Assembly: GCA_022841645.1 (NCBI GenBank)
Contig: JALHRC010000002.1
Coordinates: 36,846-100,845, forward strand
Source: Minisyncoccota bacterium
GTDB taxonomy: Bacteria; Patescibacteriota; Minisyncoccia; Phycocordibacterales; UBA918
Direction: 5' to 3'
Length of the DNA stretch: 64,000 nt
Within the stretch, counting starts at the first letter, position 1. Every line of letters starts with the position of its first letter. Positions 1 to 64,000 of this stretch are shown here, one piece after another. A model generated the notes under the pieces. That model saw nothing but the letters and a program-made list of their open reading frames with translations, made no database searches and was not told where the DNA came from. The position numbers and the translations under genes were made by a program.

Positions 1-1
1 C

Positions 2-337
2 CGTGGCTTTGATCTGCAGACTGGTAAAGTAGTGGCTCTCGACACGCTTCCGGCAGAGGTACCAAGCGAGTTGCCGGAAAGTGAATCTACAGGTGAGGTG
101 CGAGCTCTTCTACAAAACAAGCCCCACCAAAAAGAGGTTGCTGTTCAGACGGGTGAGGGTGAAAGCGATGGCCCGAACCCACTACCTGAACCCACCGCGA
201 CTTCAACTACTGAACTTACACTAGATTTGCGTAGCCCTACCACAACTAACGATGTGGAACTATTGACACCAACGTCCACAGATCCAACCTTTGATCTGGT
301 TATTGAGCCGGCGTCTAGTACACAGAGTATTCACTGA
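2..337 (+). CDS. 3' end of a hypothetical protein (5'-partial; acidic/Thr-Pro-rich tail)
   Basis: Frame 2 is open from the window edge to the stop at 337 (no stop upstream of the listed Met at 32). Low-complexity Glu/Thr/Pro-rich sequence. No recognisable domain. Confidence 0.35.
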   Translation, partial: RGFDLQTGKVVALDTLPAEVPSELPESESTGEVRALLQNKPHQKEVAVQTGEGESDGPNPLPEPTATSTTELTLDLRSPTTTNDVELLTPTSTDPTFDLVIEPASSTQSIH

Positions 338-377
338 TAGTTGTTCACAACTACGTGTAGAATAGGGGGAACGGAGT

Positions 378-3300
378 ATGAACGTACTGCGCCTGTCTTT
401 CCGTGTACGGAGCCGCCTGGCGGCAGTGCTTTTTGCAGTACTCCTACTTGAAGCTGTCTCAGGAATGTTCACTGCCTTACTCTTTGAACTACCGCGTGCT
501 GCAGCGGCACCAGTAGTTATTGAAGCTTCGCCAAGTACTGACGGTCCATCTCATTCTATCGCTGGCTCGCAAACTGTCTTTGTTAATGATTTAGTTGGGT
601 ACAAATTTTTTCGAGCATCTGGCGGGGCGTGTCAGTACCGTAAGACCACTAATGGTGGTACTAGTTGGGGGAGTCCTACTTCGGTAGACACTCAAACTGA
701 CTGTATTGGTGTGTCAGTGTGGTACGACCAGTGGACGCCAGGTGACACTGGTAGCCTTATTCATATCGTTACGATGGATACTGGTGATGACGATCTCTTC
801 TACAACGCACTCAATACCAGTAATGACACTCTGGCATCAACTACCGCACGTGCAGTAATCACTGTCGGATCGACCAATGCTACTTACGCTTCAAATGCTA
901 ACCGTGCAAACATTACCAAGGGCACAAATGGCATAGTCTACGTAGTGGCTGATGACGCCACTGGTAGTGGCACGATACTGCGGCGGTGTAGTGGAAGCTG
1001 TACGATAACTGCTAATTGGTCAGCCGCCGGCACCCCTCCCCAAGGCAATGCTGATAGTTGGTCAATGCTCCTGCCGCTTTCAGGTGGTAACATTATGCTG
1101 ATTAACCGAAGTACGGGTAACCTTTTACGCTACAGCGTGTGGGACGGATCTGACTGGGATACGTTTCAAAATATTGACGCTTCGGCAGTGCGCGGCACGA
1201 CTTACGACGTCAACATGGCCGCCACCTTAGATCATGAAAGTGGGGACATATTCCTCGCCTATGTTACTGACGCAAACGACTTCGTAACCGCCGATCATGA
1301 CATTCGCACTGCTGTTTATAGCGGTGGCTCATGGACCAACACGGCTGATGTTGTAACAAACTCTGGTCGTGGTATTCACCAGGTGGCGCTCGCCCGTGAT
1401 CAGAATACGGGCAATCTGTATCTTGCCTATACTGCGCGAACCACAATTACACTAGCAAATACCAGTCGTGTCTACTGGCATCTTTCAACCTCATCGATGC
1501 AGAGTTGGGGTGTAGAGCAAGGACCACTCGACTCATCAGCAGGAGACTTTTATGGCATTGACTTAAATATCATGTCGTACGACCGTATCTATGCCAGTTG
1601 GTTTGATAACGTCGCTGCCGTGCGTGATATTTTTGGTGAGACGTTAGCTGATATTGGTCCAGAGGTGCGCGTAAGTGCCACAGGCACTCAGATTGCCACG
1701 GTTCGATCTGAAACTAACAACTTCTATGTCGGCGGTAAATTTATTCTTGATGCTATTGCTACACGAACAGTGAGTAGCATTACGATTGCTGAAAACGGAA
1801 CAGTCGATGGAGAAAGCGAGCTTGATAACATTAAGTTGTTCTATGAATATGACACATCAGCTCCGTATAACTGTGCGAGTGAAAGTTATGATGGCGATGA
1901 AATACAATTCGGCAGCACTGAAACGGATGGATTTTCTGGTGCTGATGGCACAGCCTCTTTTAATGTAACCCCGCTAGCTTTTAGCTCGACCTCTCCATTG
2001 TGCCTCTATACAGTCGTTGATGTCCTCTCAACGGCTGATGATAATGAAACAATTCAAATTCATATTCAAAATCCTGAGGTTGATGTAGTGGTGAGTAGTG
2101 TTGAGGCCTATCCAGCTACTGCTGTAGCTCTCTCTGGCACTACAACAATTGCAGATCCGAATCTGACTCAAAACGCCTATCACTGGCGATTGGATAACGG
2201 CACTGAAGTAACGGCCAGCTCGGCAACTAATGGGGTTGAAAACACTGCCATTTCAGCCCTACAAAAAAACACTCCACGGCGCTTACGCCTAGGGGTAAGT
2301 AACGAAGGTTCTACTTCATCACTTCCAGTATCATTTGTACTTGAATACGGTGTAGCTGCACCAAGTTGCGACACTATTCCAAATTGGACAGTTCTTAACG
2401 ATGCATCTCCATGGGTAATGTACGACTCAAGTAACCTCACAGAGGGAGCTAACACAAACGATATAGCGACTAGTAGTGGCGGTGTAAGTAATGGAAATAG
2501 TAGTTTTATATCCAGTAATGGTGGCGTTCGCGATACTACGGCGACTTCAAGTGCAGTGACGCTTGGCACTACGAACTTCGTTGAGCTCGAATACTCCATC
2601 GTTGCGACGACCACTGCCGTTGAGGGCGAAACCTACTGTTTTCGGGTGAGTCGTTCTGGAACTGCGCTCGGTACGTACACGGCCTATCCCCAAGTCACCA
2701 TCGCAGCAGATGTGACTGTCAGTGCCACCGGTACCCAAGCTACCAGTAGTGATGTTGGTACTCCAAATAATTACTATGGTGGAACCTTTCGAATTGTTGA
2801 AAACTCGGGCAGCCGCAACTTCACTGCCATTACCTTCACGGAGCAGGGTACGGTAAATGCTGCAACTGGTATTTCTAGCGTTTCGCTGCGTTATGAGTTT
2901 GATACTTCAGCACCATACAATTGTGTGTCTGAAAGCTTTGACGGCAGTGAGCTCACTTTTGGCACTACCCAGCCAGCTTTTTCTAGTGCCGATGGTACAG
3001 TGACGTTTAACGACGTAGTGGGTATCGATACTACGAGTGCGCTTTGTCTTTACCTCACATACAGCGTCACCACAGCGGCGGCACATGGCGAAACCGTCAA
3101 TATTGTTATTTCTTCACCCGCCACCGACGTTGCAGTTTCGGGTGGTGGTTCTGTCGGCCCCTCGACGGTGGTGGATATGAGCGGCACTACCACCCTGCGT
3201 AGCGGTATCCTCACCCAAAATCACTTTCATTGGCGGCGTGATAACGGTAGCGAAACAACTGCCAGTTCTGCTACGAACGGCGTAGAGGATACAGGGCTGA

Positions 3301-6300
3301 CAGACTTTGCTCGTTCGTCAGCCATTCGTCTTCGTCTCGGCGTAAGCAACGAGGGTCCCACAACAAGTGTGCCAACACAGCTTTACTTGGAATATGGTCT
3401 TAAAATCACCACCTGCGCCAACGTGAGCACCTGGACAGAGGTGGGCACGACCACTGATGGATGGGACATGTACAACTCTAGCTTTATTACTGACGGCAGT
3501 GATACTACCAACATTGCAACGAGCACGGGCGGTGTGTCCGACGAAAACACTAGTTTTTTAACTGCCAATGGGGGTGTACGAGACCAAACCTCACGGACCG
3601 GTACTACAACGCTCAGCAGTACCGAGTTTACCGAACTCGAGTTTAGTCTCACTTCCACGGAGGATACCGCCTATGAGGCCACCTACTGCTTCCGCTTGAC
3701 AGCTGCCGGCACACCGCTACCCACGTATACCAACTACGCTGAGCTGACCACCGCTCCCAAGCGAGACTTTCGCATTCAGCGAGGTGTGACCACTGTCAGT
3801 GGCACCTCTACCGCCATTGTCGCTGGCGTTGATTACACAGCACCTTCATCTACTAGCCGTGCCTTTATTCGCATTACCAATACCTTTGATACGGGTGCTG
3901 GACGTACCACCGGAGGGGTAACGCAGAATCTCGACGACGTAACCACGTACATTCTAAACCCCTCAAACTTACTTACCAGTATTACGTTCGCGCGGCCCTC
4001 AACAGCAATTAACAACACACGCGTCGCGTGGGAAATCATTGAGTATGTTGGAGAATCAGGAACTGATAATGAAATGGTGGTGCGCGCTGTTGGCACCATC
4101 AACATGGCATCGGCTTCAACCACGGCAACAACGAGTGTTATTAGCGGGATAGGTGATGATGCAGATGTTGTGGTATTTGTAACCGGCTCACAATCACGTG
4201 GTACTACCCAGAATTACTATAGCGGGCAGTTTACCTCAAGCTGGGGCAGTACTACTGACCAGGCATCATTTCAGCGCGGTGCATCGGCCAGTACGCTGGC
4301 TGACCTTTCGTACGCAGTAGTAGAATTTACGGGCTTGAACTGGTCGGTGCAGCGAGTAGAACATACGTACGCTACTTCAAGTGGTGTGGAAACCGAAAAT
4401 ATTACACCGGTAGAGAGCTTGGGCAAGACATTCCTCTACGCGCAAAAACGCACCGGTGCTCAAGCCAACGTAATCAACTTTGGTCATGAAGTTTGGCTTT
4501 CCTCCATTGGTGCTGTTTCGTTTCGCCTCGAGCCACTTGCTTCCGTCGCCATCCCTCAAGTGTCAGTGGCGTGGGTCATTAGCAACTCGCAGCAAGGCAA
4601 TTCTGGTATGAGCGTGCAACGAAACAATGGTAATACGAGCGGTGGTACGGCCCCGCTGGCACTTTCCGTCACCATACCTTCTCCTATTGATGCTACTAAT
4701 AACGCATCGATCTTTGGCAACGGTCGCGGTGGATCTGCTAACACACAGTATCCAAACATTCATACTGGTATGCGCATTACGTCTACTTCAACGTTTGAAC
4801 TCTGGCGTGGCGCAACGGGCGTTGCACTTTCGTATCGCACAGAAATTGTTGAGTGGCCAGTATCAGATATTGGGGTTAGACAAAATGCCTATATGTTTTT
4901 TGTGCACAACAATGCCATTACCCCCACTGACCCTTGGCCGGCTGGTCCTGTAAATATTGGTGAAAGTACACCTATCGGGGTAGGTGATGAGCCGCTCGCT
5001 AATGGCGATGTCATTCGTATCCGTCTTACCGCGCGAGTGTCAAACGCTAATATGCCAGCAGGTTTGCGCGCCTTTAAGCTACAGTACGGTGTGCGTGCTG
5101 GCAGTTGCGCAGCCATAGAAACCTGGACTGACGTTGGGAGTGCTACCAGTTCAGCAATTTGGCGTGGATATGTAGCAACCGGTACTACAGACGGTAGTTC
5201 GCTGGGTAGCGACCCTCCGCAAAGTGGCGAAATTCTAATCCTCTCTACCAGTGATGTACTCGGTCGCCTCGTCCACCAAAACCCGGCAGCCCCCAACCCC
5301 TACACGGTGCTTGAAGGAGAAGATGTCGAGTATGACTGGCAAATTGTCCACAATGGTGCCGTGGCTCGCACAACGTACTGTTTTCGTATGGTTCAGTCTG
5401 ACGGCACACTGCTTGATGGCTACCTGGACTACCCGCAGATCCGTACTGCTGGCTACAACCCAGTCATGCAAAACTGGCGTTGGTATAGTGACTACGAGAA
5501 CATCACTCCCACCACAGCCCTCGCGGCTGAGAATACTGCACCAACGGGAATTGTGTATGACTCTGGGTTGGCTTTGCGTGTAGCGGTCGGAGAGACAAAA
5601 GCTGTTTCGGGTAATGATATCCGTTTCCGACTTCAGTTTTCTGATGACCCTACTTTTCTCTTGCCGCGGGACGTCGCTGCCAGTAGTACTTGCTCTGCCA
5701 GTGACAACTGGTGTTACATAAATGGTGGGGCGACAGATCACTCTGACCTGGCATCCTCTACTCTTTCTGATTCTGACCCTTGTGTGATGGGTGTCGGCAG
5801 TGGGTGTGGTCTGCATGTTTCGTCAGGGGTTTACCAAGCAGGGCATGCTCATGCCGGCGGTACTGTCCAGGAACATTCTTTTACCATTCGACATGCTGGG
5901 GCACGCGCAAAAGCTGTTTACTACTTCCGGTTATACGACACCATTAATGATGTTGTGGTACCACTTGGAAGTGGTGAGAGTTACCCATCACTTCTCACCG
6001 AAGCGCCGGTTTTGCAATTCTCTGTTGCCGATTTGCCTTCAGGCACGTCCACTGCCGGTATCGTGACAGATGCAACGACCACCTCAAGTACCATTAGCTT
6101 TGGCCGCCTGGCTCTTGACACTGACTACGAGGCTGCCCACCGTCTCTCGGTCGGTATTAACGCTACAGAAGGTTACCAACTGTTTTTCTATGCACGTAGT
6201 CAGCTCATCAATAGTAGCGGAGATGTTATACCTCCACTTTCTGCTACCAATGCTGCTCCGGTGGCTTGGGAAATAGGGTGCCCAGTAGCTACCTCTACAG

Positions 6301-6527
6301 GTTGCGTGGGTTATCACACTACTGATGGCACATTGGCCGGTGGCTCTGGGCGCTTCGCTCCAAACAATACCTATGCTGGTTTGGCGACCACACCACAGGA
6401 GATTATGTATAGTTCGCTACCCACCAGTGACACACATGACATCATTTACCGGGTGCGGATTGGTGATCAACAACCCGCCGGTGACTACAGTGCCGAGGTC
6501 GTCTACTTAGCCATTCCGGTATACTAG
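378..6527 (+). CDS. Giant secreted/cell-surface repeat protein (2049 aa), Ser/Thr/Gly-rich, with two ~349-aa tandem internal repeats and a BNR/Asp-box-like motif near the N-terminus
   Basis: Single 6.1 kb ORF. N-terminal basic region plus hydrophobic signal/anchor (LAAVLFAVLLLEAVSG). SD-like AGGGGGA about 10 nt upstream of the ATG. Motif KTTNGGTSWGS resembles a BNR repeat. Internal repeats start at VSATGTQ (nt ~1666 and ~2713) and end in a YCFR motif, with a degenerate third copy near the C-terminus. Confidence 0.85.
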   Translation: MNVLRLSFRVRSRLAAVLFAVLLLEAVSGMFTALLFELPRAAAAPVVIEASPSTDGPSHSIAGSQTVFVNDLVGYKFFRASGGACQYRKTTNGGTSWGSPTSVDTQTDCIGVSVWYDQWTPGDTGSLIHIVTMDTGDDDLFYNALNTSNDTLASTTARAVITVGSTNATYASNANRANITKGTNGIVYVVADDATGSGTILRRCSGSCTITANWSAAGTPPQGNADSWSMLLPLSGGNIMLINRSTGNLLRYSVWDGSDWDTFQNIDASAVRGTTYDVNMAATLDHESGDIFLAYVTDANDFVTADHDIRTAVYSGGSWTNTADVVTNSGRGIHQVALARDQNTGNLYLAYTARTTITLANTSRVYWHLSTSSMQSWGVEQGPLDSSAGDFYGIDLNIMSYDRIYASWFDNVAAVRDIFGETLADIGPEVRVSATGTQIATVRSETNNFYVGGKFILDAIATRTVSSITIAENGTVDGESELDNIKLFYEYDTSAPYNCASESYDGDEIQFGSTETDGFSGADGTASFNVTPLAFSSTSPLCLYTVVDVLSTADDNETIQIHIQNPEVDVVVSSVEAYPATAVALSGTTTIADPNLTQNAYHWRLDNGTEVTASSATNGVENTAISALQKNTPRRLRLGVSNEGSTSSLPVSFVLEYGVAAPSCDTIPNWTVLNDASPWVMYDSSNLTEGANTNDIATSSGGVSNGNSSFISSNGGVRDTTATSSAVTLGTTNFVELEYSIVATTTAVEGETYCFRVSRSGTALGTYTAYPQVTIAADVTVSATGTQATSSDVGTPNNYYGGTFRIVENSGSRNFTAITFTEQGTVNAATGISSVSLRYEFDTSAPYNCVSESFDGSELTFGTTQPAFSSADGTVTFNDVVGIDTTSALCLYLTYSVTTAAAHGETVNIVISSPATDVAVSGGGSVGPSTVVDMSGTTTLRSGILTQNHFHWRRDNGSETTASSATNGVEDTGLTDFARSSAIRLRLGVSNEGPTTSVPTQLYLEYGLKITTCANVSTWTEVGTTTDGWDMYNSSFITDGSDTTNIATSTGGVSDENTSFLTANGGVRDQTSRTGTTTLSSTEFTELEFSLTSTEDTAYEATYCFRLTAAGTPLPTYTNYAELTTAPKRDFRIQRGVTTVSGTSTAIVAGVDYTAPSSTSRAFIRITNTFDTGAGRTTGGVTQNLDDVTTYILNPSNLLTSITFARPSTAINNTRVAWEIIEYVGESGTDNEMVVRAVGTINMASASTTATTSVISGIGDDADVVVFVTGSQSRGTTQNYYSGQFTSSWGSTTDQASFQRGASASTLADLSYAVVEFTGLNWSVQRVEHTYATSSGVETENITPVESLGKTFLYAQKRTGAQANVINFGHEVWLSSIGAVSFRLEPLASVAIPQVSVAWVISNSQQGNSGMSVQRNNGNTSGGTAPLALSVTIPSPIDATNNASIFGNGRGGSANTQYPNIHTGMRITSTSTFELWRGATGVALSYRTEIVEWPVSDIGVRQNAYMFFVHNNAITPTDPWPAGPVNIGESTPIGVGDEPLANGDVIRIRLTARVSNANMPAGLRAFKLQYGVRAGSCAAIETWTDVGSATSSAIWRGYVATGTTDGSSLGSDPPQSGEILILSTSDVLGRLVHQNPAAPNPYTVLEGEDVEYDWQIVHNGAVARTTYCFRMVQSDGTLLDGYLDYPQIRTAGYNPVMQNWRWYSDYENITPTTALAAENTAPTGIVYDSGLALRVAVGETKAVSGNDIRFRLQFSDDPTFLLPRDVAASSTCSASDNWCYINGGATDHSDLASSTLSDSDPCVMGVGSGCGLHVSSGVYQAGHAHAGGTVQEHSFTIRHAGARAKAVYYFRLYDTINDVVVPLGSGESYPSLLTEAPVLQFSVADLPSGTSTAGIVTDATTTSSTISFGRLALDTDYEAAHRLSVGINATEGYQLFFYARSQLINSSGDVIPPLSATNAAPVAWEIGCPVATSTGCVGYHTTDGTLAGGSGRFAPNNTYAGLATTPQEIMYSSLPTSDTHDIIYRVRIGDQQPAGDYSAEVVYLAIPVY

Positions 6528-6539
6528 CTGTAAACTTCT

Positions 6540-7547
6540 ATGCGTCACCTACCTATGCAGATTTTAAGTGGAGTGTTGCTTTTGCTATTTCTGCTACCCA
6601 GTGCGGTCTCAGGAGCAGTAACCGCAAGTCCGCTCATCATTGATCGTACCGTCGATGCGCGTGATATTTTTGATGAGCGTATAGTTATTGTAAATTCGAC
6701 TGATCTACCGACCCGTGTATTTGCCTCTGTTCATGAAATCACTCTTGACGAGGGTGGCTCTATCAAAACCTTTGTTCCTGCGTCAATGAGTGACCGTTCA
6801 CAGAGCGTGACGAGCTGGCTTGCAATTGATCGCCGTCGTCAAGAACTACCACCCGGTGCGTCTACATCGCTCGCTTTGAAGGTTAATATTAACCAGGATG
6901 CCGTGCCTGGTCTGTACCACGCTTTCATTGGTTTCGGTAGCGGCTCGAATCGAGATCAGGCAGAGGCCGCAGTCCTTGCGGGAACAGCTCCAGGGGTAAT
7001 TGTGAGGATTGAAGTTCGTGATAGCCGCGTTTCAGCACTGCGACTCGTTCGTTTTGTGGTCGACCGATTAGTTTTCGGCGCGTCACCGGCTGGCATTACT
7101 TACTCTATTGAGAACCCAGGAGATACCCCCCTTACGCCAACAGGGGAGGTAATTTTGTACAATAGTCATGGTGAAGAAGTGGGCGATATTTCAGTTGACA
7201 GTGTATCGCGTCCTATTGCGCCCGGTGAAACAGCGGAGTTCACATTGCCACTACCGACCGAGCATCTCTTTGGAAAATATAAGGCCTATCTCAGTTTGCG
7301 GTATGGTGCCGATGGTAGGGCTACTGTCCACGACACGGCGTTTTTCTACGCTGCACCCTGGATGTATTTGGCTTTGCTTTTTGCGGGTCTATTTATAATC
7401 GTACTGCTCGTGGTATTCTGGTGGCGTCGCGCTCTTCTTTTGAGCGACGAGACACCTGATGAAACCGTAACTGTGTATGTTCGCTCTGGTAAATCTGCTC
7501 CGGATCAGGACCATGATCTCACTCTCACAAAATCAACTGATACATAA
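6540..7547 (+). CDS. Hypothetical surface-anchored protein (signal peptide, beta-rich ectodomain, C-terminal TM anchor plus short acidic tail)
   Basis: Signal peptide LLLLFLLPSAVSGAV. Single C-terminal TM MYLALLFAGLFIIVLLVVFWWRR. The architecture resembles DUF916-like cell-surface proteins (inference). Confidence 0.65.
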   Translation: MRHLPMQILSGVLLLLFLLPSAVSGAVTASPLIIDRTVDARDIFDERIVIVNSTDLPTRVFASVHEITLDEGGSIKTFVPASMSDRSQSVTSWLAIDRRRQELPPGASTSLALKVNINQDAVPGLYHAFIGFGSGSNRDQAEAAVLAGTAPGVIVRIEVRDSRVSALRLVRFVVDRLVFGASPAGITYSIENPGDTPLTPTGEVILYNSHGEEVGDISVDSVSRPIAPGETAEFTLPLPTEHLFGKYKAYLSLRYGADGRATVHDTAFFYAAPWMYLALLFAGLFIIVLLVVFWWRRALLLSDETPDETVTVYVRSGKSAPDQDHDLTLTKSTDT

Positions 7548-9180
7548 AGTTTTATTACTGCTCACAGTCAGTTTTTTTCCATTAGTTCTGAACGCCCAAG
7601 ACGGGCAAGGTCTCAGTATTTCGCCAGCCCTCTTTGAGATGGCCGCAACCAGAGACCAGGCATGGCAGAGTAGTCTGCGCGTCGTAAATCCCAACCCTTT
7701 TCCGCTAACGGTGTATGCAGACGTAGTAAATTTTGCTCCTCGTGGTGAAGGTGGTGACGGCATGTTCTTGCCACCAGAGTCCTCTGGCGACGGCAGCACG
7801 CTGGCAGAGTGGATTACGCTAGGAGAGACAACTGTAACTATACCCGCCGAGCGAACATTCGATATCCCATTCAGTTTAAATGTTCCGTCCGACGCTGCTC
7901 CTGGTGGGCACTTTGCTGCCTTCACCGTAAGTACTAGGCCACCAGAGAGTGTGGCCGGGGCTACTGCCTTACGCACGGCCCAGGTAGTGTCGTCACTCTT
8001 TTTTGTTCGCGTTGCGGGCGAAGTTCGCGAAGAAGCTGCGGTGCGTGAGTTTCGCAGCGAACAACGCTTTTTGACCCGCCCCGAAGTAACCTTTTCGCTA
8101 CGGGTAGAGAATCTTGGGAATGTTCACGTACGGCCGCAAGGGGACATAACTATTACCAATATGTGGGGTCAAGAGCGCGGCGTCGTTCCTATCAATCGCT
8201 ACAGTCACTTTGGTAACGTCCTTCCAGATAGCATTAGAAAGTTTAGCTTCTCATGGCGGGGAGAATGGTCGCTTTCAGATATTGGACGATACAAAGCCAT
8301 TGTTACACTGGCATATGGCGAATCTGAGCGGCGATTTATTACCAGCACTACGTATTTTTGGGTGGTTCCGGTAGTCCCGGTTACCGTCGCGCTGGCAGTC
8401 ATTATCGGCTTGGTTGCCATACTAGTGTTTTTAATACGGTTGTATGTGCGTCATTTGTTGGCAGCCGCAGGAGTTTCTTCGCGAGTGCGTCAGCCGTATG
8501 TTCGTACCGCCTCAGTAGCGGCCACTACTCGCCGCGACCTAGTTTTGGAACCAGCGGTGACAGATGTCACATCACCAGCATCCACACTAAGCGCTGTACT
8601 TCGTACTAGTCGAAATTTTGTGCAAGAAACACTAATGTGGCTATGGCGTCTTTCTTGCTCAACCTGGTTTTTGCTTCGCACCTCGCCAAAGCGCCGCCGC
8701 CTGTACGTACTTCTCGGTACTGCTGGTGTCCTTAGCCTCATCAGTGGCTTTTTTGTAAAAGGTGCTCTCACGCCGCAGCGATCATACGAAGTTGTCTATG
8801 ATACGAACCATAACGAAAGAGTCGTTTCTTCAGATGCAATAATTTTTGAAACGGAGCGCACCACAGCCGGTGGGTTGCCACGTGACTTGACTACACCGAC
8901 TCTCGCTGTGGTGAACCGGAGTGGTGTTGCTGGACTGGGAGCGACTGTTGCCCTGATGTTAGAGGTGCAAGGATACGTAGTTTCAGAAGTGCGTACAGAG
9001 CTTGGAACAGAGAATGGACGTACGGTTATTGTTTACAGCGAGGAGGATACTGAAACTGCTCTTTCCCTAAGTGCAGAACTTAAAAATGCCTTACTTTCAA
9101 GCACCACCAACACGGCAACGTCAAGCGCAGCCATTACCGTGTATCTCGGAAGTGACATGGCAGACCTAGCCACAGAATAG
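7513..9180 (+). CDS. Hypothetical membrane-anchored secreted protein, architectural paralog of the preceding gene with a long C-terminal cytoplasmic extension
   Basis: ORF track start is 7477. The internal ATG at 7513 gives a cleaner signal peptide (KVLLLLTVSFFPLVLNAQD) and less overlap with the upstream gene. Mid-protein TM VVPVVPVTVALAVIIGLVAILVFLI. Confidence 0.6.
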   Translation: MISLSQNQLIHKVLLLLTVSFFPLVLNAQDGQGLSISPALFEMAATRDQAWQSSLRVVNPNPFPLTVYADVVNFAPRGEGGDGMFLPPESSGDGSTLAEWITLGETTVTIPAERTFDIPFSLNVPSDAAPGGHFAAFTVSTRPPESVAGATALRTAQVVSSLFFVRVAGEVREEAAVREFRSEQRFLTRPEVTFSLRVENLGNVHVRPQGDITITNMWGQERGVVPINRYSHFGNVLPDSIRKFSFSWRGEWSLSDIGRYKAIVTLAYGESERRFITSTTYFWVVPVVPVTVALAVIIGLVAILVFLIRLYVRHLLAAAGVSSRVRQPYVRTASVAATTRRDLVLEPAVTDVTSPASTLSAVLRTSRNFVQETLMWLWRLSCSTWFLLRTSPKRRRLYVLLGTAGVLSLISGFFVKGALTPQRSYEVVYDTNHNERVVSSDAIIFETERTTAGGLPRDLTTPTLAVVNRSGVAGLGATVALMLEVQGYVVSEVRTELGTENGRTVIVYSEEDTETALSLSAELKNALLSSTTNTATSSAAITVYLGSDMADLATE

Positions 9181-9191
9181 TGTATACTTAG

Positions 9192-9698
9192 ATGTCGCTT
9201 ATCCACTCAAACCAGTCTATGCACCATCGTACGATTTGGCTTTTTGTTGTTTTGTTCGCGGCCATTGTCATTGGTATGTTCACCTATGCCTATCTAGAGC
9301 GAAAGGAACGCACAGCGCAGGTGGCACCGGTAATCAACTCTAGCTCCACTCCTTTGAGCACGCCACTTGATCAGCGTGTGAATGCTAAACACTACTACAT
9401 AGATGGCACACACAGCTTTGCCGGCATCGTGTCGCTTCCCACTCCGTGCGATCTGCTTGAGGCCACTGCGCGTGTGGCAGAGTCGTTTCCGGAGCAAATA
9501 ATTATCGACTTTACGACCACCAATAATTCTGAGTCGTGTATCCAGGTTGTAAGCGAACAGCGCTTTCTAGTAAGTGCTCAGGCCTCGTCTGAAGCACGCA
9601 TCAGTGCGACGTGGAATGGTCAGCCAATTGAGCTCAACCTTACTCCGGCCGCACCAGGTGAGAGGCCCGAGGACTTTGAAGTTTTTGTAAAAGGTTAA
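9192..9698 (+). CDS. Hypothetical protein with an N-terminal TM anchor
   Basis: 168-aa ORF, N-terminal TM (IWLFVVLFAAIVIGMFTYAYL), co-directional and tightly spaced with its neighbours. Confidence 0.5.
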   Translation: MSLIHSNQSMHHRTIWLFVVLFAAIVIGMFTYAYLERKERTAQVAPVINSSSTPLSTPLDQRVNAKHYYIDGTHSFAGIVSLPTPCDLLEATARVAESFPEQIIIDFTTTNNSESCIQVVSEQRFLVSAQASSEARISATWNGQPIELNLTPAAPGERPEDFEVFVKG

Positions 9699-9708
9699 TT
9701 TGTAATTT

Positions 9709-10413
9709 ATGCCTGCATTCGTCATCCCGCTTTCCATTGTTCTTGGCAGCTCACTCATCGCTGGAGCAATTTATTTTAGTAACTTTTCTTCTGCGCCCAG
9801 TGCACCAAGTGCTGCTGTGCCCAATAATGCGGCTCCTCAGCGCCCAGTTCTACCAACGGTAGTTGAGGGGGTGAATCTTGCCCGAGCTGAGAATCGTCAC
9901 CTTTACGGTAATCCTGAGGCTCAGATCACTATTATTGAATTTTCGGACTACGAATGCCCGTTTTGTGCTCGACTCCATCCAACGCTGAAGCGGATTGTTG
10001 ATGAATCTGATGGAAGTATAAATTGGGAATACCGGCATCTCCCTCTGCCGATGCACAGCGGCGCTGTCCCAGCTGCGATCGCTAGCGAGTGCGTAGCGCG
10101 TGAGCTCGGGAATGATGCATTCTGGAAGTTCACCGATGTACTTTTTGCTAATATCGGCAAGGCCAACGCCTCATTCTTAAAGGCAGAGGCTGGCAAACTG
10201 GGTGCAACGGCAGCTACGTATGATGCGTGCATTAGCGATAGTTCGGTTAAGGCCTTGGTTGATGCTGACGCGGCAGCGCTCATAGAGGAGTTTGGCCAAC
10301 AGGGGACACCGTTCTCGCTGATTGTTGATAATCGAACTGGCACCGGCCGACCAATTGTGGGTGCGTTGCCGTACGAAAACTGGCAGCAAGCACTCGCTGC
10401 TCTTGGTTCCTAG
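9709..10413 (+). CDS. DsbA-family thiol:disulfide oxidoreductase (membrane-anchored)
   Basis: N-terminal TM. Thioredoxin-fold active site FSDYECPFCARLHP (CPFC), the classic DsbA context. Confidence 0.8.
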   Translation: MPAFVIPLSIVLGSSLIAGAIYFSNFSSAPSAPSAAVPNNAAPQRPVLPTVVEGVNLARAENRHLYGNPEAQITIIEFSDYECPFCARLHPTLKRIVDESDGSINWEYRHLPLPMHSGAVPAAIASECVARELGNDAFWKFTDVLFANIGKANASFLKAEAGKLGATAATYDACISDSSVKALVDADAAALIEEFGQQGTPFSLIVDNRTGTGRPIVGALPYENWQQALAALGS

Positions 10414-10418
10414 CCACT

Positions 10419-10967
10419 ATGCCCCGTGGACATCTAATTACTATTGGAGTACTGCTTAGTATTGTTATCTGTGCGGGCTTTTTGACCTGGTGGTGGTATG
10501 CCGCCGAACAAGCCGCTGAGCGGAGTGTCGTCGATGATGTCTTGTGGGGTGAATCAGTTGCTCATGTCTATACTGATATTGAGGGAAGAGAGGTTGACCT
10601 TCAATTGTATGAAAACCAAATCGTTATCGCTACCGTATGGGCCAGCTGGTGCCCACAGTGCGCTGGTGAGCTTCAATTACTCGATCGAGTCGCAAAAGAG
10701 CAGGGAGATGGCCAGGTGGTCGTCTTGGCCCTTAACCGTCACGAGCCAAAAGAACAGGCGCAGCGTTTCCTTGCTACACTCCCAGCACTTTCGCACACGA
10801 CCCTAATCCTTGATCAGGAGGACCACTACTTTAAGGCTGTACAGGGATACGCTATGCCCGAAACCATTTTTTACAACGCTGCCGGTGAAATTGTCTTTCA
10901 CAAGCGAGGTAACTTAACTGAGGATGAAGCCAAGAATGCTTTGATGAGTGCTCGGAGCGCACCGTAG
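10419..10967 (+). CDS. TlpA/ResA-like thioredoxin-fold thiol-disulfide oxidoreductase (membrane-anchored)
   Basis: N-terminal TM. WASWCPQCAGE (WCxxC) active site in a roughly 140-aa thioredoxin-like domain. Confidence 0.8.
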   Translation: MPRGHLITIGVLLSIVICAGFLTWWWYAAEQAAERSVVDDVLWGESVAHVYTDIEGREVDLQLYENQIVIATVWASWCPQCAGELQLLDRVAKEQGDGQVVVLALNRHEPKEQAQRFLATLPALSHTTLILDQEDHYFKAVQGYAMPETIFYNAAGEIVFHKRGNLTEDEAKNALMSARSAP

Positions 10968-11013
10968 CTCCCGCCCGCCGTGAGGTAGGGAAGGATGGAA
11001 AGCACTTGCAATC

Positions 11014-11033
11014 GTATAGCATATATGCTATAC
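11014..11033. repeat. 20-bp perfect palindrome GTATAGCATATATGCTATAC (CATATATG core), followed by the short tandem repeat tagtagtagtatag
   Basis: Read directly from the sequence. It lies in the 400-nt gap between the TlpA-like gene and the AI-2E transporter. One of three palindromes in the window that share this core. Confidence 0.6.
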
Positions 11034-11369
11034 TAGTAGTAGTATAGTTCGCTCGCAAAGAAGGTGGCGCGACCCGGCATCATTACATGCGCTCATGTCA
11101 TCGTCAGACATGAGTTTCGGATCGCAACCACCACTTCTATGCGCAGCGCAATTGGGTTCTTGATCATTCTATGGGGGCTTGCACACTTTTTTTCAACCGC
11201 ATTCTCGCAGCTTGAGACCACTGCCACGTCAGCGCTGCAAACAATTGCAGTGGCGGCCGAAGTCTCGCGCGAAGCCATGCTTGAAACCAAGTAGCCCTCC
11301 TATCCACCCGACCACTGCATCAGCAGTGGTCTTGTTGCCTATGGAGGTGTTACTATAGGTGAACGTTGT

Positions 11370-12434
11370 ATGCCCAACCTTCGACAGGTCATTGAGTATG
11401 TGTTCTTCTTCGCACTCCTTCTAGCCGCCGGCTACATGGTGTGGCTGATAGTCGCACCATTTTTCTCAGCCTTGGCCCTCGCGCTTATTATAGTGATTAT
11501 TTGCTATCCACTCTACGAGCGTATTTTAAAAGTTACCCCACGCCAAAATCGTACACTGGCTTCACTTCTCACAACTCTGCTAGTGATCGTGGTCGTAGTT
11601 TTGCCGATTACACTTATTTCCTCCACGCTGGTGCGAGAAGCGGTCACCTTTTACCAAAGTATCGGTACGGGTGAAGATCTTGCCATTGAGCAGTACGCTA
11701 GTGACTTTGAGATGATGGTGCAGCGTTACATTCCTGAGTTTGAGCTCAATATTACTGACCAGCTCCGCCAAAGCGCTGCCTGGCTTACCCGCAATCTTGG
11801 TGCTATCTTTGCCGGCACGGTTTCGACACTCTTTGTCTTTTTCATTGCGCTCATAGGCTCTTTCTATTTCTTCCGAGACGGACGGGAGTTTGTAAAACTG
11901 CTCATAAAAATCAGCCCGCTCCCCGAGCAAGAAGACAGTGTTATCATGGCTCGGCTTGTGCAGGCAGTACGCTCGGTGGTGACCGGCACAGTTTTGATTG
12001 CGCTCATCCAGGGCACTTTGGCTGCGATTGGATTTACGATTTTTGGAGTGCCACAGGCAGTCCTGTGGGGTTCGTTGGCTGCCGTTGGTGCCCTCATTCC
12101 TGGCATTGGCACAACCGTGGTTATAGTCCCGGCAATGGTGTACCTTTTTGCAACTGGTGAGCCTGGTAGCGCAATTGGCCTTCTTATCTGGGGTGCAGTG
12201 GTAGTGGGCACCATCGATAATTTTCTCGGCCCTTATCTCATGAGTCGTGGCAACAAACTTCATCCATTCATAACGCTCATATCTGTCCTTGGAGGTATGG
12301 CGCTGTTTGGGCCCATTGGCTTTATCATCGGCCCTGTCATCATGGTGCTGTTTATGGTGCTTCTTGAAATCTATCACCAGTATGTAGTAAGAAGTGAGCG
12401 ACCACTGGTTGGCCTCGATGATATGCCCTCTTAA
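11370..12434 (+). CDS. AI-2E family transporter (PerM/UPF0118-type permease)
   Basis: 354 aa, about 8 predicted TM helices. The N-terminal pattern (VWLIVAPFFSALALALIIVIICYPLY..) and overall topology are typical of AI-2E family proteins. Confidence 0.75.
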   Translation: MPNLRQVIEYVFFFALLLAAGYMVWLIVAPFFSALALALIIVIICYPLYERILKVTPRQNRTLASLLTTLLVIVVVVLPITLISSTLVREAVTFYQSIGTGEDLAIEQYASDFEMMVQRYIPEFELNITDQLRQSAAWLTRNLGAIFAGTVSTLFVFFIALIGSFYFFRDGREFVKLLIKISPLPEQEDSVIMARLVQAVRSVVTGTVLIALIQGTLAAIGFTIFGVPQAVLWGSLAAVGALIPGIGTTVVIVPAMVYLFATGEPGSAIGLLIWGAVVVGTIDNFLGPYLMSRGNKLHPFITLISVLGGMALFGPIGFIIGPVIMVLFMVLLEIYHQYVVRSERPLVGLDDMPS

Positions 12435-12442
12435 GCGCTTTT

Positions 12443-12877
12443 ATGTTTGATCGAAAGCACATCGAACGACTCCTCGCAATCAATGGGGTTTTACCAACTG
12501 CATCCGACGACGAGATCAGAGAGGCTTTATTTGGTGCGCATTACCGTGAAGATGAGGCGACGTTGGCTCTCGCGGTACTTCGTGAGTCAAGCGTAGTATC
12601 ACAAAAAAGTGACGGTGCTGAAAAACTTGTGCACACTGACGGCGTACTTAATCCAAAGGAAATTTCGGCGCTACTTGGGATTGATGTGAGTGTTAAGCCT
12701 CTCAGTCGCCCAGACACACGTCGCGAGCAGGTTAGTCTGAGCAGTGCTCATCACTTGGTGATCTGGCTTTTAGCCATCGCAGCATCCCTTACGGGTGTAG
12801 TGCTTGCTATGTACTTGCTTGAGTTTGGCATTTTTCACCCTACAACAGCTGGGTTTATGTATGAGTGGGGAGACTGA
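12443..12877 (+). CDS. Hypothetical protein with a C-terminal TM helix
   Basis: 144-aa ORF. C-terminal TM LVIWLLAIAASLTGVVLAMYLL. Confidence 0.45.
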   Translation: MFDRKHIERLLAINGVLPTASDDEIREALFGAHYREDEATLALAVLRESSVVSQKSDGAEKLVHTDGVLNPKEISALLGIDVSVKPLSRPDTRREQVSLSSAHHLVIWLLAIAASLTGVVLAMYLLEFGIFHPTTAGFMYEWGD

Positions 12878-13964
12878 GTGCGTGCGGTACCTGCGCCCAC
12901 TTGCACTGTTGTGCGCCTTTCTCTCGGCTGGTGCTCTCTGGTCGTACACGAGCACGGTGTATTCGCCCGTGGCGCCATTATTGCTAGCGCCGTCTGTGAC
13001 AGAGCCACATGCGATGGCTGAAGTTACGGGAACAACTACGCTGTGGTTTTTGGGCGACGTAATGCTCTCACGACAAGTTGGTCGTTTCGCTCGTGAGCGC
13101 TCTCCTGATTATCCATGGCAGCGCATCAATGGAACTTTTGCCGAGGCGTATGTAATTGCTAATTTCGAATCCTGCCTTTCAAAAACGCAAACGTTCTCGA
13201 ACGAAGCACAGCTGCGCTTTCCGGTTGACCCAAGTTTAGTGTCGAGTATACAGCGCGCTGGTGTGACGCACGTCTCGCTCGCCAACAACCACAGTCTCGA
13301 TTGTGGACCGGCTGATTATCAATACACAAAAGCAGCTATGGCCAGTTCTGGAATAGTCGCCTTTGGTCATGGTGTCCGTACCGACAGTGAAAGTGTTACC
13401 TATATTGAAATAGGGACGTCCACCGTTGCCCTTATCGGCATACACACGCTATTTGTCTCTCCTGATCTTTCTAGCTTGCGCACGCTACTTACACAAACAG
13501 ACTTGAAAAGTGACTTTCAGATTGTCTACATACATTGGGGCAATGAGTATGAACTTGTAAGCAGTCGCGCCCAGCAGACGCTGGCTACCGAGCTAGTAGC
13601 TGCCGGCGCCGATCTCATAGTTGGCCACCATCCACACGTCGTACAGGAAATTGGACTGATTAACGGTGTGCCAGTTGTGTACTCACTTGGCAACTTTATT
13701 TTCGACCAATACTTTAGCGTGGAAGTGCAACGCGGACTCATGCTAAAGCTCGAGTGGTTACCCACCCCCACACTATCCCTTCACCCCATCACCAGTGCTG
13801 ACTCGCGCACCCAACCGCGCTCTATGACCGCAGATGAAAGAGTAGAATTTTTGAAGAGTGTAGCATTGCGTAGCGATCCAATGCTACGTAGCTACGTGGC
13901 GGTCGGCGTGCTACCGCTTCATCTACTTGCAACATCCTCAAAAAGCGCTATTATTGTGCAATAA
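12861..13964 (+). CDS. CapA/PgsA-family metallophosphatase (poly-gamma-glutamate biosynthesis CapA-like), stand-alone
   Basis: Motifs LWFLGDVMLSR, IHWGNEY, DLIVGHHPHVVQEI, YSLGNFIFDQ. The start is ambiguous among 12804, ATG 12861 and GTG 12882, which lies just after the upstream stop. N-terminal signal-like segment. Confidence 0.7.
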   Translation: MSGETECVRYLRPLALLCAFLSAGALWSYTSTVYSPVAPLLLAPSVTEPHAMAEVTGTTTLWFLGDVMLSRQVGRFARERSPDYPWQRINGTFAEAYVIANFESCLSKTQTFSNEAQLRFPVDPSLVSSIQRAGVTHVSLANNHSLDCGPADYQYTKAAMASSGIVAFGHGVRTDSESVTYIEIGTSTVALIGIHTLFVSPDLSSLRTLLTQTDLKSDFQIVYIHWGNEYELVSSRAQQTLATELVAAGADLIVGHHPHVVQEIGLINGVPVVYSLGNFIFDQYFSVEVQRGLMLKLEWLPTPTLSLHPITSADSRTQPRSMTADERVEFLKSVALRSDPMLRSYVAVGVLPLHLLATSSKSAIIVQ

Positions 13965-13974
13965 AAATGGTCAT

Positions 13975-14514
13975 ATGGTAAGTAAATTCGAAGCAATCGG
14001 GCTGGGGGCGAGCGTTATCTTAATGGCAGTAGCGCTGTACCTTTTGCGTGTGGAAACGACTATTTTGGGGGTAGCCACTTCAGGTGAGCAAACAGCAGCG
14101 GCACTGAGCACTGTGGTTGTAGAGGGCGATGGTACTACTGGCACAGCGCGTGTTGATGCACTGATGGATGCTGTCGACTCTCAAGGTCGTGTCACTCGCC
14201 TTGTTGTGGAAGACATCACTCCGGGCACTGGTGCTGAGGCAAAAGTAGGCGACACGCTTCTCGTGCACTATATTGGCACTCTTCAAGATGGCACGGAGTT
14301 TGATAATTCGCAGAAGCGGGGCGCTCCCTTTGCCGTCACTCTCGGTGAGGGTCGCGTCATCGCTGGTTGGGAACAGGGTCTTCTTGGTATGAAAGCTGGT
14401 GGACAGCGCATTTTGGTGATTCCAGCGTCGCTTGGCTACGGCGAGCGCGCCATGGGTCCTATCCCACCAAACTCCACGTTGGTCTTCTCCATTGAACTTG
14501 TGAGTATTGAGTGA
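13975..14514 (+). CDS. FKBP-type peptidyl-prolyl cis-trans isomerase with an N-terminal TM anchor
   Basis: C-terminal FKBP domain (GDTLLVHYIGTLQDGTEFDNS...GWEQGLLGMKAGGQRILVIPASLGYG). The ORF track starts at TTG 13927. The first ATG at 13975 follows the upstream stop at 13964. Confidence 0.8.
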   Translation: MVSKFEAIGLGASVILMAVALYLLRVETTILGVATSGEQTAAALSTVVVEGDGTTGTARVDALMDAVDSQGRVTRLVVEDITPGTGAEAKVGDTLLVHYIGTLQDGTEFDNSQKRGAPFAVTLGEGRVIAGWEQGLLGMKAGGQRILVIPASLGYGERAMGPIPPNSTLVFSIELVSIE

Positions 14515-15722
14515 TGACTGATCGACCTGTTACATTTGAAACTATAAAGCAAAAGCCCGGGAGTCTCGCCCGGGCTGGTGTTATTCATACCCCGCATGGC
14601 GACATTGAAACACCGGCTTTTGTGGCTGTGGGCACGCGTGGCACTATCAAGTCTTTAAAGCCATCTGACCTAGAAGAGCACGTGGGCATACAAGCAATTA
14701 TTTCGAACACCTACCATCTTTTTCTCCAGCCTGGTCACGAGTTGATCAAGACCGCTGGTGGGATTCATACATTTGCCAACTGGAAGACACCTACGATGAC
14801 CGACTCGGGCGGTTTCCAAGTATTTTCTCTGGGGGCTGCCTTTGGTAAAGGGGTGACTAAGTTTGCCAAAGGTGATCTCGAGGCGACTGAGCAGTATCAC
14901 GGCCTCAATGTCTACACCAAGGAGCTAGCGAGCGTCCATGGCAAGCTCTGCATTGTTGACGAAGATGGGGTAACCTTCACCTCTCACATCGACGGCAGTA
15001 TGCACCGCTTCACCGCCGAGCGCTCGATTGAAATTCAACACGCCATCGGTGCCGATATTATCGTGGCGTTTGATGAATGCACCAGTCCTACGGCCGACTA
15101 TGCCTACCAAAAGGAAGCGATGGACCGTACGCACCGTTGGGCCAAGCGCAGTATCAGCGCTCACCGTCTCAACTATGAGGCGCAAAAGAAGCAAGGGCTC
15201 TACGGTGTCGTGCAGGGAGGGCGACATTTTGACCTTCGCGCGGAAAGCGCCCGCACCTTAGCCGCTATGGACTTTGACGGTTATGGTATTGGCGGTTGTT
15301 TCAGTAAGGATGATCTTGGTGAGGCACTACGCGTAGTGAATGAAAACTTGCCCGAGGATAAACCCCGTCACCTTTTAGGCATTGGCGAACCGGAAGACAT
15401 TATAGAAGGGGTGGCCATGGGCTGCGATACCTTTGACTGCGTTGCGCCGACGCGCCTGGCGCGCACCGGTACTATTTATATCCACACGAGTGAAGGGCCC
15501 AAGAAAATTAGCCTCAAGGGTGAGAAGTATAAATACGACCTCTCACCACTCGATGAATCGCTCAATTGTGAAATCAGCCGCACCACTACCAAGGCCTATC
15601 TCTCGCACCTCTTCCGCAGCCATGAGATGCTCGCGGCGCACCTGGCGTCCATTCACAACCTTCATTTTATTGTTAACTTTACTAAGCGGTTACGCGAAAA
15701 TTTGCTTTCTGGTACACTTTAA
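14511..15722 (+). CDS. tgt: Queuine tRNA-ribosyltransferase (tRNA-guanine transglycosylase)
   Basis: Motifs DSGGFQVFSLG, HLLGIGEPEDII and the N-terminal GVIHTPHGDIETPAFVAVGT. The usual CxCxxC...H zinc-site residues are only partly retained. Confidence 0.8.
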   Translation: MMTDRPVTFETIKQKPGSLARAGVIHTPHGDIETPAFVAVGTRGTIKSLKPSDLEEHVGIQAIISNTYHLFLQPGHELIKTAGGIHTFANWKTPTMTDSGGFQVFSLGAAFGKGVTKFAKGDLEATEQYHGLNVYTKELASVHGKLCIVDEDGVTFTSHIDGSMHRFTAERSIEIQHAIGADIIVAFDECTSPTADYAYQKEAMDRTHRWAKRSISAHRLNYEAQKKQGLYGVVQGGRHFDLRAESARTLAAMDFDGYGIGGCFSKDDLGEALRVVNENLPEDKPRHLLGIGEPEDIIEGVAMGCDTFDCVAPTRLARTGTIYIHTSEGPKKISLKGEKYKYDLSPLDESLNCEISRTTTKAYLSHLFRSHEMLAAHLASIHNLHFIVNFTKRLRENLLSGTL

Positions 15723-15737
15723 AGATTCGTAATTGCT

Positions 15738-17816
15738 GTGCTGCAGGAATCGCTAGTCATGTTTAAAATCTCCACTGAAAAAACACCGGCTGGTGACCAG
15801 CCAAAGGCGATTGAGGCCCTCATAAAGGGTGTTGAAGCTGGACATGTGCACCAGACGCTTTTAGGTGTGACCGGCTCGGGTAAAACTTTTACCGCGGCTA
15901 ATGTCATTCAGCACGTCCAAAAGCCAACGCTCGTGATTGCCCACAATAAAACGCTAGCTGCTCAACTGGCGCAAGAGTACCGCGACTTCTTTCCTGAAAA
16001 TGCTGTGCACTATTTTGTCTCCTACTACGATTACTACCAGCCGGAGGCCTATATGCCGACTTCGGACACCTACATCGAGAAGGAAGCGATGATCAACGAA
16101 GAAATCGATCGTCTTCGTCACGCCTCTACGCAAGCACTGCTTACGCGGCAAGACGTGATCATTGTGGCCTCGGTCTCGTGTATTTACGGTCTTGGTTCAC
16201 CAAAAGAATACATGAAGGTACACCGCAAGATCGAGCGTGGCTACGAAACTACCCGCACTGACATGCTGCGGGTACTGGTTGATATGTACTTTGAACGTAC
16301 GAACGCCGACCTCACCCCTGGCCACTTCCGGGCGGTGGGTAACACGATTGAGATTATGCCTACCAACGAACGCACTATTTATCGCCTTGGCTTTGTGGGT
16401 AACCAAGTCTCTGAGATCACCCGTATCGACGGCATTACGAGGGCCATTATCGACGAGCCAGATGTCTTTTTTCTGTTTCCGGCCAAGCACTTTGTGACGC
16501 CTGAAGACGAACGTAAAGTAGCGATGGCCGATATAAAGCTCGAGCTCGATGAGCAGCTTAAGAAATTTAAAGCAGAAGGGAAGCTTCTCGAGGCCGAACG
16601 GCTACGCCGCCGTACCGAACACGACCTGGCGCTTATCCGCGAGGTGGGGTATTGCAATGGTATCGAAAATTATTCGCGCCATTTTGATCGCCGTCAGCCA
16701 GGTGAGGCACCGTACACGTTGCTGTCCTACTTTCCACACACCAAGGACGGAAAGCCAGACTTTCTCACCATTATCGACGAGTCACACGTCACTATTCCAC
16801 AGATTGGCGGTATGTACGCTGGTGATCGCTCGCGTAAGGATACGCTTGTAGAGCACGGCTTTCGCCTGCCGAGCGCAATCGACAACCGCCCGCTCAATTT
16901 CGCTGAGTTTGAAGAGCGGGTAGGGCAGCGCATTTATACATCAGCCACTCCGGGAAAATACGAATACGCCCAAGCAGAAAAAACTCAGGTGCCCATGGTC
17001 GAGCAAATCATTCGCCCGACCGGGCTTATCGACCCCGAAATCGATATGCGACCCGTCACTGAAAAGGGCACCTACCCGGGACAGATCAAGGATTTTATTG
17101 AAGAGGCAGTAAAGGTAATCAAAGGTGGTGCTCGAGTACTTACCACCACCCTCACCAAAAAAATGGCCGAGGATTTGGCTGAGTTCCTTTCCGAGCGAAA
17201 TATTAAAACCAAGTACATCCACAGCGATGTTGATACTCTCGAGCGCATTGAAATTCTCACCGACTTCCGCAAGGGGGTGTTCGATTGCTTGGTGGGCGTC
17301 AACCTGTTGCGCGAAGGGCTCGATCTCCCCGAAGTGGAACTGGTCGCTATTCTTGATGCCGACAAGGAAGGTTTTTTGCGTAGCCCGACAGCGCTCATCC
17401 AAACTATCGGTCGGGCAGCCCGTAATGTACGTGGGCGCGTGGTGCTGTACGCCGACGAAATGACAGCCGCCCTCACGTACGCAGTGTCAGAAACCAATCG
17501 TCGCCGCTCGCTCCAGCTGGCGTATAACGAGAAGCACGGCATCACCCCCACAACAATTGCTAAGGAAATTAAATCAATTGCTGACCAATTACGCACAGAG
17601 CACGATGAAACAATCGACACGCTCCTTAAGGTTGATATGGCGCTCTTCGAGGAGAATCCAAAGGCAGTAATGGCTGACAAACGTCGGCAAATGGAGGAGG
17701 CGGTAGCAATTTTAGACTTTGAAACCGCCGCTATCATTCGCGATGAGATAAAAGTCCTCGAAGAATCGCAAAAAGGGAAGAAGGGCAGGGGCAAAGTACC
17801 TCGTCGCAAAAAATAA
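15738..17816 (+). CDS. uvrB: Excinuclease ABC subunit B
   Basis: Walker A TGSGKTFTAANVI. The UvrB beta-hairpin region YFVSYYDYYQPEAYMP. Helicase motifs. C-terminal UvrBC interaction segment (DFETAAIIRDEI). Confidence 0.9.
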   Translation: MLQESLVMFKISTEKTPAGDQPKAIEALIKGVEAGHVHQTLLGVTGSGKTFTAANVIQHVQKPTLVIAHNKTLAAQLAQEYRDFFPENAVHYFVSYYDYYQPEAYMPTSDTYIEKEAMINEEIDRLRHASTQALLTRQDVIIVASVSCIYGLGSPKEYMKVHRKIERGYETTRTDMLRVLVDMYFERTNADLTPGHFRAVGNTIEIMPTNERTIYRLGFVGNQVSEITRIDGITRAIIDEPDVFFLFPAKHFVTPEDERKVAMADIKLELDEQLKKFKAEGKLLEAERLRRRTEHDLALIREVGYCNGIENYSRHFDRRQPGEAPYTLLSYFPHTKDGKPDFLTIIDESHVTIPQIGGMYAGDRSRKDTLVEHGFRLPSAIDNRPLNFAEFEERVGQRIYTSATPGKYEYAQAEKTQVPMVEQIIRPTGLIDPEIDMRPVTEKGTYPGQIKDFIEEAVKVIKGGARVLTTTLTKKMAEDLAEFLSERNIKTKYIHSDVDTLERIEILTDFRKGVFDCLVGVNLLREGLDLPEVELVAILDADKEGFLRSPTALIQTIGRAARNVRGRVVLYADEMTAALTYAVSETNRRRSLQLAYNEKHGITPTTIAKEIKSIADQLRTEHDETIDTLLKVDMALFEENPKAVMADKRRQMEEAVAILDFETAAIIRDEIKVLEESQKGKKGRGKVPRRKK

Positions 17817-17889
17817 GCCGCCACTCTAGGCAAAAGTTATCGACAGCGCGCGACATTTAGGGTCGCGCTTAGAGCTATACTGTACACAA

Positions 17890-20400
17890 ATGGCTGAACG
17901 TCCATCACGCAAATCTGCGCCGCTAGAAACTGTGTCACCCTCACCTTTAGTGACGGGGAAGACTTCCTCACCGGCTCGCAAAAAGGCTGTGCCTCGTTCC
18001 CACAAAGCAGCTCCACCGGCGAAGAAGATTACTCGTGCAAAGCGTCCCGTGAGTAACACGAAGGCTAAGGCACCCAACACTGATGCACAAAAGCGAGCTA
18101 AAATCGCTGAACGAATTGTCGAGCAGATGTTTAGTGGCGGCCCAGTGAATGTTTCCAAGGGCGAAGCCAGAGTAGTACCACCAAAGGAAGAAGCGGCGAT
18201 TGTCACGGTCCCAAGCAACTGGAGTGTTCGTGTACTCGATAAGGCAGCGGCGCTTGAGCAGTGGTACCAGGAACGCTTTCCGCGTTACGCTGCCAAGACG
18301 GCTACCTACGCTGGCCTATTTTTCGTACTAGTAAGCTCGGGCGTCCTAGCTGTCCATGCCGTGCAGGCCTACCCTAGTTGGCAGTCACTGCAATCGGCAG
18401 TTTTGTGTGGCACCCTCAGTTGCGACGAAGTCACTACCGGCAGTCGTGACGGCACTACTACCGCCACCACACCAGTTTCTGCCGATGTAAGCGCTACTAA
18501 GACCGACTCACTACGGAGCCCCGCAGCGAACACCCTCGTGCCACCACCGGTGGTGACATTTCTTACTAATCCCACCTCACCACTCCTTACTGAAACCACG
18601 TTTGTTGTGCGGGCTGAGTATGTCAAGGAATTATCTGTTGTCGCCGAGTCGCGGCGCACCGGCAGTCGCGTTGTTCTACAGCTCGCTGGCGACCCCGCTG
18701 GTTCTGACCACACCTTCATTTTAAATCCCAAGGAACTCTCGCCTGACGAATACGAACTGCGGGCTCGTGGTGTGGCGCAGCGCGACGGGGGGAGACTCCT
18801 AGCTACGGGCGGCCGCTTTGTTATCTCTGCCCGCACCACCGCTGCGTCGGAGAGCGCTACCGAAGCGCCTTCCGACTCTGAGACTGCTGAGGATGAAGAG
18901 GAGAGCGCAGACGAAGAAGAGACAGCAGAAGTTGTCGAAGAAGCGCCCACCTCACCAGCTGCTGAATTTGGCGTACTCTCACTTTCACCGCAGAATGTTG
19001 GTGATGTTGTGACACTTTCACTGCTTTCTCCGAGCACACAGTTTGTTGAGGTCTATGCCCAGCGCCGCAACGCCACCACCCCAACTTTTATTGGTCTGGC
19101 TGAGCGCCGCGAGGACCATCTGTGGCGACTGGCCTTCAAACCCAGCACACAGCCAGCCGGCGAATACGTATTTTTTGCGCGCTACAAGAACACTCGTGGT
19201 CTCCAGGAAAGCAATCGCGTTCCTTACACTGTTCGAGTGAGCGAAGATGCTGCGAGGACTTTAAGTGAGCGTTCCAGTAGTACCGTAGCCACCGTGGCGA
19301 CGAGAGAGGTGATCAACGAGCTGCAGAGGGAAGCCGTACCACTCCCTTCACGGAGCGCCTATTCAGAAGAACTGGAAGTGGCTACTGGCAGCTCAACACC
19401 AACCACTGCTTCCGATGCACCACTGAGTGAACTCTTAAAGGATGATCGGTCAGAACTCGACACACTTTTGCAGCGCTATGCCAGCGCCTTCCAGAGTGGT
19501 GACCCGGTCTTGGGTGAGGTAGCACGCAAGGACTTAGCAACCTTTAAAGAACGAATGGTCCAGCGAGCAGTCGAGAGAAACGACAGCGACGAACACTCAT
19601 CAGCCGACACCGTGGCTGTGGCCATCGAGGGGGAGCTCAAGCGATTGACTGAGAAAGTTGAAACGTTTGAAACACTCTTGCGTGAGCGCAGCAGCGAACA
19701 GGCACGCACCGACACCGATGGTGACGGCATTACCGACTACGATGAAGAAACCCTCTACGGCACCGACCCGCAAAACGCCGACACTGACGGCGACGGCATA
19801 AACGACGGCATTGAAATCATGAGGGGTTATGACCCCCACAGCGCCGCCGCCGAAGCAGTCATGACCTACGAGTCTCCGCGCGATCTTGGCTTTGAGCGTG
19901 CGGACGTTTTGGCTATAGATACTGTTGTTCCCGTGGTTGAAACTGACATTTCTCGTGGTACACCACCAGTGCAAGCAGAGATCCGGGGCCGCGCTCTACC
20001 GAGCAGCTTTGTCACGCTCTTCATCTACAGTACGCCGGTTGTAGTCACCATTCGCACTGAAGCTGACGGAAGCTTCGTCTATCAATTTGATAAGGAACTC
20101 GAAGATGGTTCGCACGAAGTGTATGTCGCAGTCACCGACAACCAAGGTGCCATCATGGCCAAGAGTGCTCCCTTCCGCTTCATAAAGGAGGCCTCAGCCT
20201 TTACCGTAGCCGATGAGGAAGCCAGCGAAGCCCCAGCGGCCACAGCCCCCGCCGGCGAGCCGATCGTTGTCCGCGAAGTCTACAATGTGATTGCCGCCCT
20301 CGGCGTGCTGGCGTTTGGCCTCATCTTACTGATCTTTGGTATGATGCTGCGCCGTACACCACCGACCGTGCCCGAAACTGGTCCCGCCGCTACGCACTAG
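17890..20400 (+). CDS. Hypothetical bitopic membrane protein with a Lys/Ala/Pro-rich basic N-terminus, acidic low-complexity stretches, thrombospondin-type-3-like DxDxDG calcium-binding repeats and a C-terminal TM
   Basis: Basic N-terminus (SPARKKAVPRSHKAAPPAKKITRAKRP...). TM near residue 145. The acidic stretch EDEEESADEEETAEVVEE. TDTDGDGITDYDEETLYGTDPQNADTDGDGINDG. C-terminal TM VIAALGVLAFGLILLIFGMML. Confidence 0.65.
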   Translation: MAERPSRKSAPLETVSPSPLVTGKTSSPARKKAVPRSHKAAPPAKKITRAKRPVSNTKAKAPNTDAQKRAKIAERIVEQMFSGGPVNVSKGEARVVPPKEEAAIVTVPSNWSVRVLDKAAALEQWYQERFPRYAAKTATYAGLFFVLVSSGVLAVHAVQAYPSWQSLQSAVLCGTLSCDEVTTGSRDGTTTATTPVSADVSATKTDSLRSPAANTLVPPPVVTFLTNPTSPLLTETTFVVRAEYVKELSVVAESRRTGSRVVLQLAGDPAGSDHTFILNPKELSPDEYELRARGVAQRDGGRLLATGGRFVISARTTAASESATEAPSDSETAEDEEESADEEETAEVVEEAPTSPAAEFGVLSLSPQNVGDVVTLSLLSPSTQFVEVYAQRRNATTPTFIGLAERREDHLWRLAFKPSTQPAGEYVFFARYKNTRGLQESNRVPYTVRVSEDAARTLSERSSSTVATVATREVINELQREAVPLPSRSAYSEELEVATGSSTPTTASDAPLSELLKDDRSELDTLLQRYASAFQSGDPVLGEVARKDLATFKERMVQRAVERNDSDEHSSADTVAVAIEGELKRLTEKVETFETLLRERSSEQARTDTDGDGITDYDEETLYGTDPQNADTDGDGINDGIEIMRGYDPHSAAAEAVMTYESPRDLGFERADVLAIDTVVPVVETDISRGTPPVQAEIRGRALPSSFVTLFIYSTPVVVTIRTEADGSFVYQFDKELEDGSHEVYVAVTDNQGAIMAKSAPFRFIKEASAFTVADEEASEAPAATAPAGEPIVVREVYNVIAALGVLAFGLILLIFGMMLRRTPPTVPETGPAATH

Positions 20401-20404
20401 CCGT

Positions 20405-21763
20405 ATGCTCTCGCGCCTTTTTTTGTTGCTGCGCCAGGGGCTCGGTGCTATCTACCAGCACGGCGAATTGTGGCTCGTCGTGATTCTCGCCGTTGTAATT
20501 CCTTTTGGTTTACTTTTTGTGGTTTACCGCACCACGACTGTAGCCGACTCAGCCCTCGAGCAGGTCGAAATCGAGCGCCTAGATGCCATCCATGAGGCAA
20601 TTGAAAATCGTCTCCGCACCGGGGTGACGGGTAGTGTGCCACTTTCTGTTGAGTTACATGCCCTCGCTTCCACCTCGCCTGATTTGCGCACCCTCGCCGT
20701 CGCTACCGAGGCCTCGGTCGACACTTTGTTACTCGTCGCTGCCACGGGCCAATTGTCATCTTCAGTAGGGACAGTAGTTACCTCCGTCAGTGAACGCTAC
20801 CGCACCGCGCTCACGCTTCCCGGGGAAATTTTCGTGCACAAACTGAGGGTAGGGGAGGAGCGCGTATGGCTTACCTATAGTGCAGTAACCAGTCCCGCTG
20901 GCACCACGTACTATATTCACTCCGAACTCTCGCGTGCTCGCTTTGACGCTGCCTTAGAGGCCGAGCGGACACCCATCTATGCCCTTTCCGGTGTGCACGC
21001 TGGCTTCATTCTCCTCTGTGCCTACCTGGTGGCAGCTGGGCTTGCCTCACGCGGTCGCCTCAAGGAGGCGACCGCCCGTCTACGCGAGGAGTCGCTTTTA
21101 ACCAGTCTCGTCGTCCATGAACTGCGCGCACCACTTACTGGTATCAGGGGTTACGCGAGTATGATTGAGGAAAACAGTGTGTTGCCCGCTCTCGTACGCA
21201 CGCAGGCGACCAATATAAAACAGTCTTCAGTACGTTTGGTCTCGCTCGTCAGTGATTTCCTCGAGGCCGCCCGACTACGCGCCGAAATTGCTCCTCCCAT
21301 ACTGGCTCCTACCGACCTTCATAGTGTCGTGAAGCGAGTAGTAGCGGAACTAGCACCAGTGGCTGAGGAGAAGCACCTCACTCTTTTTGTGGCCGCCACT
21401 GAGCCCCTTCCTTTAGTGATGGGAAACGAAAAGCACCTCACACAAATCGTCACGAATCTCGTAGGTAACGCTATTAAGTACACCAGAGAGGGGCGCATTG
21501 AGGTTGCCCTCGTAGACGACTCCTTCTCCCTCGAGCTACGCATCAAAGACACGGGGCTTGGTATGTCAGCGGCCGATCAGGCTCGTCTCTTTGCACCGTT
21601 TTCGCGCGTCGGCGATGCCGCTACCCAGAGCATCACCGGCACGGGCCTCGGCATGTGGATTACAAAACTTATGGTGGAGCAGCTCGGTGGCACTATCGGA
21701 GTAGAATCCATTAAGGGTATCGGCACACATGTGGTGGTGCGGTTTAAGAAAGCTCAAAAATAG
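20405..21763 (+). CDS. Sensor histidine kinase (two TM helices flanking an extracytoplasmic sensor domain; HisKA and HATPase_c)
   Basis: H-box HELRAPLTGIRGYASMI. N-box LVGNAIKYT. G-boxes IKDTGLGM and GTGLGMWITKLMVEQLGGTIGVES. No response regulator is adjacent. Confidence 0.85.
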   Translation: MLSRLFLLLRQGLGAIYQHGELWLVVILAVVIPFGLLFVVYRTTTVADSALEQVEIERLDAIHEAIENRLRTGVTGSVPLSVELHALASTSPDLRTLAVATEASVDTLLLVAATGQLSSSVGTVVTSVSERYRTALTLPGEIFVHKLRVGEERVWLTYSAVTSPAGTTYYIHSELSRARFDAALEAERTPIYALSGVHAGFILLCAYLVAAGLASRGRLKEATARLREESLLTSLVVHELRAPLTGIRGYASMIEENSVLPALVRTQATNIKQSSVRLVSLVSDFLEAARLRAEIAPPILAPTDLHSVVKRVVAELAPVAEEKHLTLFVAATEPLPLVMGNEKHLTQIVTNLVGNAIKYTREGRIEVALVDDSFSLELRIKDTGLGMSAADQARLFAPFSRVGDAATQSITGTGLGMWITKLMVEQLGGTIGVESIKGIGTHVVVRFKKAQK

Positions 21764-21790
21764 GCTATACTACGCCGATTTCATCATATT

Positions 21791-24445
21791 ATGGCCAGCG
21801 GACCAGCAAAAAAGCGCTCCACGACCTCGTGGGAGATGAGTGAAAGGCGTGCCAAAGACGCCAAGATTATTGTTCGTGGCGCCCGCACCCACAACCTAAA
21901 GAACATTACCGTCGAGATGCCACGGGGCGCGATGATCGCTGTCACCGGCCCTTCAGGCTCAGGGAAATCATCGCTCGCCTTTGATACCATCTTTGCCGAA
22001 GGGCAGCGTCGCTACGTCGAATCACTTTCGCCCTACGCGCGCCAGTTTCTCAACAAAATGCAAAAGCCCGATGTCGACGAAATCGCCGGCCTCTCACCTG
22101 CCATCTCGATTGATCAAAAGTCAGCTTCACGCAATCCCCGTTCAACCGTCGCAACCATCACTGAAATTTACGACTACTTGCGCATCCTCTACGCGCGCGT
22201 CGGCCAGCCGTACTGTCTCGATGTTGATGTGCCAATCCAAAAGCTTTCCCAAGACGAAATCTTGGGGATGATTTTGAAGTCGATCGAAGAACGTGAGGTC
22301 GAGAACGCCAAGAAGGATGCCCAGAAAGTGATGGGGATCGAACTCTCGAAAGGACGCGTAGCTATCTTTGCGCCCATGGTCGTCGGTCGCAAGGGTGAAT
22401 ACTACCAACTCCTTTACGACCTACTGGGAAAGGGCTATGAGACAGTAAAGATCGACGGGGAAATCAAACGTCTGCGTGAAAAAATTGAGCTCTCCCGCAC
22501 CAAGCGGCATGATATTGATGTGCTCATCGATGATATTTATGTGAGTGAATTTCGGGATGACCCCAAAGGATCGCGCGAACGGCTTTCAGAGGCCATTGAA
22601 CTGGCGTTGCGCGAAGCGAACGGCTTGGTGAAGGTACAAAGTCCCGATGGAAGCGAGCGGACACTTTCAGCCAAGTTTATTTGTCCGGTGGACGGCTCAT
22701 CATTTCCCGAAGTTGAGCCACGGCTTTTTTCATTCAATTCACCCTACGGTGCTTGTCCTGAATGTAACGGCCTTGGCATGATTGGCATCTTTCAAAGTGA
22801 TGTCTGTCCGTCGTGTAAAGGGGCCCGTCTGCGCCCTGAGGCTATGCGCGTCTACCTCGGAGGTGACGGCAAGAGTAATCTTGGCGTCAACATCGTTGGC
22901 TTCACTGCTATGACCGTGAAGGAGGCCACGACGTTTATCGCTGGGCTTAAACTCAGTAAAAAACAGCAGGACATCGCGTGGCCAGCCTTGCGTGAAATTA
23001 TTGAACGCCTCGAGTTTATGAATAATGTGGGCATCGAGTATCTCACCCTCGACCGCCGTGCCAACACCCTTTCGGGTGGTGAAGCACAGCGCATTCGCCT
23101 CGCCTCACAGCTTGGCTCCGGCCTCGTAGGGGCGCTCTATGTGCTCGACGAGCCAACCATCGGCCTCCACCAACGAGACAACGACCGTCTTATCAAGACG
23201 CTCGAGGAGCTGCGTGACCTTGGTAACACCATCATTGTAGTAGAACACGATGAAGACACTATTTTTGCTGCTGATTATCTTATCGACATCGGCCCGGGGG
23301 CTGGAGTTCATGGTGGGGAAGTGGTAGTGGCCGGTTTTTTAAAACCGCTGCTTGACGCTCCCAAGAACACCTCTGGTTCATCAACGTTGGCCTACCTGCG
23401 CGGCGAGAAGCGTATCGAGATCCCTGAACGCCGCACCGCCGAGCGAGGTAGCCTCAAAATCCGTGGTGGCAAAGCCAATAATATTAAAAATCTCAATGTT
23501 GATATTCCGCTCGGGCGCCTCATCTGCGTCACCGGTGTCTCAGGTTCAGGCAAGTCGACCTTCATGTATGACATTGTTGACCGCAATTTAAAGTCTCGCC
23601 TCGAAAAGCGCTACCGTACACCGCATACGTACAATTGCGCGAGCTTCTCGGGTACCGAGTATGTTAACCGTTCAATACTGATTGATCAGTCGCCCATTGG
23701 CCGCACACCACGTAGCAATCCGGCTACCTACACGGGAGCGTTTTCTCACATTCGTGACCTCTTTGCCGCCTCAGGTGAAGCGCGCGCTCGCGGATGGAAG
23801 CCTGGACGCTTTAGCTTCAACGTAAAAGGTGGCCGCTGCGAGGCTTGCCAGGGAAATGGCGAAATTGCCGTCGAAATGCACTTCCTCCCGACCGTGTATG
23901 TCACCTGTGACGTGTGTGACGGCAAGCGCTTTACCAAGGAGACGCTCGAAGTCACCTACAAAAAGAAAAACATCGATCAAATACTCCATATGACCATCGA
24001 GGAGGCGCACCAGTTCTTTGCCGACGTGCCCTCGATCGAAGAACGCCTCAAGACGCTGCTTGATGTAGGCTTGGGCTACCTAGAGCTCGGACAAAGCGCC
24101 ACCACGCTCTCGGGTGGCGAGGCACAACGAGTAAAAATTGCTTCAGAACTCTATAAGCCACACACGCAGAAAACCATTTACCTCCTCGATGAGCCCACCA
24201 TTGGTCTTCACTATGATGACGTAAAAAAGCTGATTGAAATTCTTCAGCAGCTTGTAAGTAAGGGCAACACTGTGATGGTGATCGAGCACAACCTTGATCT
24301 CATTAAGTGTGCTGACTACATTATCGATATCGGGCCCGAAGGTGGCGTGGGTGGCGGAGACGTGGTGGCCAAGGGAACTCCCGAAGAAGTGGCTGAAAGC
24401 AAAAAATCCCACACTGGGAAGTATCTGGCGAAAGTACTTCGCTAA
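21791..24445 (+). CDS. uvrA: Excinuclease ABC subunit A
   Basis: Two ABC ATPase modules ([15 protein letters not shown]; [15 protein letters not shown]). ABC signatures [12 protein letters not shown] and [12 protein letters not shown]. Zinc-finger cysteines CPECNG, CPSCKG, CEACQG. Confidence 0.9.
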
Positions 24446-24563
24446 ATCACCAAGGGCGCGCAAGCCTTCGCCAGCGCGCCCACCCGATTACTTAAACCAC
24501 AGCTGCCACATATATAGGGCAAGGCTCGTAAAGCCAATCACGAGCAAGATAAGAAGTACCATC

Positions 24564-24752
24564 TCACTCCCCATTGTACCCCCCGGTCCGTTGGTGTGGA
24601 CCTGCGCGCAAAAACTCATCGATCTCACTGGACTTCAGTGGGATGATTTGCCCCGGCGCCCACCCAGACCCATCGTCGACATGAGTGTCCAGGACGAAGA
24701 AGAGTACGGGGATGGTTAGTACACCCAGAACATAGCCGATAATAAAACTCAT
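24564..24752 (-). CDS. Small hypothetical membrane protein (62 aa)
   Basis: Internal ATG of the listed 114-aa minus-strand ORF. Strong SD (GGAGGGAG) 5 nt upstream of this ATG on the minus strand. One TM (FIIGYVLGVLTIPVLFFVL). Lies in the uvrA-uvrC gap. Confidence 0.4.
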   Translation of the reverse strand: MSFIIGYVLGVLTIPVLFFVLDTHVDDGSGWAPGQIIPLKSSEIDEFLRAGPHQRTGGYNGE

Positions 24753-24827
24753 CGCTCCCTCCGTTTTGCTTGTGCTTTCTATTGGTACTTGCCATAACCA
24801 CAATACAACGCTAGTATATTTTGTCAA

Positions 24828-26075
24828 ATGACTTTTGCGGAATTCAAAGAACAGTGTAAGGACCTCCCAAACGCCCCCGGGGTGTACTTTTTTTATGGTC
24901 CTCGCCATCGCCTCCTCTACATTGGCAAGGCCACTTCACTTAAGAGCCGTACCCGCAGCTACTTCGCTCCCGACCTAAAAGAAAAGCGTAGCGAGCTAAT
25001 CGAAAACATGGTGGCCGAGGCGGTGTCACTAGAGTGGACAGCCACCGACAGTGTACTCGAGGCGCTCATCCTCGAGACTAACCTCATTCGCAGCCACAAG
25101 CCGCGCTACAATACTCGCAGCAAGGACGACAAAAGCTACAACCACTTGGTTATCACGAAGGAGGAGTGGCCTCGAGTCTTGGTCGTCCGCGGCAAGGACC
25201 TACACGAACGCTTTGCCCCAAATGAGATCAGTTATCACTTCGGTCCGTTCCCCAGCGGCGCCTTGTTTCGTGAGGCGCTCAAGATTGTGCGCAAACTCTT
25301 CCAGTTTTACGACACTGAACGCCCGATCGGCAGCGAGACGAGCAAGCTCGCTCGCGGCAAAATCGATTTCAATCGCCAGATCGGCCTCTACCCGCAAGCC
25401 CACGAACGCCAAGAGTACCTACACACCATTCGCCACATCAAGCTCTTCTTCCAGGGCAAGAAGGGGCAGCTTATTAAAGAGCTCGAGGTCACGATGAAAG
25501 CACTCGCCAAGGCTGAACGCTTTGAAGAGGCCCACATCATCAAAAAGCGCATCTTTGCCCTCCAGCATATCCAGGACGTCTCCCTCATCAAGAATGACAC
25601 TGAGCGCTTTATAAGCCCGCACACGGTGCGTATCGAAGCCTACGACGTTGCCCATTTAGGTGGCAGCAACATGGTGGGAGTGATGACCGTGTTCGAAGAT
25701 GGCCAGCCCAAGAAGTCAGATTACCGTAAGTTCACCATCCGCTCCCTTAAGGATGCCAACGACCCAGCCGCCCTTCATGAAGTCCTCAGTCGCCGCCTTA
25801 CGCACCCCGAGTGGCCGTTTCCAACGCTTATTGTAGTCGACGGTGGAGTCGCACAGCGTAATGTCGCCGAAGCACTTATACGTACCCTGGGATTGTCTAT
25901 TCCTGTAGTAGCAGTAGTGAAAGACGATCGTCACAAACCAAAGGATATTCTTGGCGACAGTGCCTTTGTAAAGACCCACAAACTCGAAATTCTCCACGCC
26001 AATGCCGAAGCACACCGCTTCTCGCTCGCTTTTCACCGCGACCGTCGTACCCAGAACTTGCGTAACGCACGCTAA
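24828..26075 (+). CDS. uvrC: Excinuclease ABC subunit C, short form (GIY-YIG, UvrBC-interaction and RNase H-like endonuclease domains; C-terminal HhH tandem absent)
   Basis: GIY-YIG motifs GVYFFYG...LLYIGKA. UvrB-interaction-like helix KELEVTMKALAKAERFEEAHIIKKRIFALQ. The protein ends at HRFSLAFHRDRRTQNLRNAR with no helix-hairpin-helix segment. 415 aa against the usual ~600. Confidence 0.75.
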   Translation: MTFAEFKEQCKDLPNAPGVYFFYGPRHRLLYIGKATSLKSRTRSYFAPDLKEKRSELIENMVAEAVSLEWTATDSVLEALILETNLIRSHKPRYNTRSKDDKSYNHLVITKEEWPRVLVVRGKDLHERFAPNEISYHFGPFPSGALFREALKIVRKLFQFYDTERPIGSETSKLARGKIDFNRQIGLYPQAHERQEYLHTIRHIKLFFQGKKGQLIKELEVTMKALAKAERFEEAHIIKKRIFALQHIQDVSLIKNDTERFISPHTVRIEAYDVAHLGGSNMVGVMTVFEDGQPKKSDYRKFTIRSLKDANDPAALHEVLSRRLTHPEWPFPTLIVVDGGVAQRNVAEALIRTLGLSIPVVAVVKDDRHKPKDILGDSAFVKTHKLEILHANAEAHRFSLAFHRDRRTQNLRNAR

Positions 26076-26100
26076 GGAGTGAGTGTTATAATGAGGGTAT

Positions 26101-27069
26101 ATGAGTCACAAACGTGTCGCTGTTGTCCGTGGTGGCCCTAGTGCTGAGTACGATGTTTCGCTGCGCACCGGGGCAGGTGTACTCGCCACCCTGCGTAATC
26201 TTGGCTATCCCGCCAAAGACATCATTATCACCAGGGAAGGCGAGTGGCTTGAACAAGGCTTTGTGCGCCGGCCCGAACAAGCGCTCGAAGCGGTGGACGT
26301 AGTATTCATTGCACTGCACGGCGCGTACGGCGAGGATGGCACTATTCAAAAACTGTTTGAGCGTCACCGCATTCCCTTTACCGGCAGTCGCTCGTTTCCC
26401 TCAGCCATTGCCTTCAACAAAATCCTCGCTAAGGAGGCACTCAAAGCCCACGGCATCCGCATGGCCAAACATCGCCATTTGCGCAAAGAAAAATTTTACA
26501 GCGCCGATATGGAAGCCAAGCAGATTATTGACGCCTTTGGCCCCCAGTACATTGTAAAGCCAGTGGCCAGTGGCTCTTCCGTCGGCACCATGTTTGTGCG
26601 CGATACCGCTCTGTTGCCGCAAGCCATTCGTGATGCCTTCACGCAGTCCGATGAAGTGATGGTCGAGGAGTTCATTCGCGGCCGCGAAGCCACCTGCGGT
26701 GTGCTCTCCGACTACCGGGGACAGCCAGTCTACGCGCTGCCGGTGATCGAGATCGTTCCACCTGCTGATGCGGTGTTTTTCCGGGCTGACGTCAAGTACA
26801 ACGGAGCTACCGAGGAGATTTGCCCCGGCCGTTTTAGCTACCACGAAAAGGCGCAGATCGAAGAAATTGCTCGCTTTGTGCACGACGAGCTCGGTCTCGC
26901 CCAGTACTCGCGCAGCGACTTTATTATCCGCGATGGCAAGCCCTATTTCCTTGAGGTAAACACGCTGCCTGGCCTCACTGCCGAATCCCTCTTCCCAAAG
27001 GCCATGCAGGCTGTGGGGGCCAGTTTAGACGAGCTGGTGGTGCACTTGGTGGAGACAGCTACGTGCTAG
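26101..27069 (+). CDS. ddl: D-alanine--D-alanine ligase
   Basis: N-terminal RVAVVRGGPSAEYDVSL and IALHGAYGEDGTIQKLFE. ATP-grasp C-terminal half (EVNTLPGLT). Confidence 0.9.
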   Translation: MSHKRVAVVRGGPSAEYDVSLRTGAGVLATLRNLGYPAKDIIITREGEWLEQGFVRRPEQALEAVDVVFIALHGAYGEDGTIQKLFERHRIPFTGSRSFPSAIAFNKILAKEALKAHGIRMAKHRHLRKEKFYSADMEAKQIIDAFGPQYIVKPVASGSSVGTMFVRDTALLPQAIRDAFTQSDEVMVEEFIRGREATCGVLSDYRGQPVYALPVIEIVPPADAVFFRADVKYNGATEEICPGRFSYHEKAQIEEIARFVHDELGLAQYSRSDFIIRDGKPYFLEVNTLPGLTAESLFPKAMQAVGASLDELVVHLVETATC

Positions 27070-27167
27070 TAGTGGCATTTGAGTTCGAGTCCCAGACGGC
27101 CAGCATTGACACAATGTATATTATATGGTAATTGTACGTTACCTGCAATCAGGAAGAGAGATCTTTC

Positions 27168-27476
27168 ATGTCCGACAGCCACTTCGTCCTCCTCGAGGCT
27201 GACACCATGCTGGAGAGGCTCGCGGGGGTCTATGACACAGATCATCTCCGCACGAATTTCTACCCGGAATTCACCAAGCATGCTGGTACACAAGCAACGC
27301 CGACGTCGGTCGTGCGAATGATCGAGCTTGCGCTCGGGAATTTCCTCAGAGGTCAGACGCCTGGAGAAAAGCTTTTCTGGCACCAATCGAGCTTTGTCAA
27401 TGGTTGGATTGTTGCGCTCGTTCCCGACGAGACGCTCGCTGCTGAGACCAAGAAGCTCTGGGCAGAGACGCCGTAG
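27168..27476 (+). CDS. Hypothetical protein
   Basis: ORF track start is TTG 27132. The first ATG is 27168 (MSDSHFVLL...). No recognisable domain. Confidence 0.35.
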   Translation: MSDSHFVLLEADTMLERLAGVYDTDHLRTNFYPEFTKHAGTQATPTSVVRMIELALGNFLRGQTPGEKLFWHQSSFVNGWIVALVPDETLAAETKKLWAETP

Positions 27477-27493
27477 GCGAACAGATGTTCTCT

Positions 27494-27521
27494 GAGCCCG
27501 ATCGCGCGTGCGGTCGGGCTC
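27494..27521 (+). terminator. Hairpin GAGCCCGA-(12 nt)-TCGGGCTC after the preceding ORF; possible terminator
   Basis: 8-bp perfect stem read from the sequence, followed by the moderately T-rich aaactatttgtat. Confidence 0.3.
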
Positions 27522-27604
27522 AAACTATTTGTATATTCAAAAAAGTTCGAACATCGTCCCATACAGCCAGCGGTTACTAAATTCACTACGCTCATAGGTA
27601 CTGC

Positions 27605-27705
27605 TGGACGCGGCTCGTGGTTACTCGCGCCAGGAACGCGCTCGTAACAACACTCCGCCGGTTCGAATCCTCACGCACAGTGCACTGGCACTGTGCTTCG
27701 GGTCC
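27605..27705 (+). pseudogene. tRNA-like remnant. Its acceptor-like 5' end GGACGCG, the 13-nt T-arm match GGTTCGAATCCTC and TCGGGTCCA are identical to the tRNA-Ala(TGC) 3' end, and a 25-nt hairpin insertion splits them
   Basis: 27657-27669 matches the T-arm of the adjacent tRNA-Ala exactly, and 27697-27705 matches its acceptor 3' end. The D-arm and T-stem cannot pair (2 of 5 bp). The intervening GCACAGTGC-ACTG-GCACTGTGC is a perfect 9-bp hairpin. I judge it non-functional. Confidence 0.3.
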
Positions 27706-27710
27706 ACGAA

Positions 27711-27744
27711 CAAAAAACGCACCCTTGTGGGGTGCTGCTTTTTG
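27711..27744. terminator. Bidirectional rho-independent terminator (AAAAAAC GCACCC ttgt GGGTGC TGCTTTTTGT)
   Basis: GC-rich 6-7 bp stem with an A-run on one side and a T-run on the other. Sits immediately 3' of the minus-strand tRNA-Ala(TGC). Confidence 0.55.
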
Positions 27745-27750
27745 TACTCG

Positions 27751-27823
27751 TGGACCCGAGAGGATTCGAACCCCCCGCCTCCTCAGTGCAAATGAGGCGC
27801 TCTACCAAATGAGCTACGGGCCC
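27751..27823 (-). tRNA. tRNA-Ala (anticodon UGC)
   Basis: The reverse complement folds as a canonical 73-nt cloverleaf: acceptor GGGCCCG/CGGGTCC with the G3:U70 alanine identity pair, D-arm GCTC-ATTTGGTA-GAGC, anticodon loop TTTGCAC, T-loop GGTTCGAATCC, discriminator A. CCA is not encoded. Confidence 0.9.
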
Positions 27824-27974
27824 GATGAGAACCGATGTATCATACCGTACAAGGCGTTGTCGTCAAGTCAACAAAACGAGTTGGCATAGTGGTATACGGC
27901 GCTCCACATGTGTTATATAACTGTTTAAATCCATTCCTTTTAGGCACATGTTCGCTTAACTGAGATCTCCAACT

Positions 27975-28298
27975 TTAGATCACGTCGATTTTTTGATTAG
28001 TACGCCTCGTTCTTATCCATATAACCATCAAAGCTATAATTGGTAGGATGTAAAATACATTTACGACAAACTTTCTATCAACGCTACAATCAGGACCAAT
28101 GATGCCATTATATGGGTAAAAAGTTGTGTACGGTTTCCACCCAGGTTCTGTGGAGAAGTTAAGACTCCACTGGGTGTTAGTGAATGAAGTACTCCAGTCT
28201 ATATCTCCATTTGGTAGACGTGGAGGAGAACAGCTGTACGTGAGGGAAGGGAGAATAAGAGGCAAAAGCATAATAATCGCCAAGAAAAGTTTTCTCAT
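27975..28298 (-). CDS. Hypothetical small exported/membrane protein (107 aa) in the low-G+C islet
   Basis: N-terminal signal (LFLAIIMLLPLILPSLTYSCS). C-terminal TM (VFYILPIIALMVIWI). SD-like GGGG before the ATG. The local sequence is AT-rich. Confidence 0.45.
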   Translation of the reverse strand: MRKLFLAIIMLLPLILPSLTYSCSPPRLPNGDIDWSTSFTNTQWSLNFSTEPGWKPYTTFYPYNGIIGPDCSVDRKFVVNVFYILPIIALMVIWIRTRRTNQKIDVI

Positions 28299-28612
28299 GC
28301 CCCAATCCTATCACGGTACTTCTGTATGAGGTCATTACAAAGAACAAAGGTGGTGCCAGCCAAAAACTGATACCACCTTATCGTCTTTCCGATTGTCACC
28401 CTGGCTTGCGCGGTTAACGTAGGGTTAACGGACAGATGCATGCTTACTCGGGCCGTTTTTACCTCTACAGACAATCCGTAGCTACCGAAGCCTCCTGACA
28501 AGTGTCTTTATAATAGCTGCTTCTTGCAATACTTCAACGCTGCCTAACAGCAAACGAGGTTCCAATGCCACCAATGACAACTGGCTGCGATTTGTTAAGA
28601 TACACATAAGAT

Positions 28613-29092
28613 ATGAGTTTAGAAAATCCAGAACGGTTCACACCTGAAAAACAGGAACTTCTTCGACTAGAGGCAACAGGTGATTATGTATTTCACGGAT
28701 CAGATAGTGATATAGAGGAATTTGAACCGCGACAAGCACATAACTTTATTGATGGTGAAAACCATCCTGACGGTGATCCAGCAGTCTTTGCTTCTTCTGT
28801 TGCAGAGTATGCAATATTCATGGCGTTAATAAATAAAACTAATTGCCCTAAGGGATATCGATCAGGAGCAGAGGCTACCAACGGAAGGAGTACTTACAGA
28901 GCAACACGAGATACACTTGATCAGTTACAAAATGATGCAGCGGGGTGGGTCTATGTGTTTGATAGAGGTCAATTTAACAGCCGAAAAAGCGAAGGAATAG
29001 AATATACAAGCTCTACCAATGTAAAGCCCCTAGAGAAAATTAGGGTTTCCAGAGTAGATCTTCCCCCAAATATAGATATCATTGAGGAATAA
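28613..29092 (+). CDS. Hypothetical protein (159 aa) in the low-G+C islet
   Basis: ORF with the islet's AT-rich codon usage. No recognisable motif. Confidence 0.45.
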   Translation: MSLENPERFTPEKQELLRLEATGDYVFHGSDSDIEEFEPRQAHNFIDGENHPDGDPAVFASSVAEYAIFMALINKTNCPKGYRSGAEATNGRSTYRATRDTLDQLQNDAAGWVYVFDRGQFNSRKSEGIEYTSSTNVKPLEKIRVSRVDLPPNIDIIEE

Positions 29093-29190
29093 TAGTTCCA
29101 CTCGTCATTACCGACTGGAAGGCAAAATAGGGCTTATTCTAATCAAACGGTCCTTGCTCTGGCTGTTTTGCTGCACGAGAAACTTAAGTC

Positions 29191-29220
29191 ACCACTGTTA
29201 TCATATATGATAACAGTGGT
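29191..29220. repeat. 30-bp perfect palindrome ACCACTGTTATCATATATGATAACAGTGGT
   Basis: Perfect inverted repeat centred on CATATATG, about 90 nt upstream of tRNA-Ala(GGC). Followed by a second small palindrome CAAAAAACTTTTTTG-like at 29224-29237. Confidence 0.6.
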
Positions 29221-29307
29221 CTCAAAAAACTTTTTGTTAGCTTTGTGCTGGCTGTTAATGCTTTTCAACTGCTGACTTATTTCGTATACTGCCCGCGCCG
29301 TTAGCAA

Positions 29308-29380
29308 GGGCCCTTAGCTCATCCGGTAGAGCGCTTCCATGGCATGGAAGAGGTGAGCGGTTCAAGTCCGCTAGGGTCCA
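29308..29380 (+). tRNA. tRNA-Ala (anticodon GGC)
   Basis: 73-nt cloverleaf: acceptor GGGCCCT/AGGGTCC with G3:U70, D-arm GCTC-ATCCGGTA-GAGC, anticodon loop ATGGCAT, T-arm AGCGG-TTCAAGT-CCGCT, discriminator A. No encoded CCA. Confidence 0.9.
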
Positions 29381-29414
29381 CGAGTATATTTCACGGAGCA
29401 AATATTTGTACAAA

Positions 29415-29435
29415 ATACCCCCCAGGGGGTATAAT
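29415..29435 (+). promoter_or_regulatory. CsoR-type operator (inverted repeat ATACCCCC-CA-GGGGGTAT) overlapping a TATAAT -10 box; a TTGTAC -35-like element lies 18 nt upstream
   Basis: 8-bp perfect arms at 29415-29432. TATAAT at 29430-29435. The csoR-like ATG at 29443 sits 7 nt downstream of the -10, implying a leaderless transcript. GC-rich TACCC...GGGTA pseudo-palindromes are the known CsoR operator type. Confidence 0.5.
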
Positions 29436-29442
29436 TGTGTGT

Positions 29443-29706
29443 ATGAAAGAGTCACACAAAAAGCTAGTTCGTCGCCTCAAAATTATCGAAGGGCAAGTAC
29501 GTGGACTGCAAGGCATGATTGAGAAAGACACATATTGTATTGATGTCATCACGCAGACCTCAGCCATCAAGCAAGCTCTTTCAAATATTGAAAATGTACT
29601 CTTGGAAGAACATCTTTCTCACTGTGTAGTTAATCAGATAAAGTCGGGTAACGTAACAAAGCCAGTCGGAGAAATACTACAGGTGTATCGGTTAAAGCGT
29701 AAATAG
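29443..29706 (+). CDS. csoR: CsoR/RcnR-family metal-sensing transcriptional repressor
   Basis: 87-aa all-helical protein. Pattern KKLVRRLKIIEGQVRGLQGMIEKDTYCIDVITQ...LEEHLSHCV with the Cys...His...Cys copper-ligand triad typical of CsoR. The ORF track start 29344 overlaps the tRNA and is rejected. Confidence 0.8.
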   Translation: MKESHKKLVRRLKIIEGQVRGLQGMIEKDTYCIDVITQTSAIKQALSNIENVLLEEHLSHCVVNQIKSGNVTKPVGEILQVYRLKRK

Positions 29707-29707
29707 T

Positions 29708-30256
29708 ATGGAACATAATCACTCAACATCAAGTGCAATAAAAATTCATCACGTAGCAAAAGTAAGTGTGTGGTCATACTGGCCGATCACTACCATATAC
29801 TTGGTGGCGGCACTTATTTCGCTTTATTCGGTACAATTTCACGCCTACCCTGACTATATGTCACACCTTATGGGCTGGGTTCTGATATTCTTTGGGGTCA
29901 TCAAGCTATCCGATGTAGTTGGATTTGCAGAGGGATTTGCAATGTACGATCCACTGGCAAAACGAAACATCGTTTATGCTCAGGTATACCCTTTCTTAGA
30001 GATCACTCTCGGTATTCTCTTTATACTTCAAGTTCTGATTCTACCTGCTACTCTCATCACTTTGTTTATCTATAGTGCTAGCCTTATCGGCGCTTTACAG
30101 TCAATGGTTAAAAAAGAAACCCTGCACTGCGTGTGTCTCGGGACCTACTTCAAACTTCCGCTCTCGACCGTCACCATTATTGAGGCAATCTTTATGATAA
30201 TGATGTGTCTTTGGATGTTAGCAATGTTTAACAGTATGACCATGATGGTTATGTAA
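29708..30256 (+). CDS. Hypothetical integral membrane protein (4-5 TM helices), co-transcribed with csoR; possibly a DoxX/MauE-like or metal-handling membrane protein
   Basis: Start is 2 nt after the csoR stop. Multiple TM helices. Conserved Cys pair (HCVCLGTYF). Confidence 0.55.
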   Translation: MEHNHSTSSAIKIHHVAKVSVWSYWPITTIYLVAALISLYSVQFHAYPDYMSHLMGWVLIFFGVIKLSDVVGFAEGFAMYDPLAKRNIVYAQVYPFLEITLGILFILQVLILPATLITLFIYSASLIGALQSMVKKETLHCVCLGTYFKLPLSTVTIIEAIFMIMMCLWMLAMFNSMTMMVM

Positions 30257-30267
30257 TAAAATAATTT

Positions 30268-30927
30268 ATGAAAAATCAATCAATCGCAATAATTATTGGA
30301 CTCGGAATCTTAGTCGTTGGTGCCGTAGCGTATAGTTTTGGTGCAAATAAGGATACTGATACCAAAATGGGTATGAATATGGGTGATGACGTACCAGTAG
30401 GGATGCACCGTATGCCAGATGGTTCACTAATGGGTAACGCCCCTGCAAACAACGACATGGGTATGATGGGTGGTATGGATCACTCAATGATGATGGTAAA
30501 GAGTGAACGAGAGTTTCTTAAGGGTATGATTCCACACCACCAAGAAGCAGTTGATACTGCCAAGCAGGTGATCGCTCGTGGCGGTTCAACTCCCGAAATC
30601 AAGAAACTAGCTGAAGACATCATCGTGGCACAAGAGAAAGAGATCGCTATGATGAAGGAGTGGTATCAGGCGTGGTACGGGGAAGCATATGTAGCTGATC
30701 CTAAAGACTACAAACCTATGATGCGTGACCTCTCAACTCTCAGGGGAGCTGCTCTAGATAAGGTCTTTCTCGAAGATATGGTTATGCACCACATGGGAGC
30801 AATAATGATGGCACAAAGTGTACAACCATACATAGAAAATCAAGAAATCACAGATCTGACCAAGGCAATTATGGAGACGCAGGCAGCGGAGATAGAATTA
30901 ATGCGACAGATGCTTAAAACCTTGTAA
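30268..30927 (+). CDS. DUF305-family protein with a Met/His-rich (MxxM-type) N-terminal copper-binding region, secreted or membrane-anchored
   Basis: N-terminal TM/signal. The Met-rich stretch MGMNMGDDVPVGMHRMPDGSLMGNAPANNDMGMMGGMDHSMMM. Paired DUF305-like motifs MIPHHQEAVDTAK and MVMHHMGAIMMAQ. Confidence 0.7.
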   Translation: MKNQSIAIIIGLGILVVGAVAYSFGANKDTDTKMGMNMGDDVPVGMHRMPDGSLMGNAPANNDMGMMGGMDHSMMMVKSEREFLKGMIPHHQEAVDTAKQVIARGGSTPEIKKLAEDIIVAQEKEIAMMKEWYQAWYGEAYVADPKDYKPMMRDLSTLRGAALDKVFLEDMVMHHMGAIMMAQSVQPYIENQEITDLTKAIMETQAAEIELMRQMLKTL

Positions 30928-31053
30928 TGATATGGAGTGAATATTCTTTTACAAAATCTGTTGCAAGGTAGGGCACGCTTGATATGTCACCCAAAACTTC
31001 ATTAGATACTCCCTAAACTGGTTCGATAAATTTCCCCTATAGTCCACCGAGAC

Positions 31054-31095
31054 AAACTAAAGGCACACCCATAACAATGGGTGTGCCTTTAGTTT
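31054..31095. terminator. 19-bp perfect-stem hairpin (AAACTAAAGGCACACCCAT aaca ATGGGTGTGCCTTTAGTTT); possible bidirectional terminator or recombination site
   Basis: Read directly from the sequence. Lies 127 nt after the DUF305 gene. The flanks are only moderately T-rich. Confidence 0.4.
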
Positions 31096-31190
31096 AGTAA
31101 GTGACCAATGTCACTTATGGGTCTCGGTGGAAGCCACTGCGATGTTTTCTGTTCATCATAGAGCAGAAAACCGCAAGGGGGGGTCGACAG

Positions 31191-31232
31191 CACTTAGTAG
31201 AATCAGCACGAAGTGCTTGATTCTACTAAGTG
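31191..31232. repeat. 15-bp perfect inverted repeat CACTTAGTAGAATCA...TGATTCTACTAAGTG enclosing an inner GCAC-gaa-GTGC hairpin
   Basis: Read directly from the sequence. Lies in a non-coding stretch at the right edge of the low-G+C region. Confidence 0.3.
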
Positions 31233-31720
31233 ACTGGTGACCACAAGGACCTGCTAAATTCTGAGCAAAGCGAAACAATATAGCTTGGTGACCGTCAAGA
31301 TCAACATCTTGACTTTCTATGGCTTTGTGTAAACATGTATTTGCTGTACCCATTGAGCGGAGTAGAATCATGGATCCAGAGCTCTTGAAGGACATTCCCC
31401 AAGGTACGTTCCGCATCATTCACTGCATGGGGGATGGTCCGCTCGACTACAGCGCCTGCTGTGTCGGGAACTATAGTGAGAGGCGAGAAGCGATTCGAAT
31501 CGCAAGCGACCACAATCGAGGTCGGCGGGAGGCTCAGAGCTCCAGCACGTACTTTGTCTTTGATGACAAGGGCGCGTGCATCCACTAGGGGACAGGGCAG
31601 TTGTGGGGCCGCAGCATTCGCTGCGGCCCTTGCTAGCTTATGCTACTACATACTGAGCGGCGCAAGAACTAACAATGACGACAGAACTGACACAAAACAC
31701 AATGCTATACTGCTAGGTAT

Positions 31721-32005
31721 ATGACATGGCAAAGACAAGAGGCAATTCGCAGCAACCCCGAGAAGATTGTGGGAAGGATTGAGATGGAAGGTACTGGCTC
31801 ATGGAAGGAGCGCTATGAAGGTGTCACCATCGGGCAGGTGCGAAAAAAGCTTGAATACTCGCCGGAACTAAGAGAGCAATTAAAGAATATTAATCCTGAT
31901 GACATGGACGCTATTAAAAGTATAGCTAATAAGATTGGTGAAGATGAGGCTATACTGGCAGCCATTGCTTTTGCCATCAGATCTAAGTTAATTGGGACAA
32001 ACTAA
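31721..32005 (+). CDS. Hypothetical small protein (94 aa)
   Basis: ORF upstream of the atp operon on the same strand. No motif. The overlapping alternative ORFs at 31300-31600 are ambiguous. Confidence 0.3.
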   Translation: MTWQRQEAIRSNPEKIVGRIEMEGTGSWKERYEGVTIGQVRKKLEYSPELREQLKNINPDDMDAIKSIANKIGEDEAILAAIAFAIRSKLIGTN

Positions 32006-32072
32006 TCTAGTAAGTGGCTTGTTAATACAGCCATAATCTGCTACCATGCAGCCGCAAAAGCGGGGCTTTTGA

Positions 32073-32852
32073 GTGTCATTTGCCATGTTTGGTCTGATTG
32101 AAACGGCATACGCCGCGGAGGGTATTTCGGTAAAGCTCGCACCATACGTGGTGGGGGAGACCTTTGGAGTACCTATCACTTCCACCATGATCACCACTTG
32201 GCTCACTATGGGACTTCTCCTCGTCCTCGTGCTCGTGGGTACCCGCCGACTCGCCCTTGTCCCCGCCGGACGACTCCAAAATGTTTTTGAGATGGTAGTT
32301 GGTGGCGTCCACGACTACATGGCTGACGTGCTGGAGAGCAAGCAGCTCGCCCGCACCTACTTTCCTATCGTGATGACGATTTTCCTGTTTGTCCTTTCCC
32401 TCAACTGGGTGGGGCTTCTACCGGGCGTAACCGCCTTTGGCACCTACGACCTAGGCCACCTCACTCCGTGGCTCTATCCCGCAGCTACCGATCTCAATAT
32501 CACCCTTGCCTTTGCGCTTATCGCCTTCGTGACCATCGAAATGGCCGGGGTAGTGGCGCTGGGCACCTTCCGCTACCTCGGCAAGTTTTTCAACTTCCAT
32601 TCACCACTTGGGTTTATTATTGGCATCATCGAACTCATTTCGGAAATGGCCCGTCTCATTTCCTTCTCCTTTCGTCTTTTTGGCAATATCTTTGCTGGCA
32701 AAACGCTCCTCGTCGTCATCATGTTCTTTGTGCCGTACGTGGTGCCGGTGCCCCTCATTGCCTTTGAAGTGTTTGTCGGATTCATCCAGGCCTTCATTTT
32801 TTCGGTACTGACATTATTCTTTATTAAACTGGCCGTGACCGAACCGCATTAA
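32073..32852 (+). CDS. atpB: F0F1 ATP synthase subunit a
   Basis: About 6 TM helices. C-terminal conserved region ISFSFRLFGNIFAGKTLLVVI...FIQAFIFSVLTLFFI with the essential Arg in the RLFGN context. Confidence 0.85.
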   Translation: MSFAMFGLIETAYAAEGISVKLAPYVVGETFGVPITSTMITTWLTMGLLLVLVLVGTRRLALVPAGRLQNVFEMVVGGVHDYMADVLESKQLARTYFPIVMTIFLFVLSLNWVGLLPGVTAFGTYDLGHLTPWLYPAATDLNITLAFALIAFVTIEMAGVVALGTFRYLGKFFNFHSPLGFIIGIIELISEMARLISFSFRLFGNIFAGKTLLVVIMFFVPYVVPVPLIAFEVFVGFIQAFIFSVLTLFFIKLAVTEPH

Positions 32853-33008
32853 CCACGTTAGAAAGTATGAAATATTCTATTGGTGAGGTAGTGTGGGTGA
32901 CTAGGACAGAGGCAGTAGTTCTTTCTAACGTGGCTAGCAGATAATCACGAGTCTCGCCCCACCCGTGGGCGCGCGCCTCGTACTTGTCCGGTAGTGATTA
33001 CTCATTAA

Positions 33009-33284
<276 letters not shown>

Positions 33285-33287
33285 TAC

Positions 33288-33614
33288 ATGCAGTTTAAGG
33301 AGTTTGTTCAAAAAGCCGACCTTGTAACAGACTTGTATAAAGATCTGAATAGGGAACAGGGATTCCCACAGTGGTCACTCCAAGACTACGTGCAAGGCTT
33401 TACGGAAGATGTAGGAACACTCTCGCGCCTCACGATGATGAAAGCCGGAGTGCGTAAGCCTGTCGACGACTTGGATGAGAAGCTCAAGCATGAAGTGTGT
33501 GACTGTCTATGGTCAGTTATCAGAGTAGCGCAAGCGCTCAACATTGATCTAGAGACAGAATTCCCCCTGCAAATGGACAAACTTGCTAAACGCATTAAAG
33601 AAGACAAACATTAA
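33288..33614 (+). CDS. MazG-like nucleotide pyrophosphohydrolase domain protein (small all-helical NTP-PPase) inserted in the atp operon
   Basis: 108 aa. The pattern FTEDVGTLSRL...HEVCDCLWSVIRVAQALNIDLETEF resembles MazG/dCTPase-like EExGE and ELADVLxYxxRLAxxLGIDLE motifs. Starts 4 nt after the atpE stop. Confidence 0.55.
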   Translation: MQFKEFVQKADLVTDLYKDLNREQGFPQWSLQDYVQGFTEDVGTLSRLTMMKAGVRKPVDDLDEKLKHEVCDCLWSVIRVAQALNIDLETEFPLQMDKLAKRIKEDKH

Positions 33615-33616
33615 TT

Positions 33617-34063
33617 ATGGATCAAATCATCGAAGCCTTCGGGATTGACTGGCGACTCATCGGCATTCAAATCGTCAACTTTGGCCTACTCCTCGCGGCG
33701 CTGACGTACTTTTTGTACAAGCCTGTGTTGCGGCTCCTTGATGAACGCGCGGCTAAAATCGCGCAGGGCGTGGCTGATGCCGAGGCAGCTGCGCTCGCCA
33801 AGGCTAGTGCGGAGGGTGAGAAGAAAGCTACCCTCGCCACCGCTCAGAGTGAAGCGACCGCGATTGCTGAGCGAGCACGTCTTCACGCCGCCGGCGTAAG
33901 CGAAGAGGCTGCCAAGGCAGCGCAAGTGAAGGCAGCCACTATTGTAGCAGAGGCGGAAGCACGCGCCCTGGAAGCCAGGCGCCGCGCCGAGAAGGAAAGT
34001 GAGGCCGAAATCACCAAGCTCGCTCTTCTGGCGACCGAAAAGCTGCTGCGCGAACGCGCCTAG
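33617..34063 (+). CDS. atpF: F0F1 ATP synthase subunit b
   Basis: Single N-terminal TM followed by a long Ala/Glu/Lys-rich helix (AEAEARALEARRRAEKESEAEITKLA). Confidence 0.8.
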   Translation: MDQIIEAFGIDWRLIGIQIVNFGLLLAALTYFLYKPVLRLLDERAAKIAQGVADAEAAALAKASAEGEKKATLATAQSEATAIAERARLHAAGVSEEAAKAAQVKAATIVAEAEARALEARRRAEKESEAEITKLALLATEKLLRERA

Positions 34064-34090
34064 TCAGCACCCCGAGCGATTCTCACCATT

Positions 34091-34477
34091 ATGCGCGAAC
34101 ACTACATCACCGCCGTTCTACAACTCCTCGCTGAGGGGGCTGCTCCGGCGAAGGTGATTGATGGTCTTAAGCGCACGCTTAAGACCCACGACCATCTTCG
34201 CCTGCTTCCAACTATTTTGCGCGGTGTGCTGCGCCATTTAGAGAACGGAAACACCAAACAGGGTGCGCGTGTGTATGTAGCGCGTGAAGATGATGTCGAG
34301 AAGTTGACGGCCACTATCAAGAAACACCTCGCCACCTTAGGTGCATCAGAGTCGCCGCTCACGGTTGTGAGTCCAGCACTCATCGGGGGTGTCGTGGTCG
34401 AGCATGGCAACCGCCGCGTCGATGCATCGTACAAACGCGCCCTTACAGAACTCTACGACCGAGTGACCAACGCCTAA
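34091..34477 (+). CDS. atpH: F0F1 ATP synthase subunit delta (OSCP), short 128-aa form
   Basis: Its position between atpF and atpA. C-terminal delta-like segment ([32 protein letters not shown]). The N-terminal helical bundle is largely missing compared with a typical ~180 aa. Confidence 0.6.
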
Positions 34478-34508
34478 CCTTTACTTACTTTTATTTTTAG
34501 CCACGTTT

Positions 34509-36074
<1,566 letters not shown>

Positions 36075-36080
36075 ATCACC

Positions 36081-36983
36081 GTGGCTCTCAAACAAATTAA
36101 AAACAAAATAGTCTCGACCAAGAAAACCGGCAAGGTCACCAAGGCCATGGAGTCGGTTTCGGCGGTGAAGATGCGCAAGAGCCAGGAGCGCGCGCTTTCG
36201 TCGCGCCCCTACGTACTCGGTGCTACCGCTATGCTTGAGCGTCTTATAGTAGGAAGCAAAGGGGTTTCCCACCCACTTATGGCAGCACGCACAGGTAGCA
36301 AAGTGCTCGCGGTTATTGTGACGAGCGACAAGGGCCTTGCCGGAAGCGTTAACAGTGCGGTCTTGAAGCAAGCCGAGCGTCTATTTCGTAGCGAGGGCAC
36401 TGTCGATGTGGTGGCCTTTGGTCGCAAAGCAGTGGAGTTTACTCGTCGTGAGGGCAAGAAGCTGATCGCCGAGTTTACCAACGTCGCCGATGGTGTGGGC
36501 CTTTCCGATATCGAAGCTGCTACCGCCATGATTATTGATGCCTACAAAAATGACGATTACCGCAGCGTGGTTGTCATTCACCAAAACTTTCTCTCCACCT
36601 TTGAACAGGCTCCTACCGTACGCAACGTGCTGCCGCTACGGGCCGAAGAAATCCACCGCATTGCCGCCGATATCGCCCCACGGATGGGGAAGTACAGTGG
36701 TGTAAAGCATGAGGTGGGTACCGCCCGTGAGTACACCATTGAACCCTCACCGGAAGTGGTGCTCGAGGCGCTGCTGCCACAGCTCGTGCAGATCATCCTC
36801 TACCACGCGCTCCTCGAGAGCAAAGCGTCCGAGCACTCAGCGCGCATGGTGGCGATGAAGAACGCGACTGACAAGAGTAAGGAGGTAGTAAAGGCACTCA
36901 CCATTAAGTTCAACAAGCAACGCCAGCAAGCCATCACGGCTGAGGTGAGTGAAATCACCGCTGGTGTGGAAGCGATGAAATAG
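36081..36983 (+). CDS. atpG: F0F1 ATP synthase subunit gamma
   Basis: 300 aa. N- and C-terminal coiled-coil helices (MALKQIKNKIVSTKKTGKVTKAME...; ...ITAEVSEITAGVEAMK). Confidence 0.9.
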   Translation: MALKQIKNKIVSTKKTGKVTKAMESVSAVKMRKSQERALSSRPYVLGATAMLERLIVGSKGVSHPLMAARTGSKVLAVIVTSDKGLAGSVNSAVLKQAERLFRSEGTVDVVAFGRKAVEFTRREGKKLIAEFTNVADGVGLSDIEAATAMIIDAYKNDDYRSVVVIHQNFLSTFEQAPTVRNVLPLRAEEIHRIAADIAPRMGKYSGVKHEVGTAREYTIEPSPEVVLEALLPQLVQIILYHALLESKASEHSARMVAMKNATDKSKEVVKALTIKFNKQRQQAITAEVSEITAGVEAMK

Positions 36984-36984
36984 T

Positions 36985-37302
36985 ATGAAAGACTTAATTC
37001 CAAGCATAATTGTCCCTTTGGGATTATGGTACAGCTTCTCTAGTGGTGGCGTAGCTTCAAAGTTACAGCAGGGTGGTGTACCGTTAGATTTTCCAGCTAT
37101 ACTTTATTCTTTGGAAATTATAGAGTGGTCTTTCTTGTTTGTTGTCGTCGCCAACATCATAATGTTAGTTTTAGAATATTTTGCTAAAACTAACCCCCGA
37201 TTACAATCTATTTATCAAATAGTCCAACAGGTTTTAGCATTTACTGTTTTCGTTGTATTTATTGGTGGATTCATATTTCTTGCCTATCTTGGCCTTAAGT
37301 AA
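36985..37302 (+). CDS. Small hypothetical membrane protein (105 aa, about 3 TM), first of three AT-rich cassette-like ORFs between atpG and atpD
   Basis: ATG overlaps the atpG stop. Hydrophobic helices. Codon usage is AT-rich, unlike the flanking atp genes. Confidence 0.5.
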   Translation: MKDLIPSIIVPLGLWYSFSSGGVASKLQQGGVPLDFPAILYSLEIIEWSFLFVVVANIIMLVLEYFAKTNPRLQSIYQIVQQVLAFTVFVVFIGGFIFLAYLGLK

Positions 37303-37307
37303 TACTA

Positions 37308-37353
37308 AGTAGCGAGTGCCTTGTTGGGCTTTCGCTACTCAGTGGTACTGAGT
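37308..37353 (+). repeat. 46-nt structured repeat, copy 1 (AGTAGCGAGTGCCTTGTTGGGCTTTCGCTACTCAGTGGTACTGAGT); two adjacent hairpins
   Basis: Hairpin 1 pairs AGTAGCGA with TCGCTACT (8 bp) around a variable loop. Hairpin 2 is ACTCAGT-GGT-ACTGAGT (7 bp). Located 3' of the first cassette ORF. Three near-identical copies are present. Confidence 0.7.
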
Positions 37354-37362
37354 AAATTACGC

Positions 37363-37695
37363 ATGGAAAAGCATTATCAGTTGCTGAGCACATTATTTCT
37401 ACTAGCACTATTTGTGGTGGCTTCGGAATGGTGGATTATTACATCACTCATATATTTTACTTGCCAAAGCGAAGCAGGGAACGCGTGCACCTTGCTTGAA
37501 ACGTACGCTCCAGTTCGCTATCTTGGCCTTGATTCTTGGTTGTACGTTGTCGCCGGTACGCTACCGATTGCTTGGTTGCTACTCTTGCTATCAAAAAAAC
37601 TTACCCGTATTGATACGCTAATTGGCCTCGTTTCTGTTCAAATACTCTTACTAATCACCGTTGCCCTTGTTGAGTTTGTTCAAAAAGCACTGTAG
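37363..37695 (+). CDS. Small hypothetical membrane protein (110 aa), second cassette-like ORF
   Basis: The ORF track start 37321 is a TTG inside the repeat element. The first ATG, at 37363 (MEKHYQLL...), is preferred. About 3 TM helices. Confidence 0.45.
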   Translation: MEKHYQLLSTLFLLALFVVASEWWIITSLIYFTCQSEAGNACTLLETYAPVRYLGLDSWLYVVAGTLPIAWLLLLLSKKLTRIDTLIGLVSVQILLLITVALVEFVQKAL

Positions 37696-37700
37696 CACCA

Positions 37701-37746
37701 AGTGGCGAGTGCCTTTATGGGCTTTCGCCACTCAGTGGTACTGAGT
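37701..37746 (+). repeat. 46-nt structured repeat, copy 2 (AGTGGCGAGTGCCTTTATGGGCTTTCGCCACTCAGTGGTACTGAGT)
   Basis: It differs from copy 1 by A4>G and a compensatory T29>C that keeps the base pair, plus loop changes. Located 3' of the second cassette ORF. Confidence 0.7.
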
Positions 37747-37779
37747 CACGTCAGACAAGACGTTAAAATCATCTAAGTC

Positions 37780-38214
37780 ATGGATAAGAAATCAACAAAA
37801 AAGTACGACTGGCTAACAAAGTTTCTTATAGATACCGATAGGTTAGATAATCCAAACCTTCCAGTAGCTAAGCAGGAGTACACACCAACACAAAAGTTTT
37901 TTGGGTGGGTACTACTTTTTGTTACTACACATTCATGGTGGATTTCTGCTGCATTTGTATTGTACTTTTGCGAAGGAGCAATAGGTGTTGGATATAGGTG
38001 CACCATTCCAATTGAAGATTGGGCTTTCTTTACCGAATTGTCTACTATCTTCTTTGGTATACCGCTATTATTACCACTATTATTTTACTTTAAATTCTTT
38101 AGTAATTTTTTTAAGAAAATTAATACCCTGACCTTCATTCTTGGCTCGATCTTATTGCTTGTAATTATTTTTAACCTGGTATCAATCTTGTCAAATTACT
38201 TGAACAACCAGTAG
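37780..38214 (+). CDS. Small hypothetical membrane protein (144 aa, about 4 TM), third cassette-like ORF
   Basis: Very AT-rich ORF with hydrophobic helices (FFGWVLLFVTTHSWWISAAFVLYF; IFFGIPLLLPLLFYF; FILGSILLLVIIFNLV). Confidence 0.5.
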   Translation: MDKKSTKKYDWLTKFLIDTDRLDNPNLPVAKQEYTPTQKFFGWVLLFVTTHSWWISAAFVLYFCEGAIGVGYRCTIPIEDWAFFTELSTIFFGIPLLLPLLFYFKFFSNFFKKINTLTFILGSILLLVIIFNLVSILSNYLNNQ

Positions 38215-38219
38215 TGATG

Positions 38220-39676
<1,457 letters not shown>

Positions 39677-39684
39677 CGAAATTT

Positions 39685-40074
39685 ATGAAGAGTGTGACCA
39701 TCTGCGGGAGCATGAAATTTGCCACAGAGATGACTGACTGGGGTGCTTTCTTGCAGATGAATGGAATCACCGCAAATGTTCCTGACCTTGTCGGGAACGA
39801 TGTATGGAATAGTGCGAACAGCAATGAGCGCCGCGCACTCGCTAAACAGCTTGCAGTGAATCACTTTAGAAAAATTGACAACAGCAGCGTTGTCTTCATA
39901 TTCAATAAAGATGGCTACGCCGGTCCATCCGTAACACTAGAAATCGGCTACGCAATTGCGTGCCAACGACCACTGTTTGCACTTTGCGAAGATACTAATG
40001 AAGTTTGTAGAGATGTGTGGTTTGATGGCTACTGCAAGACCAAGGAGTCATTATTAGAAATACTTAAAAAGTAA
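39685..40074 (+). CDS. Hypothetical Rossmann-like protein, possibly nucleoside 2-deoxyribosyltransferase-like, inserted between atpD and atpC
   Basis: 129 aa. The pattern VVFIFNKDGYAGPSVTLEIGYAIACQRPLFAL resembles the xAGP...E.GYA.A.GKP core of nucleoside 2-deoxyribosyltransferase-like folds. The assignment is tentative. Confidence 0.45.
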   Translation: MKSVTICGSMKFATEMTDWGAFLQMNGITANVPDLVGNDVWNSANSNERRALAKQLAVNHFRKIDNSSVVFIFNKDGYAGPSVTLEIGYAIACQRPLFALCEDTNEVCRDVWFDGYCKTKESLLEILKK

Positions 40075-40084
40075 TCTATACGCT

Positions 40085-40333
40085 ATGTCAAGCAAGATTT
40101 TTCAGCTCACCATCTCCCGCATCGACGGTCCGGTATTCTCTGGAGCTGTGCGAAGTATGGTAGTACCTGGTGTCGATGGGGAAATGACCATTCTCCCGGA
40201 GCACACAGCACTTATTTCACCCCTTCGGGTAGGAGAACTCGTCGTGACCGACGAGAGTGGCGCTTTGCAACGCTTTCCCGTCACTACCGGCACCCTTGAA
40301 GTGAGCAACAACCAAGCCACCGTGCTGTTGTAG
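40085..40333 (+). CDS. atpC: F0F1 ATP synthase subunit epsilon, short 82-aa form (beta-sandwich domain only)
   Basis: Last gene of the operon. N-terminal epsilon beta-sandwich (VVPGVDGEMTILPEHTALISPLRVGELVV). No C-terminal two-helix hairpin. Confidence 0.75.
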   Translation: MSSKIFQLTISRIDGPVFSGAVRSMVVPGVDGEMTILPEHTALISPLRVGELVVTDESGALQRFPVTTGTLEVSNNQATVLL

Positions 40334-40371
40334 AGCGAGCGAATCTAAAATCAAAAAAACTACAATAAACA

Positions 40372-40420
40372 GAAACCGCCCGACAGAGCCGAACGGCGTC
40401 TGTGGGCGGGTGGGTTTCTC
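40372..40420. terminator. Large imperfect hairpin (AGAAACCGCCCGACAG...CTGTGGGCGGGTGGGTTTCT) between the convergent atpC and clpP-like genes. On the minus strand it is followed by a T-run
   Basis: Inverted repeat with one mismatch, read from the sequence. ttttttgatttt follows it on the minus strand. Confidence 0.5.
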
Positions 40421-40424
40421 TTGG

Positions 40425-40964
40425 CTAACCTTCAATGCGGTCGATGAGCCCGAACTCCAGTGCTTCCTCCGCAGTCATATCGCGGTTTTTCTTGCAGATC
40501 GCACGCACCTCTGCGATACTCCTGCCAGTACGAGTAACCAGAAGTCTATAAAGAGTGCCCTGGTCTGCCAACATGAGCTGCTTAAGCTTATCCAGGCGCC
40601 GTTTATCGAGCAGGTCGTCCAGTGAAACTTGCTGGACGAGCACGTGGTGAATCAGCACAACTGAGTGAGGGAGGCACACGCGATCATCACAAGCCTGCAA
40701 GATAGTGGCGCCCGCAGAGCGTGCAAAGGCGTATACGACGCCCGTCTTCTTGCCCTGGTAGCTGCGCAGCAGATCGCAGATTTGAAGACTGACCCGCGTC
40801 GCACCCCCATCTGATGTGATGCGGACTTCCACATCAGGTGATCCCGCTGCGAGTAGTAGAATGAGGGACTGGCGGACACTCTCCAACATTTCCAAATTCA
40901 CCTCTCCCTCAATCATGACGACCTTGTGTTTCAGGAGGTCACGATATAGATCATTGAGCCCCAT
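40425..40964 (-). CDS. ClpP-family serine protease (short, 179 aa)
   Basis: ClpP-like core ITSDGGATRV...AFARSAGATIL (Ser), LIHHV (His), NRDMTAEEALEFGLID (Asp region). The assignment rests on these motifs. Confidence 0.65.
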   Translation of the reverse strand: MGLNDLYRDLLKHKVVMIEGEVNLEMLESVRQSLILLLAAGSPDVEVRITSDGGATRVSLQICDLLRSYQGKKTGVVYAFARSAGATILQACDDRVCLPHSVVLIHHVLVQQVSLDDLLDKRRLDKLKQLMLADQGTLYRLLVTRTGRSIAEVRAICKKNRDMTAEEALEFGLIDRIEG

Positions 40965-41055
40965 GTCAGCTCTCCTTGCTGGTTAGAGTGAACCTACGTA
41001 GCGATGTTTTCTCTCGCTATTTATTTATATAACATACTATAATACTTGTCAAAAT

Positions 41056-41754
41056 CTAATTCAGGAGTTTTTGTAGCTTTTGAAAGGTATCAAGATGATC
41101 CTCTACTTGCACCGTCTCAATCACCCCAATCACTGACTCATCGTTTCCACCCGGATAGAGCCCATCACCAAAATAAATGCAGTCGCCGGTATTCCAGCCT
41201 TGGTGCTCGATAAGGCGGGCGACATTGGCTCCCTTATGACGGTCTTTGTGAATATAGTCAAAGCTAGTTGAGCCACCAATCTTTACCACCACTTCATCGG
41301 ACTCTAGTGGCACGCGGGAAAGAAGCTCCAAGCGACGCTTGGCATCAGGGTCATACACGCTCTTAATGTCATGCGGAGCGTGGTTGCCGACTGGGCTAAA
41401 GGTGATTTGCGCACCCCGGTCTTCTATAGGAACGAATTCGTGCCCCAATTCATGATCAAGCGCAGCCACCAAACGCTCGATATGGGACAAGATTTCTGCC
41501 CGATGATGATCTTCTAGCGGCAGGTACCATAGCTCAGTATCAGCAACATCAAAACCATGGTTACCATTTTGCGCCAAGGTATAACGACGAAGTGCGCCCA
41601 TCTGGCTGTTTATACGGCTACGTTCTCCACCAGAGACGATAATTATGTCGTGTGGCAAATCGCCGAGCAGGGAGGCCATCTCCGGCAACAGTGGCTGCCG
41701 AGCCGGCGTCACCGTCTTATCCATGTCAAAGAATAGGTGTCGATAGTCCGCCAT
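41056..41754 (-). CDS. HAD-superfamily hydrolase (subfamily IIB-like, sugar-phosphatase/phosphomannomutase-related fold)
   Basis: Motif I FFDMDKTV (DxDxT). Motif IV IYFGDGLYPGGND. The start is taken at the internal ATG (MADYRHLFFDMDKT), because the longer ORF runs through the divergent neighbour. Confidence 0.65.
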   Translation of the reverse strand: MADYRHLFFDMDKTVTPARQPLLPEMASLLGDLPHDIIIVSGGERSRINSQMGALRRYTLAQNGNHGFDVADTELWYLPLEDHHRAEILSHIERLVAALDHELGHEFVPIEDRGAQITFSPVGNHAPHDIKSVYDPDAKRRLELLSRVPLESDEVVVKIGGSTSFDYIHKDRHKGANVARLIEHQGWNTGDCIYFGDGLYPGGNDESVIGVIETVQVEDHLDTFQKLQKLLN

Positions 41755-41788
41755 GGTCAAATGCGGGCACATGATACCATATGGCCAT

Positions 41789-42295
41789 ATGGAAATACTT
41801 GTAAACGTGGCTGCGGTATTGCAGGGTGTAGCGGTATCACTTGGGGTAGGAACTTCAACCATGGCAATTGTTAATTTCTTTAGTGCCATTGCTGACGGGG
41901 TGATCGACGAAAAGGAGCGGCATATGATGGGACTGGTGTACTACGTACTCCGTATCGCCATGGTCGTAATCCTCCTCACGGTACTGGCGCGCTTTAGCTA
42001 TGAATTCATCGCCACTGGCACTATCGTACTTACCACCATGACTATCGCCACCTTACTACTCGTGTTTGTGCTTTACGCAAACTCCGCCTTGATGACGCTC
42101 CACTATATGCCCAGCAGCATTGGGCCAGCGCTCCAGGCTGCCACCTGGTACAGTCTTGGTGTCATGGCGAGCCTCGACTCCCTTAAGTTGGTGACCTTTA
42201 GCACGCTGCCATTTTTCCTAGGCTACCTCTCAGCCGTGCTGCTCGCTATCGCTATAGTAAACGGCATGATGGCCCACCTCAAATCGCGGAGATAG
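41789..42295 (+). CDS. Hypothetical integral membrane protein (about 5 TM)
   Basis: Hydrophobic ORF. Start chosen at ATG 41789 (MEILVN...). The ORF track start 41753 overlaps the divergent HAD gene. Confidence 0.45.
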   Translation: MEILVNVAAVLQGVAVSLGVGTSTMAIVNFFSAIADGVIDEKERHMMGLVYYVLRIAMVVILLTVLARFSYEFIATGTIVLTTMTIATLLLVFVLYANSALMTLHYMPSSIGPALQAATWYSLGVMASLDSLKLVTFSTLPFFLGYLSAVLLAIAIVNGMMAHLKSRR

Positions 42296-42306
42296 AAGAC
42301 TGCCCC

Positions 42307-42348
42307 GAATTAAAACAGCCCCGCCTTTTAAAGCGGGGCTGTTTTAAT
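42307..42348. terminator. Bidirectional rho-independent terminator (TTAAAACAGCCCCGC-cttttaaa-GCGGGGCTGTTTTAA)
   Basis: Perfect GC-rich stem of 13-17 bp, flanked by A/T runs, between convergent genes. Confidence 0.7.
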
Positions 42349-42358
42349 TGTTGCTGAC

Positions 42359-45300
42359 TTAGAGAAGCACAGGCGTGTGGAGCGAGTCATCTGCCGCTTG
42401 CTTGCGCAAGAGCTTTTTCTGCTCGGCGCGGTAGTAGAGCACGGGCACGAGTACCAAGGTCAGAATCATCGCGAAGGTAAGGCCAAACATAATGGCGAAT
42501 GCCAGCGGGCTCCAGAAATCGGAAATCATTGAGAGCGGAATCATACCCACCACCGTCGTGATGGTGGTGAGCATAATCGGACGGAAGCGCGACACGGCTG
42601 CATCAGCCACTTGGTCAATCAGCAGATTGCTTGTGCCTTCAGAAGCTTTGTGGGTAATCATCGAGTCCATCAGAATAATGGCGTGGTTAATGATCACTCC
42701 GGCGAGCGCGATCACCCCAAGCAGGGACGTGAAGGAGAGCGCAAGCCCCGTCGCCGCGAGGCCAAAGAATACACCAATAAGCGAGTACGGAACAATGACA
42801 AGGAGATAGAGTGAATAGCGAATCGAATTGAATGAGAGCACCAATATGGCGAGCATGAGAAGCAATCCGACCACAAGCGCTATGAACATTTCAGTAAACG
42901 ACTGGTTTACGTTCTCAGCCTCGCCGCCATACGACACCTCGACACCACTCGGTAGCTCGAGCTCAGCATTGCGCGCCCTGAATGCACTTACCACTTCACC
43001 GGCGGCAACGCCAGGAACAGTGTAGGCCGAGACAGTCACTTGTCGTTCCTGGTCTTCACGATTAATCGCCGCACTCGCCGGCGCCAGTGACTCCGAAATG
43101 ACACTACTCAGTGGCACCGTAGAGCCCGTAACGGTGGGCACCGTAAGGCTGCGGAGGGCACTGATCGACACGTTTGGTGTGGCCGTGGTGTCCCCGCTTG
43201 TGCGGTCAATTCCAAGCCGCACGACGACGTCAATGTCTTCGCCATTTTGATTAATGGTGGTTGCTTCAACACCAAACACTGCTGTGCGCAGAATACCTCC
43301 CACCGCCGCTGGGGAAACGCCAAGCGCGCTGGCCTTAGCTTTATCAACGGTCAGTACATACTCAGTCGCGTTACTCTTGCTACTGGCTTCCACGTCACGA
43401 GTTCCTTCGATATCGCGCAAAAGCGCTTCTGATCGGTCTGAGACCAAGAGGAGATCAGACAGGTCGTCGCCACTGAGCTTAATGAAGACTGGTGCACCGG
43501 TAGGTGGACCGTTCTGTTGCTCTGTGATGGTAACGAGACCACCCTTGATGGCCTTGAAGTTCTCGCGGAGAGCGGCCGCCAGATCGATACTCGACTCCTC
43601 ACGATCTTCCTTAAGCGCTACGGTAATGTTGGCAAAGCGGCCGCCAGCATCGGTACTGCCGGTAAAGGCAGAACCTGAACCAGCCGTGGTGGTGAATGAT
43701 TCTATATAGTCCTTCTCGTAGAGCACTTCTTCAACGGCGCGTACGACAAGGTCCGTCTCAGTCACCGGTGTACCCTGCACGGTTTCAATTTCGATGTAGA
43801 TTGAGTCAACGTTCTCAGGTGGGAAGAAAATAACTTGGAGTGTACCGGTGATAGGCAGAGCAAAAGCTAGAATAAGACCAGCAAACATGCTCCACAGAAG
43901 CACCCGCTGCTTACGGCGACTTTCGAGGAAGCGTACGAGTTTCTCCCGGTACCACGCCTGTGCCTTCACGTTGTATTCCTCTTGCATTTTCTCAAAGCGG
44001 TTCGGTGTAGTGTTGCTCGTAAGGTAGATAGCAATCAGTGGCACGAGCCCAAGCGCCACAAAGATAGAGGCAAGGAGCACAAAGATAATCGTGAAGGGGA
44101 TAGACGCGATGAATTCACCCGTCACCCCCGAGAGGAAGAAGAGGGGAGCAAAGACGGCAATGGTGGTCATCGTGCCAGCAATCAGTGGCCACGCATACTC
44201 GCGAATTGATTTCTCAGCAGCGTCCATGGCGTTACCCGTTTTCCGCAGACGGGTGTGAATTGCCTCTGTGACCACGATACCTGAGTCAACCAAGATACCC
44301 ACTGAGAGAATGAGCGCAAAGAGGGAAATGAAGTTGATGGTATTGCCCGAAGCGTAGAGGCCAATAAAAGCAATCACAAACGACAGCGGAATAGAAAGGG
44401 CAGCGACAAGCGACTCGCGCCAACCAATCGTAAGGAGAAGACACAGCACCACGAGTGCTACGGTTTCCAGACCAGCCTTAACAAGACCAGCCAAGTCCTT
44501 GCGCACCTGCTCACCTTGGTCAAATACGACCAGTACCTGTGATTCAGCTAAGAGTCCACCTTCTGCTTGTAACTCAGCGAGCTTTTCGTGTACACGATCA
44601 GTTACCACCGTAACGTCAGTGCCCGCGCGTTTAAAAACGGAGACCGTAAGCGAGGTTTCTGATGGGACACCATCCACTGATACACGAGAAATTGACGACT
44701 CTTTGGTGACCGTATCGTTTACCGTCGCAATGTCGCGCACGTACACGGGCTGTCCCGATGCTGACCGAATGGGTGTATTCTCAATATCTTCGATAGTCGA
44801 TAGTTCACCAGAGAAGCGAACAGCATATTCAATACCATCAGTAGAAATAACGCCTACCGGTACATTCAAGTTTGCTTGGCCAAGAGCAGTAGTTACATCA
44901 GACACACCAAGACCAAAAGCGACTAGCGCTTCCTCGCGGATAAGCACTTGGATTTGTCGCTCACGGGTACCCGAAATCTGCACGTCAGAGACACCCGTGA
45001 CACCGGTAAGCTCATCCTTAATCTGTTCACCGAGCGCAGTGAAGGCGGTAGGCGGGAGATTAGCCGAAATTGAAATAATGTTGATCGGCTGATTGGAAAA
45101 ATCAACTTCCGTTACTATCGGGTCATTGGCATCGGTAGGAAGTTCTCCTTTGGCACTATCAACTGCATCACGTAGTTTTTGAATTGATTCATCAATATCA
45201 GCACTGGCAGCAAATTCAACGCTAATACTCGAAACGTCATCACGTGAGGCCGAAGTGAGTGATTCGATGTCATCAAGATTCGCGATCGCATCTTCGAGCT

Positions 45301-45499
45301 TGATGGTGATAAGCTCTTCAATGTCAGAGGCTGAAGCCCCTGGATACACTGTTGAAACAATTCCCACTGGCACAATCACCTCCGGAAAAGATTCCTTGGG
45401 GATGATGTTTACTGCATAGATGCCCAAGCCCACCAGCGTGAGCATGAGAAGCACACTAAACTGCCGCTTCTCTAAAAAGAATAGCCAAAATGAATGCAT
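42359..45499 (-). CDS. RND-family efflux transporter permease (AcrB/AcrD/AcrF-like, 1046 aa)
   Basis: 12-TM topology with two large periplasmic loops. N-terminal region (FFLEKRQFSVLLMLTLVGLGIYAVNIIPKESFPEV) typical of the ACR_tran family. Confidence 0.9.
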   Translation of the reverse strand: MHSFWLFFLEKRQFSVLLMLTLVGLGIYAVNIIPKESFPEVIVPVGIVSTVYPGASASDIEELITIKLEDAIANLDDIESLTSASRDDVSSISVEFAASADIDESIQKLRDAVDSAKGELPTDANDPIVTEVDFSNQPINIISISANLPPTAFTALGEQIKDELTGVTGVSDVQISGTRERQIQVLIREEALVAFGLGVSDVTTALGQANLNVPVGVISTDGIEYAVRFSGELSTIEDIENTPIRSASGQPVYVRDIATVNDTVTKESSISRVSVDGVPSETSLTVSVFKRAGTDVTVVTDRVHEKLAELQAEGGLLAESQVLVVFDQGEQVRKDLAGLVKAGLETVALVVLCLLLTIGWRESLVAALSIPLSFVIAFIGLYASGNTINFISLFALILSVGILVDSGIVVTEAIHTRLRKTGNAMDAAEKSIREYAWPLIAGTMTTIAVFAPLFFLSGVTGEFIASIPFTIIFVLLASIFVALGLVPLIAIYLTSNTTPNRFEKMQEEYNVKAQAWYREKLVRFLESRRKQRVLLWSMFAGLILAFALPITGTLQVIFFPPENVDSIYIEIETVQGTPVTETDLVVRAVEEVLYEKDYIESFTTTAGSGSAFTGSTDAGGRFANITVALKEDREESSIDLAAALRENFKAIKGGLVTITEQQNGPPTGAPVFIKLSGDDLSDLLLVSDRSEALLRDIEGTRDVEASSKSNATEYVLTVDKAKASALGVSPAAVGGILRTAVFGVEATTINQNGEDIDVVVRLGIDRTSGDTTATPNVSISALRSLTVPTVTGSTVPLSSVISESLAPASAAINREDQERQVTVSAYTVPGVAAGEVVSAFRARNAELELPSGVEVSYGGEAENVNQSFTEMFIALVVGLLLMLAILVLSFNSIRYSLYLLVIVPYSLIGVFFGLAATGLALSFTSLLGVIALAGVIINHAIILMDSMITHKASEGTSNLLIDQVADAAVSRFRPIMLTTITTVVGMIPLSMISDFWSPLAFAIMFGLTFAMILTLVLVPVLYYRAEQKKLLRKQAADDSLHTPVLL

Positions 45500-45510
45500 G
45501 GATGTGAGTG

Positions 45511-47052
45511 TTAGTTGCTCTCGGCGGTTACCGCTTGGCCTTCCTTGAGCCCTCGCGCATCTACCACAATCTGATCTTCAAGGGCAATGCCTTCTTCTAC
45601 AATCACACTTTCACCACTGATGGCTCCTAAGGTAATACTTCGTCCGGAAAGCGTATTCTCATCTGTCACTTTGAAAACCACCGGCCCACTGCCGGTCATC
45701 TTTACTGACGAAAGGGGAATCATGATCTTGGTCTCAGTGCTACTGTTTTCATTTATAAAGAGTACGGTGGCCGTGCTGCCGTTTTGTAGCTCTGAATCAT
45801 CGGCCACACTTACTTTGACGGCAATTTTGCCCGTCGTGGGGTCTACGGCGCCAGCAATCGCCGTTACGGTGCCACTGGCTGTACCATCAATGACAACTTC
45901 ATCGCCAATGGCGAGGTTCGCACTCTCCTCCTGATTGATCGCCGTCGCAATTTCCAGACCATTGTTGTTTGCGACGATGGCCGCCGGCTGCCCAGAGCCC
46001 ACGTATTGTCCGGCCTTAAGATAGAGGGCGTTTACCACGCCACTAATCGGCGAGCGAACGATCGTCTTTTGGTAGGCAGCTTGTGCAGCCTGGAGGCTAC
46101 CAAGCGCAATTTTCACCTGCGCATTAGCGAGCGATACGTCAGCAGAGGTGCCGCCAATGGTTGCTCGCGCTAACGCTTCCTCAGCGTCAGCCAAACCAGT
46201 TTTGGCAGCCTTCAGGGCTTGGAGGGTGGTATTGAGTCGCGCACTCTCCGCTAAGAGACCATTAGTAAGAGAATTTGTAGGTACGCCAAATAGCGTATCA
46301 TTTCTATCTGCATTATTAGTTTGAGCAACAAACAACTCTACGAAGGCAATCGTTCGAGTAACCTGTGTCTCAGCCGTGGCGATTTGGTCGTAAAGATTTT
46401 CGTCTGTCAGGCCATTTATCTGGGTCTGCCATTCAGGAAGTAGTTTTTGATAGGCAACACGTTCAGCATTCAAGACTTGAGCGTTACCATCAATGCGTAA
46501 CCCTGGAACAAAGCTATTTGGGTCGGAGAAAAATGGGTCAATTGATTTCACAATGACTGAACTAACATCAGTTAAGCTGGCCCGAACGGCTGCTTTCGCG
46601 GTATTGCGAGCATTCTCAAGCCCCGTTGACGCACCGCGCACCCCACTATCACTCTGCTTGGCTCCCGCAACCGCAGCTTCGTATGAGCCCTCGGCCTGCA
46701 CCAAGGCAGCCCGCTCTGCACTATTCTCGAGGGTAGCCAACACTTGTCCAGCAGCGACCCGAGCACCGATTTCAGTCGTGACTGACACAACGCGACCACC
46801 GGCCTCCGTCTCGAGACGGGCTTCCGAGATGGCGGTTACCGTGCCTACCGCAGAAAATGAGCTCCCTGAGGCAAGTTCACGAACGCTGGCCACCTCAACG
46901 GTAGTCGCAGCAGGCAAAACCTCGACGACCGGCTCACCACCTGGGCCAAAAAATACTGAGGCAGTAAGCCCAAGTAACAGGATAACAGCAGCAATTCTTA
47001 CCCAAGTTTGTCCCGCGTACTGCTTGTAGAGGGACGTCAACCGTTCACGCAT
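45511..47052 (-). CDS. Efflux RND transporter periplasmic adaptor (membrane fusion protein, HlyD-like), unusually long at 513 aa
   Basis: N-terminal TM. Long Ala/Gln-rich coiled-coil (helical-hairpin) segment. C-terminal beta-barrel region (VVIDGTASGTVTAI...GESVIVEEGIALEDQIVV). Lies immediately upstream of the RND permease. Confidence 0.8.
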   Translation of the reverse strand: MRERLTSLYKQYAGQTWVRIAAVILLLGLTASVFFGPGGEPVVEVLPAATTVEVASVRELASGSSFSAVGTVTAISEARLETEAGGRVVSVTTEIGARVAAGQVLATLENSAERAALVQAEGSYEAAVAGAKQSDSGVRGASTGLENARNTAKAAVRASLTDVSSVIVKSIDPFFSDPNSFVPGLRIDGNAQVLNAERVAYQKLLPEWQTQINGLTDENLYDQIATAETQVTRTIAFVELFVAQTNNADRNDTLFGVPTNSLTNGLLAESARLNTTLQALKAAKTGLADAEEALARATIGGTSADVSLANAQVKIALGSLQAAQAAYQKTIVRSPISGVVNALYLKAGQYVGSGQPAAIVANNNGLEIATAINQEESANLAIGDEVVIDGTASGTVTAIAGAVDPTTGKIAVKVSVADDSELQNGSTATVLFINENSSTETKIMIPLSSVKMTGSGPVVFKVTDENTLSGRSITLGAISGESVIVEEGIALEDQIVVDARGLKEGQAVTAESN

Positions 47053-47224
47053 AAACTTTAAATAGTTATCTTACAACCATCATATAATACTACATTTATT
47101 TGTTTTGTCAAAACCTCCGTAATGGTTCAATAGCTTGTGAACACGCCTCTACATTCACCTCTACTACGCATACACCGCAGATTTCTTTACGCTGCTCCCA
47201 CAAAACTGCTACAATAGCGACACT

Positions 47225-47539
47225 ATGTTTGGAAAATTAAAGCAGTTTGCTCTCAAAAAGGTTGTTCAGTCACAGATGAAGAATGTGCCCGCCGACCAGC
47301 AGGCCATGATCCTTACCATGCTCGAGAAGGACCCGGCGTTATTTGAAAAAATCGCTAAGGAAATGCAGGCAGAATTGAAGGCTAACGGAAATAATCAAAT
47401 GGCCGCTGCGATGAAGGTTCTGCCTAAGTACCAAACCCAAATCATGGGTGCCATGACACCCGAAATGAAAGAGAAGCTCATCGCCATGCAAATGGGCAGC
47501 CAGGGGAAGTTTAACCCAAACGGTTCGATCCGCTCCTAG
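47225..47539 (+). CDS. Hypothetical small Met/Lys-rich helical protein (104 aa)
   Basis: ORF preceded by a TACAAT -10-like box. No recognisable motif. Confidence 0.45.
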   Translation: MFGKLKQFALKKVVQSQMKNVPADQQAMILTMLEKDPALFEKIAKEMQAELKANGNNQMAAAMKVLPKYQTQIMGAMTPEMKEKLIAMQMGSQGKFNPNGSIRS

Positions 47540-47551
47540 CCAGAATGCTGT

Positions 47552-47929
47552 ATGCGCTCACGACGCGAGTTGTATGTTGTTGGAGGTACTGAAGTTAATC
47601 CTAGACTGGCTGCCAATGAGCAGGCACGAATCGAGCGCGACAGCCTAGAGAAGCTCGACGCAGCCCATCTTGCAGCCATTGCCGCACTACAGAAGGGTGG
47701 AACCATTTGTAACGACCGCGAACGAATTGATGAGGCGGTGCGCAGGTTAGAAACCACACATTCAATTAATCTTTCTGAAAAATTGACCGCACTTGCGGCA
47801 CGTTCACGTTACTACAGCGTTTGGCAGGAACCAGATAACATAGCTGCTTTGTACGTTGTTGCTCAGCGCCTCGGAAAGACAGAAGAACTACTCCAGCACC
47901 TGAGTACCACGAGTAACGAGAGCCACTAG
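47552..47929 (+). CDS. Hypothetical protein (125 aa)
   Basis: ORF 12 nt downstream of the previous gene. No motif. Confidence 0.45.
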   Translation: MRSRRELYVVGGTEVNPRLAANEQARIERDSLEKLDAAHLAAIAALQKGGTICNDRERIDEAVRRLETTHSINLSEKLTALAARSRYYSVWQEPDNIAALYVVAQRLGKTEELLQHLSTTSNESH

Positions 47930-48016
47930 CGGAAGGGTGGTCGCTAAGTTTGTACACTAAGTAATCAACAGTAGTCGGTAGAGCAGATAGGTTCTGACAC
48001 GTATACTGGTACACAT

Positions 48017-48601
48017 ATGAGTATCCCCAAGAAGATCGTCGTTCTTTGTGGTCACCCCGACAAAGATTCATTTTCTGGAACGGTGGCCGACCACTACCAG
48101 GCAGGGGCACAGGACGCCGGACACGAAGTGCGCCGCGTCAATATTGGGGAACTACAATTTGACCCCATTCTTCACAAAGGTTACAAGGAAATTCAACCCC
48201 TTGAGCCCGATCTTCATGCTTTGCAGGATTCTTTTCGCTGGGCTGACCATATTGTAATTGTGTACCCCAACTGGTGGTGTACTATGCCCGCAATCTTAAA
48301 AGGGCTATTTGACCGTTTTTGGCTACCGGGTTTTGCGTTTAATTTCAACAAGGAAACAAAGAAAGTTGAGCAGCACCTGAAAGGGAAGACGGGGCGGGTC
48401 ATTATTCTCTCTGGATCGCACTCGCCTTTTAAAATGTGGTGGCTGTTTGGTGATTACACCAACGAAATCCAATACGGCATTATGGAGTTTGCTGGAATCA
48501 AGACCGACGTGAGTTCCTATGGACCGTGTGAGCGGGTTGATGAGAAATGTCGTGATAGTTGGATGAAGGAAGTAGAACGACTAGGGGCAAAAGGAGCCTA
48601 A
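48017..48601 (+). CDS. NAD(P)H dehydrogenase (quinone)-like flavodoxin-fold oxidoreductase
   Basis: N-terminal KIVVLCGHPDKDSFSGTVADHY and IVIVYPNWWCTMPAILKGLFDRF, typical of the Flavodoxin_2/NQO family. Confidence 0.75.
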   Translation: MSIPKKIVVLCGHPDKDSFSGTVADHYQAGAQDAGHEVRRVNIGELQFDPILHKGYKEIQPLEPDLHALQDSFRWADHIVIVYPNWWCTMPAILKGLFDRFWLPGFAFNFNKETKKVEQHLKGKTGRVIILSGSHSPFKMWWLFGDYTNEIQYGIMEFAGIKTDVSSYGPCERVDEKCRDSWMKEVERLGAKGA

Positions 48602-48630
48602 AAATAAGGCTCCTTTTGCTTGCTTTTTTA
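48589..48630 (+). terminator. Rho-independent terminator (AAAAGGAGCC-taaaaataa-GGCTCCTTTT followed by GCTTGCTTTTTT)
   Basis: 10-bp stem overlapping the stop codon, followed by a T-tract. Confidence 0.7.
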
Positions 48631-48683
48631 GCTGCTTTGTGCTATAATAGTAGATAGGTAGTGGGCAATCACGCCCACATGGA

Positions 48684-49040
48684 ATGGAGGCGCCAATGCG
48701 CACCGGTGCTCTTTGTCTTCTACTTCTTCTACTGGGAGCCTGCCAGGGGCTCACCACCCCGGAAATGGCAGCCAGCATGGCCAGCCGTGTACACACCTCC
48801 GTTAGAGTGGCAGCGGGCTGTGACCAGCTGGGAGCCAGCTGCGGCTCCTACCGAGTCGCTCAGGGCGACGTGAACGCCGGGCCTGATGGGCAGGACTGGT
48901 CCCTAAGCATGAGCTCTGGCGCTTCACAGCACTCGGAAAGGGAGTTCCGGCCGGCCCCGGTCGCCGTGCAGCCGTATCCCTTCTATGACCCATTCTATGA
49001 CCCCTACTGGCACCACAGGTCAAGGCGGAGGGGGTACTAA
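48684..49040 (+). CDS. Putative small lipoprotein (118 aa) in a high-G+C segment
   Basis: Signal peptide plus lipobox (LLLLLLGAC). Pro/Tyr-rich C-terminus (YPFYDPFYDPYWHH). The local G+C is visibly higher than its surroundings. The stop overlaps the next start (TAATG). Confidence 0.4.
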   Translation: MEAPMRTGALCLLLLLLGACQGLTTPEMAASMASRVHTSVRVAAGCDQLGASCGSYRVAQGDVNAGPDGQDWSLSMSSGASQHSEREFRPAPVAVQPYPFYDPFYDPYWHHRSRRRGY

Positions 49041-49303
49041 TGAGGAGGGCCATTGCACTGCTGCTGTGCTTACTAATGTTGCCAGGCTGCGGCATCAGCG
49101 TTGGTTGGGTGGAAATAGAGAGTGACCTGCCTGGTGTGGCAGAAGCACTCTTTCGGGCACAACAAGCCAGCGGGCTCATGCCACACTGTCCTGAGGGAGC
49201 AGAAGGGGAGTACCGTACCAGGACGGTAAGGGGCCGTTACGCCGGTAGCCAGCCTGCCACCAGCATCGTCGTGCGGTGCAGCTCAGCGACCGCTTGGTGG
49301 TGA
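49040..49303 (+). CDS. Putative small lipoprotein (87 aa), translationally coupled to the preceding ORF
   Basis: Signal peptide plus lipobox (LLMLPGCG). Same high-G+C segment. Confidence 0.4.
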   Translation: MRRAIALLLCLLMLPGCGISVGWVEIESDLPGVAEALFRAQQASGLMPHCPEGAEGEYRTRTVRGRYAGSQPATSIVVRCSSATAWW

Positions 49304-49311
49304 GCGTTGCG

Positions 49312-49350
49312 GGAGAGGATCGTGAAAACGAATCCTCTCCCCGCGGCGCT
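49312..49350 (+). terminator. Hairpin GAGAGGAT-cgtgaaaacga-ATCCTCTC followed by GCGCTTTTTGTTTAT; probable terminator
   Basis: 8-bp stem and downstream T-run, read from the sequence. Confidence 0.45.
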
Positions 49351-49400
49351 TTTTGTTTATACCCAAGCCGCAGTATGCACTGCTGTGGTACCATAAGCAG

Positions 49401-50237
49401 ATGCCTACTCATTCCTTTTTACGAGAAATCGGCAATGTCCTGTTGCGAATCTTTGCCGTGGTCTTCACCATTGTCCTCCTCGTTGGTCTTAGTACTGCTT
49501 GGGTGGAAGAATCGTCGCTGAGTGACGGCACCTGCAACGTCGCTGTCTTGCCCATTGAAGGCATTATTGCTCCCTTCACGGGTATTGTGGACGGACCAAT
49601 CATAAGTCCCGCTGATATCCGTCGTTTTCTTGCTGTAGCCGAAGATGATCTTTTTATTCAAGCGGTGCTCGTAGAAATCAACTCACCAGGTGGCACGCCA
49701 GTGGCAGCAGAAGCTATCGCTGATATGCTCGACGAGTTGTCGTTACCCACGGTTGGTCTCATTGGTGATATGGGTGCCTCAGGTGCCTACCTCGTGGCCG
49801 CTGCCACCGATCATCTCATCGCTTCACCGATGTCACAGGTGGGCTCACTTGGTGTCACTATGTCGTACGTTGAGGAAAGTGTTCGAAATGAAGAAGAAGG
49901 ACTGACATTTGTAGAGCTTGCCTCGGGTGAATTCAAAGAAGCCGGCAACCCCAATAAACCACTGACAGAGGAAGAGCGGGAGCGTTTTGAGCGCGAATTA
50001 GCCGTTGTGCACGACGCTTTTGTTGACCGCATCGCCGCACTGCGTGAGGTTCCAAGGGAGACTATTGCTTCAATAGCCGATGGTAGCACCTATACAGGGA
50101 AAGATGCTCTGGAAAAGAGTCTTATCGATGAGCTTGGTGGTCGCCGCGCCGCCCGGGCAGAGCTGGCTTCAGAGCTTGAAATTGAGCCTGTTGATGTAGT
50201 GTTCTGTGAGTACGAGCCAGCTTTGTGGTGGTTTTAG
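49401..50237 (+). CDS. sppA: Signal peptide peptidase SppA (S49 family, 36K type)
   Basis: N-terminal TM. S49 core VLVEINSPGGTPVAAEAI...GDMGASGAYLVAAATDHLIASPMSQVGSLGV. The ORF track start 49353 lies inside the upstream terminator T-tract, so ATG 49401 is preferred. Confidence 0.8.
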   Translation: MPTHSFLREIGNVLLRIFAVVFTIVLLVGLSTAWVEESSLSDGTCNVAVLPIEGIIAPFTGIVDGPIISPADIRRFLAVAEDDLFIQAVLVEINSPGGTPVAAEAIADMLDELSLPTVGLIGDMGASGAYLVAAATDHLIASPMSQVGSLGVTMSYVEESVRNEEEGLTFVELASGEFKEAGNPNKPLTEEERERFERELAVVHDAFVDRIAALREVPRETIASIADGSTYTGKDALEKSLIDELGGRRAARAELASELEIEPVDVVFCEYEPALWWF

Positions 50238-50286
50238 GGGTATACATGATTTTCAAACGAGCAGAACTCTGCTAAGGTGGTGAGCT

Positions 50287-51384
50287 ATGTCTCTTTCGGT
50301 TGGTATAGTGGGGTTGCCGAACGTTGGTAAATCAACGCTGTTTACTGCCCTCACCAAAAACGAGGTACTTATCGCTAACTACCCCTTTGCAACCATCGAT
50401 CCATCGGTCGGTGTTGTAGCCGTGCCCGATCACCGACTCTCCACCCTAGCTGCCATTTCAGGGAGCAAAGAGATTATTCCGGCGGTAGTAGAATTTGTCG
50501 ACATTGCCGGTCTCGTGAAAGGGGCCTCGGCGGGTGAGGGCCTTGGCAACAAATTTCTCGCGAACATCCGCGAGACCAACATGATCGCCGAAGTGGTACG
50601 CATTTTTGAAGACGAGGACGTGCATCACGTTGCCGGTGGTATTGATCCCCTCGCTGATATAGAAGTTATCAACCTTGAGCTTATCTTGGCTGACGCCGAG
50701 ACGGTAGCGAAGCGCAAAGCAAATGTCGAGCGTGAGGTAAAGCGCGGAGATAAGGAGGCTGCGATTGAATTTGACGCTCTAACGCGACTACTGCCACACC
50801 TAGAAGGCGGGCAGCTTGCCAACCGCTTTACCTTCACTGAGAAGGAGGAAGCGCTCATGAAGGGCCTGCACCTCCTTACTATGAAGCCGTTTCTTTATAT
50901 CTGTAACAAGAAGCACGGGGGCTTTAATCTTGATGAACAGAACGACGAACGTTGGCAAGAGCTCCTCCATTTTTTTGAGACTACTGGTAGTCACTACGTC
51001 GTTGTCGACGCGGGGATGGAACATGAGTTGCGCGATCTCGGCGACGATGAAAAGCTAGAGTTCCGTCGCGAGTATGGAGCACAGGGAAGTGGCATTGAGG
51101 AGCTCATTCGTGCGTGCTATCGCCTCTTAGGCCTCATTTCCTATTTTACAACTGGCGAGAAAGAGACCCGCGCTTGGACGGTGCCGTTTGGTAGCACGGG
51201 GCCTAAGGCGGCAGCGGCCATTCACACTGATTTTGAGAAGAAGTATATCCGTGCGCAGGTAGTGACTTTTAAAGACCTCGTTGAAGCTGGCTCGATGGCA
51301 AAGGCACGAGACCTGGGAAAACTCCGTACCGAAGGGAAGGACTATGTGGTCGTCGATGGTGACGTGATTGAGTTTATGGTCTAG
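50287..51384 (+). CDS. ychF: Redox-regulated ribosome-binding ATPase YchF (Obg-family)
   Basis: G1 [18 protein letters not shown]. YchF-specific NxxE context. C-terminal TGS domain ([12 protein letters not shown]). Confidence 0.9.
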
Positions 51385-51416
51385 GACGCGTGAAGTACCA
51401 AGATCTCTCGCCACCA

Positions 51417-51445
51417 AAAACGCCACCCTTTTAGGGTGGCGTTTT
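51417..51445. terminator. Bidirectional rho-independent terminator (AAAACGCCACCC-tttta-GGGTGGCGTTTT), nested in a larger palindrome
   Basis: Perfect 12-bp stem flanked by A and T runs, between convergent ychF and the giant minus-strand gene. Confidence 0.7.
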
Positions 51446-51476
51446 GGGTGGCGAGATGCCCAACAATGGTACCTCT

Positions 51477-54400
51477 CTACCAGTCGTAGTTAAGTAGGGC
51501 GCGTGTTTGCGGCCCAACTGAGCCTGTTACAGTGAGGCCACGAGCTGCCTGGTACGCTTCTACAGCTTCTGTAGTAGCGTTATCGAAGTGACCTGTTACC
51601 GCTCCCGTGTAGTGACCGAGATCGGTCAAGAGCCACTGCAACGCCTCTACCTCATCGCCAGTAGCTCCTGCAGACAGTAATTGGGTGAAGTTTACTACCC
51701 GAGCAATACCTTGAACCTGGGCGCGCGGGTCACTTGCAATACCGCCCCAATCCGTTGCTGTAAGGTAGAACCACTGACCAATATTATTTTGGAAGTACGC
51801 CCTACCGTTGTAAATGAGGATAAGAACGCCCTCTCCTGTATAGCGTGAAGTTGAGCCGTTAAGTGCGATACGGTGTCCTAGACTATCGAAGTTCCCAAAC
51901 GACCAGCGGTTACCGGCAGCATCGGTTACAAAGCCACCTTGCTGTGGTTCCAAAGTAAGGCTTGTCCCGCCCGAACCACTAATAGACGGTGTGGGGCTAG
52001 TTGCAACTGGCTGCGGCACGTCCTCATTGAGCGGTTCGTCAGGGTCATTACCAATCACAAACCTAGCATCACCATTACTCCTAAGCGTGCTCGCCATATT
52101 TTGGTCAACGCCATTGAGAGCAACTGACTTAACATACAAGTTGCGGTCGGCGTCAGATGAACCACCCCAGGCATCATTGTAGTAGCGTACTACTAGGGTG
52201 CGTTCAGCACTCGTGAAGTCTCCCTTCACGTCAACATAGGTGATTTGCGAACGACGATTCTCTGCAAACACTGATCCGCCACCTATCTTCCTGCCATCAA
52301 GAAGGAGATCATACTGCGGTGGTGACACCCAAATATCTCCAGAGAGCGCGAGGCGCACCGTGTCGCTACCGGCACCAAACACAAGGACTTCAGAATTTGA
52401 TGATGGTGGTAGTTCCTCCTCATCTACAGGAACTGGTGGGGTACTAGTGGGTCCGCTACTACTATTCCAGCGACTACCACTGTAGGTAAACCATTTACCA
52501 TTAGTGTTTTGTGCGTACACTCGACCGCCGTTAGCAATGAGAAGGAGCACACCCGACGCCCCTCTAGTTAACGTGCCGTTGAGTGCAATGCGATGTCCGC
52601 TCGGACCGCTGCGCTCGCTGAATGTCCAGTTACCATGCTGAGAACGCACACTACCACCACTCAGCGGAGAAATTGAGCTGCCGTCTGGCGAAAGGGTTTC
52701 AGGGTCTCCGATTGATGTTCCTGGTGCGTCCGTAACAGCCACTGTCACTTCCTTAGTTGTTACTCCACTTAGATTTGCGCAGGTGACCTTGTAGGTTGTG
52801 CTCTGCAGTGGCGAGACAGTTGCACTGCCGCTCGTGCCAACCAGGGTAAAGCCCGAGGTAGCACATGTCGCAGCATCAGTACTTACCAGTGTGAGCGTAG
52901 TGCTCTGTCCCTTCTGAATACTGGTAGGGTTTGCTGTCAGCGAAGCAGTCGGAAGGGGTATGTTTGGGGTAGTGGTCTTAGTAAGGTAGGTCTCAACACT
53001 CCAACCATCAACGGTGGAGCTATCAAAATCGATTTTCCACCAGTTCTCGCCGTCAGCGACTTGCGAAGCCTCTAGCACTGCGCCGCGCGCGCCGAGTGGC
53101 TGGGTTCCGAGAAGCGAACCAGTCAAACTAGCAATGCTGCGCACATTAAGAACACTAGTTGTTTCGACACGATCGCCTGACTTAAAGAGGGTGCTTACCA
53201 CAGGAACCGACACGGTGACCGTGGTCTCAGCGCTGACCGTGCCACCACCACCAGTGCAGGTCACTTTGTAGGTGGTGGTTTCTGTCGGCATCACCGGAAG
53301 AAGACCACTTGTGCCCGAGACGGTAACTCCCGTGCCGGTACAACTTGTCACATTTTGGGTTACTAAAGTCAGAATGCTAGTCTGACCCCGTAGGATAGAA
53401 GAGGGAGTGGCAGTGAGACTGACTGTACTCACGGTCTCATTTCTTGAAATCACAAAGCTGGCTTCGCCATTTTGGGTAAGGCGCGCCGAGCGATTGAGAT
53501 CGCTGTCATTGAGTGCTAGTGACTTTACGTACAGGTTACGGTCGGTGTCAGATGAGCCCCCCCACGCATCATTATAGAATTGAATGACGAGGGTGTGCGA
53601 CCGGCCGTCACTGAAGTCGCCGTGGACATTGATGTATTCAATCTGGCCAAGCTTTTCATTGGCTGCTACTCGACCACTGCCGATGTTTTTGCCATCAAGC
53701 AGCACATTGAAGCCCGGCAGATCGCCCCACAGGTCACCTGAGAGACCTACCTTCAAAATATCTGAGCCCTCACCAAACTTAGTGGGGTCAGTTGGAACGG
53801 TAGGGGTAGTGGGGGTAGTCGGGGTAGTAGGCTCGGTTGGTGCGGTAGGGGTAGCGGGGGTGCGGGGGTCACCACCATAGTGGGGACGCCAGTCATTATT
53901 TTCCCAGTAGTACCACCAATCCCTCTTCGTGGCCAAAAAGGCCCTTCCTCCATTGAGGATGTAGATGCCGGTACCGTACCCACCACCAGCTGGGTTTCCG
54001 TTGAGATACGTGCGGGTACCCAGATCATTTGTTTCCGTGCCAAAAGTCCACACGCCTTCCGGAGTAGAAACTGAAGTTCCTCCAGGCACAAGGACTGAAC
54101 CATCAGGTGATACAGGGTTAGCACTGAAGCGGATTCGCTTGAGGTCACCAGCAAAGTCAAGTGGCCCACCGGCTCCGGTGCATATAACCATGTAATCTGA
54201 CTGCTTTTTGGGAGTAACCTTTATACTGCCGCTCGTACTATTTACTACAAAATCAGGATCAAGACTTGTTCCCGTACACCTCCGAGCATTTTGACTCGAC
54301 CATGTAAGTGTAACCTGTTCACCATCTACCACCAGAGAACGATCGCTGGTAAGAGTAACTCTGACCGTGGTGGGTGCCATAGGAGCGATGGGTTGTTTTG

Positions 54401-56477
54401 GCACAATGTTAAAGGTTGGTTCCTTGGACATATTAGCGGCATCAGTATATGAAGGTTGCGCAGTCTTAAGCCACGCATAGGCCTTCTTAGCGTTTTCATC
54501 ACCAAGCGTATCAGCAAGCAGCGCCATGCTCATGATTCCAAGCTGACCAAAGTAACCATTGCTCTGCGTCCAGCCGCTGAAACCATTCGAGTCCCAGGCG
54601 ATTCCATGAGCACCCATATCACGCCAACTGGTAAGTCGCTTATATTCACCAGTTGGTTGCCTGGGATTGTTTGGAATATTGTGATTTACACCATCGCGCG
54701 GATTAAAGCCATTGTCAGCATTCATGAAGCGTCCCACATACCAATTCTTTGACCACTCCAGATACGGCTTCACATTGGTAAAGCCAAAGTTATAGGCTTG
54801 TACCAAAGTCGAAAGAAGAAAATCATTCTGCCATGGTGACATCGCTTGATTGTTCCAATAGGCATAACCTAGATTGTACCCGTGAATGTCTCCCTGTAGC
54901 GTAGTACGTGATGCCATCTGACTCTTTAACCACTCAATGTTGTTGTTCGAAATTTTAGTGAAGTAGGTTTTTTCTGGTGAACCATCAGGGTTAGCCCACG
55001 CTGCTTGAATCACTCCACGAAGACCCCAGGCACCGCCACGTATCTCAAAGGCACTTGATACAATAATGCCCTTTTCGTGAAATCGAGCATTTCCATATTC
55101 CTCTCCCGACGGCCACGATGACATAATGTTCCATGAGGCAGCAGCGTTGAGTTGATCAAGCAGATAGCGCTTGCCAGTGAAGAGGTACGGAACAAAATTG
55201 AGACTCGGCTGGTGTGAGCTGTCGGGACCCCAGCCATGGCCATCAGCAGGAAGTTGGGTAGGGCGGCCACTGTTTCGATCGCCCGGTACACCAGCAGGCT
55301 CACCGCGTCCATCAATCCACAACTTAGGGTAGTGATCAGTGTTCAACCAGGTGTTGTTAGCGGCGTCCCAGTAGTGCCAAGTGATGGCAGCAGCACCATT
55401 GGCTTGACCGAGACCCATCTTCGCTGAAATAGGGTGCTGCGTCATGATCCAAGCGGTGTTCCAGAGAGTGTGAACGCCAATGTCTGGACGGCCGCCAGCC
55501 ATTCCCATTGCCTTCGCGATCCAGTTTGCCTCAAATGGCTTATTCCAGTTAGCACTACTGACCGCTTCGTTCATCCGGTTAATGAGACTTTGATCAACCC
55601 CGTTAGTGAGATCATAGTTCGCTACCGCCCCCGTACTGATGATGTAGGGTACGTCACGCTGTACGTTTATCTCGGCCGACGCCGGCTTGCTCCAGACCTC
55701 TTGGTGCCATTGCTGGTACTGGTAGTGGGTGAGGGTTGGGTGACTTACGACAGTTCTACCATCGTTGCTAATCGTGGCCGCATATCTGAGGGTGCCGCCC
55801 GTTGCCGTCATGGCCCGGTCATTGTTAAACATGATGTCAGCCCAGTAGGTACCGTCACTGTACTTTGCGAGGTCGACGACGAGACGCAGTGAGGAGGTGA
55901 CGTAGATGTCGATGCGGCCTTCGGTCACGATGGGTCCTTGGCGCCAGTAGGTGACTTTGCCAGCTGCAAGTTCCCGGGCAAAGATGCTCGCGAGGTCGTA
56001 GGTGAAGGTCCCACCACCTTGGATGGCGATAGTGACGTCCATATCAAGACCGGAGAGGCTCGAAAGAGAAATCGGGGTGCCGCTCTTAGCGGCACTCATG
56101 AGCATGGAAGGATTTGCGGTGTTGGCAGAAAGGGTGGGGGCGACTGCCGAGACGACGCCAAACTTCACCGAACCGTCAGCATGGCGGGTCTTCACGTCAA
56201 TCTGGGCGGGAATGGTGCTGCCGTTCACCTTGAGAGCAACACCACTGTTGCCCCCGAGGTCACCTTCTTTAAAGACCTGGCCGAACTGGACGGGACCAGA
56301 GGGTATGCTGGTGCTCGTAGGGTTTTGGAGGTTCATCCCGACGATGTCAGTACTCCCTGAGGGTTGGGGGACGGAAGGGGCTTTGACCTGGGCGTGGGTG
56401 GTGATAGGAAGAATGAGCGCGCCAGCTAACAGTAGTAGGAAGGGGAGAATAAAAGAGGGGCGAGAAGAAGTAATCAT
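51477..56477 (-). CDS. Giant secreted multidomain protein (about 1666 aa). It has a large N-terminal uncharacterised domain, two CBM-like ~120-aa repeats, Pro/Thr-rich linkers, an SH3b-like domain and a C-terminal PG_binding_1-like domain
   Basis: Signal peptide MITSSRPSFILPFLLLLAGALILPITTHA. The ORF track start 56531 is 18 codons further upstream. Repeats YNDAWGGSSD(T/A)DRNLYVKS(L/V)ALN occur twice. SH3b-like LNVRSIASLTGSLLGTQPLGARGAVL...WWKIDF. C-terminal LQWLLTDLGHYTGAVTGHFDNATTEAVEAYQAARGLTVTG. Confidence 0.85.
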   Translation of the reverse strand: MITSSRPSFILPFLLLLAGALILPITTHAQVKAPSVPQPSGSTDIVGMNLQNPTSTSIPSGPVQFGQVFKEGDLGGNSGVALKVNGSTIPAQIDVKTRHADGSVKFGVVSAVAPTLSANTANPSMLMSAAKSGTPISLSSLSGLDMDVTIAIQGGGTFTYDLASIFARELAAGKVTYWRQGPIVTEGRIDIYVTSSLRLVVDLAKYSDGTYWADIMFNNDRAMTATGGTLRYAATISNDGRTVVSHPTLTHYQYQQWHQEVWSKPASAEINVQRDVPYIISTGAVANYDLTNGVDQSLINRMNEAVSSANWNKPFEANWIAKAMGMAGGRPDIGVHTLWNTAWIMTQHPISAKMGLGQANGAAAITWHYWDAANNTWLNTDHYPKLWIDGRGEPAGVPGDRNSGRPTQLPADGHGWGPDSSHQPSLNFVPYLFTGKRYLLDQLNAAASWNIMSSWPSGEEYGNARFHEKGIIVSSAFEIRGGAWGLRGVIQAAWANPDGSPEKTYFTKISNNNIEWLKSQMASRTTLQGDIHGYNLGYAYWNNQAMSPWQNDFLLSTLVQAYNFGFTNVKPYLEWSKNWYVGRFMNADNGFNPRDGVNHNIPNNPRQPTGEYKRLTSWRDMGAHGIAWDSNGFSGWTQSNGYFGQLGIMSMALLADTLGDENAKKAYAWLKTAQPSYTDAANMSKEPTFNIVPKQPIAPMAPTTVRVTLTSDRSLVVDGEQVTLTWSSQNARRCTGTSLDPDFVVNSTSGSIKVTPKKQSDYMVICTGAGGPLDFAGDLKRIRFSANPVSPDGSVLVPGGTSVSTPEGVWTFGTETNDLGTRTYLNGNPAGGGYGTGIYILNGGRAFLATKRDWWYYWENNDWRPHYGGDPRTPATPTAPTEPTTPTTPTTPTVPTDPTKFGEGSDILKVGLSGDLWGDLPGFNVLLDGKNIGSGRVAANEKLGQIEYINVHGDFSDGRSHTLVIQFYNDAWGGSSDTDRNLYVKSLALNDSDLNRSARLTQNGEASFVISRNETVSTVSLTATPSSILRGQTSILTLVTQNVTSCTGTGVTVSGTSGLLPVMPTETTTYKVTCTGGGGTVSAETTVTVSVPVVSTLFKSGDRVETTSVLNVRSIASLTGSLLGTQPLGARGAVLEASQVADGENWWKIDFDSSTVDGWSVETYLTKTTTPNIPLPTASLTANPTSIQKGQSTTLTLVSTDAATCATSGFTLVGTSGSATVSPLQSTTYKVTCANLSGVTTKEVTVAVTDAPGTSIGDPETLSPDGSSISPLSGGSVRSQHGNWTFSERSGPSGHRIALNGTLTRGASGVLLLIANGGRVYAQNTNGKWFTYSGSRWNSSSGPTSTPPVPVDEEELPPSSNSEVLVFGAGSDTVRLALSGDIWVSPPQYDLLLDGRKIGGGSVFAENRRSQITYVDVKGDFTSAERTLVVRYYNDAWGGSSDADRNLYVKSVALNGVDQNMASTLRSNGDARFVIGNDPDEPLNEDVPQPVATSPTPSISGSGGTSLTLEPQQGGFVTDAAGNRWSFGNFDSLGHRIALNGSTSRYTGEGVLILIYNGRAYFQNNIGQWFYLTATDWGGIASDPRAQVQGIARVVNFTQLLSAGATGDEVEALQWLLTDLGHYTGAVTGHFDNATTEAVEAYQAARGLTVTGSVGPQTRALLNYDW

Positions 56478-56670
56478 GAATATATTTTTAAAGGTAAACT
56501 TTGTACGACAACTTGCGTCCACCACGCACACAAGCTTTTACAGCACGTCTGATTAAATTTTGTAATGTTTCATCAATAACGAACAAGACCTTCCAGGCCT
56601 ATACCTGAAAGTAAGAGTAGCAGGTGAGAGGCTGCTACACACAGCCTTGTCCCCACGTTATGCACAGTGC

Positions 56671-56964
56671 TTAGCTTTTACCACTAGGTCGATTGAGTCG
56701 TTGCACCGGGCTCACTACATTAGGGTTCCACTGCGCGGTGATTGCTCCATGCTCTTTTTCAAACTCTGCTACTTGATGAGCAAGGTACTGCGCAAACCGC
56801 TTGGCGTGCTGTGGAGTGATGGCGTAGACCACACCCGCCTCACCAGAACTGAGTGCCATAGCAAAATACTCAGGTGTATAAGCAAGTTGAATAGACTCAC
56901 AAAACTCTTTTGGCTCGTTGCGAAAATCTTCAGCTGAAAGTGGCATACCGAGATATTCTATCAT
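56671..56964 (-). CDS. Hypothetical protein (97 aa)
   Basis: ORF divergent from leuS. No SD and no recognisable motif. Confidence 0.4.
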   Translation of the reverse strand: MIEYLGMPLSAEDFRNEPKEFCESIQLAYTPEYFAMALSSGEAGVVYAITPQHAKRFAQYLAHQVAEFEKEHGAITAQWNPNVVSPVQRLNRPSGKS

Positions 56965-57055
56965 GTCATTTTGACAAGAAAACTTTGCTAAAACTTTGGT
57001 ACCAATACTAAATTAAAATTAGCGCTATCTTGCCTATTTTCTGCGCTCAACAGTT

Positions 57056-57095
57056 AGATTCTTCTTACTATCATATATGATAGTAAGAAGAATCT
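57056..57095. repeat. 40-bp perfect palindrome AGATTCTTCTTACTATCATATATGATAGTAAGAAGAATCT in the divergent promoter region upstream of leuS
   Basis: Perfect 19+19 arms around AT, read directly from the sequence. The CATATATG core is shared with the palindromes at 11014 and 29191. Confidence 0.65.
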
Positions 57096-57260
57096 TTGTA
57101 AAAGCATCCGCCCAACTCACCCCGCGACAGAGCAAGGCGTGGCATTACATGGGTGGTTACAGCTATCTGGGAGATAATAGGTGTAAGGGTGTTTTTGCTA
57201 GCATAGGTGCCACCGCAACGATTTACATTTATTGCAATCGTGGCATACTAGCAGTTACGT

Positions 57261-59705
57261 ATGCATAAAAAGTTCGACGCGGGTGCCATTGAAAAAAAGT
57301 GGCAAGAAGAATGGTGTGCGAGTGGCACCTACGACGTCGATGAGCGCCGCGGTGAGAAAGAGAAGGAATATGTCTTAGTCGAGTGGCCCTACCCGTCGGG
57401 CAACCTTCATATCGGTCACTGGTACGCCTTCGCCGTACCGGACATCTATGTGCGCTACCGCCGCATGACCGGTAAGCAGGTGATCTACCCTATGGGATTT
57501 GATGCTTTTGGGCTGCCGGCCGAAAATGCCGCTATCAAGCGCAATATAAATCCTCGTACGTGGACCGAGAGCAACATCGAATTTATGAAGGGCCAGCTCG
57601 AGAGCATGGGTAATGCCTTTACCTGGAACAAAACAGCCAGCTCAACCGACCCTGAATACTATCGCTGGACGCAGTGGATGTTTACGCAATTTTTTGAAAA
57701 GGGGATCGCCTATCGTGGAAAAGGCGTGGTGAATTGGTGTCCCGGATGCAATACCGTTATCGCCAACGAACAGGTGCTCACTGACGGCACCTGTGAACGC
57801 TCTGGAGACCTGATTGAAAAACGAGAGATGCCACAATGGATGCTCCGGATCACCGACTACGCCGACCGTCTCATCGACGATCTCGATGCCCTCGATTGGC
57901 CCGAACATATCAAAGAGGCACAACGACAGTGGATTGGCAGAAGTCGCGGTGCTGAGATCGATTTTAAGTTAAAAATCGGAAAGGAGGAATTAAATAATGA
58001 GGTAGTCACCGTGTTTACCACCCGACCTGACACGCTCTGCGGAGCCACCTTTTTAGTACTGGCTCCCGAGCACCCACTGCTAAATGCAAATCATTTGCAT
58101 ATCGGAAACTGGGCTGAGGTAGAGGCCTACGTTGCTGCCTCTAAACAAAAAGATGAGCAGGATCGCCTCGACGCGACCAAGGAGAAGACAGGCGTAAAAC
58201 TTGAAGGGATTACCGCCATTAATCCTAGTAGTGGCGAGAAGATTCCCGTTTTTATCGCTGACTACGTACTAAGTACCTACGGAACAGGTGCCATTATGGC
58301 TGTTCCGGCACACGATGAGCGTGACTTTGTATTTGCTGGTAAATTTAACCTTCGTGAAATTGAAGTGGTAGAGCCCCAAGAAAAGTTGGGTGACGAATTA
58401 CATATTAGAGAAGGTAGACATAGAAAATGCTGGTCAGGACCAGGAATTTTAAAAAATTCTGGCGAATTTGATGGGATGGATTCTGAAGTCGCCAAGGAAG
58501 CGATCACGAAGAAGGTGGGTGGTCGGATGAGTAACACCTACCGTCTACGTGATTGGTCGATTGGCCGCCAACGCTACTGGGGCGTGCCGATTCCAATTGT
58601 GTATGACCCAGAAGGGAAGGCACATCCCGTACCCAAGGAGCATTTGCCATGGCTCCTTCCTGAAGATGTTGACTTCACTCCTACCGGTGAGGCGCCGCTC
58701 GCTAAAAGCGCGACACTAAGAGAGCGCACTGAAGAGATTTTTGGCGCGGGCTGGACCCCTGAAGTTGAGACCATGGACACGTTTGTTGATTCTTCATGGT
58801 ATTTCCTCCGCTACGTCGACAATCACGACGACACATCGCTTTCTAGTCTCACCGCGCAAAAGGACTGGCTACCAGTCGACATCTACTTTGGCGGTGCCGA
58901 GCACACCACTATGCACCTCCTGTACTCACGCTTTTGGCAGAAGGCACTCTTTGACCTTGGTCTTGCCGCCCACCCCGAACCATACAAGAAGCGCATCAAT
59001 CGCGGCCTCATCCTTGGCCCCGATGGAAATAAGATGAGCAAGAGTAAGGGCAATGTCATCGACCCAGATGAACAAGTAAAGCTCGTGGGTGCTGACACCG
59101 TGAAAATGTACCTGGCCTTTATGGGTCCCTACGAAGGCAACAATTACCCGTGGGATATGGGTGGCATTGCTGGGCTACGTCGCTTTCTTGAGCGCGTCTA
59201 TGGTCTTACTGAGAACATTGTGGGCGTTGAAAGTGAGGGAGTCACGCGGCAGCTCCATAAAACTATCAAAAAAGTTGGAGAGGATGTCGTACAGTTTAAA
59301 TTTAACACCGCAGTATCGGCGATGATGATTTTTGTAAACTATGCCGAAAAAGTGGGTCTCACGACGTCCACCCTCGACCTCTTCCTGCGGACCCTAGCAC
59401 CCTTTGCCCCGCACCTCACCGAAGAGCTGTGGCATGAGCGAGGGCATACAACTTCCATCCATGAGGAGTCATTCCCGGTCTATGACGAAGCGCTCGCCGT
59501 CGATACCGAAATCACGCTCGGAGTGCAGGTAAACGGCAAGCTGCGTGGGACTATTTCCGTCTCCCCTGACGCTAGTGAGGCCGAGGTGCTCAAGGCGGCG
59601 CTTGCTGAGACGTCCATCGCTGGCCGCATCGGAGCAGGGGGGCCGACCAAGGTTATTTACGTGCCCGGGAGGATTTTAAACCTCATCGCCCCTGAGGGGG
59701 GATAA
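57261..59705 (+). CDS. leuS: Leucine--tRNA ligase
   Basis: HIGH (HIGHWYAF) and KMSKS (KMSKSKGN) motifs. Editing-domain insertion. Bacterial LeuS length of 814 aa. Confidence 0.95.
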   Translation: MHKKFDAGAIEKKWQEEWCASGTYDVDERRGEKEKEYVLVEWPYPSGNLHIGHWYAFAVPDIYVRYRRMTGKQVIYPMGFDAFGLPAENAAIKRNINPRTWTESNIEFMKGQLESMGNAFTWNKTASSTDPEYYRWTQWMFTQFFEKGIAYRGKGVVNWCPGCNTVIANEQVLTDGTCERSGDLIEKREMPQWMLRITDYADRLIDDLDALDWPEHIKEAQRQWIGRSRGAEIDFKLKIGKEELNNEVVTVFTTRPDTLCGATFLVLAPEHPLLNANHLHIGNWAEVEAYVAASKQKDEQDRLDATKEKTGVKLEGITAINPSSGEKIPVFIADYVLSTYGTGAIMAVPAHDERDFVFAGKFNLREIEVVEPQEKLGDELHIREGRHRKCWSGPGILKNSGEFDGMDSEVAKEAITKKVGGRMSNTYRLRDWSIGRQRYWGVPIPIVYDPEGKAHPVPKEHLPWLLPEDVDFTPTGEAPLAKSATLRERTEEIFGAGWTPEVETMDTFVDSSWYFLRYVDNHDDTSLSSLTAQKDWLPVDIYFGGAEHTTMHLLYSRFWQKALFDLGLAAHPEPYKKRINRGLILGPDGNKMSKSKGNVIDPDEQVKLVGADTVKMYLAFMGPYEGNNYPWDMGGIAGLRRFLERVYGLTENIVGVESEGVTRQLHKTIKKVGEDVVQFKFNTAVSAMMIFVNYAEKVGLTTSTLDLFLRTLAPFAPHLTEELWHERGHTTSIHEESFPVYDEALAVDTEITLGVQVNGKLRGTISVSPDASEAEVLKAALAETSIAGRIGAGGPTKVIYVPGRILNLIAPEGG

Positions 59706-59782
59706 GGGTGTTGACCGTCGGAGAATGGTATGTTATAAATATTCGCGCATCATTTAAGGAATTAGAGATTATAACCATCAAT

Positions 59783-60808
59783 ATGATCACCTTTAAGCCA
59801 AAACAAGTCACCAAAGCACTGCTCTCAGTGCTGCCGGAACGTGCCCGCGATGTCCTTGAAAAGCGTTACGGCCTACGACCTGACGGCGAGGTGTATACCC
59901 TTGAGGCGATTGGCCAGTCCTACGGCATCACCCGCGAGCGCGTGCGCCAGATCGAGAACTACGGCATTGCGGCCGTGCAAAAGTCTGAGGAATACAAGAA
60001 AAATTATGACCTCTTTATTGAGCTACAAAAGCTCATTGATCAGTTGGGTGGGGGAGTGATCGCCGAGCACGTACTCCTCGATGAACTCTCAAACGACCCA
60101 ATTGTCCGTAACCACCTCTATTTCCTGCTCGTCGTGGGTGATCCGTTTTATCGTGGCAAAGAAACCCCTCACTACACCCACCGCTGGTTTACCGAGAAAA
60201 AGGTGGCTGAGGGCGTAGAGAAGGCGCTTATCGGCGTGCATCAGTCGCTCAAGCGCGATGAACTTGTCTCAGAAGCTGAAATTATTCAGCGCTTCCGCAC
60301 CGAGCTCGCTGGCATTGCCGAGCGCCACAACGAGGAGGTGCTCAAGCGCTGGCTTTCCATGAGCAAGCAAATTGGCCGCAACCCCCTTGGTGATTGGGGT
60401 CCAGCTGATAGCCCCAACATCCGTGTGAAGGGTATTCGTGATTACGCCTATCTTACGGTAAAACGCCACGGCTCTCCCATGCATTTCCGTGAAGTAGCTG
60501 AAGCAATTTCTGAACTGTTTGGTCACCAGGCCCACATCGCTACCACGCACAACGAACTTATCAAGGACTCGCGCTTTGTCCTCGTTGGCCGCGGTCTTTA
60601 TGCACTCACTGAGTGGGGCTACACCGCTGGTGTGGTGAAGGAGGTGCTGCGCGATATTCTGAAAACCGAAGGTCCACTCTCGCGCGAGGAACTCATCGAC
60701 AAGGTGAAAAAAGAGCGTTACGTGAAAGACAACACCATTATCGTAAACTTGCAGGATGTGAATTTGTTTAAGCGGCTGAGTAACGGGACCTACACGCTCG
60801 CTGACTAA
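59783..60808 (+). CDS. Hypothetical protein with an N-terminal sigma-70 region-4-like HTH domain and a ~270-aa uncharacterised C-terminal domain
   Basis: LPERARDVLEKRYGLRPDGEVYTLEAIGQSYGITRERVRQIENYGIAAV matches the sigma-70 region 4.2 pattern. An alternative GTG start at 59708 overlaps the leuS stop. An AT-rich promoter-like stretch precedes ATG 59783. Confidence 0.6.
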   Translation: MITFKPKQVTKALLSVLPERARDVLEKRYGLRPDGEVYTLEAIGQSYGITRERVRQIENYGIAAVQKSEEYKKNYDLFIELQKLIDQLGGGVIAEHVLLDELSNDPIVRNHLYFLLVVGDPFYRGKETPHYTHRWFTEKKVAEGVEKALIGVHQSLKRDELVSEAEIIQRFRTELAGIAERHNEEVLKRWLSMSKQIGRNPLGDWGPADSPNIRVKGIRDYAYLTVKRHGSPMHFREVAEAISELFGHQAHIATTHNELIKDSRFVLVGRGLYALTEWGYTAGVVKEVLRDILKTEGPLSREELIDKVKKERYVKDNTIIVNLQDVNLFKRLSNGTYTLAD

Positions 60809-60902
60809 CGATTTCCGCACAAAGAGCGCCCCATTCTACAGGGACGCGTACTCCCACTACACCCCGCCACACCCTGGCGGGGTGTAGTACAATACCCACA
60901 AC

Positions 60903-62231
60903 ATGAAGGCGTTTTTCGAAGTACTCTTCGACCAAGCAGCCGTTCCGGTGGGCTTAGCCGCCTCGGCGTTTGTGCTGTACTGGTTTTTTACCACCACCAA
61001 CGTTCCGATCGAGGGCGTCGTATCAATCGTTGTAGCCCTCTCACCCCTCTGGCTTCCCTACGTGCTTTTTCATCTAACATTTGAGACGTGGATAGACTAC
61101 GTGCGCCTCAAATGGATAGTGAAGACCGGACGCAGCACGCTGCGCATCAAGCTGCCGCCTGAAGTATTTAAATCACCCGAAGCCATGGAGAGCGTTATCC
61201 AAAACCTCCACAGCGGTGGGGCGGGGGAGAACCTGATGGAAACATTTATCGACGGGGTGCATGCCTACAACATCACCTTTGAGCTGGTTTCAATTGGTGG
61301 TGACGTGCGCTTTTACGTCAATTGCCCTACGAAGAAAGTGAAAAACTCTATCGAGGCGCTCCTCTACGGCCAGTATCCTGGTATCGAGGTAACCGAGGAA
61401 ACAATAGACTACACTGCCGAGATTACTTGGGACCCTGAACGTTATACCTACCTGTCCTTCCACATCAACAAGAAGGAAGATGAGATTTTGCCTATTAAAA
61501 CCTACATCGACTTCGGTCTCGACAAGCTACCAAAAGAAGAAGAGAAGTTTGAACCAATGACCGCCATGATCGAACAGCTGGCGCGTGTAAAACCACACCA
61601 GCGGCTGTGGGTGCAGATCGTCACGCGCGGCCACGGCAAGAAAAATATTCTTACCGGCCATTGGCACGAGTCAGGCACGTGGGTAAAAGCAATTGAAAAG
61701 AAAAAGGCTGAACTGCTCTTGCGTGATAAGCAAAGTAAGGTAGCGGACAGTGAGCTGCAGCCACGTCTTTCAAAGGGTGAGCAGGACACCATTGCCGCCA
61801 TGGAGCGGAATGGCAGCAAGTTCGCCTTCGAGACTGCCATCCGCATGTTTATGGTGGCTCCAAAAGAGCATTTTGATACCGACCTTGTGACGCCCATGCT
61901 GCGCTCTTTTAACCAATACGGCATGTTTGGCCGTAACGATATCGGCGTACGGTGGCGAGCCAACTTTGACTATAACTTTTTCTCTGATCCTTTCGGCAAA
62001 AAGCGAAATGCGTGGAAACGAAAGGAATTGCGCGACTACAAGCTCCGCGAGTACAACGTCCGCAATCACCCCAGTAAGTCTGATGCTCACAAGGTGTTTT
62101 CGGCTGAGGAATTGGCAACGATATTTCACATCCCTGGTACGGCCATTATTAGCCCCGGCATCTCACGAGTACAATCGACCCGCAAGGAGGCGCCGCCTAA
62201 TTTACCGACTGGTCTTGGTGTTCGCGTATGA
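60903..62231 (+). CDS. Hypothetical membrane-anchored protein (442 aa; two N-terminal TM helices plus a large soluble domain)
   Basis: ORF with N-terminal TMs (VPVGLAASAFVLYWFF; VVSIVVALSPLWLPYVLF). Overlaps the mltG start by 4 nt. Confidence 0.55.
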   Translation: MKAFFEVLFDQAAVPVGLAASAFVLYWFFTTTNVPIEGVVSIVVALSPLWLPYVLFHLTFETWIDYVRLKWIVKTGRSTLRIKLPPEVFKSPEAMESVIQNLHSGGAGENLMETFIDGVHAYNITFELVSIGGDVRFYVNCPTKKVKNSIEALLYGQYPGIEVTEETIDYTAEITWDPERYTYLSFHINKKEDEILPIKTYIDFGLDKLPKEEEKFEPMTAMIEQLARVKPHQRLWVQIVTRGHGKKNILTGHWHESGTWVKAIEKKKAELLLRDKQSKVADSELQPRLSKGEQDTIAAMERNGSKFAFETAIRMFMVAPKEHFDTDLVTPMLRSFNQYGMFGRNDIGVRWRANFDYNFFSDPFGKKRNAWKRKELRDYKLREYNVRNHPSKSDAHKVFSAEELATIFHIPGTAIISPGISRVQSTRKEAPPNLPTGLGVRV

Positions 62232-63247
62232 TTCCTGCCCCGGCACTACCAAACTATACTCCGACCGGCGCCCGCACCTCGCCGCTCCGGCGTTTTCTAT
62301 GGCGTAGTCTGTTTATTCTGCTCTTTCTTGGTATCGTGGGGGGTGCGCTTGGCGCCACCTTCTATCACCTCGCAGCGCCCCCAGATACCTTTCCCACGCA
62401 AACCGAACTCATCATTGAGGAGGGTCTCTCCACGACGAAGATCACCGAAAATCTTTATGAGGCTGGTTATATTCGTTCACCGTTTGTCCTCTATCTGATT
62501 TTGAGTTTTTTTCACGATCCACGAGACGTGAAGGCCAGTACCTATATTTTTAGCCAACCACTGTCGGCCTTTGCGCTGGCTGAGCGGCTTATGCTGGGGG
62601 ATTACGGTAACGACCTGGTACGTTTTGTCCACTACGAAGGTGAATCACGCATGAAGCTTGCTGCACGTGCCAGTGCAGTACTCCGCGGTTTTGATGAAGA
62701 GACGTTTCTGCGCCTTACTGAAGGACAGGAAGGAAAGCTGTTTCCTGATACCTACCTCTTGCCTAAAGTCTACTCGGCTGAAGCCTTAGCAGAGCTCCTG
62801 CGCGAAACCTACGAAGTGCGCATTTCACCACTACGCCCGGCTATTATCGACAGCCAACTTAATGAAGACGAGGTGGTTATTCTGGCTTCAATCTTGGAGC
62901 GCGAAGCCAATTCGGCCGAGACCAAGCGAATGGTAGCGGGGATTTTACTAAAGCGACTTGAAATCGGGATGCCCCTTCAGGTTGACGCCTCAATCGAGTA
63001 CGTGCTCGATAAACCACTAAATGAACTGACGGCCGCCGACCTCGATCGTGAGTCCCCTTACAACACGTACTTAAACGACGGACTACCGCCAACTCCGATC
63101 GGCAACCCCGGGCTCACCGCCATCCAAGCCGTACTCGAACCGACTCCTTCGCCGTACATTTTTTATCTCACCGGGAACGATGGTAATTTTTACTACGCTA
63201 CCACCAATCGTGAGCACGAGCGCAACATTGCCCTCTACTTGCGCTAG
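62228..63247 (+). CDS. mltG: Endolytic murein transglycosylase MltG (YceG-like)
   Basis: N-terminal TM. YceG core ASILEREANSAETKRMVAGILLKRLEIGMPLQVDASIEYV and SPYNTYLNDGLPPTPIGNPG. Confidence 0.85.
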   Translation: MIPAPALPNYTPTGARTSPLRRFLWRSLFILLFLGIVGGALGATFYHLAAPPDTFPTQTELIIEEGLSTTKITENLYEAGYIRSPFVLYLILSFFHDPRDVKASTYIFSQPLSAFALAERLMLGDYGNDLVRFVHYEGESRMKLAARASAVLRGFDEETFLRLTEGQEGKLFPDTYLLPKVYSAEALAELLRETYEVRISPLRPAIIDSQLNEDEVVILASILEREANSAETKRMVAGILLKRLEIGMPLQVDASIEYVLDKPLNELTAADLDRESPYNTYLNDGLPPTPIGNPGLTAIQAVLEPTPSPYIFYLTGNDGNFYYATTNREHERNIALYLR

Positions 63248-63296
63248 CTACTACTTTATTGCACAGCCTAGCAAAGCCTGGTAGGCTCATTTCACT

Positions 63297-64000
63297 ATGC
63301 GTATCTTTGTCGGACTATCAGGCGGTGTTGATTCGGCGGTGGCGGCCGCACGCCTTATCGAGGCCAGGCATGAGGTCGTGGGTGTGTTTATTAAGGTCTG
63401 GCATCCGGACTGGTTGGTGTGTAACTGGGAAGCCGAACGCCTCGATGCCATGCGAGTCGCTGCGTACCTACAGATACCGTTTTTGACCTGTAACGCCGAG
63501 GCTGCCTACCGTGACGAGGTGGCCAAATACTTCATCAGCGAATACGAAGCGGGGCGCACCCCCAATCCCGACGTGATGTGTAACCAGCACGTAAAATTTG
63601 GTGCCTTTCTTGATTTCGCCCGCGAACATGGCGCCAAAGCAATCGCCACCGGACACTACGCAAGGCGAGAGGACCAGGGCGGGGAAGTGGCGCTATTGCG
63701 CGGGGTTGACCCGAGCAAGGATCAAAGCTATTTCCTCTGGTCACTTAGTAAAGCGCAGCTTTCACAAGCACTTTTCCCGGTAGGCGATACGACCAAGACA
63801 GAGCTACGTAAGGAAGCTGCTCGCCGCGGCCTCCCCGTTGCCGAAAAACGGGATAGCCAAGGCATTTGCTTTCTTGGACACGTCGACATCAAAGATTTTC
63901 TTAGTCACTACATCACACTCACACCTGGAGACGTTCTGAATGAAGAGGGGAGTGTCATCGGCGTGCATGATGGTGCTGTCATCTACACCCTCGGCCAGCG
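63297..64000 (+). CDS. mnmA: tRNA-specific 2-thiouridylase MnmA (3'-partial; runs off the window end)
   Basis: PP-loop SGGVDS at the N-terminus (MRIFVGLSGGVDSAVAA). MnmA motifs NPDVMCNQHVKFGAFL and IATGHYAR. The frame is open to position 64000. Confidence 0.85.
   Translation, partial: MRIFVGLSGGVDSAVAAARLIEARHEVVGVFIKVWHPDWLVCNWEAERLDAMRVAAYLQIPFLTCNAEAAYRDEVAKYFISEYEAGRTPNPDVMCNQHVKFGAFLDFAREHGAKAIATGHYARREDQGGEVALLRGVDPSKDQSYFLWSLSKAQLSQALFPVGDTTKTELRKEAARRGLPVAEKRDSQGICFLGHVDIKDFLSHYITLTPGDVLNEEGSVIGVHDGAVIYTLGQ

Follow-up and report, generated by a model that had tools for sequence, protein, structure and literature searches.

Within the 64,000-nucleotide stretch of DNA that was analysed (the window), an ORF starting with ATG at position 378 encodes a protein of 2049 aa, here called BIG, exactly as in the first-pass annotation. 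The window begins inside u1, an upstream gene of the same cluster, whose homologues in related loci are located directly 5' of the BIG gene and encode secreted proteins of 510-700 aa with an acidic low-complexity region. A second giant protein, which contains CBM60 modules, is encoded in the same window. The features of the locus are as follows.

32..337, + strand: ORF, 3' end of u1
364..376, + strand: purine-rich stretch AGGGGGAACGGAG just 5' of the ATG at 378, read from the sequence as a putative Shine-Dalgarno-like element
378..6527, + strand: BIG, ORF of 2049 aa, candidate large secreted subunit, with at least 217 homologues and 160 genomic relatives
378..509, + strand: signal-peptide-like N-terminus of BIG (aa 1-44) with a basic n-region, hydrophobic aa 12-30 and then AAAA-P (hydropathy scan)
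510..1670, + strand: BNR_2/sialidase-like beta-propeller head (aa 45-431), with PF13088 in orthologues, an Asp-box-like motif and four invariant Cys
1671..2132, + strand: module A1 (aa 432-585), beta-sandwich with the invariant Cys pair C499/C542, its fold predicted from the A2 model
2133..2717, + strand: module B1 (aa 586-780), beta-sandwich with C664/C754, ending in TYCFR
2718..3176, + strand: module A2 (aa 781-933), AlphaFold2 model with pLDDT 94.9
3177..3767, + strand: module B2 (aa 934-1130), from profile comparison and AlphaFold model
3768..4811, + strand: unique all-beta region M (aa 1131-1478), model pLDDT about 85-90
4812..5453, + strand: module B3 (aa 1479-1692), the degenerate third repeat copy of the first-pass annotation, model partly of low confidence
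5454..5942, + strand: module B4 (aa 1693-1855), fourth B copy, ending in YYFR, with four invariant Cys
5943..6524, + strand: C-terminal beta domain (aa 1856-2049), common to u6, a putative docking or anchor domain
6540..7547, + strand: d1, 335 aa, WxLIP(DUF916)-like, comprising a signal peptide, two Ig-like domains and a transmembrane helix at the C-terminus
7477..9180, + strand: d2, 567-aa paralogue of d1 with a WxLIP_PGBD-like domain, two transmembrane regions and a C-terminal LytR_C domain
9192..9698, + strand: d3, 168 aa, membrane-anchored, unassigned to any family, conserved in the cluster
9709..10413, + strand: DsbA-like thioredoxin with an N-terminal hydrophobic segment
10419..10967, + strand: redoxin with an N-terminal hydrophobic segment

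The domain order of BIG is signal peptide, propeller, A1, B1, A2, B2, M, B3, B4 and C-terminal domain, and the mature protein is predicted to be an all-beta chain with the propeller of BNR_2-like type. In the hydropathy scan the sole hydrophobic segment was the N-terminal one, within the least conserved part of the protein (aa 1-44), and the scan of the C-terminus detected neither a transmembrane segment nor an LPXTG sorting signal. BIG itself lacks a membrane anchor, and the earlier description of a secreted surface-type protein from a reduced-genome bacterium agrees with this topology and with the origin of the DNA in the CPR lineage Paceibacteria/Parcubacteria. Twenty Cys are invariant in BIG, roughly one pair per domain, and the DsbA-like thioredoxin and the redoxin possibly have a role in disulfide formation in such Cys-rich surface proteins.

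For the head, a BNR/sialidase-propeller-like N-terminus had been proposed, and the profile searches point the same way. PF13088 (BNR_2) was matched by 14/40 orthologues (best E 4e-7). P0078 scored 31.0 bits against a cut-off of 31.4, and the query head itself was below every threshold, including the Pfam gathering score. When the head profile was searched against PDB sequences, sialidases alone were matched (E 0.025). Asp-boxes follow the pattern S/T-x-D/N-x-G-x-T/S-W and are repeated in beta-propellers. The motif previously written as SxxGGxSW is TTNGGTSW in the protein (aa 90-97, nt 645-668) and begins with T, not S; it is the only canonical Asp-box-like copy in the head. The reading of the N-terminal domain as BNR-like can nevertheless be kept, and from its sequence the domain is best described as like a BNR_2 propeller. 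In GH33 enzymes, catalysis relies on an Arg triad to which an R-I-P motif belongs, on Tyr/Glu as the nucleophile pair and on Asp as the acid/base. An Arg-Ile-Pro motif was not seen among the conserved head columns, in which R403 is the only invariant Arg and R144, R244 and R310 are conserved at >=90%. Given the lack of this sialidase-type motif, the head is no more than a putative ligand-binding domain. The BIG paralogues align only from aa ~424 and have N-terminal regions of ~210, 510, 610 or 1425 aa, and a 2441-aa class carries a tandem head. Compared with BNR/GH33 proteins such as NanB, BIG is similar in its N-terminal 390 aa with the Asp-box-like motif, in the sub-threshold to near-threshold PF13088 matches of its orthologues and in PDB sequence matches confined to sialidases, but it differs in having no recognised conserved catalytic motif and in that the domain heads a 2049-aa stalk and is doubled or swapped in relatives.

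Two tandem repeats of about 50% identity had been reported downstream of the head. R1 (aa 432-780) and R2 (aa 781-1130) are indeed 47.7% identical over 348 columns (blastp, E 5.4e-93), with units at nt 1671-2717 and 2718-3767, a shift of 5-7 nt from the earlier coordinates, and the motifs listed earlier were each found twice (VSATGTQ at 432/781, DTSAPYNC at 492/842 and LRLGVSNEG at 636/985) or, for TYCFR, three times (752/1102/1666). A third degenerate copy also exists, but it corresponds to just the latter half of the unit (aa 1479-1692 against unit positions 149-346, 32% identity, E 2.6e-11) and is not really near the C-terminus, as it is 380 aa away from it. A fourth, weaker half-unit copy, which had been overlooked, occupies aa 1693-1855 and ends in YYFR at 1848. 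In profile-profile comparison the mutual probabilities of B1, B2, B3 and B4 were 92-100%, and that of A1 with A2 was 100% (hhalign). What was called a 349-aa repeat is a duplicated unit, but one in which two modules, A and B, are joined that are independent of each other and recur apart in thousands of other proteins. A and B were found in ~2,470 representative protein clusters, among them pilin-like proteins and giants of 4,000-6,000 aa, the longest being 6,179 aa, from CPR, Chloroflexota and Wallbacteria. No known family could be assigned to the repeat, as was suspected from the start: with query and consensus, the unit matched no Pfam family at E up to 1-10 (Big_*, Cadherin, fn3 and PKD were among those covered), and it matched no NCBIfam family and no PDB sequence at E up to 10.

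The AlphaFold model of the repeat unit consists of two beta-sandwiches (pLDDT 94.9), and the model of aa 1131-2049 is all-beta. Region M is the most conserved part of BIG, with many invariant polar residues, and had no Pfam or PDB match. Foldseek searches with both models returned only generic elongated multi-sandwich proteins, such as integrin alpha legs, PrgB Ig-like domains, a mastigoneme and alpha-2-macroglobulin (best E 5e-4 and 1.7e-7 for the two models; TM 0.32 or less). The repeat unit is thus a generic Ig-like/beta-sandwich pair, which comes weakly close to a known Ig-like or cadherin-like family, but no specific family was matched. Like multi-Ig surface proteins (PrgB 8beg, integrin alpha thigh/calf and alpha-2-macroglobulin MG), BIG has tandem beta-sandwich modules; however, the matches are weak, BIG lies outside their sequence families and each of its modules has a conserved Cys pair.

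One explanation for this architecture is a surface-tethered glycoside hydrolase, with the propeller as an exo-sialidase-like enzyme and the sandwiches as carbohydrate-binding or spacer modules, scavenging glycans from the host or the environment. This would be in line with the BNR_2 similarity, the PDB matches to sialidases only and the CBM60-module giant protein in the same window, and two GH33 sialidases from Bacteroidales, which have N-terminal beta-sandwich modules, are among the best Foldseek matches of the repeat unit. However, these two matches are of low significance (E 5e-4, TM 0.29) and outside the catalytic domain, the query is below the Pfam gathering score, neither an Arg-Ile-Pro motif nor an invariant Arg triad is apparent in the conserved columns and the paralogues swap the head entirely, which makes an enzymatic role unlikely.

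At the DNA level, nothing was detected between R1 and R2 beyond one 77-nt stretch of 69% identity, which rules out a recent duplication and an assembly artefact. The nearest neighbour of R1 was another R1 in 34/34 cases; therefore, the duplication is older than the family. In more than 160 Paceibacteria relatives BIG is ~2050 aa long with almost no indels (2000-2099 aa in 102 of the 120 homologues listed), and identity is 50-60%, uniform over the full length with hardly any gaps. The one common length variant, of 2413-2473 aa, has the N-terminal domain in tandem, so that the check for length polymorphism across relatives found a constant number of repeats and a doubled N-terminal domain instead. 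The first-pass annotation had suggested a giant repeat adhesin typical of episymbionts, which would be fast-evolving and of variable copy number. BIG comes from a CPR genome, is large and has internal repeats, which could be taken in this way, but the main family keeps its repeat number, the duplication is ancient and shows no concerted evolution, there is no DNA-level repeat, and the protein is of fixed length, uniformly conserved, almost gap-free and encoded in a conserved operon. This explanation is already contradicted and we regard it as highly improbable. The high conservation and fixed length would also fit a structural envelope protein.

The operon around BIG is nearly invariant, with d1 and d2 3' of BIG in 59/65 loci. 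The gene for u6, a small secreted protein of 382 aa, is six genes upstream of BIG and outside the window, and was found upstream in 39/44 related loci. The last ~175-190 aa are common to u6 and BIG (hhalign 99.7%, E 3.6e-27), and a reciprocal hmmsearch with this C-terminal domain recovered 50/50 u6 proteins and 41 BIG proteins. In both proteins the domain closes with a conserved aromatic-rich strand.

No relationship of this shared domain to WxL domains was detected. Compared with 13 genuine small and large WxL domains from plasmids, the hhalign probability was 1.2% or less; PF13731 (WxL) had no match in the query, homologues or consensus sequences; and the strands located where WxL would stand have the sequences G-[YF]-x-[VL] and Y-[LV]-A and lack the two Trp-x-Leu motifs of a WxL domain.

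Three membrane proteins of the operon, u8, d1 and d2, are mutually homologous (96.7-99.9%) and all carry signal peptides and transmembrane helices. PF06030 was matched by 27/39 d2 orthologues (best E 1e-6) and by 8/38 d1 orthologues (best E 1.3e-5), and LytR_C by 29/39 d2 orthologues. In hhalign against four genuine Firmicute WxLIP proteins d1 reached 94.9% and d2 84.1%, compared with 0.5% or less for the controls (the whole u6 protein and eight BIG domains). As all PF06030 matches are below the Pfam gathering score, the kinship of d1 and d2 to DUF916 is a remote one. Judged from these profiles, u8, d1 and d2 are paralogous membrane proteins and remote homologues of WxLIP (DUF916/WxLIP_PGBD). 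No match to DUF3324 (PF11797) was obtained at E<0.01 among 77 d1/d2 orthologues, and the second Ig-like domain of d1 and d2 had weak, generic Ig-family matches only. A scan of 19 proteins from the cluster and its flanks detected no C-terminal LPXTG, and no sortase, usher or pilin-type signal was found in the cluster.

The SLH and CWB2 families, in which many paralogues have one common anchor, offer another way to interpret these data, with BIG and u6 forming a regular S-layer or structural envelope and the shared C-terminal domain binding the cell wall. The unusually uniform conservation at fixed length with almost no indels over more than 100 species, the strict synteny, the anchor domain common to the small protein, the large protein and the paralogues, and the envelope-associated LytR_C domain of d2 would all be in keeping with such a layer. 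Nevertheless, it is a doubtful explanation, as BIG matched neither SLH nor CWB2 nor any further S-layer domain in Pfam and NCBIfam searches, the proteins retrieved by Foldseek are elongated legs and fibres and not lattice proteins, and a protein of ~215 kDa with an enzyme-like propeller and interchangeable paralogue heads is more like a displayed binding module.

By analogy with chaperone-assisted fimbriae, u6 could use the C-terminal domain that it shares with BIG to polymerise into the shaft of a fibre, capped by BIG as the tip adhesin, with the DUF916-like proteins acting as chaperones or platform. The C-terminal beta domain of u6 and BIG with its aromatic-rich last strand, the three Ig-like partner proteins and one Foldseek match to the CFA/I chaperone-tip adhesin complex (E 1e-3) are compatible with this. 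However, the CFA/I match is marginal (TM 0.13), polymerisation of u6 is purely hypothetical and the cluster has no usher, sortase or pilin-type signal; a fibre of this type is therefore quite improbable.

The operon in related loci also encodes cohesin-like and dockerin-like proteins, as in cohesin-dockerin (cellulosome-type) assemblies. Cohesin in u4 was above the Pfam threshold (33.1 bits against 24.1), with u5 and u2 homologous to u4, and dockerin was above threshold in u7 (29.9 bits) and u2 (24.2 bits, against 22.9). These genes are upstream, outside the window, and two of the cohesin-like cluster proteins are membrane-anchored. Unlike the subunits of such assemblies, BIG had neither a cohesin nor a dockerin module in the Pfam search, and it is therefore tied to this part of the cluster by co-location only.

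In Firmicutes, WxL domains are proposed to bind DUF916, DUF3324 is a host-binding domain that follows DUF916 in WxLIP, and an LPXTG protein or sortase is frequent, not obligatory, in WxL clusters. The Paceibacteria cluster is similar in having two secreted proteins, the small u6 and the large BIG, with the same beta domain, always C-terminal, a large protein with N-terminal beta-rich binding domains in a linear array, and membrane-anchored two-Ig-domain proteins, homologous to WxLIP_PGBD/DUF916, with a signal peptide and transmembrane helix. It differs in its CPR host, in a shared C-terminal domain without detectable WxL homology, in having three WxLIP-like paralogues rather than one, one of them fused to LytR_C, and in having no DUF3324 signal, LPXTG protein or sortase; moreover, BIG is 2-4 times longer than large WxL proteins (500-1000 aa). 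The WxL cluster model comprises a small WxL protein, a large WxL protein and a DUF916 protein (PMC9772566, PMC10599100), the WxLIP of Firmicute WxL/Csc clusters is DUF916-DUF3324-TM (PMC9772566, PMC10599100, PMC1534035), and >91% of WxL sequences belong to Firmicutes (PMC9772566).

We therefore put forward, with roughly even confidence, that BIG is secreted, anchored non-covalently and serves as the large subunit of a conserved surface assembly made of several proteins in Paceibacteria, with a glycan-binding head on a stalk. The C-terminal domains of BIG and u6 would dock onto the Ig-like ectodomains of d1, d2 and u8, in a way likened to the binding proposed for WxL domains and DUF916. The A, B and M modules would form a rigid, disulfide-stabilised stalk holding the glycan-recognising propeller away from the cell, where it could bind host or particle surfaces, and paralogues with other heads on the same stalk and anchor may provide target diversity.

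A broader possibility, which we hold only tentatively, is that the 12-gene operon (u8-u1, BIG and d1-d3) encodes an undescribed Paceibacteria surface organelle. In such an organelle, DUF916-type membrane proteins would have as their partner a docking domain with no sequence relationship to WxL, present on a small protein and on a family of ~2000-aa fibres with exchangeable heads, and the assembly would be joined with cohesin-dockerin scaffolding. It could then be the CPR counterpart of the WxL/Csc complexes of Firmicutes, to which it might be related by descent, and the main host or particle attachment device of the lineage. If this is true, A, B, M and the C-terminal domain would be four new domain families.

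These results indicate that DUF916/WxLIP-type anchoring reaches past Firmicutes, and suggest that the partner domain of WxLIP can differ from WxL. Defining A and B, both widely used in giant proteins of uncultivated phyla, would annotate much "dark" sequence. Few uncultivated bacteria of groundwater and wastewater are as abundant as Paceibacteria/Parcubacteria, and, to our knowledge, next to nothing is known about the way in which their cells make contact with hosts or particles. As the BIG gene and its operon are conserved in more than 160 species-level genomes, they provide a concrete, testable candidate for the surface-attachment apparatus of this lineage.

A single unbroken ORF of 2049 aa, here called BIG, was called at 378..6527 (+) in the window, with a purine-rich Shine-Dalgarno-like stretch immediately 5' of its start. 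The tandem repeat that had been claimed in the first-pass annotation was confirmed by blastp self-comparison, in which aa 432-780 (R1) matched aa 781-1130 (R2) with 47.7% identity over 348 columns (E 5e-93), and all of the repeat motifs quoted there were present. The third, degenerate copy was real (aa 1479-1692, 32% identity, E 3e-11 in the same self-comparison), but it corresponded to the second half of the unit only. By profile-profile comparison, using domain alignments built from 120 homologues, the ~349-aa unit could be divided into two modules, A (~150 aa) and B (~195 aa). BIG carries two copies of A and four of B, with mutual probabilities of 92-100% between B1-B4, in the following order:

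aa 1-44: signal peptide
aa 45-431: N-terminal domain (head)
aa 432-585: A1
aa 586-780: B1
aa 781-933: A2
aa 934-1130: B2
aa 1131-1478: M, a unique region
aa 1479-1692: B3
aa 1693-1855: B4
aa 1856-2049: C-terminal domain (C)

No further copies of A, B, M or C were found elsewhere in the window. At the DNA level, R1 and R2 shared only a single 77-nt stretch with 69% identity; as there is no DNA-level repeat between them, the repeat is old, and a recent duplication or an assembly artefact was ruled out.

The relatives of BIG, at least 217 at 90% clustering, are nearly all 2045-2060 aa long and were 50-68% identical to BIG over 98-100% of its length. Nearly all belong to Parcubacteria/Paceibacteria ('Nomurabacteria', 'Kaiserbacteria', OLB19), and 160 BIG-encoding loci were identified when a single genome of each species was scanned. 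The identity was uniform along the protein (~50-60% per 50-residue block) with gaps almost absent, and 20 Cys residues, approximately one pair per domain, were invariant among 25 diverse sequences. The sole frequent length variant (2413-2473 aa) has a tandem-duplicated N-terminal domain and no added repeat.

R1 and R2 inside one protein were 45% identical, while orthologous R1s from different species were 46% identical, and the nearest neighbour of each R1 was another R1 (34/34). The duplication is therefore older than the family and there has been no concerted evolution. Repeat-number polymorphism was rejected, since the copy number is constant in the main family. The suggestion that BIG is a repeat adhesin of variable copy number is contradicted by the constant length and repeats and by the ancient R1/R2 duplication, and this reading is essentially excluded. 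Within Paceibacteria, the gene is an ordinary and well-conserved representative of its family. A possible alternative, which this extreme conservation would fit, is that BIG is a structural or S-layer protein.

Variation was found at the N-terminal end of the protein. A set of paralogues matched BIG from residue ~424 onward only, with N-terminal regions of about 210, 510, 610 or 1425 aa; some lie beside the canonical gene as tandem copies, and others stand alone at another place in that genome. Three related loci (L020, L024 and L050) have such a tandem second copy, and its N-terminal region is divergent. Solitary paralogues without d1 and d2, the genes downstream of BIG, as neighbours were found at six others (L023, L035, L057, L066, L071 and L077), and in at least three of these cases the main locus was also in the genome. 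The solitary L071 and L077 have a ~270-aa insertion within B1, and L073 (3035 aa) combines the 1425-aa N-terminal region with one extra B module. The variable part of the BIG family is the head, not the number of repeats.

The head of BIG by itself gave no match, and its single canonical Asp-box-like motif is TTNGGTSW (aa 90-97). However, the proposal of a BNR/Asp-box sialidase-like N-terminus was supported by its orthologues, of which 14 of 40 N-terminal domains matched PF13088 (BNR_2) at E<0.01 (best 4e-7). One homologue reached 31.0 bits against the PF13088 cut-off of 31.4 bits, and the only other family matched among the 40 was GSDH, also a propeller (2/40). When the N-terminal profile was compared with PDB, only sialidases were matched (NanB, E 0.025; NEU1, E 0.86). 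Based on these matches, the N-terminal domain is accepted as a predicted BNR/sialidase-like propeller at the superfamily level. The conserved head columns showed neither an Arg-Ile-Pro motif nor an obvious Arg triad, so any catalysis would be putative. A tethered glycosidase, a possible alternative for BIG as a whole, would be in keeping with a BNR head.

For A, B, M and C, there were no matches in Pfam, NCBIfam or PDB sequences when BIG, a 120-sequence consensus and the domain profiles were searched. The profiles included the repeat unit and aa 1131-2049, and the weak BNR matches were the sole useful yield. The view that the repeat belongs to no obvious known family is thus borne out for these curated libraries. 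The AlphaFold2 model of the repeat unit, from a 45-row R1/R2 alignment, predicted two beta-sandwich domains (pLDDT 94.9, pTM 0.82). Foldseek returned weak, generic tandem-sandwich matches for it in PDB (best E 5e-4, TM <=0.32), including PrgB Ig-like domains, integrin legs, transglutaminase barrels and two Bacteroidales sialidases, and nothing specific in BFVD. The model of aa 1131-2049 (24-row alignment) was all-beta with a pLDDT of 77.6, in which M, B4 and C were predicted well and B3 poorly; in PDB it matched only elongated multi-sandwich proteins (integrin alpha, mastigoneme, alpha-2-macroglobulin, PrgB). No specific fold relative of A, B, M or C was therefore found by Foldseek in PDB or, for the repeat unit, in BFVD.

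In an exhaustive HMMER search of 1.84 billion representative proteins, the repeat-unit profile matched 2,467 clusters at E<=1e-3 and 1,294 at 1e-10. A and B matched independently of each other; a single protein had as many as 24 matched stretches, and the largest protein was 6,179 aa long. The named examples are from Parcubacteria, Falkowbacteria, Chloroflexota and Wallbacteria. Arrays of 10-24 A/B copies were found in five proteins of 2,400-6,200 aa from Wallbacteria, Chloroflexota and CPR (P0121, P0146, P0204, P0197 and P0241), and no Pfam model covered their A/B modules. The N-termini of P0197 and P0241, one of which is from Chloroflexota, had a weak sub-threshold N_methyl (type-IV-pilin-like) match (21.1 and 19.4 bits against a cut-off of 21.2 bits).

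The gene order around BIG is near-invariant: u8-u7-u6-u5-u4-u3-u2-u1-BIG-d1-d2-d3-(DsbA)-redoxin-AI-2E-PGA_cap-FKBP-TGT-UvrB. The window starts in the tail of u1; u8-u2 lie outside it and are known from related loci (L001-L081). Of the 65 loci with sufficient sequence, 59 had d1 and d2 3' of BIG; the other six are solitary paralogues. The gene u6 was upstream in 39/44. The upstream block, eight genes and conserved, consists of:

u8: WxLIP-like
u7: Cys-rich DUF4215, Big_6 and dockerin
u6: small partner of BIG
u5, u4 and u2: cohesin-like
u3: predicted membrane-anchored, possibly with a coiled-coil region
u1: acidic low-complexity with a weak DUF5050 match, possibly a beta-propeller

The C-terminal domain of u6, a 382-aa secreted protein, has a homologue in the last ~175-190 residues of BIG (hhalign 99.7%, E 3.6e-27); the BIG-C HMM recovered 50/50 u6 proteins and the u6-C HMM recovered 41 BIGs. 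This common terminal domain would also fit a fibre with a u6 shaft and a BIG tip, another possible alternative. The cohesin-like domain is common to u4, u5 and u2, in u4 above the Pfam threshold, and dockerin modules are present in u7 and u2. The proteins u8, d1 and d2 are mutually paralogous (96.7-99.9%), each with a signal peptide, Ig-like ectodomains and transmembrane helices, and d2 additionally carries a C-terminal LytR_C domain. PF06030 (WxLIP_PGBD, formerly DUF916) was detected in 27/39 d2 orthologues (best E 1e-6) and in 8/38 d1 orthologues, where it was the most frequent family. The d1 and d2 frames overlap by 71 nt (window 7477..7547), with a similar ~50-nt overlap called in L001; the two genes may be translationally coupled, or d2 may in fact start further downstream.

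In Firmicutes, the minimal definition of a WxL/Csc cluster is a small and a large secreted protein with a common C-terminal domain; the large protein has N-terminal beta-rich modules in a row, and membrane-anchored DUF916 proteins adjoin (PMC9772566, PMC10599100). The BIG cluster resembles these in the C-terminal domain common to BIG and u6, the N-terminal beta-rich row of BIG and the adjoining DUF916-like membrane proteins. For direct comparison, genuine WxL clusters were taken from Enterococcus, Bacillus, Lactococcus and Listeria plasmids, found with a probe sequence; the retrieved genes were annotated as WxL and DUF916 in their records. Against real DUF916-DUF3324 proteins, d1 and d2 matched over the DUF916 domain with 94.9% and 84.1% probability, whereas nine control domains gave <=0.5%.

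The C-terminal domain was not detectable as a WxL domain: hhalign of the BIG/u6 domain against real WxL domains gave <=1.2%, and the domain had no PF13731 match or W-x-L motifs. A tblastn search of the plasmids with the u6 C-terminal domain gave nothing relevant. No DUF3324 signal was found in d1/d2 orthologues and no LPXTG protein in the cluster. The BIG cluster also differs from WxL/Csc clusters in that its docking domain is another one, WxLIP paralogues are more numerous and cohesin-dockerin components are present. As WxL (PF13731 and W-x-L), DUF3324 and LPXTG were all undetected, the BIG system, by analogy, would work like a WxL cluster without being a member by the defining domain.

BIG and u6 each carry a signal peptide but neither a transmembrane anchor nor an LPXTG signal, so they must be held non-covalently on the surface or be released. 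Since the cluster matches the WxL/Csc minimal definition, we propose d1/d2/u8 as the docking site of the C-terminal domains of both BIG and u6. The A/B/M modules could make up a stalk stabilised by disulfides (DsbA-like and redoxin genes lie close by), and the propeller could be a distal, glycan-recognising head, the replacement of which in paralogues may change specificity. The membrane-anchored DsbA-like and redoxin genes are at 9709..10967, three genes downstream of BIG; among related loci, many lack the DsbA gene and nearly all have redoxin. Together with the Cys-rich BIG, these genes suggest dedicated extracytoplasmic disulfide formation.

Other features of the window were as follows:

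51477..56531 (-): 1684-aa giant envelope protein with two CBM60 carbohydrate-binding modules and, at the C-terminus, a peptidoglycan-binding domain (PG_binding_1), an anchoring strategy that is recognisable, unlike that of BIG in the same genome
42359..47052 (-): AcrB-type RND transporter (1046 aa, E 2e-182) and HlyD-type membrane-fusion protein, a tripartite-pump-like pair that is unexpected in a CPR genome if an outer membrane is lacking
27750-27823 (-): tRNA-Ala(tgc), just before a low-GC stretch
~28000..32000: low-GC stretch (0.42-0.45 against ~0.51 elsewhere), possibly an insertion or foreign DNA
29308-29381 (+): tRNA-Ala(ggc), inside this stretch
15738..26075: uvrB (15738..17816), a uvrA-like gene (21791..24445) and uvrC (24828..26075) close together, with an 836-aa TSP3/Big_13 surface protein and a histidine kinase among them

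In literature searches combining WxL, cohesin and dockerin terms with CPR terms, these terms appeared in none of the top matches, and a Paceibacteria paper mentions generic adhesion-related folds only. We regard the BIG cluster as a CPR variant of the WxL/Csc surface clusters with another docking domain. The modules of BIG are absent from Pfam and NCBIfam, and A and B are widely used in the giant extracellular proteins of uncultivated phyla.

Follow-up and report, generated by a model that had tools for sequence, protein, structure and literature searches.

Palindromes with a conserved core in Paceibacteria genomes as probable operators of a small Trp-repressor-like regulator

The TrpR and HisR (YerC) regulators bind 20 bp palindromes as dimers and often regulate their own genes (PMC9413887). 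Intergenic perfect inverted repeats with no loop or a short loop, as described here, are also found as bidirectional intrinsic terminators, in which the stem stands between an A-tract and a T-tract. The DNA uptake sequences of Neisseria (DUS) and Haemophilus (USS) are paired as inverted repeats in terminators and occur about once per kb, and dependence on the uptake of DNA is generally assumed for CPR bacteria. For E. coli, the Ripley and Lovett models describe how quasipalindromes are corrected by template switching. CPR genomes are generally reported to be without amino-acid biosynthesis; most members of the radiation are uncultivated, with very few regulators, and to our knowledge almost nothing has been established about their transcriptional regulation. 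Our literature search returned no paper on a TrpR-like regulator in Patescibacteria, on palindromes in CPR genomes, or on a Patescibacteria motif of the kind reported below.

The window, which is the whole stretch of 64,000 nucleotides analysed here, is part of a Paceibacteria-like MAG of the Patescibacteria and contains three perfect palindromes that share a centre, and their sequences and coordinates were exact in the original prediction. These are site 1 (11014-11033; GTATAGCATATATGCTATAC, 20 bp with an arm of 10 and the variant core TAGCATATATGCTA), site 2 (29191-29220; ACCACTGTTATCATATATGATAACAGTGGT, 30 bp with an arm of 15) and site 3 (57056-57095; AGATTCTTCTTACTATCATATATGATAGTAAGAAGAATCT, 40 bp with an arm of 20), none of them assigned to a strand. 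The central 20 bp of site 3 (57066-57085) read TACTATCATATATGATAGTA, the consensus core of the family described below and a putative operator. The three sites are the longest zero-loop perfect palindromes of the window, the runner-up having an arm of 8. Of 50 simulated sequences from a first-order Markov model, 46 had a longest arm of 7-9, three of 10 and one of 11. The motif CATATATG occurs three times in the window, against 0.62 expected, and each occurrence is a palindrome centre in an intergenic region, so that the core is neither at chance frequency nor placed mostly in coding sequence.

Site 1 lies 47 nt past the stop of a thiol-disulfide oxidoreductase-like gene and is followed by a 51 aa ORF (about 11139-11294) and by an AI-2E family transporter gene (11370-12434, + strand), a candidate target 3' of the site. 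Site 2 lies 99 nt past the stop of an uncharacterised 159 aa gene and 88 nt 5' of tRNA-Ala(GGC) (29308-29381, + strand), likewise a candidate target, after which come a CsoR/RicR-like gene (ending at 29706), a MauE-like gene (29708-30256) and a CopM gene (30268-30927). Site 3 occupies the divergent region between a small DUF3467-like gene (56671-56964, - strand), the candidate target on its left, and leuS (57261-59705, + strand; TIGR00396, 875.8 bits), a putative target whose start is 186 nt from the centre of the site. The tRNA-Ala(GGC)/csoR and leuS contexts given in the original prediction are correct by gene annotation. When Rfam covariance models were run on the window, only two tRNAs reached the gathering score and the palindromes were unmatched.

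The three palindromes are members of a large family of sites that is spread over genomes of uncultivated Paceibacteria (CPR). Two of the closest named relatives, L209 and L212, whose LeuS is 74-76% identical, carry the exact 20-mer TACTATCATATATGATAGTA, as do 118 metagenome stretches with a GC content of 0.28-0.56, where chance would give at most a few. The conserved core measures 18-20 bp, with positions 1-10 of each half conserved and the sequence variable from position 11 outward; the family consensus is ACTATCATATATGATAGT, and its inner part, TCATATATGA, is the most conserved. The inner 14 bp of site 2, TATCATATATGATA, fit the family core, with TG and not CA at positions 8-9 from the centre. 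Site 1 is an outlier, carrying the sole G at position 5 among 136 non-redundant instances, and probably belongs to the family as a weak or variant member. Being off consensus at positions 5 and 8-10, sites 1 and 2 may be bound weakly, by a paralogue, or not at all. The palindromes of L212 and L209 are orthologous to each other and their arm sequences differ, each still being perfect; a DUF3467 gene adjoins them too, but with the palindrome at the 3' end of the gene. In a viral collection, 14-mer matches extended only at the chance rate and the few long ones were AT-rich, two of them (L059 and L061) in contigs of giant-virus MAGs. The 18-mer gave two viral matches, one of them (L331) apparently the same contig as the metagenome stretch L250, since both are 24,019 bp long with the same site context, and no link to phages emerged from the viral-collection matches.

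The only strongly recurrent neighbour of these palindromes is a gene for a Trp_repressor-family (PF01371) protein of about 139 aa, which was found in 25 of the 118 motif-selected loci (0.74 Mb; 18 non-redundant cases) and in none of the 80 LeuS-anchored control loci (1.32 Mb). The gene typically starts 15-21 nt from a palindrome centre, and a second palindrome follows its stop codon. The association was also recovered in the reciprocal direction, as all nine loci picked by the regulator protein alone (L333-L340 and L344, with 45-87% identity of the regulator) were bracketed by core palindromes, upstream of the gene and just past its stop. The recognition helix and the core co-vary, with GPNT paired with TATCATA, GAGT with TTCTATA, GYGT with TACCATA and GLST with TTTCATA, and with the paralogue helices GFDT and SPST paired with GATATATC-centred cores; the co-variation is imperfect, in that the helices GYNT, SPGT and APGT keep TATCATA. 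Two of the proteins, from relatives and not from the window, scored 40.6 bits (L220) and 42.0 bits (L217) against the PF01371 profile, with a Pfam gathering cut-off of 27 bits and E about 1e-10, and the PF01371 assignment was precomputed for nearly all of the 120 homologues listed. With an AF2 model of the regulator (pLDDT 85.7), the top 40 Foldseek matches in the PDB were all TrpR or YerC-like, including the operator complexes 1TRO and 1TRR, with a probability of 1.00 and a target-normalised TM of 0.64-0.78, which confirms the TrpR fold for the predicted structure.

The position of the regulator gene varies, including the S10 ribosomal cluster, dnaG/rpoC, uvrB/uvrA and rpe/tkt, and its synteny is kept within sub-clades (RRF-M50-regulator in L333 and L339, dnaG-regulator-rpoC in L334 and L335, rpe-regulator-tkt in L340 and L344). 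A tblastn search of the 64 kb window gave no match to the regulator; in the close relative JBKBPM01, the palindrome (L209) and the regulator (P0124, L333) lie on one 676 kb contig. Apart from the regulator gene, no consistent regulon and no fixed distance to gene starts were found among the family loci. The single other recurrent neighbour is an uncharacterised 295 aa family without a Pfam match, with five entries on four low-GC marine contigs.

Because of the association with the regulator gene, the bracketing of all nine reciprocal loci and the co-variation, the core most likely serves as operator for a TrpR/YerC-like regulator that controls its own gene, the conserved 18-20 bp centre being most likely the docking site of this small protein. 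We infer binding from genomic association, and we also infer repression and an effector. The original prediction had offered a dimeric regulator or a nucleoid protein as reader of the core; the comparative evidence, a conserved core that brackets and co-varies with a TrpR/YerC-family HTH gene, strongly supports the former, and the latter gained no support. Taken as a whole, we consider it probable that the shared centre is the operator of a homodimeric Trp-repressor/YerC-family HTH regulator of about 139 aa that is conserved in Paceibacteria, and that the arms form a second, hairpin-templated layer. The gene for the regulator would lie elsewhere in the source genome, outside the window. In the relatives, the regulator would control its own gene, the operator overlapping an extended -10 element (TG-n-TAGTAT) 7 nt before a leaderless start codon; with this overlap, binding should occlude RNA polymerase. 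Further operators would stand beside scattered housekeeping genes, which in the window would be leuS/DUF3467, the tRNA-Ala-csoR-copM cluster and the AI-2E transporter gene.

Several other explanations were weighed against this operator reading. De Bruijn graphs may mis-traverse self-complementary k-mers, and the palindromes could in principle be assembly artefacts of this kind, or chance; either has next to no probability, as the Markov simulations speak against chance and the same sequences, with unique flanks on both sides, recur in many independent assemblies and studies. In at least seven samples, Logan contigs cross sites 1 and 2 at 100% identity (site 2 in L122-L124; site 1 in L126 and L128-L130). 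The eleven contigs of the same population are 100% identical over both sites, with four mismatches elsewhere in L126, and there is therefore no strain polymorphism to exploit. The Logan contig with leuS (L001) begins at 57066, the first 31-mer not fully inside the 40 bp palindrome, a break that a genuine palindrome should cause in a k=31 graph. The many copies in diverse contexts, the identity of a 20-24 bp core where LeuS is only about 75% identical, and the differing positions of the regulator gene among core genes, with palindromes on both sides, would suit copies or footprints left by a small mobile or selfish element, whether MITE/REP-like or a cassette in which palindromes flank the TrpR-like gene, that spreads within and between CPR genomes. 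We hold this to be very unlikely, because the core alone is shared and the arms are unique, the sites of L212 and L209 are orthologous, the synteny of the regulator is kept in sub-clades, and the sites are invariant across at least seven population samples. The full-length shared element of MITEs and REPs was not found, nor were an element body, terminal inverted repeats or target-site duplications, and no transposase, RAYT or HUH genes recur alongside. Protelomerase, hairpin-telomere, HUH-transposase and attC readings were rejected, since none of the genes concerned recurs in the vicinity and arm sequences are not conserved. A resemblance to E. coli TACTGTATATATATACAGTA had suggested a LexA/SOS box, a reading given up since the neighbour that recurs is the TrpR-like gene and not lexA. 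The operators of Fur, Zur and CsoR, which we take to resemble site 2, do not match it in spacing.

Two readings bear directly on transcription. The core could consist of back-to-back extended -10 elements (TGnTAGTAT on both strands) that form a bidirectional promoter without a dedicated regulator. At the regulator genes of the relatives, the ATG is at +18/+19 and TG-n-TAGTAT/TAGAAT, which resembles an extended -10 element, is at +3..+11, so that these genes start 7 nt downstream; L250 and L260 carry perfect TTGACA-17-TAGTAT promoters, and site 1 of the window has the same geometry, its -10 box lying at +6..+11 of the centre within a promoter-like site (11006-11034, + strand; TTGCAA, a 17 nt spacer and TATACT after TG) that is a consensus match only. 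Against this, the -10 box of site 2 is poor (TAACAG), the window has only three sites in 64 kb with about 55 genes, many sites of the family lie between convergent genes, the preference for T at the last -10 position is weak, and conservation at the central CATATATG and at positions 8-10, which co-vary with the regulator, goes far past what a promoter needs. The proposition that every site is a sigma-70 promoter was rejected, since -35 elements were not enriched at a spacing of 16-18 nt and the offset to the start codon is fixed only at the regulator gene; promoter function without a regulator is thus highly improbable as the explanation of the core. A better, though still doubtful, candidate is that the palindromes are primarily RNA or DNA hairpins whose apical stem-loop (UAUA loop) is conserved and which serve as processing signals or bidirectional intrinsic terminators, with the TrpR-like protein either not directly involved or reading the hairpin in place of duplex DNA. 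Every one of the 45 arm pairs in the window is Watson-Crick, and stable hairpins are predicted (at site 3, with a dG of -16.2 kcal/mol for DNA and -24.3 for RNA). In L212 and L209, the element lies directly past the stop of ychF, between two convergent genes, flanked by an A-tract on its left and a T-tract on its right; A- and T-tracts are also present at L221, L258 and other members, many copies lie close against stop codons, the longest arms are at convergent sites, and an asymmetric centre is tolerated while the arms stay perfect. Site 3, however, lies between divergent gene starts, and a terminator role was rejected for the window sites, none of which has a T-tract or was called terminator-like; their stems are AT-rich, whereas intrinsic terminators have a G+C-rich stem with a T-tract at the 3' end, and the evident terminators of the window are of another class, with GC-rich stems and loops of 2-7 nt. 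Across the family, T-tracts after the hairpin where genes read in were not significantly enriched (p = 0.3-0.4). The absence of G-U pairs and bulges would be unusual under selection at the RNA level, and both the conservation of an 18-20 nt core across a GC range of 0.28-0.56 and its co-variation with the HTH helix point to sequence-specific readout of DNA. The hairpin-forming elements that the original prediction had also allowed are right in part, in that each copy has perfect arms of its own and the longest of them stand between convergent genes.

The operator reading leaves the arms unexplained, as a regulator of this type needs no perfectly mirrored flanks, and the outer arms remain only partly explained. 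The arms are different in every copy, perfectly complementary and sharp-edged, and decayed copies were not seen. Their mean extension is 4.7 bp, against 0.4 by chance; at convergent sites the arms reach 19.9 bp on average, longer than at other sites (p = 1.8e-5), a difference suggestive of a terminator role between convergent genes. An off-symmetry centre, or loop, does not disturb their perfection. In L344 and L310, an arm takes in the start codon of the regulator gene, ATGAA, and mirrors it as TTCAT, which implies copying from the coding side; on account of such copies, the arms look templated. We infer how the arms originate and what they do. Most likely, one flank is copied onto the other with the hairpin as template, through template switching seeded at the AT-rich palindromic core, and the arms appear to be kept where the cell profits from a stable hairpin, above all between convergent genes, as bidirectional terminators. 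A more far-reaching and rather speculative version, to which we would give only a modest chance, is that the palindromes are dual-purpose elements of streamlined CPR genomes, with the operator at the tip of a hairpin, arms kept perfect by templated copying seeded at the protein-bound AT-rich core, and a functional extruded hairpin or cruciform, as DNA or as RNA from either strand. If so, the hairpins could serve functions such as regulator-controlled bidirectional termination or insulation, or occlusion of the start codon as in L344 and L310; the sites of the regulator would drive local palindrome growth genome-wide, and paralogous families of regulator and palindrome (with cores GTACGATATATCGTAC, ACTATCACGCGTGATAGT and others) would behave alike.

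The analysis links a sharply defined DNA motif to one conserved small regulator, a TrpR/YerC-like protein whose C-terminal extension is specific to CPR. As the motif can be searched for in any CPR genome, it yields a directly testable regulon around leuS, tRNA, dnaG, murC and the ribosomal and RNA-polymerase neighbourhoods. The mirrored, copy-specific arms offer an unusually clean natural data set on the growth and upkeep of palindromes, and suggest that compact genomes merge operator and terminator functions in one element. Such palindromes also systematically break short-k de Bruijn assemblies, which matters for the contiguity of CPR MAGs.

Among described systems, the CPR regulator is closest to the TrpR/HisR (YerC) family (PF01371; PDB 1TRO, 3FRW, 3G1C, 3KOR), whose members are small all-helical HTH proteins as well and with which it would share an autoregulatory site at its own promoter. 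The core is a palindrome of about 20 bp with a TACTA-like half-site, like the E. coli trp operator GTACTAGTTAACTAGTAC and the consensus of TrpR and HisR (PMC9413887). The half-sites themselves are similar (TACTAT in CPR, TACTAG in E. coli), but their spacing is 4 bp wider, ACT-N12-AGT in CPR as against ACT-N8-AGT for E. coli TrpR, and the E. coli TrpR arrangement of GNACT with an 8 bp spacer was not found. The CPR protein is about 35 aa longer than TrpR and HisR and has a strongly conserved C-terminal extension, NPFGLTALKxKYPLHFLLFPWPK. Its effector and regulon probably differ from those of TrpR and HisR, because CPR genomes are reportedly without amino-acid biosynthesis. Unlike TrpR and HisR operators, the CPR sites also lie at 3' ends and between convergent genes and carry perfect copy-specific arms; we know of no such arm extensions at TrpR or HisR operators. 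From bidirectional intrinsic terminators, the family differs in its AT-rich stem with a conserved apex and, in the window, in its sites without T-tracts. The sites share with DUS and USS the character of short conserved inverted repeats in intergenic, terminator-like positions, but number only three in 64 kb, against about one per kb, and here the unit is itself palindromic and is tied to an HTH regulator gene and not to competence genes. The correction of quasipalindromes by template switching would likewise produce perfect, sharp-edged repeats around an uncorrected loop, and it would copy one flank onto the other, which matches the arms that mirror the start codon of the regulator gene. Template switching is known from single-locus mutational hotspots and not as a genome-wide shaper of regulator sites, the part that it would play in these palindromes.

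The three perfect palindromes of the original prediction are present exactly in the window, at 11014-11033 (site 1, 20 bp), 29191-29220 (site 2, 30 bp) and 57056-57095 (site 3, 40 bp). Their arms measure 20, 15 and 10 bp for sites 3, 2 and 1, respectively, the longest arm in 50 Markov simulations of the window being 7-9 bp in 46 and 10-11 bp in 4; they are the three longest zero-loop perfect palindromes of the window, the fourth having 8 bp arms. The core said to be shared by them, CATATATG, has three occurrences in the 64 kb, where 0.62 would be expected, all of them at the palindrome centres, and relaxed searches of the window gave no credible further sites. All three lie between genes, as had also been claimed. 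Site 1 is located 47 nt past a thiol-disulfide oxidoreductase-like gene, followed by a small ORF and then the gene of an AI-2E transporter; site 2 precedes by 88 nt the start of tRNA-Ala(GGC), itself upstream of CsoR/RicR-like, MauE-like and CopM genes; and site 3 is flanked by a DUF3467-like gene (minus strand) and leuS. Site 3 carries the consensus core of the wider family described below and site 2 agrees with it over the inner 14 bp, while site 1 is an outlier with G at position 5 from the centre. Site 1 may be a weak site, the site of a paralogue, or a mere promoter-overlapping palindrome. It is directly followed by a short TAG-TAG-TAG-TA repeat (11034-11044), and the population contigs L127 and L131 stop at 11043, perhaps because of low coverage or a variable number of repeats.

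An assembly artefact was considered and ruled out. Sites 1 and 2 were recovered with both flanks at 100% identity in independent Logan assemblies (several samples, one study), and the Logan leuS contig L001 has its first base at window position 57066, as expected for site 3 since a real palindrome of 40 bp necessarily interrupts a k=31 de Bruijn graph. Many other short-read contigs start or stop in or beside palindromes, including L345-L347 (25 nt before the regulator ATG discussed below), L257, L244, L228, L233 and L234. De Bruijn assemblies cannot run through a perfect palindrome longer than k, and metagenome-assembled genomes (MAGs) of the Candidate Phyla Radiation (CPR) may be systematically fragmented at these sites. 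Within the window, Logan contigs L122-L124 break inside both the divergent tRNA-Ala genes, tRNA-Ala(TGC) (27750-27823, minus strand) and tRNA-Ala(GGC) (29308-29381, plus strand), 1.5 kb apart, owing to k-mers common to both; an imperfect inverted repeat at 27698-27759 reaches into the tRNA-Ala(TGC) 3' end.

The nearest LeuS relatives were found in Candidatus Paceibacteria, Parcubacteria and Kaiserbacteria MAGs, at no more than 77% identity (no more than 76% in named GTDB genomes), which assigns the window to a Patescibacteria (CPR) genome. In 80 related genomes, a scan of the 1.32 Mb surrounding leuS for long same-centre palindromes revealed two further perfect examples, both from the closest relatives: AAAACAAAAAAGAAATACTATCATATATGATAGTATTTCTTTTTTGTTTT (50 bp, contig L212) and CAAAAACTTACTATCATATATGATAGTAAGTTTTTG (36 bp, contig L209). 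The 20-mer TACTATCATATATGATAGTA is common to both and to site 3, and 24 bp are common to the L209 palindrome and site 3 despite a LeuS identity of just 74%. The L212 and L209 palindromes are orthologous, in the order S49 peptidase, ychF, palindrome and convergent DUF3467 gene; in the window, ychF is followed by a different, GC-rich hairpin (51406-51456) and the palindrome lies at the opposite end of the DUF3467 gene. The DUF3467-like gene (window 56671-56964, L212:5609-5983 and L209:5137-5406, all minus strand) adjoins a consensus palindrome in 3/3 genomes; the palindrome lies 5' of the gene in the window and 3' of it in L212 and L209. The window gene at 51477-56531 (minus strand) encodes a very large protein of 1684 aa, in which CBM60 and peptidoglycan-binding domains were recognised and which has no counterpart in the syntenic region of L212/L209. 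Elsewhere in the window, 378-6527 (plus strand) encodes another very large protein, of 2049 aa, with no Pfam match on record, and 59708-60808 (plus strand), downstream of leuS, a protein that unusually combines sigma-70 region 4 with HARE-HTH domains.

The exact 20-mer was present in 118 metagenome stretches (GC 0.28-0.56), where chance would give few at most, and several contigs held 2-4 copies inside 1 kb. In the set of 136 non-redundant instances, each half is conserved over positions 1-10, and the sequence varies from position 11 outward with the arms still complementary. The genes adjoining these palindromes, among them dnaG and murC, and leuS and tRNA-Ala in the window, span all arrangements, and no coherent regulon emerged among them beyond one regulator gene. 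This sole strongly recurrent neighbour (18 non-redundant cases) encodes a protein of ~139 aa with a Trp_repressor domain (PF01371; 40.6-42.0 bits vs a 27-bit cut-off). A PF01371 gene was found in 25/118 motif-selected loci (0.74 Mb) vs 0/80 LeuS-anchored loci, and none was found within the window. Its start codon is typically 15-21 nt off the palindrome centre, with a second palindrome past the stop codon. Reciprocally, when homologues were picked by protein sequence alone (45-87% identity; P0124, P0140, P0171, P0207, P0213, P0235, P0231, P0196 and P0199), the gene lay between palindromes of the core type in 9/9 loci, with P0124 and the L209 palindrome sharing one 676 kb contig. The AlphaFold model (pLDDT 85.7) returned as its top 40 PDB matches only TrpR, including operator complexes, or YerC-type TrpR-like structures, and a PDB sequence search returned 3FRW and 3G1C. 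TrpR and HisR(YerC) bind 20 bp palindromes and are frequently autoregulated (PMC9413887). Given this precedent and the association of gene and palindrome, the most economical reading of the sequence data is that the core is the operator of the TrpR-like regulator. The gene is placed within or between highly conserved clusters, sometimes on the opposite strand, at spots differing by clade: rplB/rpsS or rplC/rpsJ of the S10 cluster, dnaG-rpoD/rpoC, uvrB/uvrA, rpe/transketolase, and after RRF and an M50 peptidase (L217:8263-10352; L336:8206-11388; L334/L335 and L337, each ~10001; L340/L344). In four low-GC (0.30-0.35) marine contigs (L230, L290, L294 and L315, the first two from TARA), the start of a conserved 295 aa protein with no Pfam match is 18-131 nt away from core palindromes, and no TrpR-like match was present in the available sequence of these contigs.

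At the regulator genes, the ATG is at +18/+19 from the palindrome centre and TG-n-TAGTAT (or TAGAAT) at +3 to +11, which places an extended -10 box within a half-site of the putative operator, 6-7 nt before the start codon; TTGACA-17-TAGTAT is present at two loci. With this layout, the regulator mRNA would be leaderless and a dimer bound at the core would cover its promoter. Site 1 has the same layout (TTGCAA, 17 nt spacer, TGcTATACT). The remaining sites show neither a constant start-codon offset nor -35 enrichment, indicating that not every site is a promoter. Comparison of loci further showed that the core shifts with the regulator variant, from ACTATCATATATGATAGT at most loci to TCTATCATATATGATAGA (L333), ACTTCTATATATAGAAGT (L334), ACTACCATATATGGTAGT (L337), CATTTCATATATGAAATG (L338), short TCATATATGA pairs (L339) and GATATATC-centred palindromes at the weaker paralogues of L312 and L276; these changes follow, not strictly, the residues that open the predicted recognition helix (GPNT, GAGT, GYGT, GLST, GFDT, SPST). 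CPR contigs also contain zero-loop perfect palindromes of other families, with a conserved core specific to each family (GTACGATATATCGTAC, TATGATATATCATA, ACTATCACGCGTGATAGT, CTACTTTCACGCGTGAAAGTAG, CTACCATAT..ATATGGTAG, CCACTAGTTTTTAAAAACTAGTGG, TATTCCAGTTAACTGGAATA) and variable arms, centred at L276:57/513/624, L327:7916, L292:120, L312:5897/6413, L334:5889, L168:~9648, L144:~1593, L283:3181/7018, L225:3340, L237:1961, L255:2063, L227:443, L301:1701, L302:737 and L304:1030. They share contigs with the main family and, in L276 and L312, flank the weaker TrpR-like paralogues, which suggests that several regulator/palindrome pairs exist.

The operator model alone leaves the arms unexplained. 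Perfect palindromy continues past the 20 bp core for a mean of 4.7 bp (maximum 16) vs 0.4 by chance, and beyond the first mismatch complementarity is at background at once, with no more matches in 98/121 cases; the palindromes are thus perfect with sharp edges, decayed copies being essentially absent. The orthologous L212 and L209 sites differ in arm sequence, and both are perfect. Three sites have two asymmetric central bases (TCAT-AC-ATGA or TCAT-GT-ATGA) between perfect arms, which is what a hairpin loop at the centre would predict. In L344 and L310 an arm reaches into the regulator start codon, ATGAA being mirrored by TTCAT; since this side is coding, the other must be the reverse-complement copy. 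Long arms do not come with the core by itself, since the 14-mer core of viral contigs is extended no more often than chance predicts. Perfect AT-rich palindromes of 28-40 bp with a TATCATATATGATA centre at L059:2552-2579 and L061:5936-5975 (giant-virus MAG contigs) and L051:7410-7439 are probably unrelated hairpins sharing the centre by accident. We infer that the arms arose by template switching, that is, hairpin-templated copying at a strong AT-centred palindrome, and would have been kept where a stable hairpin is useful, for example as bidirectional terminators. Mean arm length is 19.9 bp at convergent genes (n=12) vs 12.0-15.8 bp elsewhere (n=79 in total; p = 1.8e-5); T-tract enrichment at family palindromes was not significant, and consensus scans made no terminator-like calls at sites 1-3. 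The window hairpins at gene ends (51406-51456, 31054-31095, 42308-42349, 60856-60888 and 48587-48619), near-perfect with 13-24 bp GC-rich stems, 2-7 nt loops and often an A-tract left and a T-tract right, form a class apart from the three AT-centred zero-loop palindromes and probably act as ordinary intrinsic terminators, in part bidirectional ones; the first occupies the post-ychF spot where L212 and L209 have the core palindrome.

No description of the CPR palindrome/TrpR-like system was found in the searchable literature, and the system is of interest to both CPR biology and palindrome evolution. As judged from sequence, it would be of the same functional kind as the TrpR/YerC-type regulators and their operators. 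Compared with the known examples, the protein belongs to a CPR-specific subfamily with a conserved C-terminal extension (NPFGLTALKxKYPLHFLLFPWPK), absent from the matched structures 3FRW/3G1C; the half-sites are wider apart (ACT-N12-AGT); and, besides promoters, the putative operators also occupy gene 3' ends and the intervals of convergent gene pairs. The chief difference lies in the copy-specific perfect arm extensions of the CPR palindromes.

Follow-up and report, generated by a model that had tools for sequence, protein, structure and literature searches.

Islands and integrative elements linked to tRNA genes are inserted by tyrosine integrases, which cross over in the tRNA T-loop or at the tRNA 3′ end. 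IMEX such as the CTX phage at dif carry no integrase and use host recombinases. Among copper operons, csoR-copZA of Bacillus, Streptomyces and Mycobacterium is regulated by CsoR, and Synechocystis has copMRS and copBAC.

In the 64,000-nt stretch of Minisyncoccota DNA analysed here (the window), positions 27824–31305 have a G+C content of 0.42 vs 0.52 ± 0.02 elsewhere (z ∼ −5). This stretch consists of three parts: a variable spacer (27890–29300), a copper cassette of 1.67 kb (29382–31047) and a multi-hairpin unit (31042–31306). We consider it likely that the three are accessory modules forming a mosaic at a tRNA-Ala hotspot of a Kaiserbacteria-like CPR bacterium, with a non-autonomous mobile copper cassette as the core.

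Like tRNA-linked islands, the cassette begins right behind a tRNA gene and repeats the 3′ end of that tRNA at its boundary; its composition is atypical, one relative lacks it at the orthologous site, and its neighbours include several tRNA species. Unlike them, it is small and has no integrase beside its annotated copies; its repeat in the window is short and degenerate, with the distal repeat overlapping the start of a conserved micro-ORF, and cassettes and non-coding units make up interchangeable serial modules. It would work like IMEX or integron cassettes in being small and without a recombinase of its own, in having one defined insertion site and a distal site copy on each module, and in forming serial arrays (loci L094, L114 and L119). 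Unlike in IMEX and integrons, neither a dif or attC-type site nor an intI or xer gene was identified; unlike integron cassettes, the copper cassette is equipped with a promoter and a regulator of its own, and no evidence of a single-stranded intermediate was obtained.

Composition and the two tRNA-Ala genes

The background for G+C was 110 windows of 1.5 kb (mean 0.520 ± 0.021), against which 1.5-kb windows of the low-G+C stretch were as extreme as z = −5.0 for G+C and z = +5.6 for tetranucleotide distance; the AT-richness noted in an earlier, sequence-only reading is thus real. The G+C content is 0.419 in 27824–29307, 0.417 in 29382–31047 and 0.461 in 31048–31305, the neighbours being richer (0.542 in the left flank, 0.538 in the atp genes). 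GC3 is 0.26–0.46 in genes of the stretch vs 0.62–0.68 in uvrC, ddl, atpA, atpB, atpD and atpG. A second low-G+C insertion, equally deep, is located within the atp operon (36984–38272).

The sequence-only reading had described one horizontally acquired 3.5-kb islet framed by two tRNA-Ala genes. ARAGORN and Rfam placed both genes where it had put them; the frame had to be given up: the stretch has three parts, and tRNA-Ala(GGC) lies within it, where the copper cassette begins on the left.

Features of the low-G+C stretch and its left border (window coordinates)
Feature	Position	Strand	Evidence or remark
tRNA-Ala(TGC) trailer	27660–27749	-	inverted repeats I2 and I6, terminator scan
tRNA-Ala(TGC)	27750–27823	-	ARAGORN; Rfam 64.1 bits
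tRNA-Ala(TGC) promoter region, TTGACG-16-TATGAT	27824–27890	-	promoter scan
Variable low-G+C spacer separating two divergent tRNA-Ala genes	27891–29307	.	G+C 0.419, GC3 0.26–0.40
107-aa signal/TM protein	27975–28298	-	signal-peptide-like hydrophobic N-terminal stretch
159-aa conserved hypothetical protein	28613–29092	+	family homologues
Palindromic terminator in spacer	29191–29220		
tRNA-Ala(GGC) promoter in spacer	29262–29290		
tRNA-Ala(GGC)	29308–29381	+	ARAGORN; Rfam 58.2 bits
Cassette left end: GAGTATATTTCACGGAGCAAATA, then promoter	29382–29442	+	
csoR, Cu(I)-sensing repressor	29443–29706	+	PF02583, E 1.4e-26
MauE-like multi-pass membrane protein	29708–30256	+	PF07291, E 1.2e-10
Met/His-rich DUF305 protein, CopM-like, secreted or anchored	30268–30927	+	PF03713, E 5.5e-35
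Convergent micro-ORF	30949–31047	-	77-nt block nearly invariant, 8 copies
Structured non-coding 'tRNA-trailer unit'	31042–31250	+	covariation, profile search
Second unit, truncated, terminator-like hairpin 31294–31313	31249–31313	+	terminator scan

The tRNA-Ala(TGC) gene adjoins ddl in relatives too (the L164 copy is 97.6% identical). Its trailer has a bidirectional terminator hairpin (27719–27735) and, beyond it, the tRNA 3′ end copied in inverted orientation, as TCGTGGACCC, a small hairpin and GAGGATTCGAACC; the same layout was found in L001, L164 and L165. Compared by eye with L164 and L165, the promoter region of this gene is the last sequence in common ahead of the variable spacer. In L165 (Ddl 76% identical) a divergent tRNA-Ala pair follows ddl as in the window, tRNA-Ala(GGC) is 96% identical, and the interval between the two genes is 4.8 kb with different genes. 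The hypothetical secreted proteins that had been proposed to the left of tRNA-Ala(GGC) come down to the 107-aa protein; the 159-aa ORF has no signal-peptide-like hydrophobic start, and its homologues occur in unrelated contexts in low-G+C Paceibacteria.

A single tRNA-integrated island (27830–31300), framed by both tRNA-Ala genes and with a decayed integrase, could account for low G+C throughout (∼0.42) and for tRNA genes at, or close to, the two ends of the left part. It is nevertheless quite improbable: the left 1.4 kb is located between the promoters of the two tRNA genes, on the 5′ side of both and at no tRNA 3′ end; the 159-aa gene has its own relatives and contexts; neither spacer gene was beside the cassette in any of the fetched cassette-carrying loci; no integrase fragment was detected; and it is contradicted by where the cassette begins and ends (29307/29382 and 31047). 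There is an equally slight chance, or a shade less, of a mis-join at conserved tRNA-Ala sequence that brought in chiefly 27824–29307 from another organism of lower G+C. All short-read contigs do break within a tRNA (at 27779/27802 and 29352), and neither tRNA is spanned by any independent contig examined; however, the side from the cassette to atpB is unbroken, with 100% identity, in six samples or more (L083–L088), L165 likewise has variable genes between the two divergent tRNAs, and the 159-aa protein is recorded on a 109-kb contig and three others.

Genes of the copper cassette and their predicted control

The core of the proposed mosaic is a csoR / membrane protein / DUF305 set, found where the sequence-only reading had placed it (PF02583, PF07291 and PF03713). 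The csoR product matches the PDB CsoR entries 4m1p (E 2.4e-18) and 4adz (E 3.6e-17), and its ligand residues C32, H57 and C61 are unchanged across 19 homologues. In the MauE-like protein the CxCxG motif (HCVCLG) is invariant in 24 homologues with identity as low as 26%. The DUF305 protein scores 102.4 bits with the NCBIfam CopM domain (cutoff 90) and matches PDB CopM 5ffa (E 5.1e-29); CopM itself binds Cu(I), and the resistance that it provides is exerted extracellularly (PMC4335983).

The promoter scan detected TGTACA-17-TATAAT at 29407–29435 (10 of 12 matches). Within its spacer is a putative CsoR operator, ATACCCCCCAGGGGGTAT (29415–29432), close to the S. lividans type-2 CsoR consensus ATATACCCCTNAGGGGTATAT (PMC3902906). 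The operator, with the pattern ATACCCCC(N1-2)GGGGGTAT, is present 5′ of 21 distinct cassette contexts; its spacing is TAC-X10-GTA and not X9, unlike known CsoR operators.

As in csoR-copZA operons, CsoR has the C-H-C triad, and autoregulation is predicted via a G/C-tract pseudopalindrome in the promoter; unlike those operons, the cassette has neither a CopA P-type ATPase nor a CopZ chaperone. The effector, as in Synechocystis copMRS, belongs to the exported, Cu(I)-binding CopM type (here by homology) and is predicted to be controlled by CsoR and not by a CopRS two-component system. Its partner differs from those of known copper operons in being a MauE-like CxC membrane protein, of putative function.

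We infer from these similarities that the cassette is a self-contained unit for copper detoxification, with products that respond to copper and bind it. CsoR bound to the G/C-tract operator in the promoter spacer would keep the cassette shut; Cu(I) at Cys32, His57 and Cys61 would release CsoR, and this release would switch on csoR and the genes for the MauE-like protein, with its intramembrane CxC motif, and the CopM-like protein. The secreted Met/His-rich CopM-like protein may then sequester Cu(I) extracellularly, and the MauE-like protein may pass Cu(I) or reducing equivalents over the membrane.

Cassette junctions and transfer among relatives

Comparison of junctions across loci located the left junction at the tRNA-Ala(GGC) 3′ end, TAGGGTCCAC (29372–29381). 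The att-like repeat is TAGGGTCCAC followed by GAG on the left (29372–29384) and TATAGTCCAC followed by CGAG on the right (31038–31051); the right copy is the direct repeat of the tRNA 3′ end that the sequence-only reading had proposed to look for at 31000–31300. The window copy of this repeat, GTCCAC with (C)GAG, is imperfect and short; L094 has a perfect 11-nt repeat, GTCCACGAGTA. Homology between eight copies ends right after TATAGTCCAC, with ..TA(G/T)(A/G)GTCCAC as the general end pattern, and all members of the sub-lineage carry one junction motif.

The right junction motif (31038–31047) is overlapped by the 5′ end of the micro-ORF, which has 32 codons from GTG 31047 or 17 codons from ATG 31002, preceded by AGGGAG, and encodes the peptide (V/M)DYRGNLSNQFREYLMKFWVTYQACPTLQQIL. 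Its variable columns at codon positions 3/1/2 number 15/10/4, the L103 peptide is preserved despite many synonymous changes, and the block folds no better than shuffled sequences. Among 1.8 billion proteins the peptide has a single representative, of 57 aa.

Cassettes with nucleotide identity to the window of 96% (L095), 92% (L096), 90% (L094), 88% (L097) and 81% (L090) are carried by other Paceibacteria/Kaiserbacteria-like contigs. Host genes matching the window in L095, L096, L097 and L090 are only 65–77% identical, and L094 has, besides the cassette, only tRNA-like pieces in common with it. Identity to L097 at third codon positions is 0.91 for DUF305, 0.69 for csoR and 0.60 for mauE vs 0.36–0.49 for atpB, atpA, atpG and atpD; DUF305 has ∼100 clusters at identity of at least 70%, and Ddl has ∼12 at 72% or more. 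The cassette G+C content is steady at 0.41–0.44, with 0.375 to 0.517 in the rest of the loci, and is below that of the host in the window and above it in L094.

The cassette is absent at tRNA-Ala(GGC) of L165, where AGTACAAAAATGAGC lies directly 3′ of the tRNA gene (the same sequence is found beyond the cassette right end in L094), and in L097 it is on the opposite side of the atp operon from that in the window. In four different contexts it comes after tRNA-Ala(GGC); in others it comes after tRNA-Ser(GGA), tRNA-Trp(CCA), a truncated tRNA, the end of a unit or another copy of the right-end block. Horizontal acquisition of the copper cassette at a tRNA 3′ end, as anticipated by the sequence-only reading, which had proposed comparing relatives, is supported. 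Counting against the proposed explanation, the distant lineages L100, L105, L120, L123, L128, L131, L143 and L151 have no adjoining tRNA, the Logan contigs at 100% identity are all arranged alike, with no strain-level presence or absence, and the distribution of the cassette, near one PMM/RND block in four relatives, may be partly vertical, with allelic replacement.

We find it exceedingly improbable that the region is native, with low G+C and conservation resulting from selection on membrane and secreted proteins. The cassette does encode one of each, and the same PMM/RND block is near it in four relatives; yet its synonymous-site identity far exceeds that of the atp genes, its G+C does not follow that of the host, either up or down, the orthologous L165 site is empty and its genomic position varies between loci.

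The structured unit and the probable route of movement

Right of the copper cassette, the closing helix of the unit, TCCACCGAGAC/GTCTCGGTGGA, surrounds a 19-bp hairpin (31054–31095; perfect stem 31054–31072/31077–31095) and a 9-bp hairpin. There is a third hairpin at ∼31146–31173; the core GGGGTCGA at 31180 is followed by a long hairpin including 31191–31232 (15-bp inverted repeat 31191–31205/31218–31232) and by GTGACCAC. RNAalifold gave 97 pairs, of which 33 have compensatory changes; in a separate count of structure pairs, 97.8% of cells were paired and double-change pairs numbered 33, vs 11.6 ± 2.7 in shuffles and 0–5 in slid controls. The profile search found ∼17 distinct units; among the matches listed, seven are 54–242 nt 3′ of tRNA-Ala/Ser/His/Glu genes. 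The truncated second unit, with which the low-G+C stretch ends on the right, is 89% identical to L165 17324–17379, part of the unit after tRNA-Ala(GGC) there. The strong hairpins of the sequence-only reading are where it saw them, but they belong to a conserved unit also found behind other tRNA genes and do not mark an island end.

Similar to repetitive extragenic palindromes, MITE-like repeats and Rfam RNA families, the unit is repeated, hairpin-rich and intergenic, with several copies per genome. Unlike these, it is linked to tRNA 3′ ends, its outer helix is an inverted plus direct copy of the T-arm/acceptor sequence of the adjacent tRNA, it has a conserved core, GGGGTCG ... GTGACC, and no Rfam family matches it. 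A unit is located 5′ of the cassette in L114 and 3′ of it in the window; thus, the two are separate modules with one junction motif in common.

No integrase or integrase remnant was found beside cassette copies with annotated flanking genes (L090–L094, L083), no integrase family among window ORFs or next to structured units, and there was no sign of a recombinase, a circular junction or an excision product. There is thus no evidence for the integrase 'since lost' of the sequence-only reading, and the cassette looks non-autonomous. Its mobility most likely depends on a recombinase acting in trans or on recombination between conserved flanks.

Homologous recombination after DNA uptake, without a site-specific recombinase and with the near-universal tRNA-Ala(GGC) sequence as the left arm and the conserved trailer or unit as the right arm, is a possible route that we hold doubtful. 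The near-identity of tRNA-Ala(GGC) in the window and L165 and the lack of an integrase agree with it, as do ∼100 nt past the L094 cassette that closely resemble (by eye) the sequence after tRNA-Ala(GGC) of L165, in hosts of different G+C (0.386 and 0.496), the mosaic third-position identities of DUF305 and mauE and a DprA-type gene on one related contig. However, identity between the window, L096 and L097 collapses directly past GTCCAC and the trailer unit is diverged and rich in compensatory changes, which makes a poor homology arm; since the cassette elsewhere comes after tRNA-Ser, tRNA-Trp, the end of a unit or a non-tRNA block, a new left arm would be needed each time, and the junction motif stays the same throughout the sub-lineage.

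The route that we consider most likely is a site-specific one, in which a recombinase provided in trans acts on tRNA(-like) 3′ ends. It would insert the cassette directly after the tRNA-Ala(GGC) 3′ end, between ..GTCCAC and GAG, the distal end ..TATAGTCCAC being a degenerate copy of the insertion sequence. The cassette has spread among Paceibacteria later than the divergence of their genomes.

Composition and gene content of the tRNA-Ala region

A sharp G+C trough (0.40-0.44 in a sliding window) extends over ∼27750-31250, with values of 0.52-0.57 on both sides. Against a background of 110 windows of 1.5 kb (G+C 0.520 ± 0.021), the islet windows had a GC z of −5.0 and a tetranucleotide-distance z of +5.6. 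GC3 of the islet genes is 0.26-0.46 vs 0.62-0.68 in uvrC, ddl, atpB, atpA, atpG and atpD. The AT-rich stretch noticed in the sequence-only reading is real by these composition checks, and ARAGORN, Rfam and Pfam confirmed the two tRNA-Ala genes, csoR, the membrane protein gene and the DUF305 gene assigned to it (see table).

Features of the tRNA-Ala region (window coordinates)
Feature	Position	Strand	Basis or content
tRNA-Ala(TGC)	27750-27823	−	ARAGORN, Rfam
Left spacer	27891-29307		ORFs of 107 and 159 aa
tRNA-Ala(GGC)	29308-29381	+	ARAGORN, Rfam
Copper cassette	29382-31047		promoter, operator, csoR, MauE-like, DUF305, micro-ORF
Cassette promoter	29407-29435		promoter scan
Predicted CsoR operator	29415-29432		pseudopalindrome
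csoR	29443-29706		Pfam
MauE-like membrane protein gene	29708-30256		Pfam
DUF305 gene	30268-30927		Pfam
Probable micro-ORF	30949-31047	−	conserved, convergent to DUF305 gene; 17 or 32 aa, ..MKFWVTYQACPTLQQIL
tRNA-trailer unit	31042-31250		multi-hairpin element

The left flank carries uvrB, a gene for a large Big_13 protein, a histidine kinase gene, uvrA, uvrC and ddl; on the right lies the ATP synthase operon. Among species representatives, the top match of Ddl is in a Candidatus Kaiserbacteria MAG (58% identity); in a larger protein collection the nearest sequences are 83-72% identical, followed by a drop to ∼60%. By these matches, the host of the window is a Kaiserbacteria-like member of the Paceibacteria (CPR/Patescibacteria).

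A second trough of equal depth (36984-38272, G+C 0.39) splits atpG from atpD, which in the relative L097 (one of the fetched loci compared with the window) are separated by 72 bp only. Within this insertion are three ORFs for small predicted membrane proteins (36985-37302, 37321-37695 and 37780-38214), each followed by a 42-nt two-hairpin repeat, GCGAGTGCCTTnnnGGGCTTTCGCyACTCAGTGGTACTGAGT (at 37312, 37705 and 38224); no further copy of the repeat was found in the rest of the window or in 166 loci. The insertion looks like an ORF-plus-repeat cassette array. Between atpE and atpF, where L097 holds only ∼180 nt, the window has a MazG-like ORF (33288-33614, GC3 0.50), apparently a third small insertion into the ATP synthase operon.

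The sequence-only reading took the whole trough for a single islet framed by the two tRNA genes. Its left 1.4 kb does not belong with the rest: the spacer lies between the promoters of two divergent tRNA genes, not at a tRNA 3′ end, and its genes never accompany the copper cassette at any fetched locus. Since the corresponding interval carries different genes in L164 and L165, the spacer is a separate variable segment, probably acquired too. The 159-aa protein is one of a family of conserved hypothetical proteins in Paceibacteria; the closest relatives of this protein (81-63% identity) are found in unrelated neighbourhoods on contigs with G+C of 0.40-0.42, and a search for an empty site through the contexts of this protein returned unrelated loci only. 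In a low-G+C Paceibacteria contig (L162, 1-4935), a 159-aa homologue is situated ∼5 kb from genes for a CopA-type ATPase, an HMA-DsbD protein, a cupredoxin-like protein and a multicopper oxidase, which may be a coincidence.

Linkage of the spacer to both tRNAs is seen in the 109-kb source MAG contig alone. Every short-read contig breaks inside the tRNAs, so the order tRNA(TGC)-spacer-tRNA(GGC) is backed solely by this longer contig. Short-read assemblies from 12 runs of one study (SRR28154518-29) all break inside both tRNA-Ala genes, with L081 and L082 ending at window 27802 and 27779 and with L083 and L167-L169 starting at 29352. K-mers common to other community members are the likely cause of these breaks.

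Predicted sensor, operator and effectors of the copper cassette

The CsoR protein scored 93 bits against PF02583 (cutoff 22.8) and matched the solved structures PDB 4m1p (E 2.4e-18) and 4adz (E 3.6e-17). The Cu(I) ligand fingerprint x-C-H-C (Cys, then His-x3-Cys) is present as C32, H57 and C61; these residues are invariant in 19 homologues and align with the YCID and H..HC motifs of the solved CsoRs. The cassette has a promoter of its own (TGTACA-17-TATAAT, 10 of 12 matches), whose spacer holds an 18-nt G/C-tract pseudopalindrome, ATACCCCCCAGGGGGTAT, the predicted CsoR operator. In 21 distinct contexts this palindrome precedes the operon. The type-2 CsoR operator of Streptomyces has the consensus ATATACCCCTNAGGGGTATAT, TAC-X9-GTA (PMC3902906); the window operator matches it with one extra base pair, X10 instead of X9.

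The DUF305 protein was assigned to PF03713 (121 bits, cutoff 27) and to the NCBIfam CopM domain (102.4 bits, cutoff 90), and matched the structure of Synechocystis CopM (PDB 5ffa) with E of 5.1e-29. CopM is a periplasmic and extracellular Cu(I)-binding protein that alone confers copper resistance (PMC4335983). An N-terminal hydrophobic signal or anchor, a Met-rich stretch and conserved HH motifs can be read from the sequence of the window protein, a putative and likely exported Cu(I) binder. In the MauE-like protein, a CxCxG motif opening a predicted membrane helix is invariant in 24 homologues, down to 26% identity; we infer that this protein would relay Cu(I) or thiol. Genes for CopA and CopZ are absent from the operon.

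Because of the family, ligand and operator homologies, the following sequence of steps is likely: CsoR would block its own promoter, Cu(I) would free the promoter from CsoR, and the membrane protein and the exported copper binder would then be produced.

An AcrB-type RND pump with a CusB/HlyD-like adaptor is encoded at 42359-47052 (minus strand) of the window, at 14405-19245 of L090 and at 11494-16177 of L097. The pump is located 1-4 kb from the cassette in L090, L095, L096 and L097 and 11 kb from it in the window, with the atp operon between. The arrangement recalls the pairing of CopM with CopBAC (RND) in Synechocystis; the proximity may be functional or may be synteny only.

Insertion site of the cassette and its sharing between genomes

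The sequence following the left junction, (T/C/A)ATATTTT(T)AC.., was found wherever the window's cassette sub-lineage occurs, and the cassette of this sub-lineage always ends at TA(G/T)(A/G)GTCCAC, resembling a tRNA 3′ end. In the window, the left junction (29372-29384) reads TAGGGTCCAC and then GAGTATATTT, with GAG after the boundary. A direct repeat of the tRNA-Ala(GGC) 3′ end, which the sequence-only reading had suggested seeking near the right edge, was found at 31038-31051; this right junction reads TATAGTCCAC and then CGAGACAAAC, with CGAG after the boundary. An alignment of eight right ends shows near-total identity through TATAGTCCAC, which is gone in the next column. In L094 a perfect 11-nt repeat, GTCCACGAGTA, is present at both cassette junctions.

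A cassette-free site was identified in L165, whose Ddl is 76% identical to that of the window and which has the same left synteny. Its divergent pair, tRNA-Ala(TGC) on the minus strand and tRNA-Ala(GGC) on the plus strand, is 4.8 kb apart with other genes between. Its tRNA-Ala(GGC) lacks the cassette and is directly followed by AGTACAAAAATGAGCGCAC..., a terminator and TCGTGGACCC..., the same sequence as that behind the cassette right end in L094. By this match, L094 reads as an L165-type site with an insertion between ..GGGTCCACG and AGTACAAAAA....

The location of the cassette varies. The order in L097 is atpB...atpD, tRNA-Ala(GGC), cassette, structured unit and homologues of window genes from 41.1 kb onward, whereas in the window the cassette is upstream of atpB, on the other side of the atp genes. 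In L090 it lies behind a methylase/ResIII/UvrD cluster and in L094 behind another gene set. The immediate left neighbour is tRNA-Ala(GGC) in the window, L094, L096 and L097, a second copy of the right-end block in L090 and the end of a structured unit in L114. Other operon sub-lineages are situated directly behind tRNA-Trp(CCA) (L111), tRNA-Ser(GGA) (L098) or a truncated tRNA (L113); in L104 and L109 the linker seen in L111 comes after a tRNA-like ..GCCA end. A called or visible tRNA gene ends within ∼180 nt in at least 7 of the 21 distinct upstream contexts. CPR genomes carry roughly 45 tRNA genes per megabase, a density at which a tRNA within ∼180 nt would be met by chance in well under 1% of cases. 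More distant operons (L100, L105, L120, L123, L128, L131, L143 and L151) are not tRNA-linked.

More than 100 clusters with 66-96% identity to the DUF305 protein occur in Parcubacteria/Paceibacteria data; Ddl has far fewer near relatives. At the DNA level, the window is matched by L094 over 29306-31056 (90% identity), L096 over 29307-31198 (92%), L097 over 29308-31201 (88%), the L090 group over 29406-31047 (81%) and L095, a contig that begins inside the cassette, over 29972-31047 (96%). Other window-matching genes of L095, L096, L097 and L090 (atp genes and homologues of window 41-48 kb) are just 65-77% identical, and outside the cassette L094 has only tRNA-like pieces in common with the window. 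Third-codon-position identity between the window and L097 is 0.91 in the DUF305 gene, 0.69 in csoR and 0.60 in mauE vs 0.36-0.49 in atpB, atpA, atpG and atpD. By this contrast, the cassette is much younger than the genome backbone and is internally mosaic; the uneven divergence of the DUF305 and MauE-like genes suggests a recombination breakpoint inside it.

In every host the cassette has a G+C of 0.41-0.44, while the rest of the locus ranges from 0.375 (L094) to 0.517 (window). The cassette is thus below the host value in the window but above it in L094, and its constancy while host G+C varies both ways excludes a purely selective cause of the low G+C. Horizontal acquisition at a tRNA gene, as proposed in the sequence-only reading, is supported for the copper cassette by the empty L165 site, the different L097 position and the identity contrast.

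Strain-level empty and filled alleles were sought among Logan contigs and rejected: all contigs with exact Ddl, AtpB, DUF305 or MauE-like proteins match the window completely or nearly so (L086 99.9%, the rest 100%), and apparently differing AtpB neighbours proved to be different gene calls only.

Right-end block, trailer units and proposed mobility

A 77-nt conserved block (30970-31047) beginning with GGGC and ending with TAGTCCA closes the cassette. These ends prompted the idea of a decayed tRNA-Ala serving as attP, which was rejected, as RNA or as tRNA: shuffled sequences fold at least as well as the block (z +0.3 to +1.7), no tRNA model in ARAGORN or Rfam matches it, and it resembles a tRNA end in its last 10 nt only. 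When the block is read as a minus-strand frame, 15, 10 and 4 of its variable columns occupy codon positions 3, 1 and 2, respectively, and it is probably a minus-strand micro-ORF. The peptide (V/M)DYRGNL(S/P)NQF(R/K)EYLMKFWVTYQ(A/S)CPTLQ(Q/K)IL is found in all copies and is kept in L103 despite many synonymous changes. AGGGAG/AAGGAG lies 7 nt ahead of an internal ATG at 31002, so the product may have only 17 aa. A single 57-aa representative was the only relative among 1.8 billion proteins. The micro-ORF is confined to the window's cassette sub-lineage; L090 has copies on both cassette sides.

The two hairpins reported in the sequence-only reading exist exactly as described; they belong to a structured non-coding element, the tRNA-trailer unit, seen behind several tRNA genes. 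The window unit has modest identity to those of L096 and L097, with pervasive compensatory change. RNAalifold on the three sequences gave 97 pairs, 33 of them with double changes. A count restricted to the 76 pairs lying beyond the micro-ORF found 97.8% of cells paired and 33 double-change pairs, compared with 11.6 ± 2.7 in shuffles (0 of 500 reached this number) and 0-5 in slid controls. On the plus strand alone, several G.U pairs are valid. Searches with an nhmmer profile found ∼17 distinct copies, always on the strand of the tRNA (MAFFT left the outer helices out of register).

The same architecture follows genuine tRNA genes for Ala (window, L001, L165), Ser (L115), His (L119, L150), Gln (L160) and Glu (L144, L151). 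A terminator-like hairpin, a complement of the tRNA acceptor 3′ strand and a small hairpin are followed by a T-arm complement (..GGAATCGAAAG), a hairpin, GGGGTCG.. and a long hairpin, and then by ..GTGACC and a direct copy of 15-17 of the last 17 tRNA nucleotides. The outer helix is an inverted plus a direct copy of the 3′ end of the unit's own tRNA, around a conserved core GGGGTCG ... GTGACC. Units are often tandem. Members of this ∼200-nt family were located at window 27660-27749 (−), L001 11782-12330, L165 12012-12208 (−) and 17189-17459, L119 8758-9113 (−) and L115 4391-4560.

Rfam 15 covariance models gave chance-level hairpin matches only (E > 0.2) for the window unit and no match for the units of L001, L094, L096 and L097. 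A hammerhead or other known ribozyme was rejected on inspection, with misfitting core motifs and no Rfam match. A primer-binding-site-like complement to mature tRNA was rejected because the complement fits the genomic trailer (..CCACGA), not ..CCACCA. For a hidden tmRNA or tRNA-like gene on the plus strand at 27477-27709, ARAGORN and Rfam returned nothing, and the T-stem of the window copy cannot form. The unit may be an RNA or a single-stranded DNA recombination structure, or may have arisen by palindrome-correcting template switching. With strong covariation and no Rfam family, these multi-hairpin units would represent a novel structured RNA or else a footprint left by an insertion machinery. 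The unit precedes the cassette in L114 and follows it in the window, which argues that units and cassette are separate modules with one common junction motif.

As in a classical tRNA-integrated island, the cassette is located at a tRNA 3′ end with a direct repeat at its far boundary, has an empty site (L165) and a different position (L097), and deviates in composition (GC z = −5). Such islands also carry an integrase within them, beside the tRNA; neither the scanned window ORFs nor the annotated cassette contigs showed one. The integrase loss proposed in the sequence-only reading was not borne out, as no integrase, transposase or other recombinase family was detected among the scanned window ORFs or the gene calls of annotated cassette contigs; an integrase near the unit arrays was likewise rejected, with none beside the units in L119. 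A phage vector was also rejected, since viral contigs had no match to the DUF305 protein, the 77-nt block or the unit core. An integron gene cassette is a promoterless ORF with an attC imperfect palindrome and has intI/attI nearby; the copper cassette, in contrast, has its own promoter and operator, a right-end block without a fold and no integrase present, and does not fit this class.

The best description of the region is a tRNA-Ala hotspot with an accessory spacer, a non-autonomous CsoR-controlled copper cassette inserted after ..GTCCAC and a structured trailer unit. The cassette would move by site-specific recombination with a recombinase acting in trans. We favour this over homologous recombination between conserved flanks because the boundary base is the same in every comparison and the left neighbour varies; neither an excision product nor a recombinase for the cassette was seen. 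A wider scheme, which we regard as rather unlikely, is an unrecognised tRNA-anchored cassette system of CPR/Paceibacteria, in which small gene cassettes, such as the complete copper sensor-effector unit of the window, and ∼200-nt structured units would be inserted serially behind tRNA 3′ ends, each module with a tRNA 3′ end copy on its far side. Such a system would rely on a recombinase encoded elsewhere or on a nucleic-acid-guided mechanism with the unit's inverted and direct tRNA-end copies as the recognition element.

The cassette packs a complete metal-stress module (sensor, operator, membrane component and extracellular copper binder) into 1.7 kb and is almost unchanged across lineages in which synonymous divergence of housekeeping genes is saturated. 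The genomes of CPR bacteria are tiny, and gene exchange in these bacteria is poorly documented; the cassette offers a concrete case in which non-autonomous gene mobility can be tested in this group, and a possible marker of copper exposure in CPR habitats.

Follow-up and report, generated by a model that had tools for sequence, protein, structure and literature searches.

A predicted CsoR operator overlapping the promoter of a probably leaderless csoR gene in Patescibacteria

The csoR locus and its product

The DNA analysed here, a stretch of 64 kb hereafter named the window, carries a gene for a repressor of the CsoR/RcnR family, followed on the same strand by genes for a MauE-like integral membrane protein and a copper-binding protein of the CopM family (Table 1). 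The MauE-like gene starts 1 nt past the csoR stop codon and is probably co-transcribed with csoR; the same csoR/MauE-like gene order is found in the nearest relatives (L081-L087). The copM gene starts 11 nt past the MauE-like gene. Its product passes the NCBIfam model NF049983 (metallochaperone) with 102 bits against a cutoff of 90, matches CopM in the PDB (5ffa, E 5e-29), and displays an N-terminal hydrophobic segment, either a membrane anchor or a signal, as well as a Met/His-rich stretch. The operon thus defined is made of csoR, the MauE-like gene and copM, without copA. A nearby copA was considered as the real target of the repressor and rejected, because the window contains no P-type ATPase with a DKTGT motif; no copper efflux pump is encoded in these 64 kb. 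Past copM, a long hairpin, the core of which was found in an inverted-repeat scan, is the first plausible candidate for the operon terminator, an assignment made with low confidence.

Table 1 Coordinates of the features at the csoR locus, in window positions
Feature	Position	Strand	Basis and remarks
tRNA-Ala(GGC)	29308..29381	+	Rfam; directly upstream of the csoR promoter
-35 element TGTACA	29407..29412	+	Promoter scan; 4/6 matches to TTGACA
Predicted CsoR operator ATACCCCC-CA-GGGGGTAT	29415..29432	.	Perfect 8+8 inverted repeat, type 2 (TAC-X10-GTA)
-10 element TATAAT	29430..29435	+	Promoter scan; TAT common to the -10 and the right operator arm
csoR, CsoR/RcnR-family repressor, Cu(I)-type by sequence, 87 aa	29443..29706	+	PF02583
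MauE-like integral membrane protein, 182 aa	29708..30256	+	PF07291, E 1.2e-10
copM, CopM-family (DUF305) copper-binding protein, 219 aa	30268..30927	+	PF03713, E 5.5e-35
Hairpin, 19-bp stem, 4-nt loop	31054..31095	+	About 125 nt past copM; weak T tail; candidate terminator (low confidence)

The cluster is located in a region (27100-32070) bordered by ddl (26101-27069) and by the ATP synthase a-subunit gene (32073). Besides the copper cassette and the plus-strand tRNA-Ala gene of Table 1, this region contains a second tRNA-Ala gene, on the minus strand (27750-27823), and, in addition to the hairpin past copM, long hairpins at 31098-31117 and 31294-31313; its other ORFs are all small and uncharacterised. 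The whole has the appearance of a variable or island-like stretch. The tRNA-Ala(GGC) gene lies 26 nt upstream of the -35 element and ends 33 nt upstream of the palindrome.

The csoR product matches PF02583 (Trns_repr_metal) over residues 5-81, with 93.1 bits for a cutoff of 22.8 (E 1.4e-26). A PDB search matched ten members of the family. The best solved relatives are the CsoR proteins of Geobacillus thermodenitrificans (4m1p, E 2.4e-18) and Streptomyces lividans (4adz, 3.6e-17), and InrS is the third-best match (2.1e-13). In M. tuberculosis CsoR, the x-C-H-C set of copper ligands is made of Cys36, His61 and Cys65, with Tyr35 and Glu81 as a second-shell allosteric pair. Residues 7-81 of the window protein align without gaps with residues 11-85 of this protein (2hh7). 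The resulting offset of +4 places C32, H57 and C61 on the three ligands and Y31 and E77 on Tyr35 and Glu81. Hence, the x-C-H-C fingerprint and the Tyr/Glu second shell are both present. All five residues are invariant in an alignment of 20 homologues with 70-92% identity. On the other hand, His5 is not conserved, and the first ligand of the RcnR/InrS type has no counterpart. Among the NCBIfam models, the copper sensor RicR reaches 77 bits versus 32 bits for each of FrmR and RcnR, all three scores being below the strict cutoffs. The earlier note, made from the DNA letters, had taken this 87-aa protein for a CsoR. The match to PF02583 and the x-C-H-C residues bear this out, and the assignment of the predicted protein as a Cu(I)-type CsoR is supported.

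In helix alpha1, the residues facing the DNA-binding motif RLXR of the studied CsoRs are R11-L12-K13-I14. The first Arg of RLXR is kept and corresponds to R54 of S. lividans CsoR, and S. lividans Q81 has its equivalent in Q38. In contrast, the second Arg, R57, is replaced by Ile14, which is invariant in the clade. An extra invariant Arg, R10, precedes Ile14 by four residues on the same face of the helix, so that the motif reads RRLKI (R10-I14, window 29470-29484). The R57A variant of S. lividans CsoR does not bind DNA (PMC3902906); with Ile14 at this position, the DNA contacts may differ in detail here. This comparison assumes an offset of +3 between the PDB chain index and the numbering of the paper, with the correspondence of Q81 to Q38 as a check. 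The window protein also lacks the long N-terminal extension of S. lividans CsoR.

Two other start codons were discarded. The start of a 120-aa ORF, at 29344, would fall within tRNA-Ala(GGC), whereas homologues are 87 aa long with a conserved N-terminal register. A GTG at 29437 is 1 nt past the -10 element and is not kept in relatives. A protein search retrieved thousands of homologues of 87 aa, identical in N-terminal register; the search places the organism in Parcubacteria/Patescibacteria, with GW2011_GWF2_44_8 as the nearest named relative. Public calls of the family include N-extended versions of 107-122 aa (P0001, P0026, P0029, P0032). In P0001, as in the window, the extension begins in the upstream tRNA gene and is an artefact of longest-ORF annotation.

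Operator and promoter of csoR

The letters at 29400-29450 are AAATATTTGTACAAAATACCCCCCAGGGGGTATAATTGTGTGTATGAAAGAG, with TGTACAAAATACCCCCCAGGGGGTATAATTGTGTGTATGAAAGAG as the core around the palindrome. The two 8-nt arms are perfect and surround a centre of 2 nt (CA), and the next base pair outward is a mismatch. A promoter scan paired TGTACA with TATAAT at a spacing of 17 nt, with 10/12 matches to the consensus. Because the -35 and -10 elements are spaced in this way around the palindrome, the latter occupies the whole spacer and extends into the -10 element. The sequence TGTGTGT (7 nt) separates TATAAT from the csoR ATG (29443-29445). On direct reading, the earlier note proved accurate on these points, that is, in the position and the wording of its perfect 8+8 palindrome, in the overlap of the right arm with TATAAT through the shared TAT, and in the gap of 7 nt to the ATG. 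Rfam matched only two tRNAs and assigned no RNA family to the operator site.

Within the palindrome, TAC-CCCCCAGGGG-GTA (29416-29431) is positioned between the -35 and -10 elements. The TACCC...GGGTA site, described earlier as being of CsoR type, indeed matches published type 2 boxes (PMC3902906, PMC5057107). In S. lividans, two CsoR tetramers sandwich one site, a TAC/GTA base swap abolishes binding, and type 2 boxes are needed for CsoR, as established by ITC and mutagenesis (PMC3902906). The S. lividans consensus is ATATACCCCTNAGGGGTATAT and the copZA1 site is ATACCCCCTAGGGGTAT (PMC3902906); the boxes of C. glutamicum and Bradyrhizobium liaoningense are ATACCCCnnnGGGGTAT and TATACCCnnnnnGGGTATA, respectively (PMC5057107). 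As in the window, the TAC/GTA repeats of S. lividans flank G/C tracts, and the copZA1 site nearly coincides with the Patescibacteria consensus given below. However, the S. lividans consensus is TAC-X9-GTA, X9 being the spacing most often described, whereas the window dyad is X10. The M. tuberculosis operator differs further, being far longer and having its GTA/TAC repeats in inverted orientation (PMC3902906).

For the operator 18-mer, with up to 3 mismatches, 0.03 occurrences are expected per window and one was found, the operator itself. The looser pattern TACCC-N3-7-GGGTA was also found once, versus 0.17 expected. It had been proposed earlier that further copies of the palindrome would define the regulon. 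This search, run on the 64-kb window with the 18-mer (up to 3 mismatches) and with the loose gapped pattern, returned no second copy; with one operator in 64 kb, a regulon beyond the csoR operon is not definable from the window. Perfect 8+8 inverted repeats with a spacer of at most 4 nt are themselves frequent in the window (26 matches, about 17 distinct sites, versus 4.8 in simulations), so that the palindrome alone is unremarkable there. The significance of the operator lies in its sequence type, its position and the comparative data, and not in palindromy as such.

Three other intergenic palindromes of the window are perfect, have no spacer and share the core TA(T/G)CATATATG(A/C)TA. The first (11014-11033, 20 bp) has the half-sites GTATAGCATA and TATGCTATAC. 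The second (29191-29220, 30 bp, half-sites ACCACTGTTATCATA and TATGATAACAGTGGT) is about 90 nt upstream of tRNA-Ala, and the third (57056-57095, 40 bp, half-sites AGATTCTTCTTACTATCATA and TATGATAGTAAGAAGAATCT) is between divergent genes. The 14-mer core, with up to 2 mismatches, gives 3 matches in the window for 0.09 expected. These palindromes could be the operator of another regulator or a bidirectional hairpin.

Conservation of the promoter module in related loci

We compared 89 loci, of which 80 were fetched by protein similarity, blind to the palindrome, and 9 more were taken around the closest proteins. The pattern TACCC-N3-7-GGGTA is present in 80 of them (about 0.5 Mb scanned), once in 79 loci and twice in one (L042). 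In nearly all cases, the box precedes the csoR homologue by at most about 70 nt; in two exceptions, the sole match is about 300 nt (L037) or about 2.6 kb (L074) upstream. The dyad spacing of the homologues is X9 in 47 cases and X10 in 32. Among 73 distinct upstream regions bearing the operator, 64 show an in-frame ATG 9-16 nt past the GTA of the box. A -10 element of the form TAnnnT, mostly TATACT, TATAAT or TATATT, is found 6-9 nt before this ATG in 63 of the 64 regions, and 45 of these 63 also have a -35 element (at least 5/6 matches to TTGACA or TTGACT) 16-18 nt upstream of the -10. The consensus for Patescibacteria can be written as TTGAC(A/T), ATACCCC-N2-3-GGGGTAT, the -10 element, 6-9 nt, and the ATG. 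The same layout is observed in Actinoplanes loci, with GATACGGGTAGGGGGTATGCT (box and TATGCT) followed by 6 nt and the ATG.

In relatives with at least 90% protein identity, the arms, the -10 element and the 7-nt gap are invariant, and the centre dinucleotide is CA, TA or TC. Their upstream flanks are nevertheless unrelated, the neighbours being as different as a tRNA (L081), a protease gene (L083) and a HIT gene (L087). The L081/L082 locus, with 94% identity, comes from the SRR2905836 community. The preservation of the box, the -10 element and the gap amid unrelated flanks argues that -35, box, -10 and ATG are selected as a unit, which moves with csoR and not with its neighbours. Overall, the conservation of this predicted module is strong evidence that the operator is autoregulatory and the mRNA leaderless. 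In five loci (L025, L027, L030, L033, L041), TTGACA is immediately followed by the box, and 32-36 nt without a Shine-Dalgarno (SD) sequence separate the box from the ATG. These loci would be leadered variants of the same promoter, which makes the leaderless layout frequent but not obligatory.

The gene content of the loci is variable. In most of them, csoR is followed by a CPC-type P1B copper ATPase gene, at times with a DUF305 gene in between; one example of this ATPase passes TIGR01511 with 595.6 bits for a cutoff of 397. The csoR/MauE-like/copM type is found in the window and its nearest relatives as well as in L005, L008 and L066, with a reversed gene order in L053 and genes spaced further apart in L075. 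The genes flanking the cassette differ even between proteins that are at least 90% identical. Some carriers were binned as Gammaproteobacteria, Bdellovibrionales, Legionella, Udaeobacter or Lentisphaerae, which suggests either horizontal transfer or mis-binning.

In the window and in L081, a tRNA gene of the same strand directly precedes the csoR cassette, at a distance of up to about 160 nt. Among 60 scanned loci, 7 share this arrangement (about 12%; L006, L010, L015, L016, L039, L049, L050). The identities of the tRNAs beside the cassettes vary (Ala, Asp, Asn, Arg, Gly, Thr, Gln). This adjacency is far above the expectation from tRNA density and hints at insertion beside tRNA genes or at the use of tRNA read-through.

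Start of the csoR transcript and mode of regulation

The earlier note had deduced a leaderless transcript from the proximity of the -10 element to the ATG and from the lack of an SD sequence. There is indeed no GGAG-like motif before the ATG. However, this observation is uninformative, as SD motifs are at background level in the whole window, with SD-like 4-mers before 4 of 43 putative genes versus 7.8% of all ATG trinucleotides (p = 0.58); the missing SD is thus no proof of a leaderless csoR. In contrast, a -10 element with at least 5/6 matches is found 5-9 nt before the start codon in 8 of the 43 genes, versus 1.6% in the background (p = 3e-7; examples are the starts at 17890, 24828, 26101, 48017 and 60903). 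SD-less and often promoter-adjacent starts thus look like the norm in the genome of the window and not like a speciality of csoR. The anti-SD motif is reportedly missing from a subgroup of Parcubacteria (PMC9297842), and the scarcity of SD sequences in the window fits this report. The window itself contains no rRNA gene. A literature search combining Patescibacteria, Shine-Dalgarno and leaderless found nothing.

The argument from proximity is strengthened by the related loci, in which 63 of 64 regions keep a gap of 6-9 nt between the -10 element and the ATG. In mapped leaderless promoters, the transcription start site (TSS) follows the centre of TANNNT by 7-12 nt (PMC3898074), and the position of the putative csoR -10 relative to the ATG would fit this arrangement. 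We therefore favor leaderless initiation of csoR as the likely case, with the A of the ATG at 29443 as the predicted +1.

Two members of the family give precedents for such an arrangement. In B. liaoningense, the TSS of csoR mapped by 5'-RACE is the A of the start codon, so that the mRNA is leaderless (PMC5057107). As in the window, the box (TATACCC-N5-GGGTATA) lies over the -10 element (PMC5057107). B. liaoningense csoR is autoregulated and copper-inducible (PMC5057107), whereas autoregulation is only predicted in the window. The box of B. liaoningense csoR-cueA serves two divergent overlapping promoters, whereas the window has a single unidirectional promoter with an X10 dyad. The partner gene also differs, being an efflux ATPase gene transcribed in the opposite direction from a normal leader with an RBS in B. 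liaoningense, and the MauE-like and copM genes in the window. Finally, the upstream tRNA gene is a feature of the window that distinguishes it from this divergon.

In Mesorhizobium nreAXY, the CsoR/RcnR-family repressor NreA is encoded first in its own operon, as is the window CsoR (PMC12724321). Its operator, a dyad of 19 bp, is positioned in the spacer between the -35 and -10 elements, and the transcript is leaderless by 5'-RACE (PMC12724321). The control region, about 39 bp upstream of the ATG, is as compact as that of the window (PMC12724321). On the other hand, NreA senses Ni with other metal ligands, whereas the window protein carries the x-C-H-C ligands of Cu(I) sensors, and the NreA operator is of type 1 (TATCC...GGATA, with a single G tract), unlike the type 2 TAC/GTA box of the window. 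The earlier note had presented the layout as an economical autoregulatory design. This design is not new, as a leaderless csoR with its box over the -10 element was already known (PMC5057107), with NreA alike (PMC12724321). With the design documented in the family and SD-less leaderless starts in the background of the genome, the layout of csoR is ordinary.

The four-helix-bundle Cu(I) sensors of G. thermodenitrificans (4m1p), B. subtilis and M. tuberculosis (2hh7) have the same Cys-His-Cys and Tyr/Glu residues as the window protein. They repress copper-resistance genes through a GC-rich pseudopalindrome in the promoter, as predicted for the window. Their operons encode CopZ/CopA or CtpV efflux functions, whereas the operon of the window has no ATPase gene. 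The M. tuberculosis cso operon is likewise autoregulated.

Among other readings, the one that survives best, though we judge it unlikely, is that csoR has a leader, either because transcripts read through from a tRNA-Ala promoter (about 29262-29290) or because transcription starts a few nt upstream of the ATG, translation being SD-independent. The promoter scan did find a promoter-like site upstream of tRNA-Ala, and with the tRNA gene 26 nt upstream of the -35 element, read-through transcripts with a leader are possible. With SD motifs at background in the 43 putative genes, the organism must translate leadered SD-less mRNAs anyway, and the five homologous loci with SD-less leaders of 32-36 nt provide examples. 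However, the constancy of the gap, which never departs from 7 nt in the nearest relatives, would be difficult to account for if transcription did not begin at the start codon, and the two family members with an equal layout are leaderless by 5'-RACE (PMC5057107, PMC12724321).

It is somewhat less probable still that the GC-rich hairpin primarily or additionally acts as a terminator or attenuator of tRNA-Ala, its location in the csoR promoter being secondary. A terminator scan found 29415-29432 to be terminator-like (7-bp stem, 4-nt loop, tail AATTGTGTGT). The hairpin is the centroid structure of the RNA of the tRNA-to-csoR spacer, in which no other hairpin occurs, and the tRNA directly upstream in 7 of 60 related loci is not followed by a separate terminator. 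Nevertheless, the palindrome accompanies csoR and not tRNA genes, since most of the 80 box-bearing loci have no upstream tRNA, and several loci carry a separate upstream terminator hairpin. In addition, the hairpin has a poor U tail, the spacer RNA folds in an ordinary way compared with shuffled sequences (z = -1.15), and the palindrome is specifically a CsoR box and not an arbitrary GC hairpin. Read-through from tRNA-Ala(GGC) into the operator hairpin is possible, as is a secondary role of the hairpin as a brake on this read-through.

An effector other than Cu(I), which would leave the promoter logic unchanged, namely Ni/Co (as for RcnR, InrS and NreA), persulfide (CstR) or formaldehyde (FrmR), is very improbable: the functional diversity of the CsoR/RcnR family, the rank of InrS among the PDB matches, a His at CsoR position 5, a window without copper efflux ATPase and the response of certain CsoRs to Zn and Cd in vivo too (PMC5057107) are outweighed by the invariant x-C-H-C and Tyr/Glu residues next to a variable His5, by InrS His21, which would map before residue 1 of the window protein, by RcnR and FrmR models scoring far below RicR, and by copper-related partners (CopM in the window and, in most homologous loci, a P1B ATPase of the copper type).

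Proposed mechanism and its meaning for Patescibacteria

Taken together, the data make it highly likely that the adjacent CsoR has the 18-bp palindrome as its operator; CsoR would occlude the promoter, be released by Cu(I) and thereby autoregulate a leaderless csoR/MauE-like/copM mRNA. From the DNA and protein sequences, we infer repressor binding, the Cu(I) response, the TSS and co-transcription. Without copper, CsoR tetramers, probably in pairs on each site like the S. lividans protein, would bind the TAC...GTA dyad. Bound CsoR would cover the -35/-10 spacer and the first half of the -10 element and thus block formation of the RNA polymerase open complex. Binding of Cu(I) to Cys32, His57 and Cys61 would decrease the affinity for DNA, and the promoter would fire. 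Transcription would begin at the A of the ATG or within 1-2 bases of it, 8 nt past the -10 element, giving a leaderless mRNA. This single mRNA would encode CsoR, the MauE-like protein and the CopM-type copper-binding protein. As copper falls, CsoR would turn off its own operon again. The weak -35 element (TGTACA), Ile14 in the RLXR motif, the X10 dyad and the window without an efflux pump are points against this mechanism.

A wider proposal is put forward tentatively. The promoter/operator of about 40 bp and a leaderless csoR might form a self-contained cassette that moves horizontally through Patescibacteria. Its repressor is 70-94% identical across classes and its flanks are unrelated; it is followed by copA or by the MauE-like and copM genes and lies past a same-strand tRNA in about 12% of cases. 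Such a cassette would work in lineages without SD/anti-SD pairing, with an altered helix alpha1 (RRLKI) reading a classical TAC/GTA box, and the hairpin would perhaps serve as a stop or roadblock for tRNA read-through.

These results leave the biology of CsoR unchanged, since the operator type, promoter occlusion, autoregulation and a leaderless csoR mRNA are all documented elsewhere. They correct gene calls, as the 120-aa version of csoR begins in the tRNA gene, and they make a broader point about a genome seemingly without SD sequences, in which many start codons are promoter-adjacent. A literature search for CsoR and Patescibacteria returned incidental mentions only, and we know of no such CsoR element that has been experimentally tested in Patescibacteria. 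The compact module could act as a portable copper-inducible switch, in line with what was proposed for NreA (PMC12724321). In Patescibacteria, where experimentally characterised regulation is nearly absent, it provides a testable cis-regulatory prediction.
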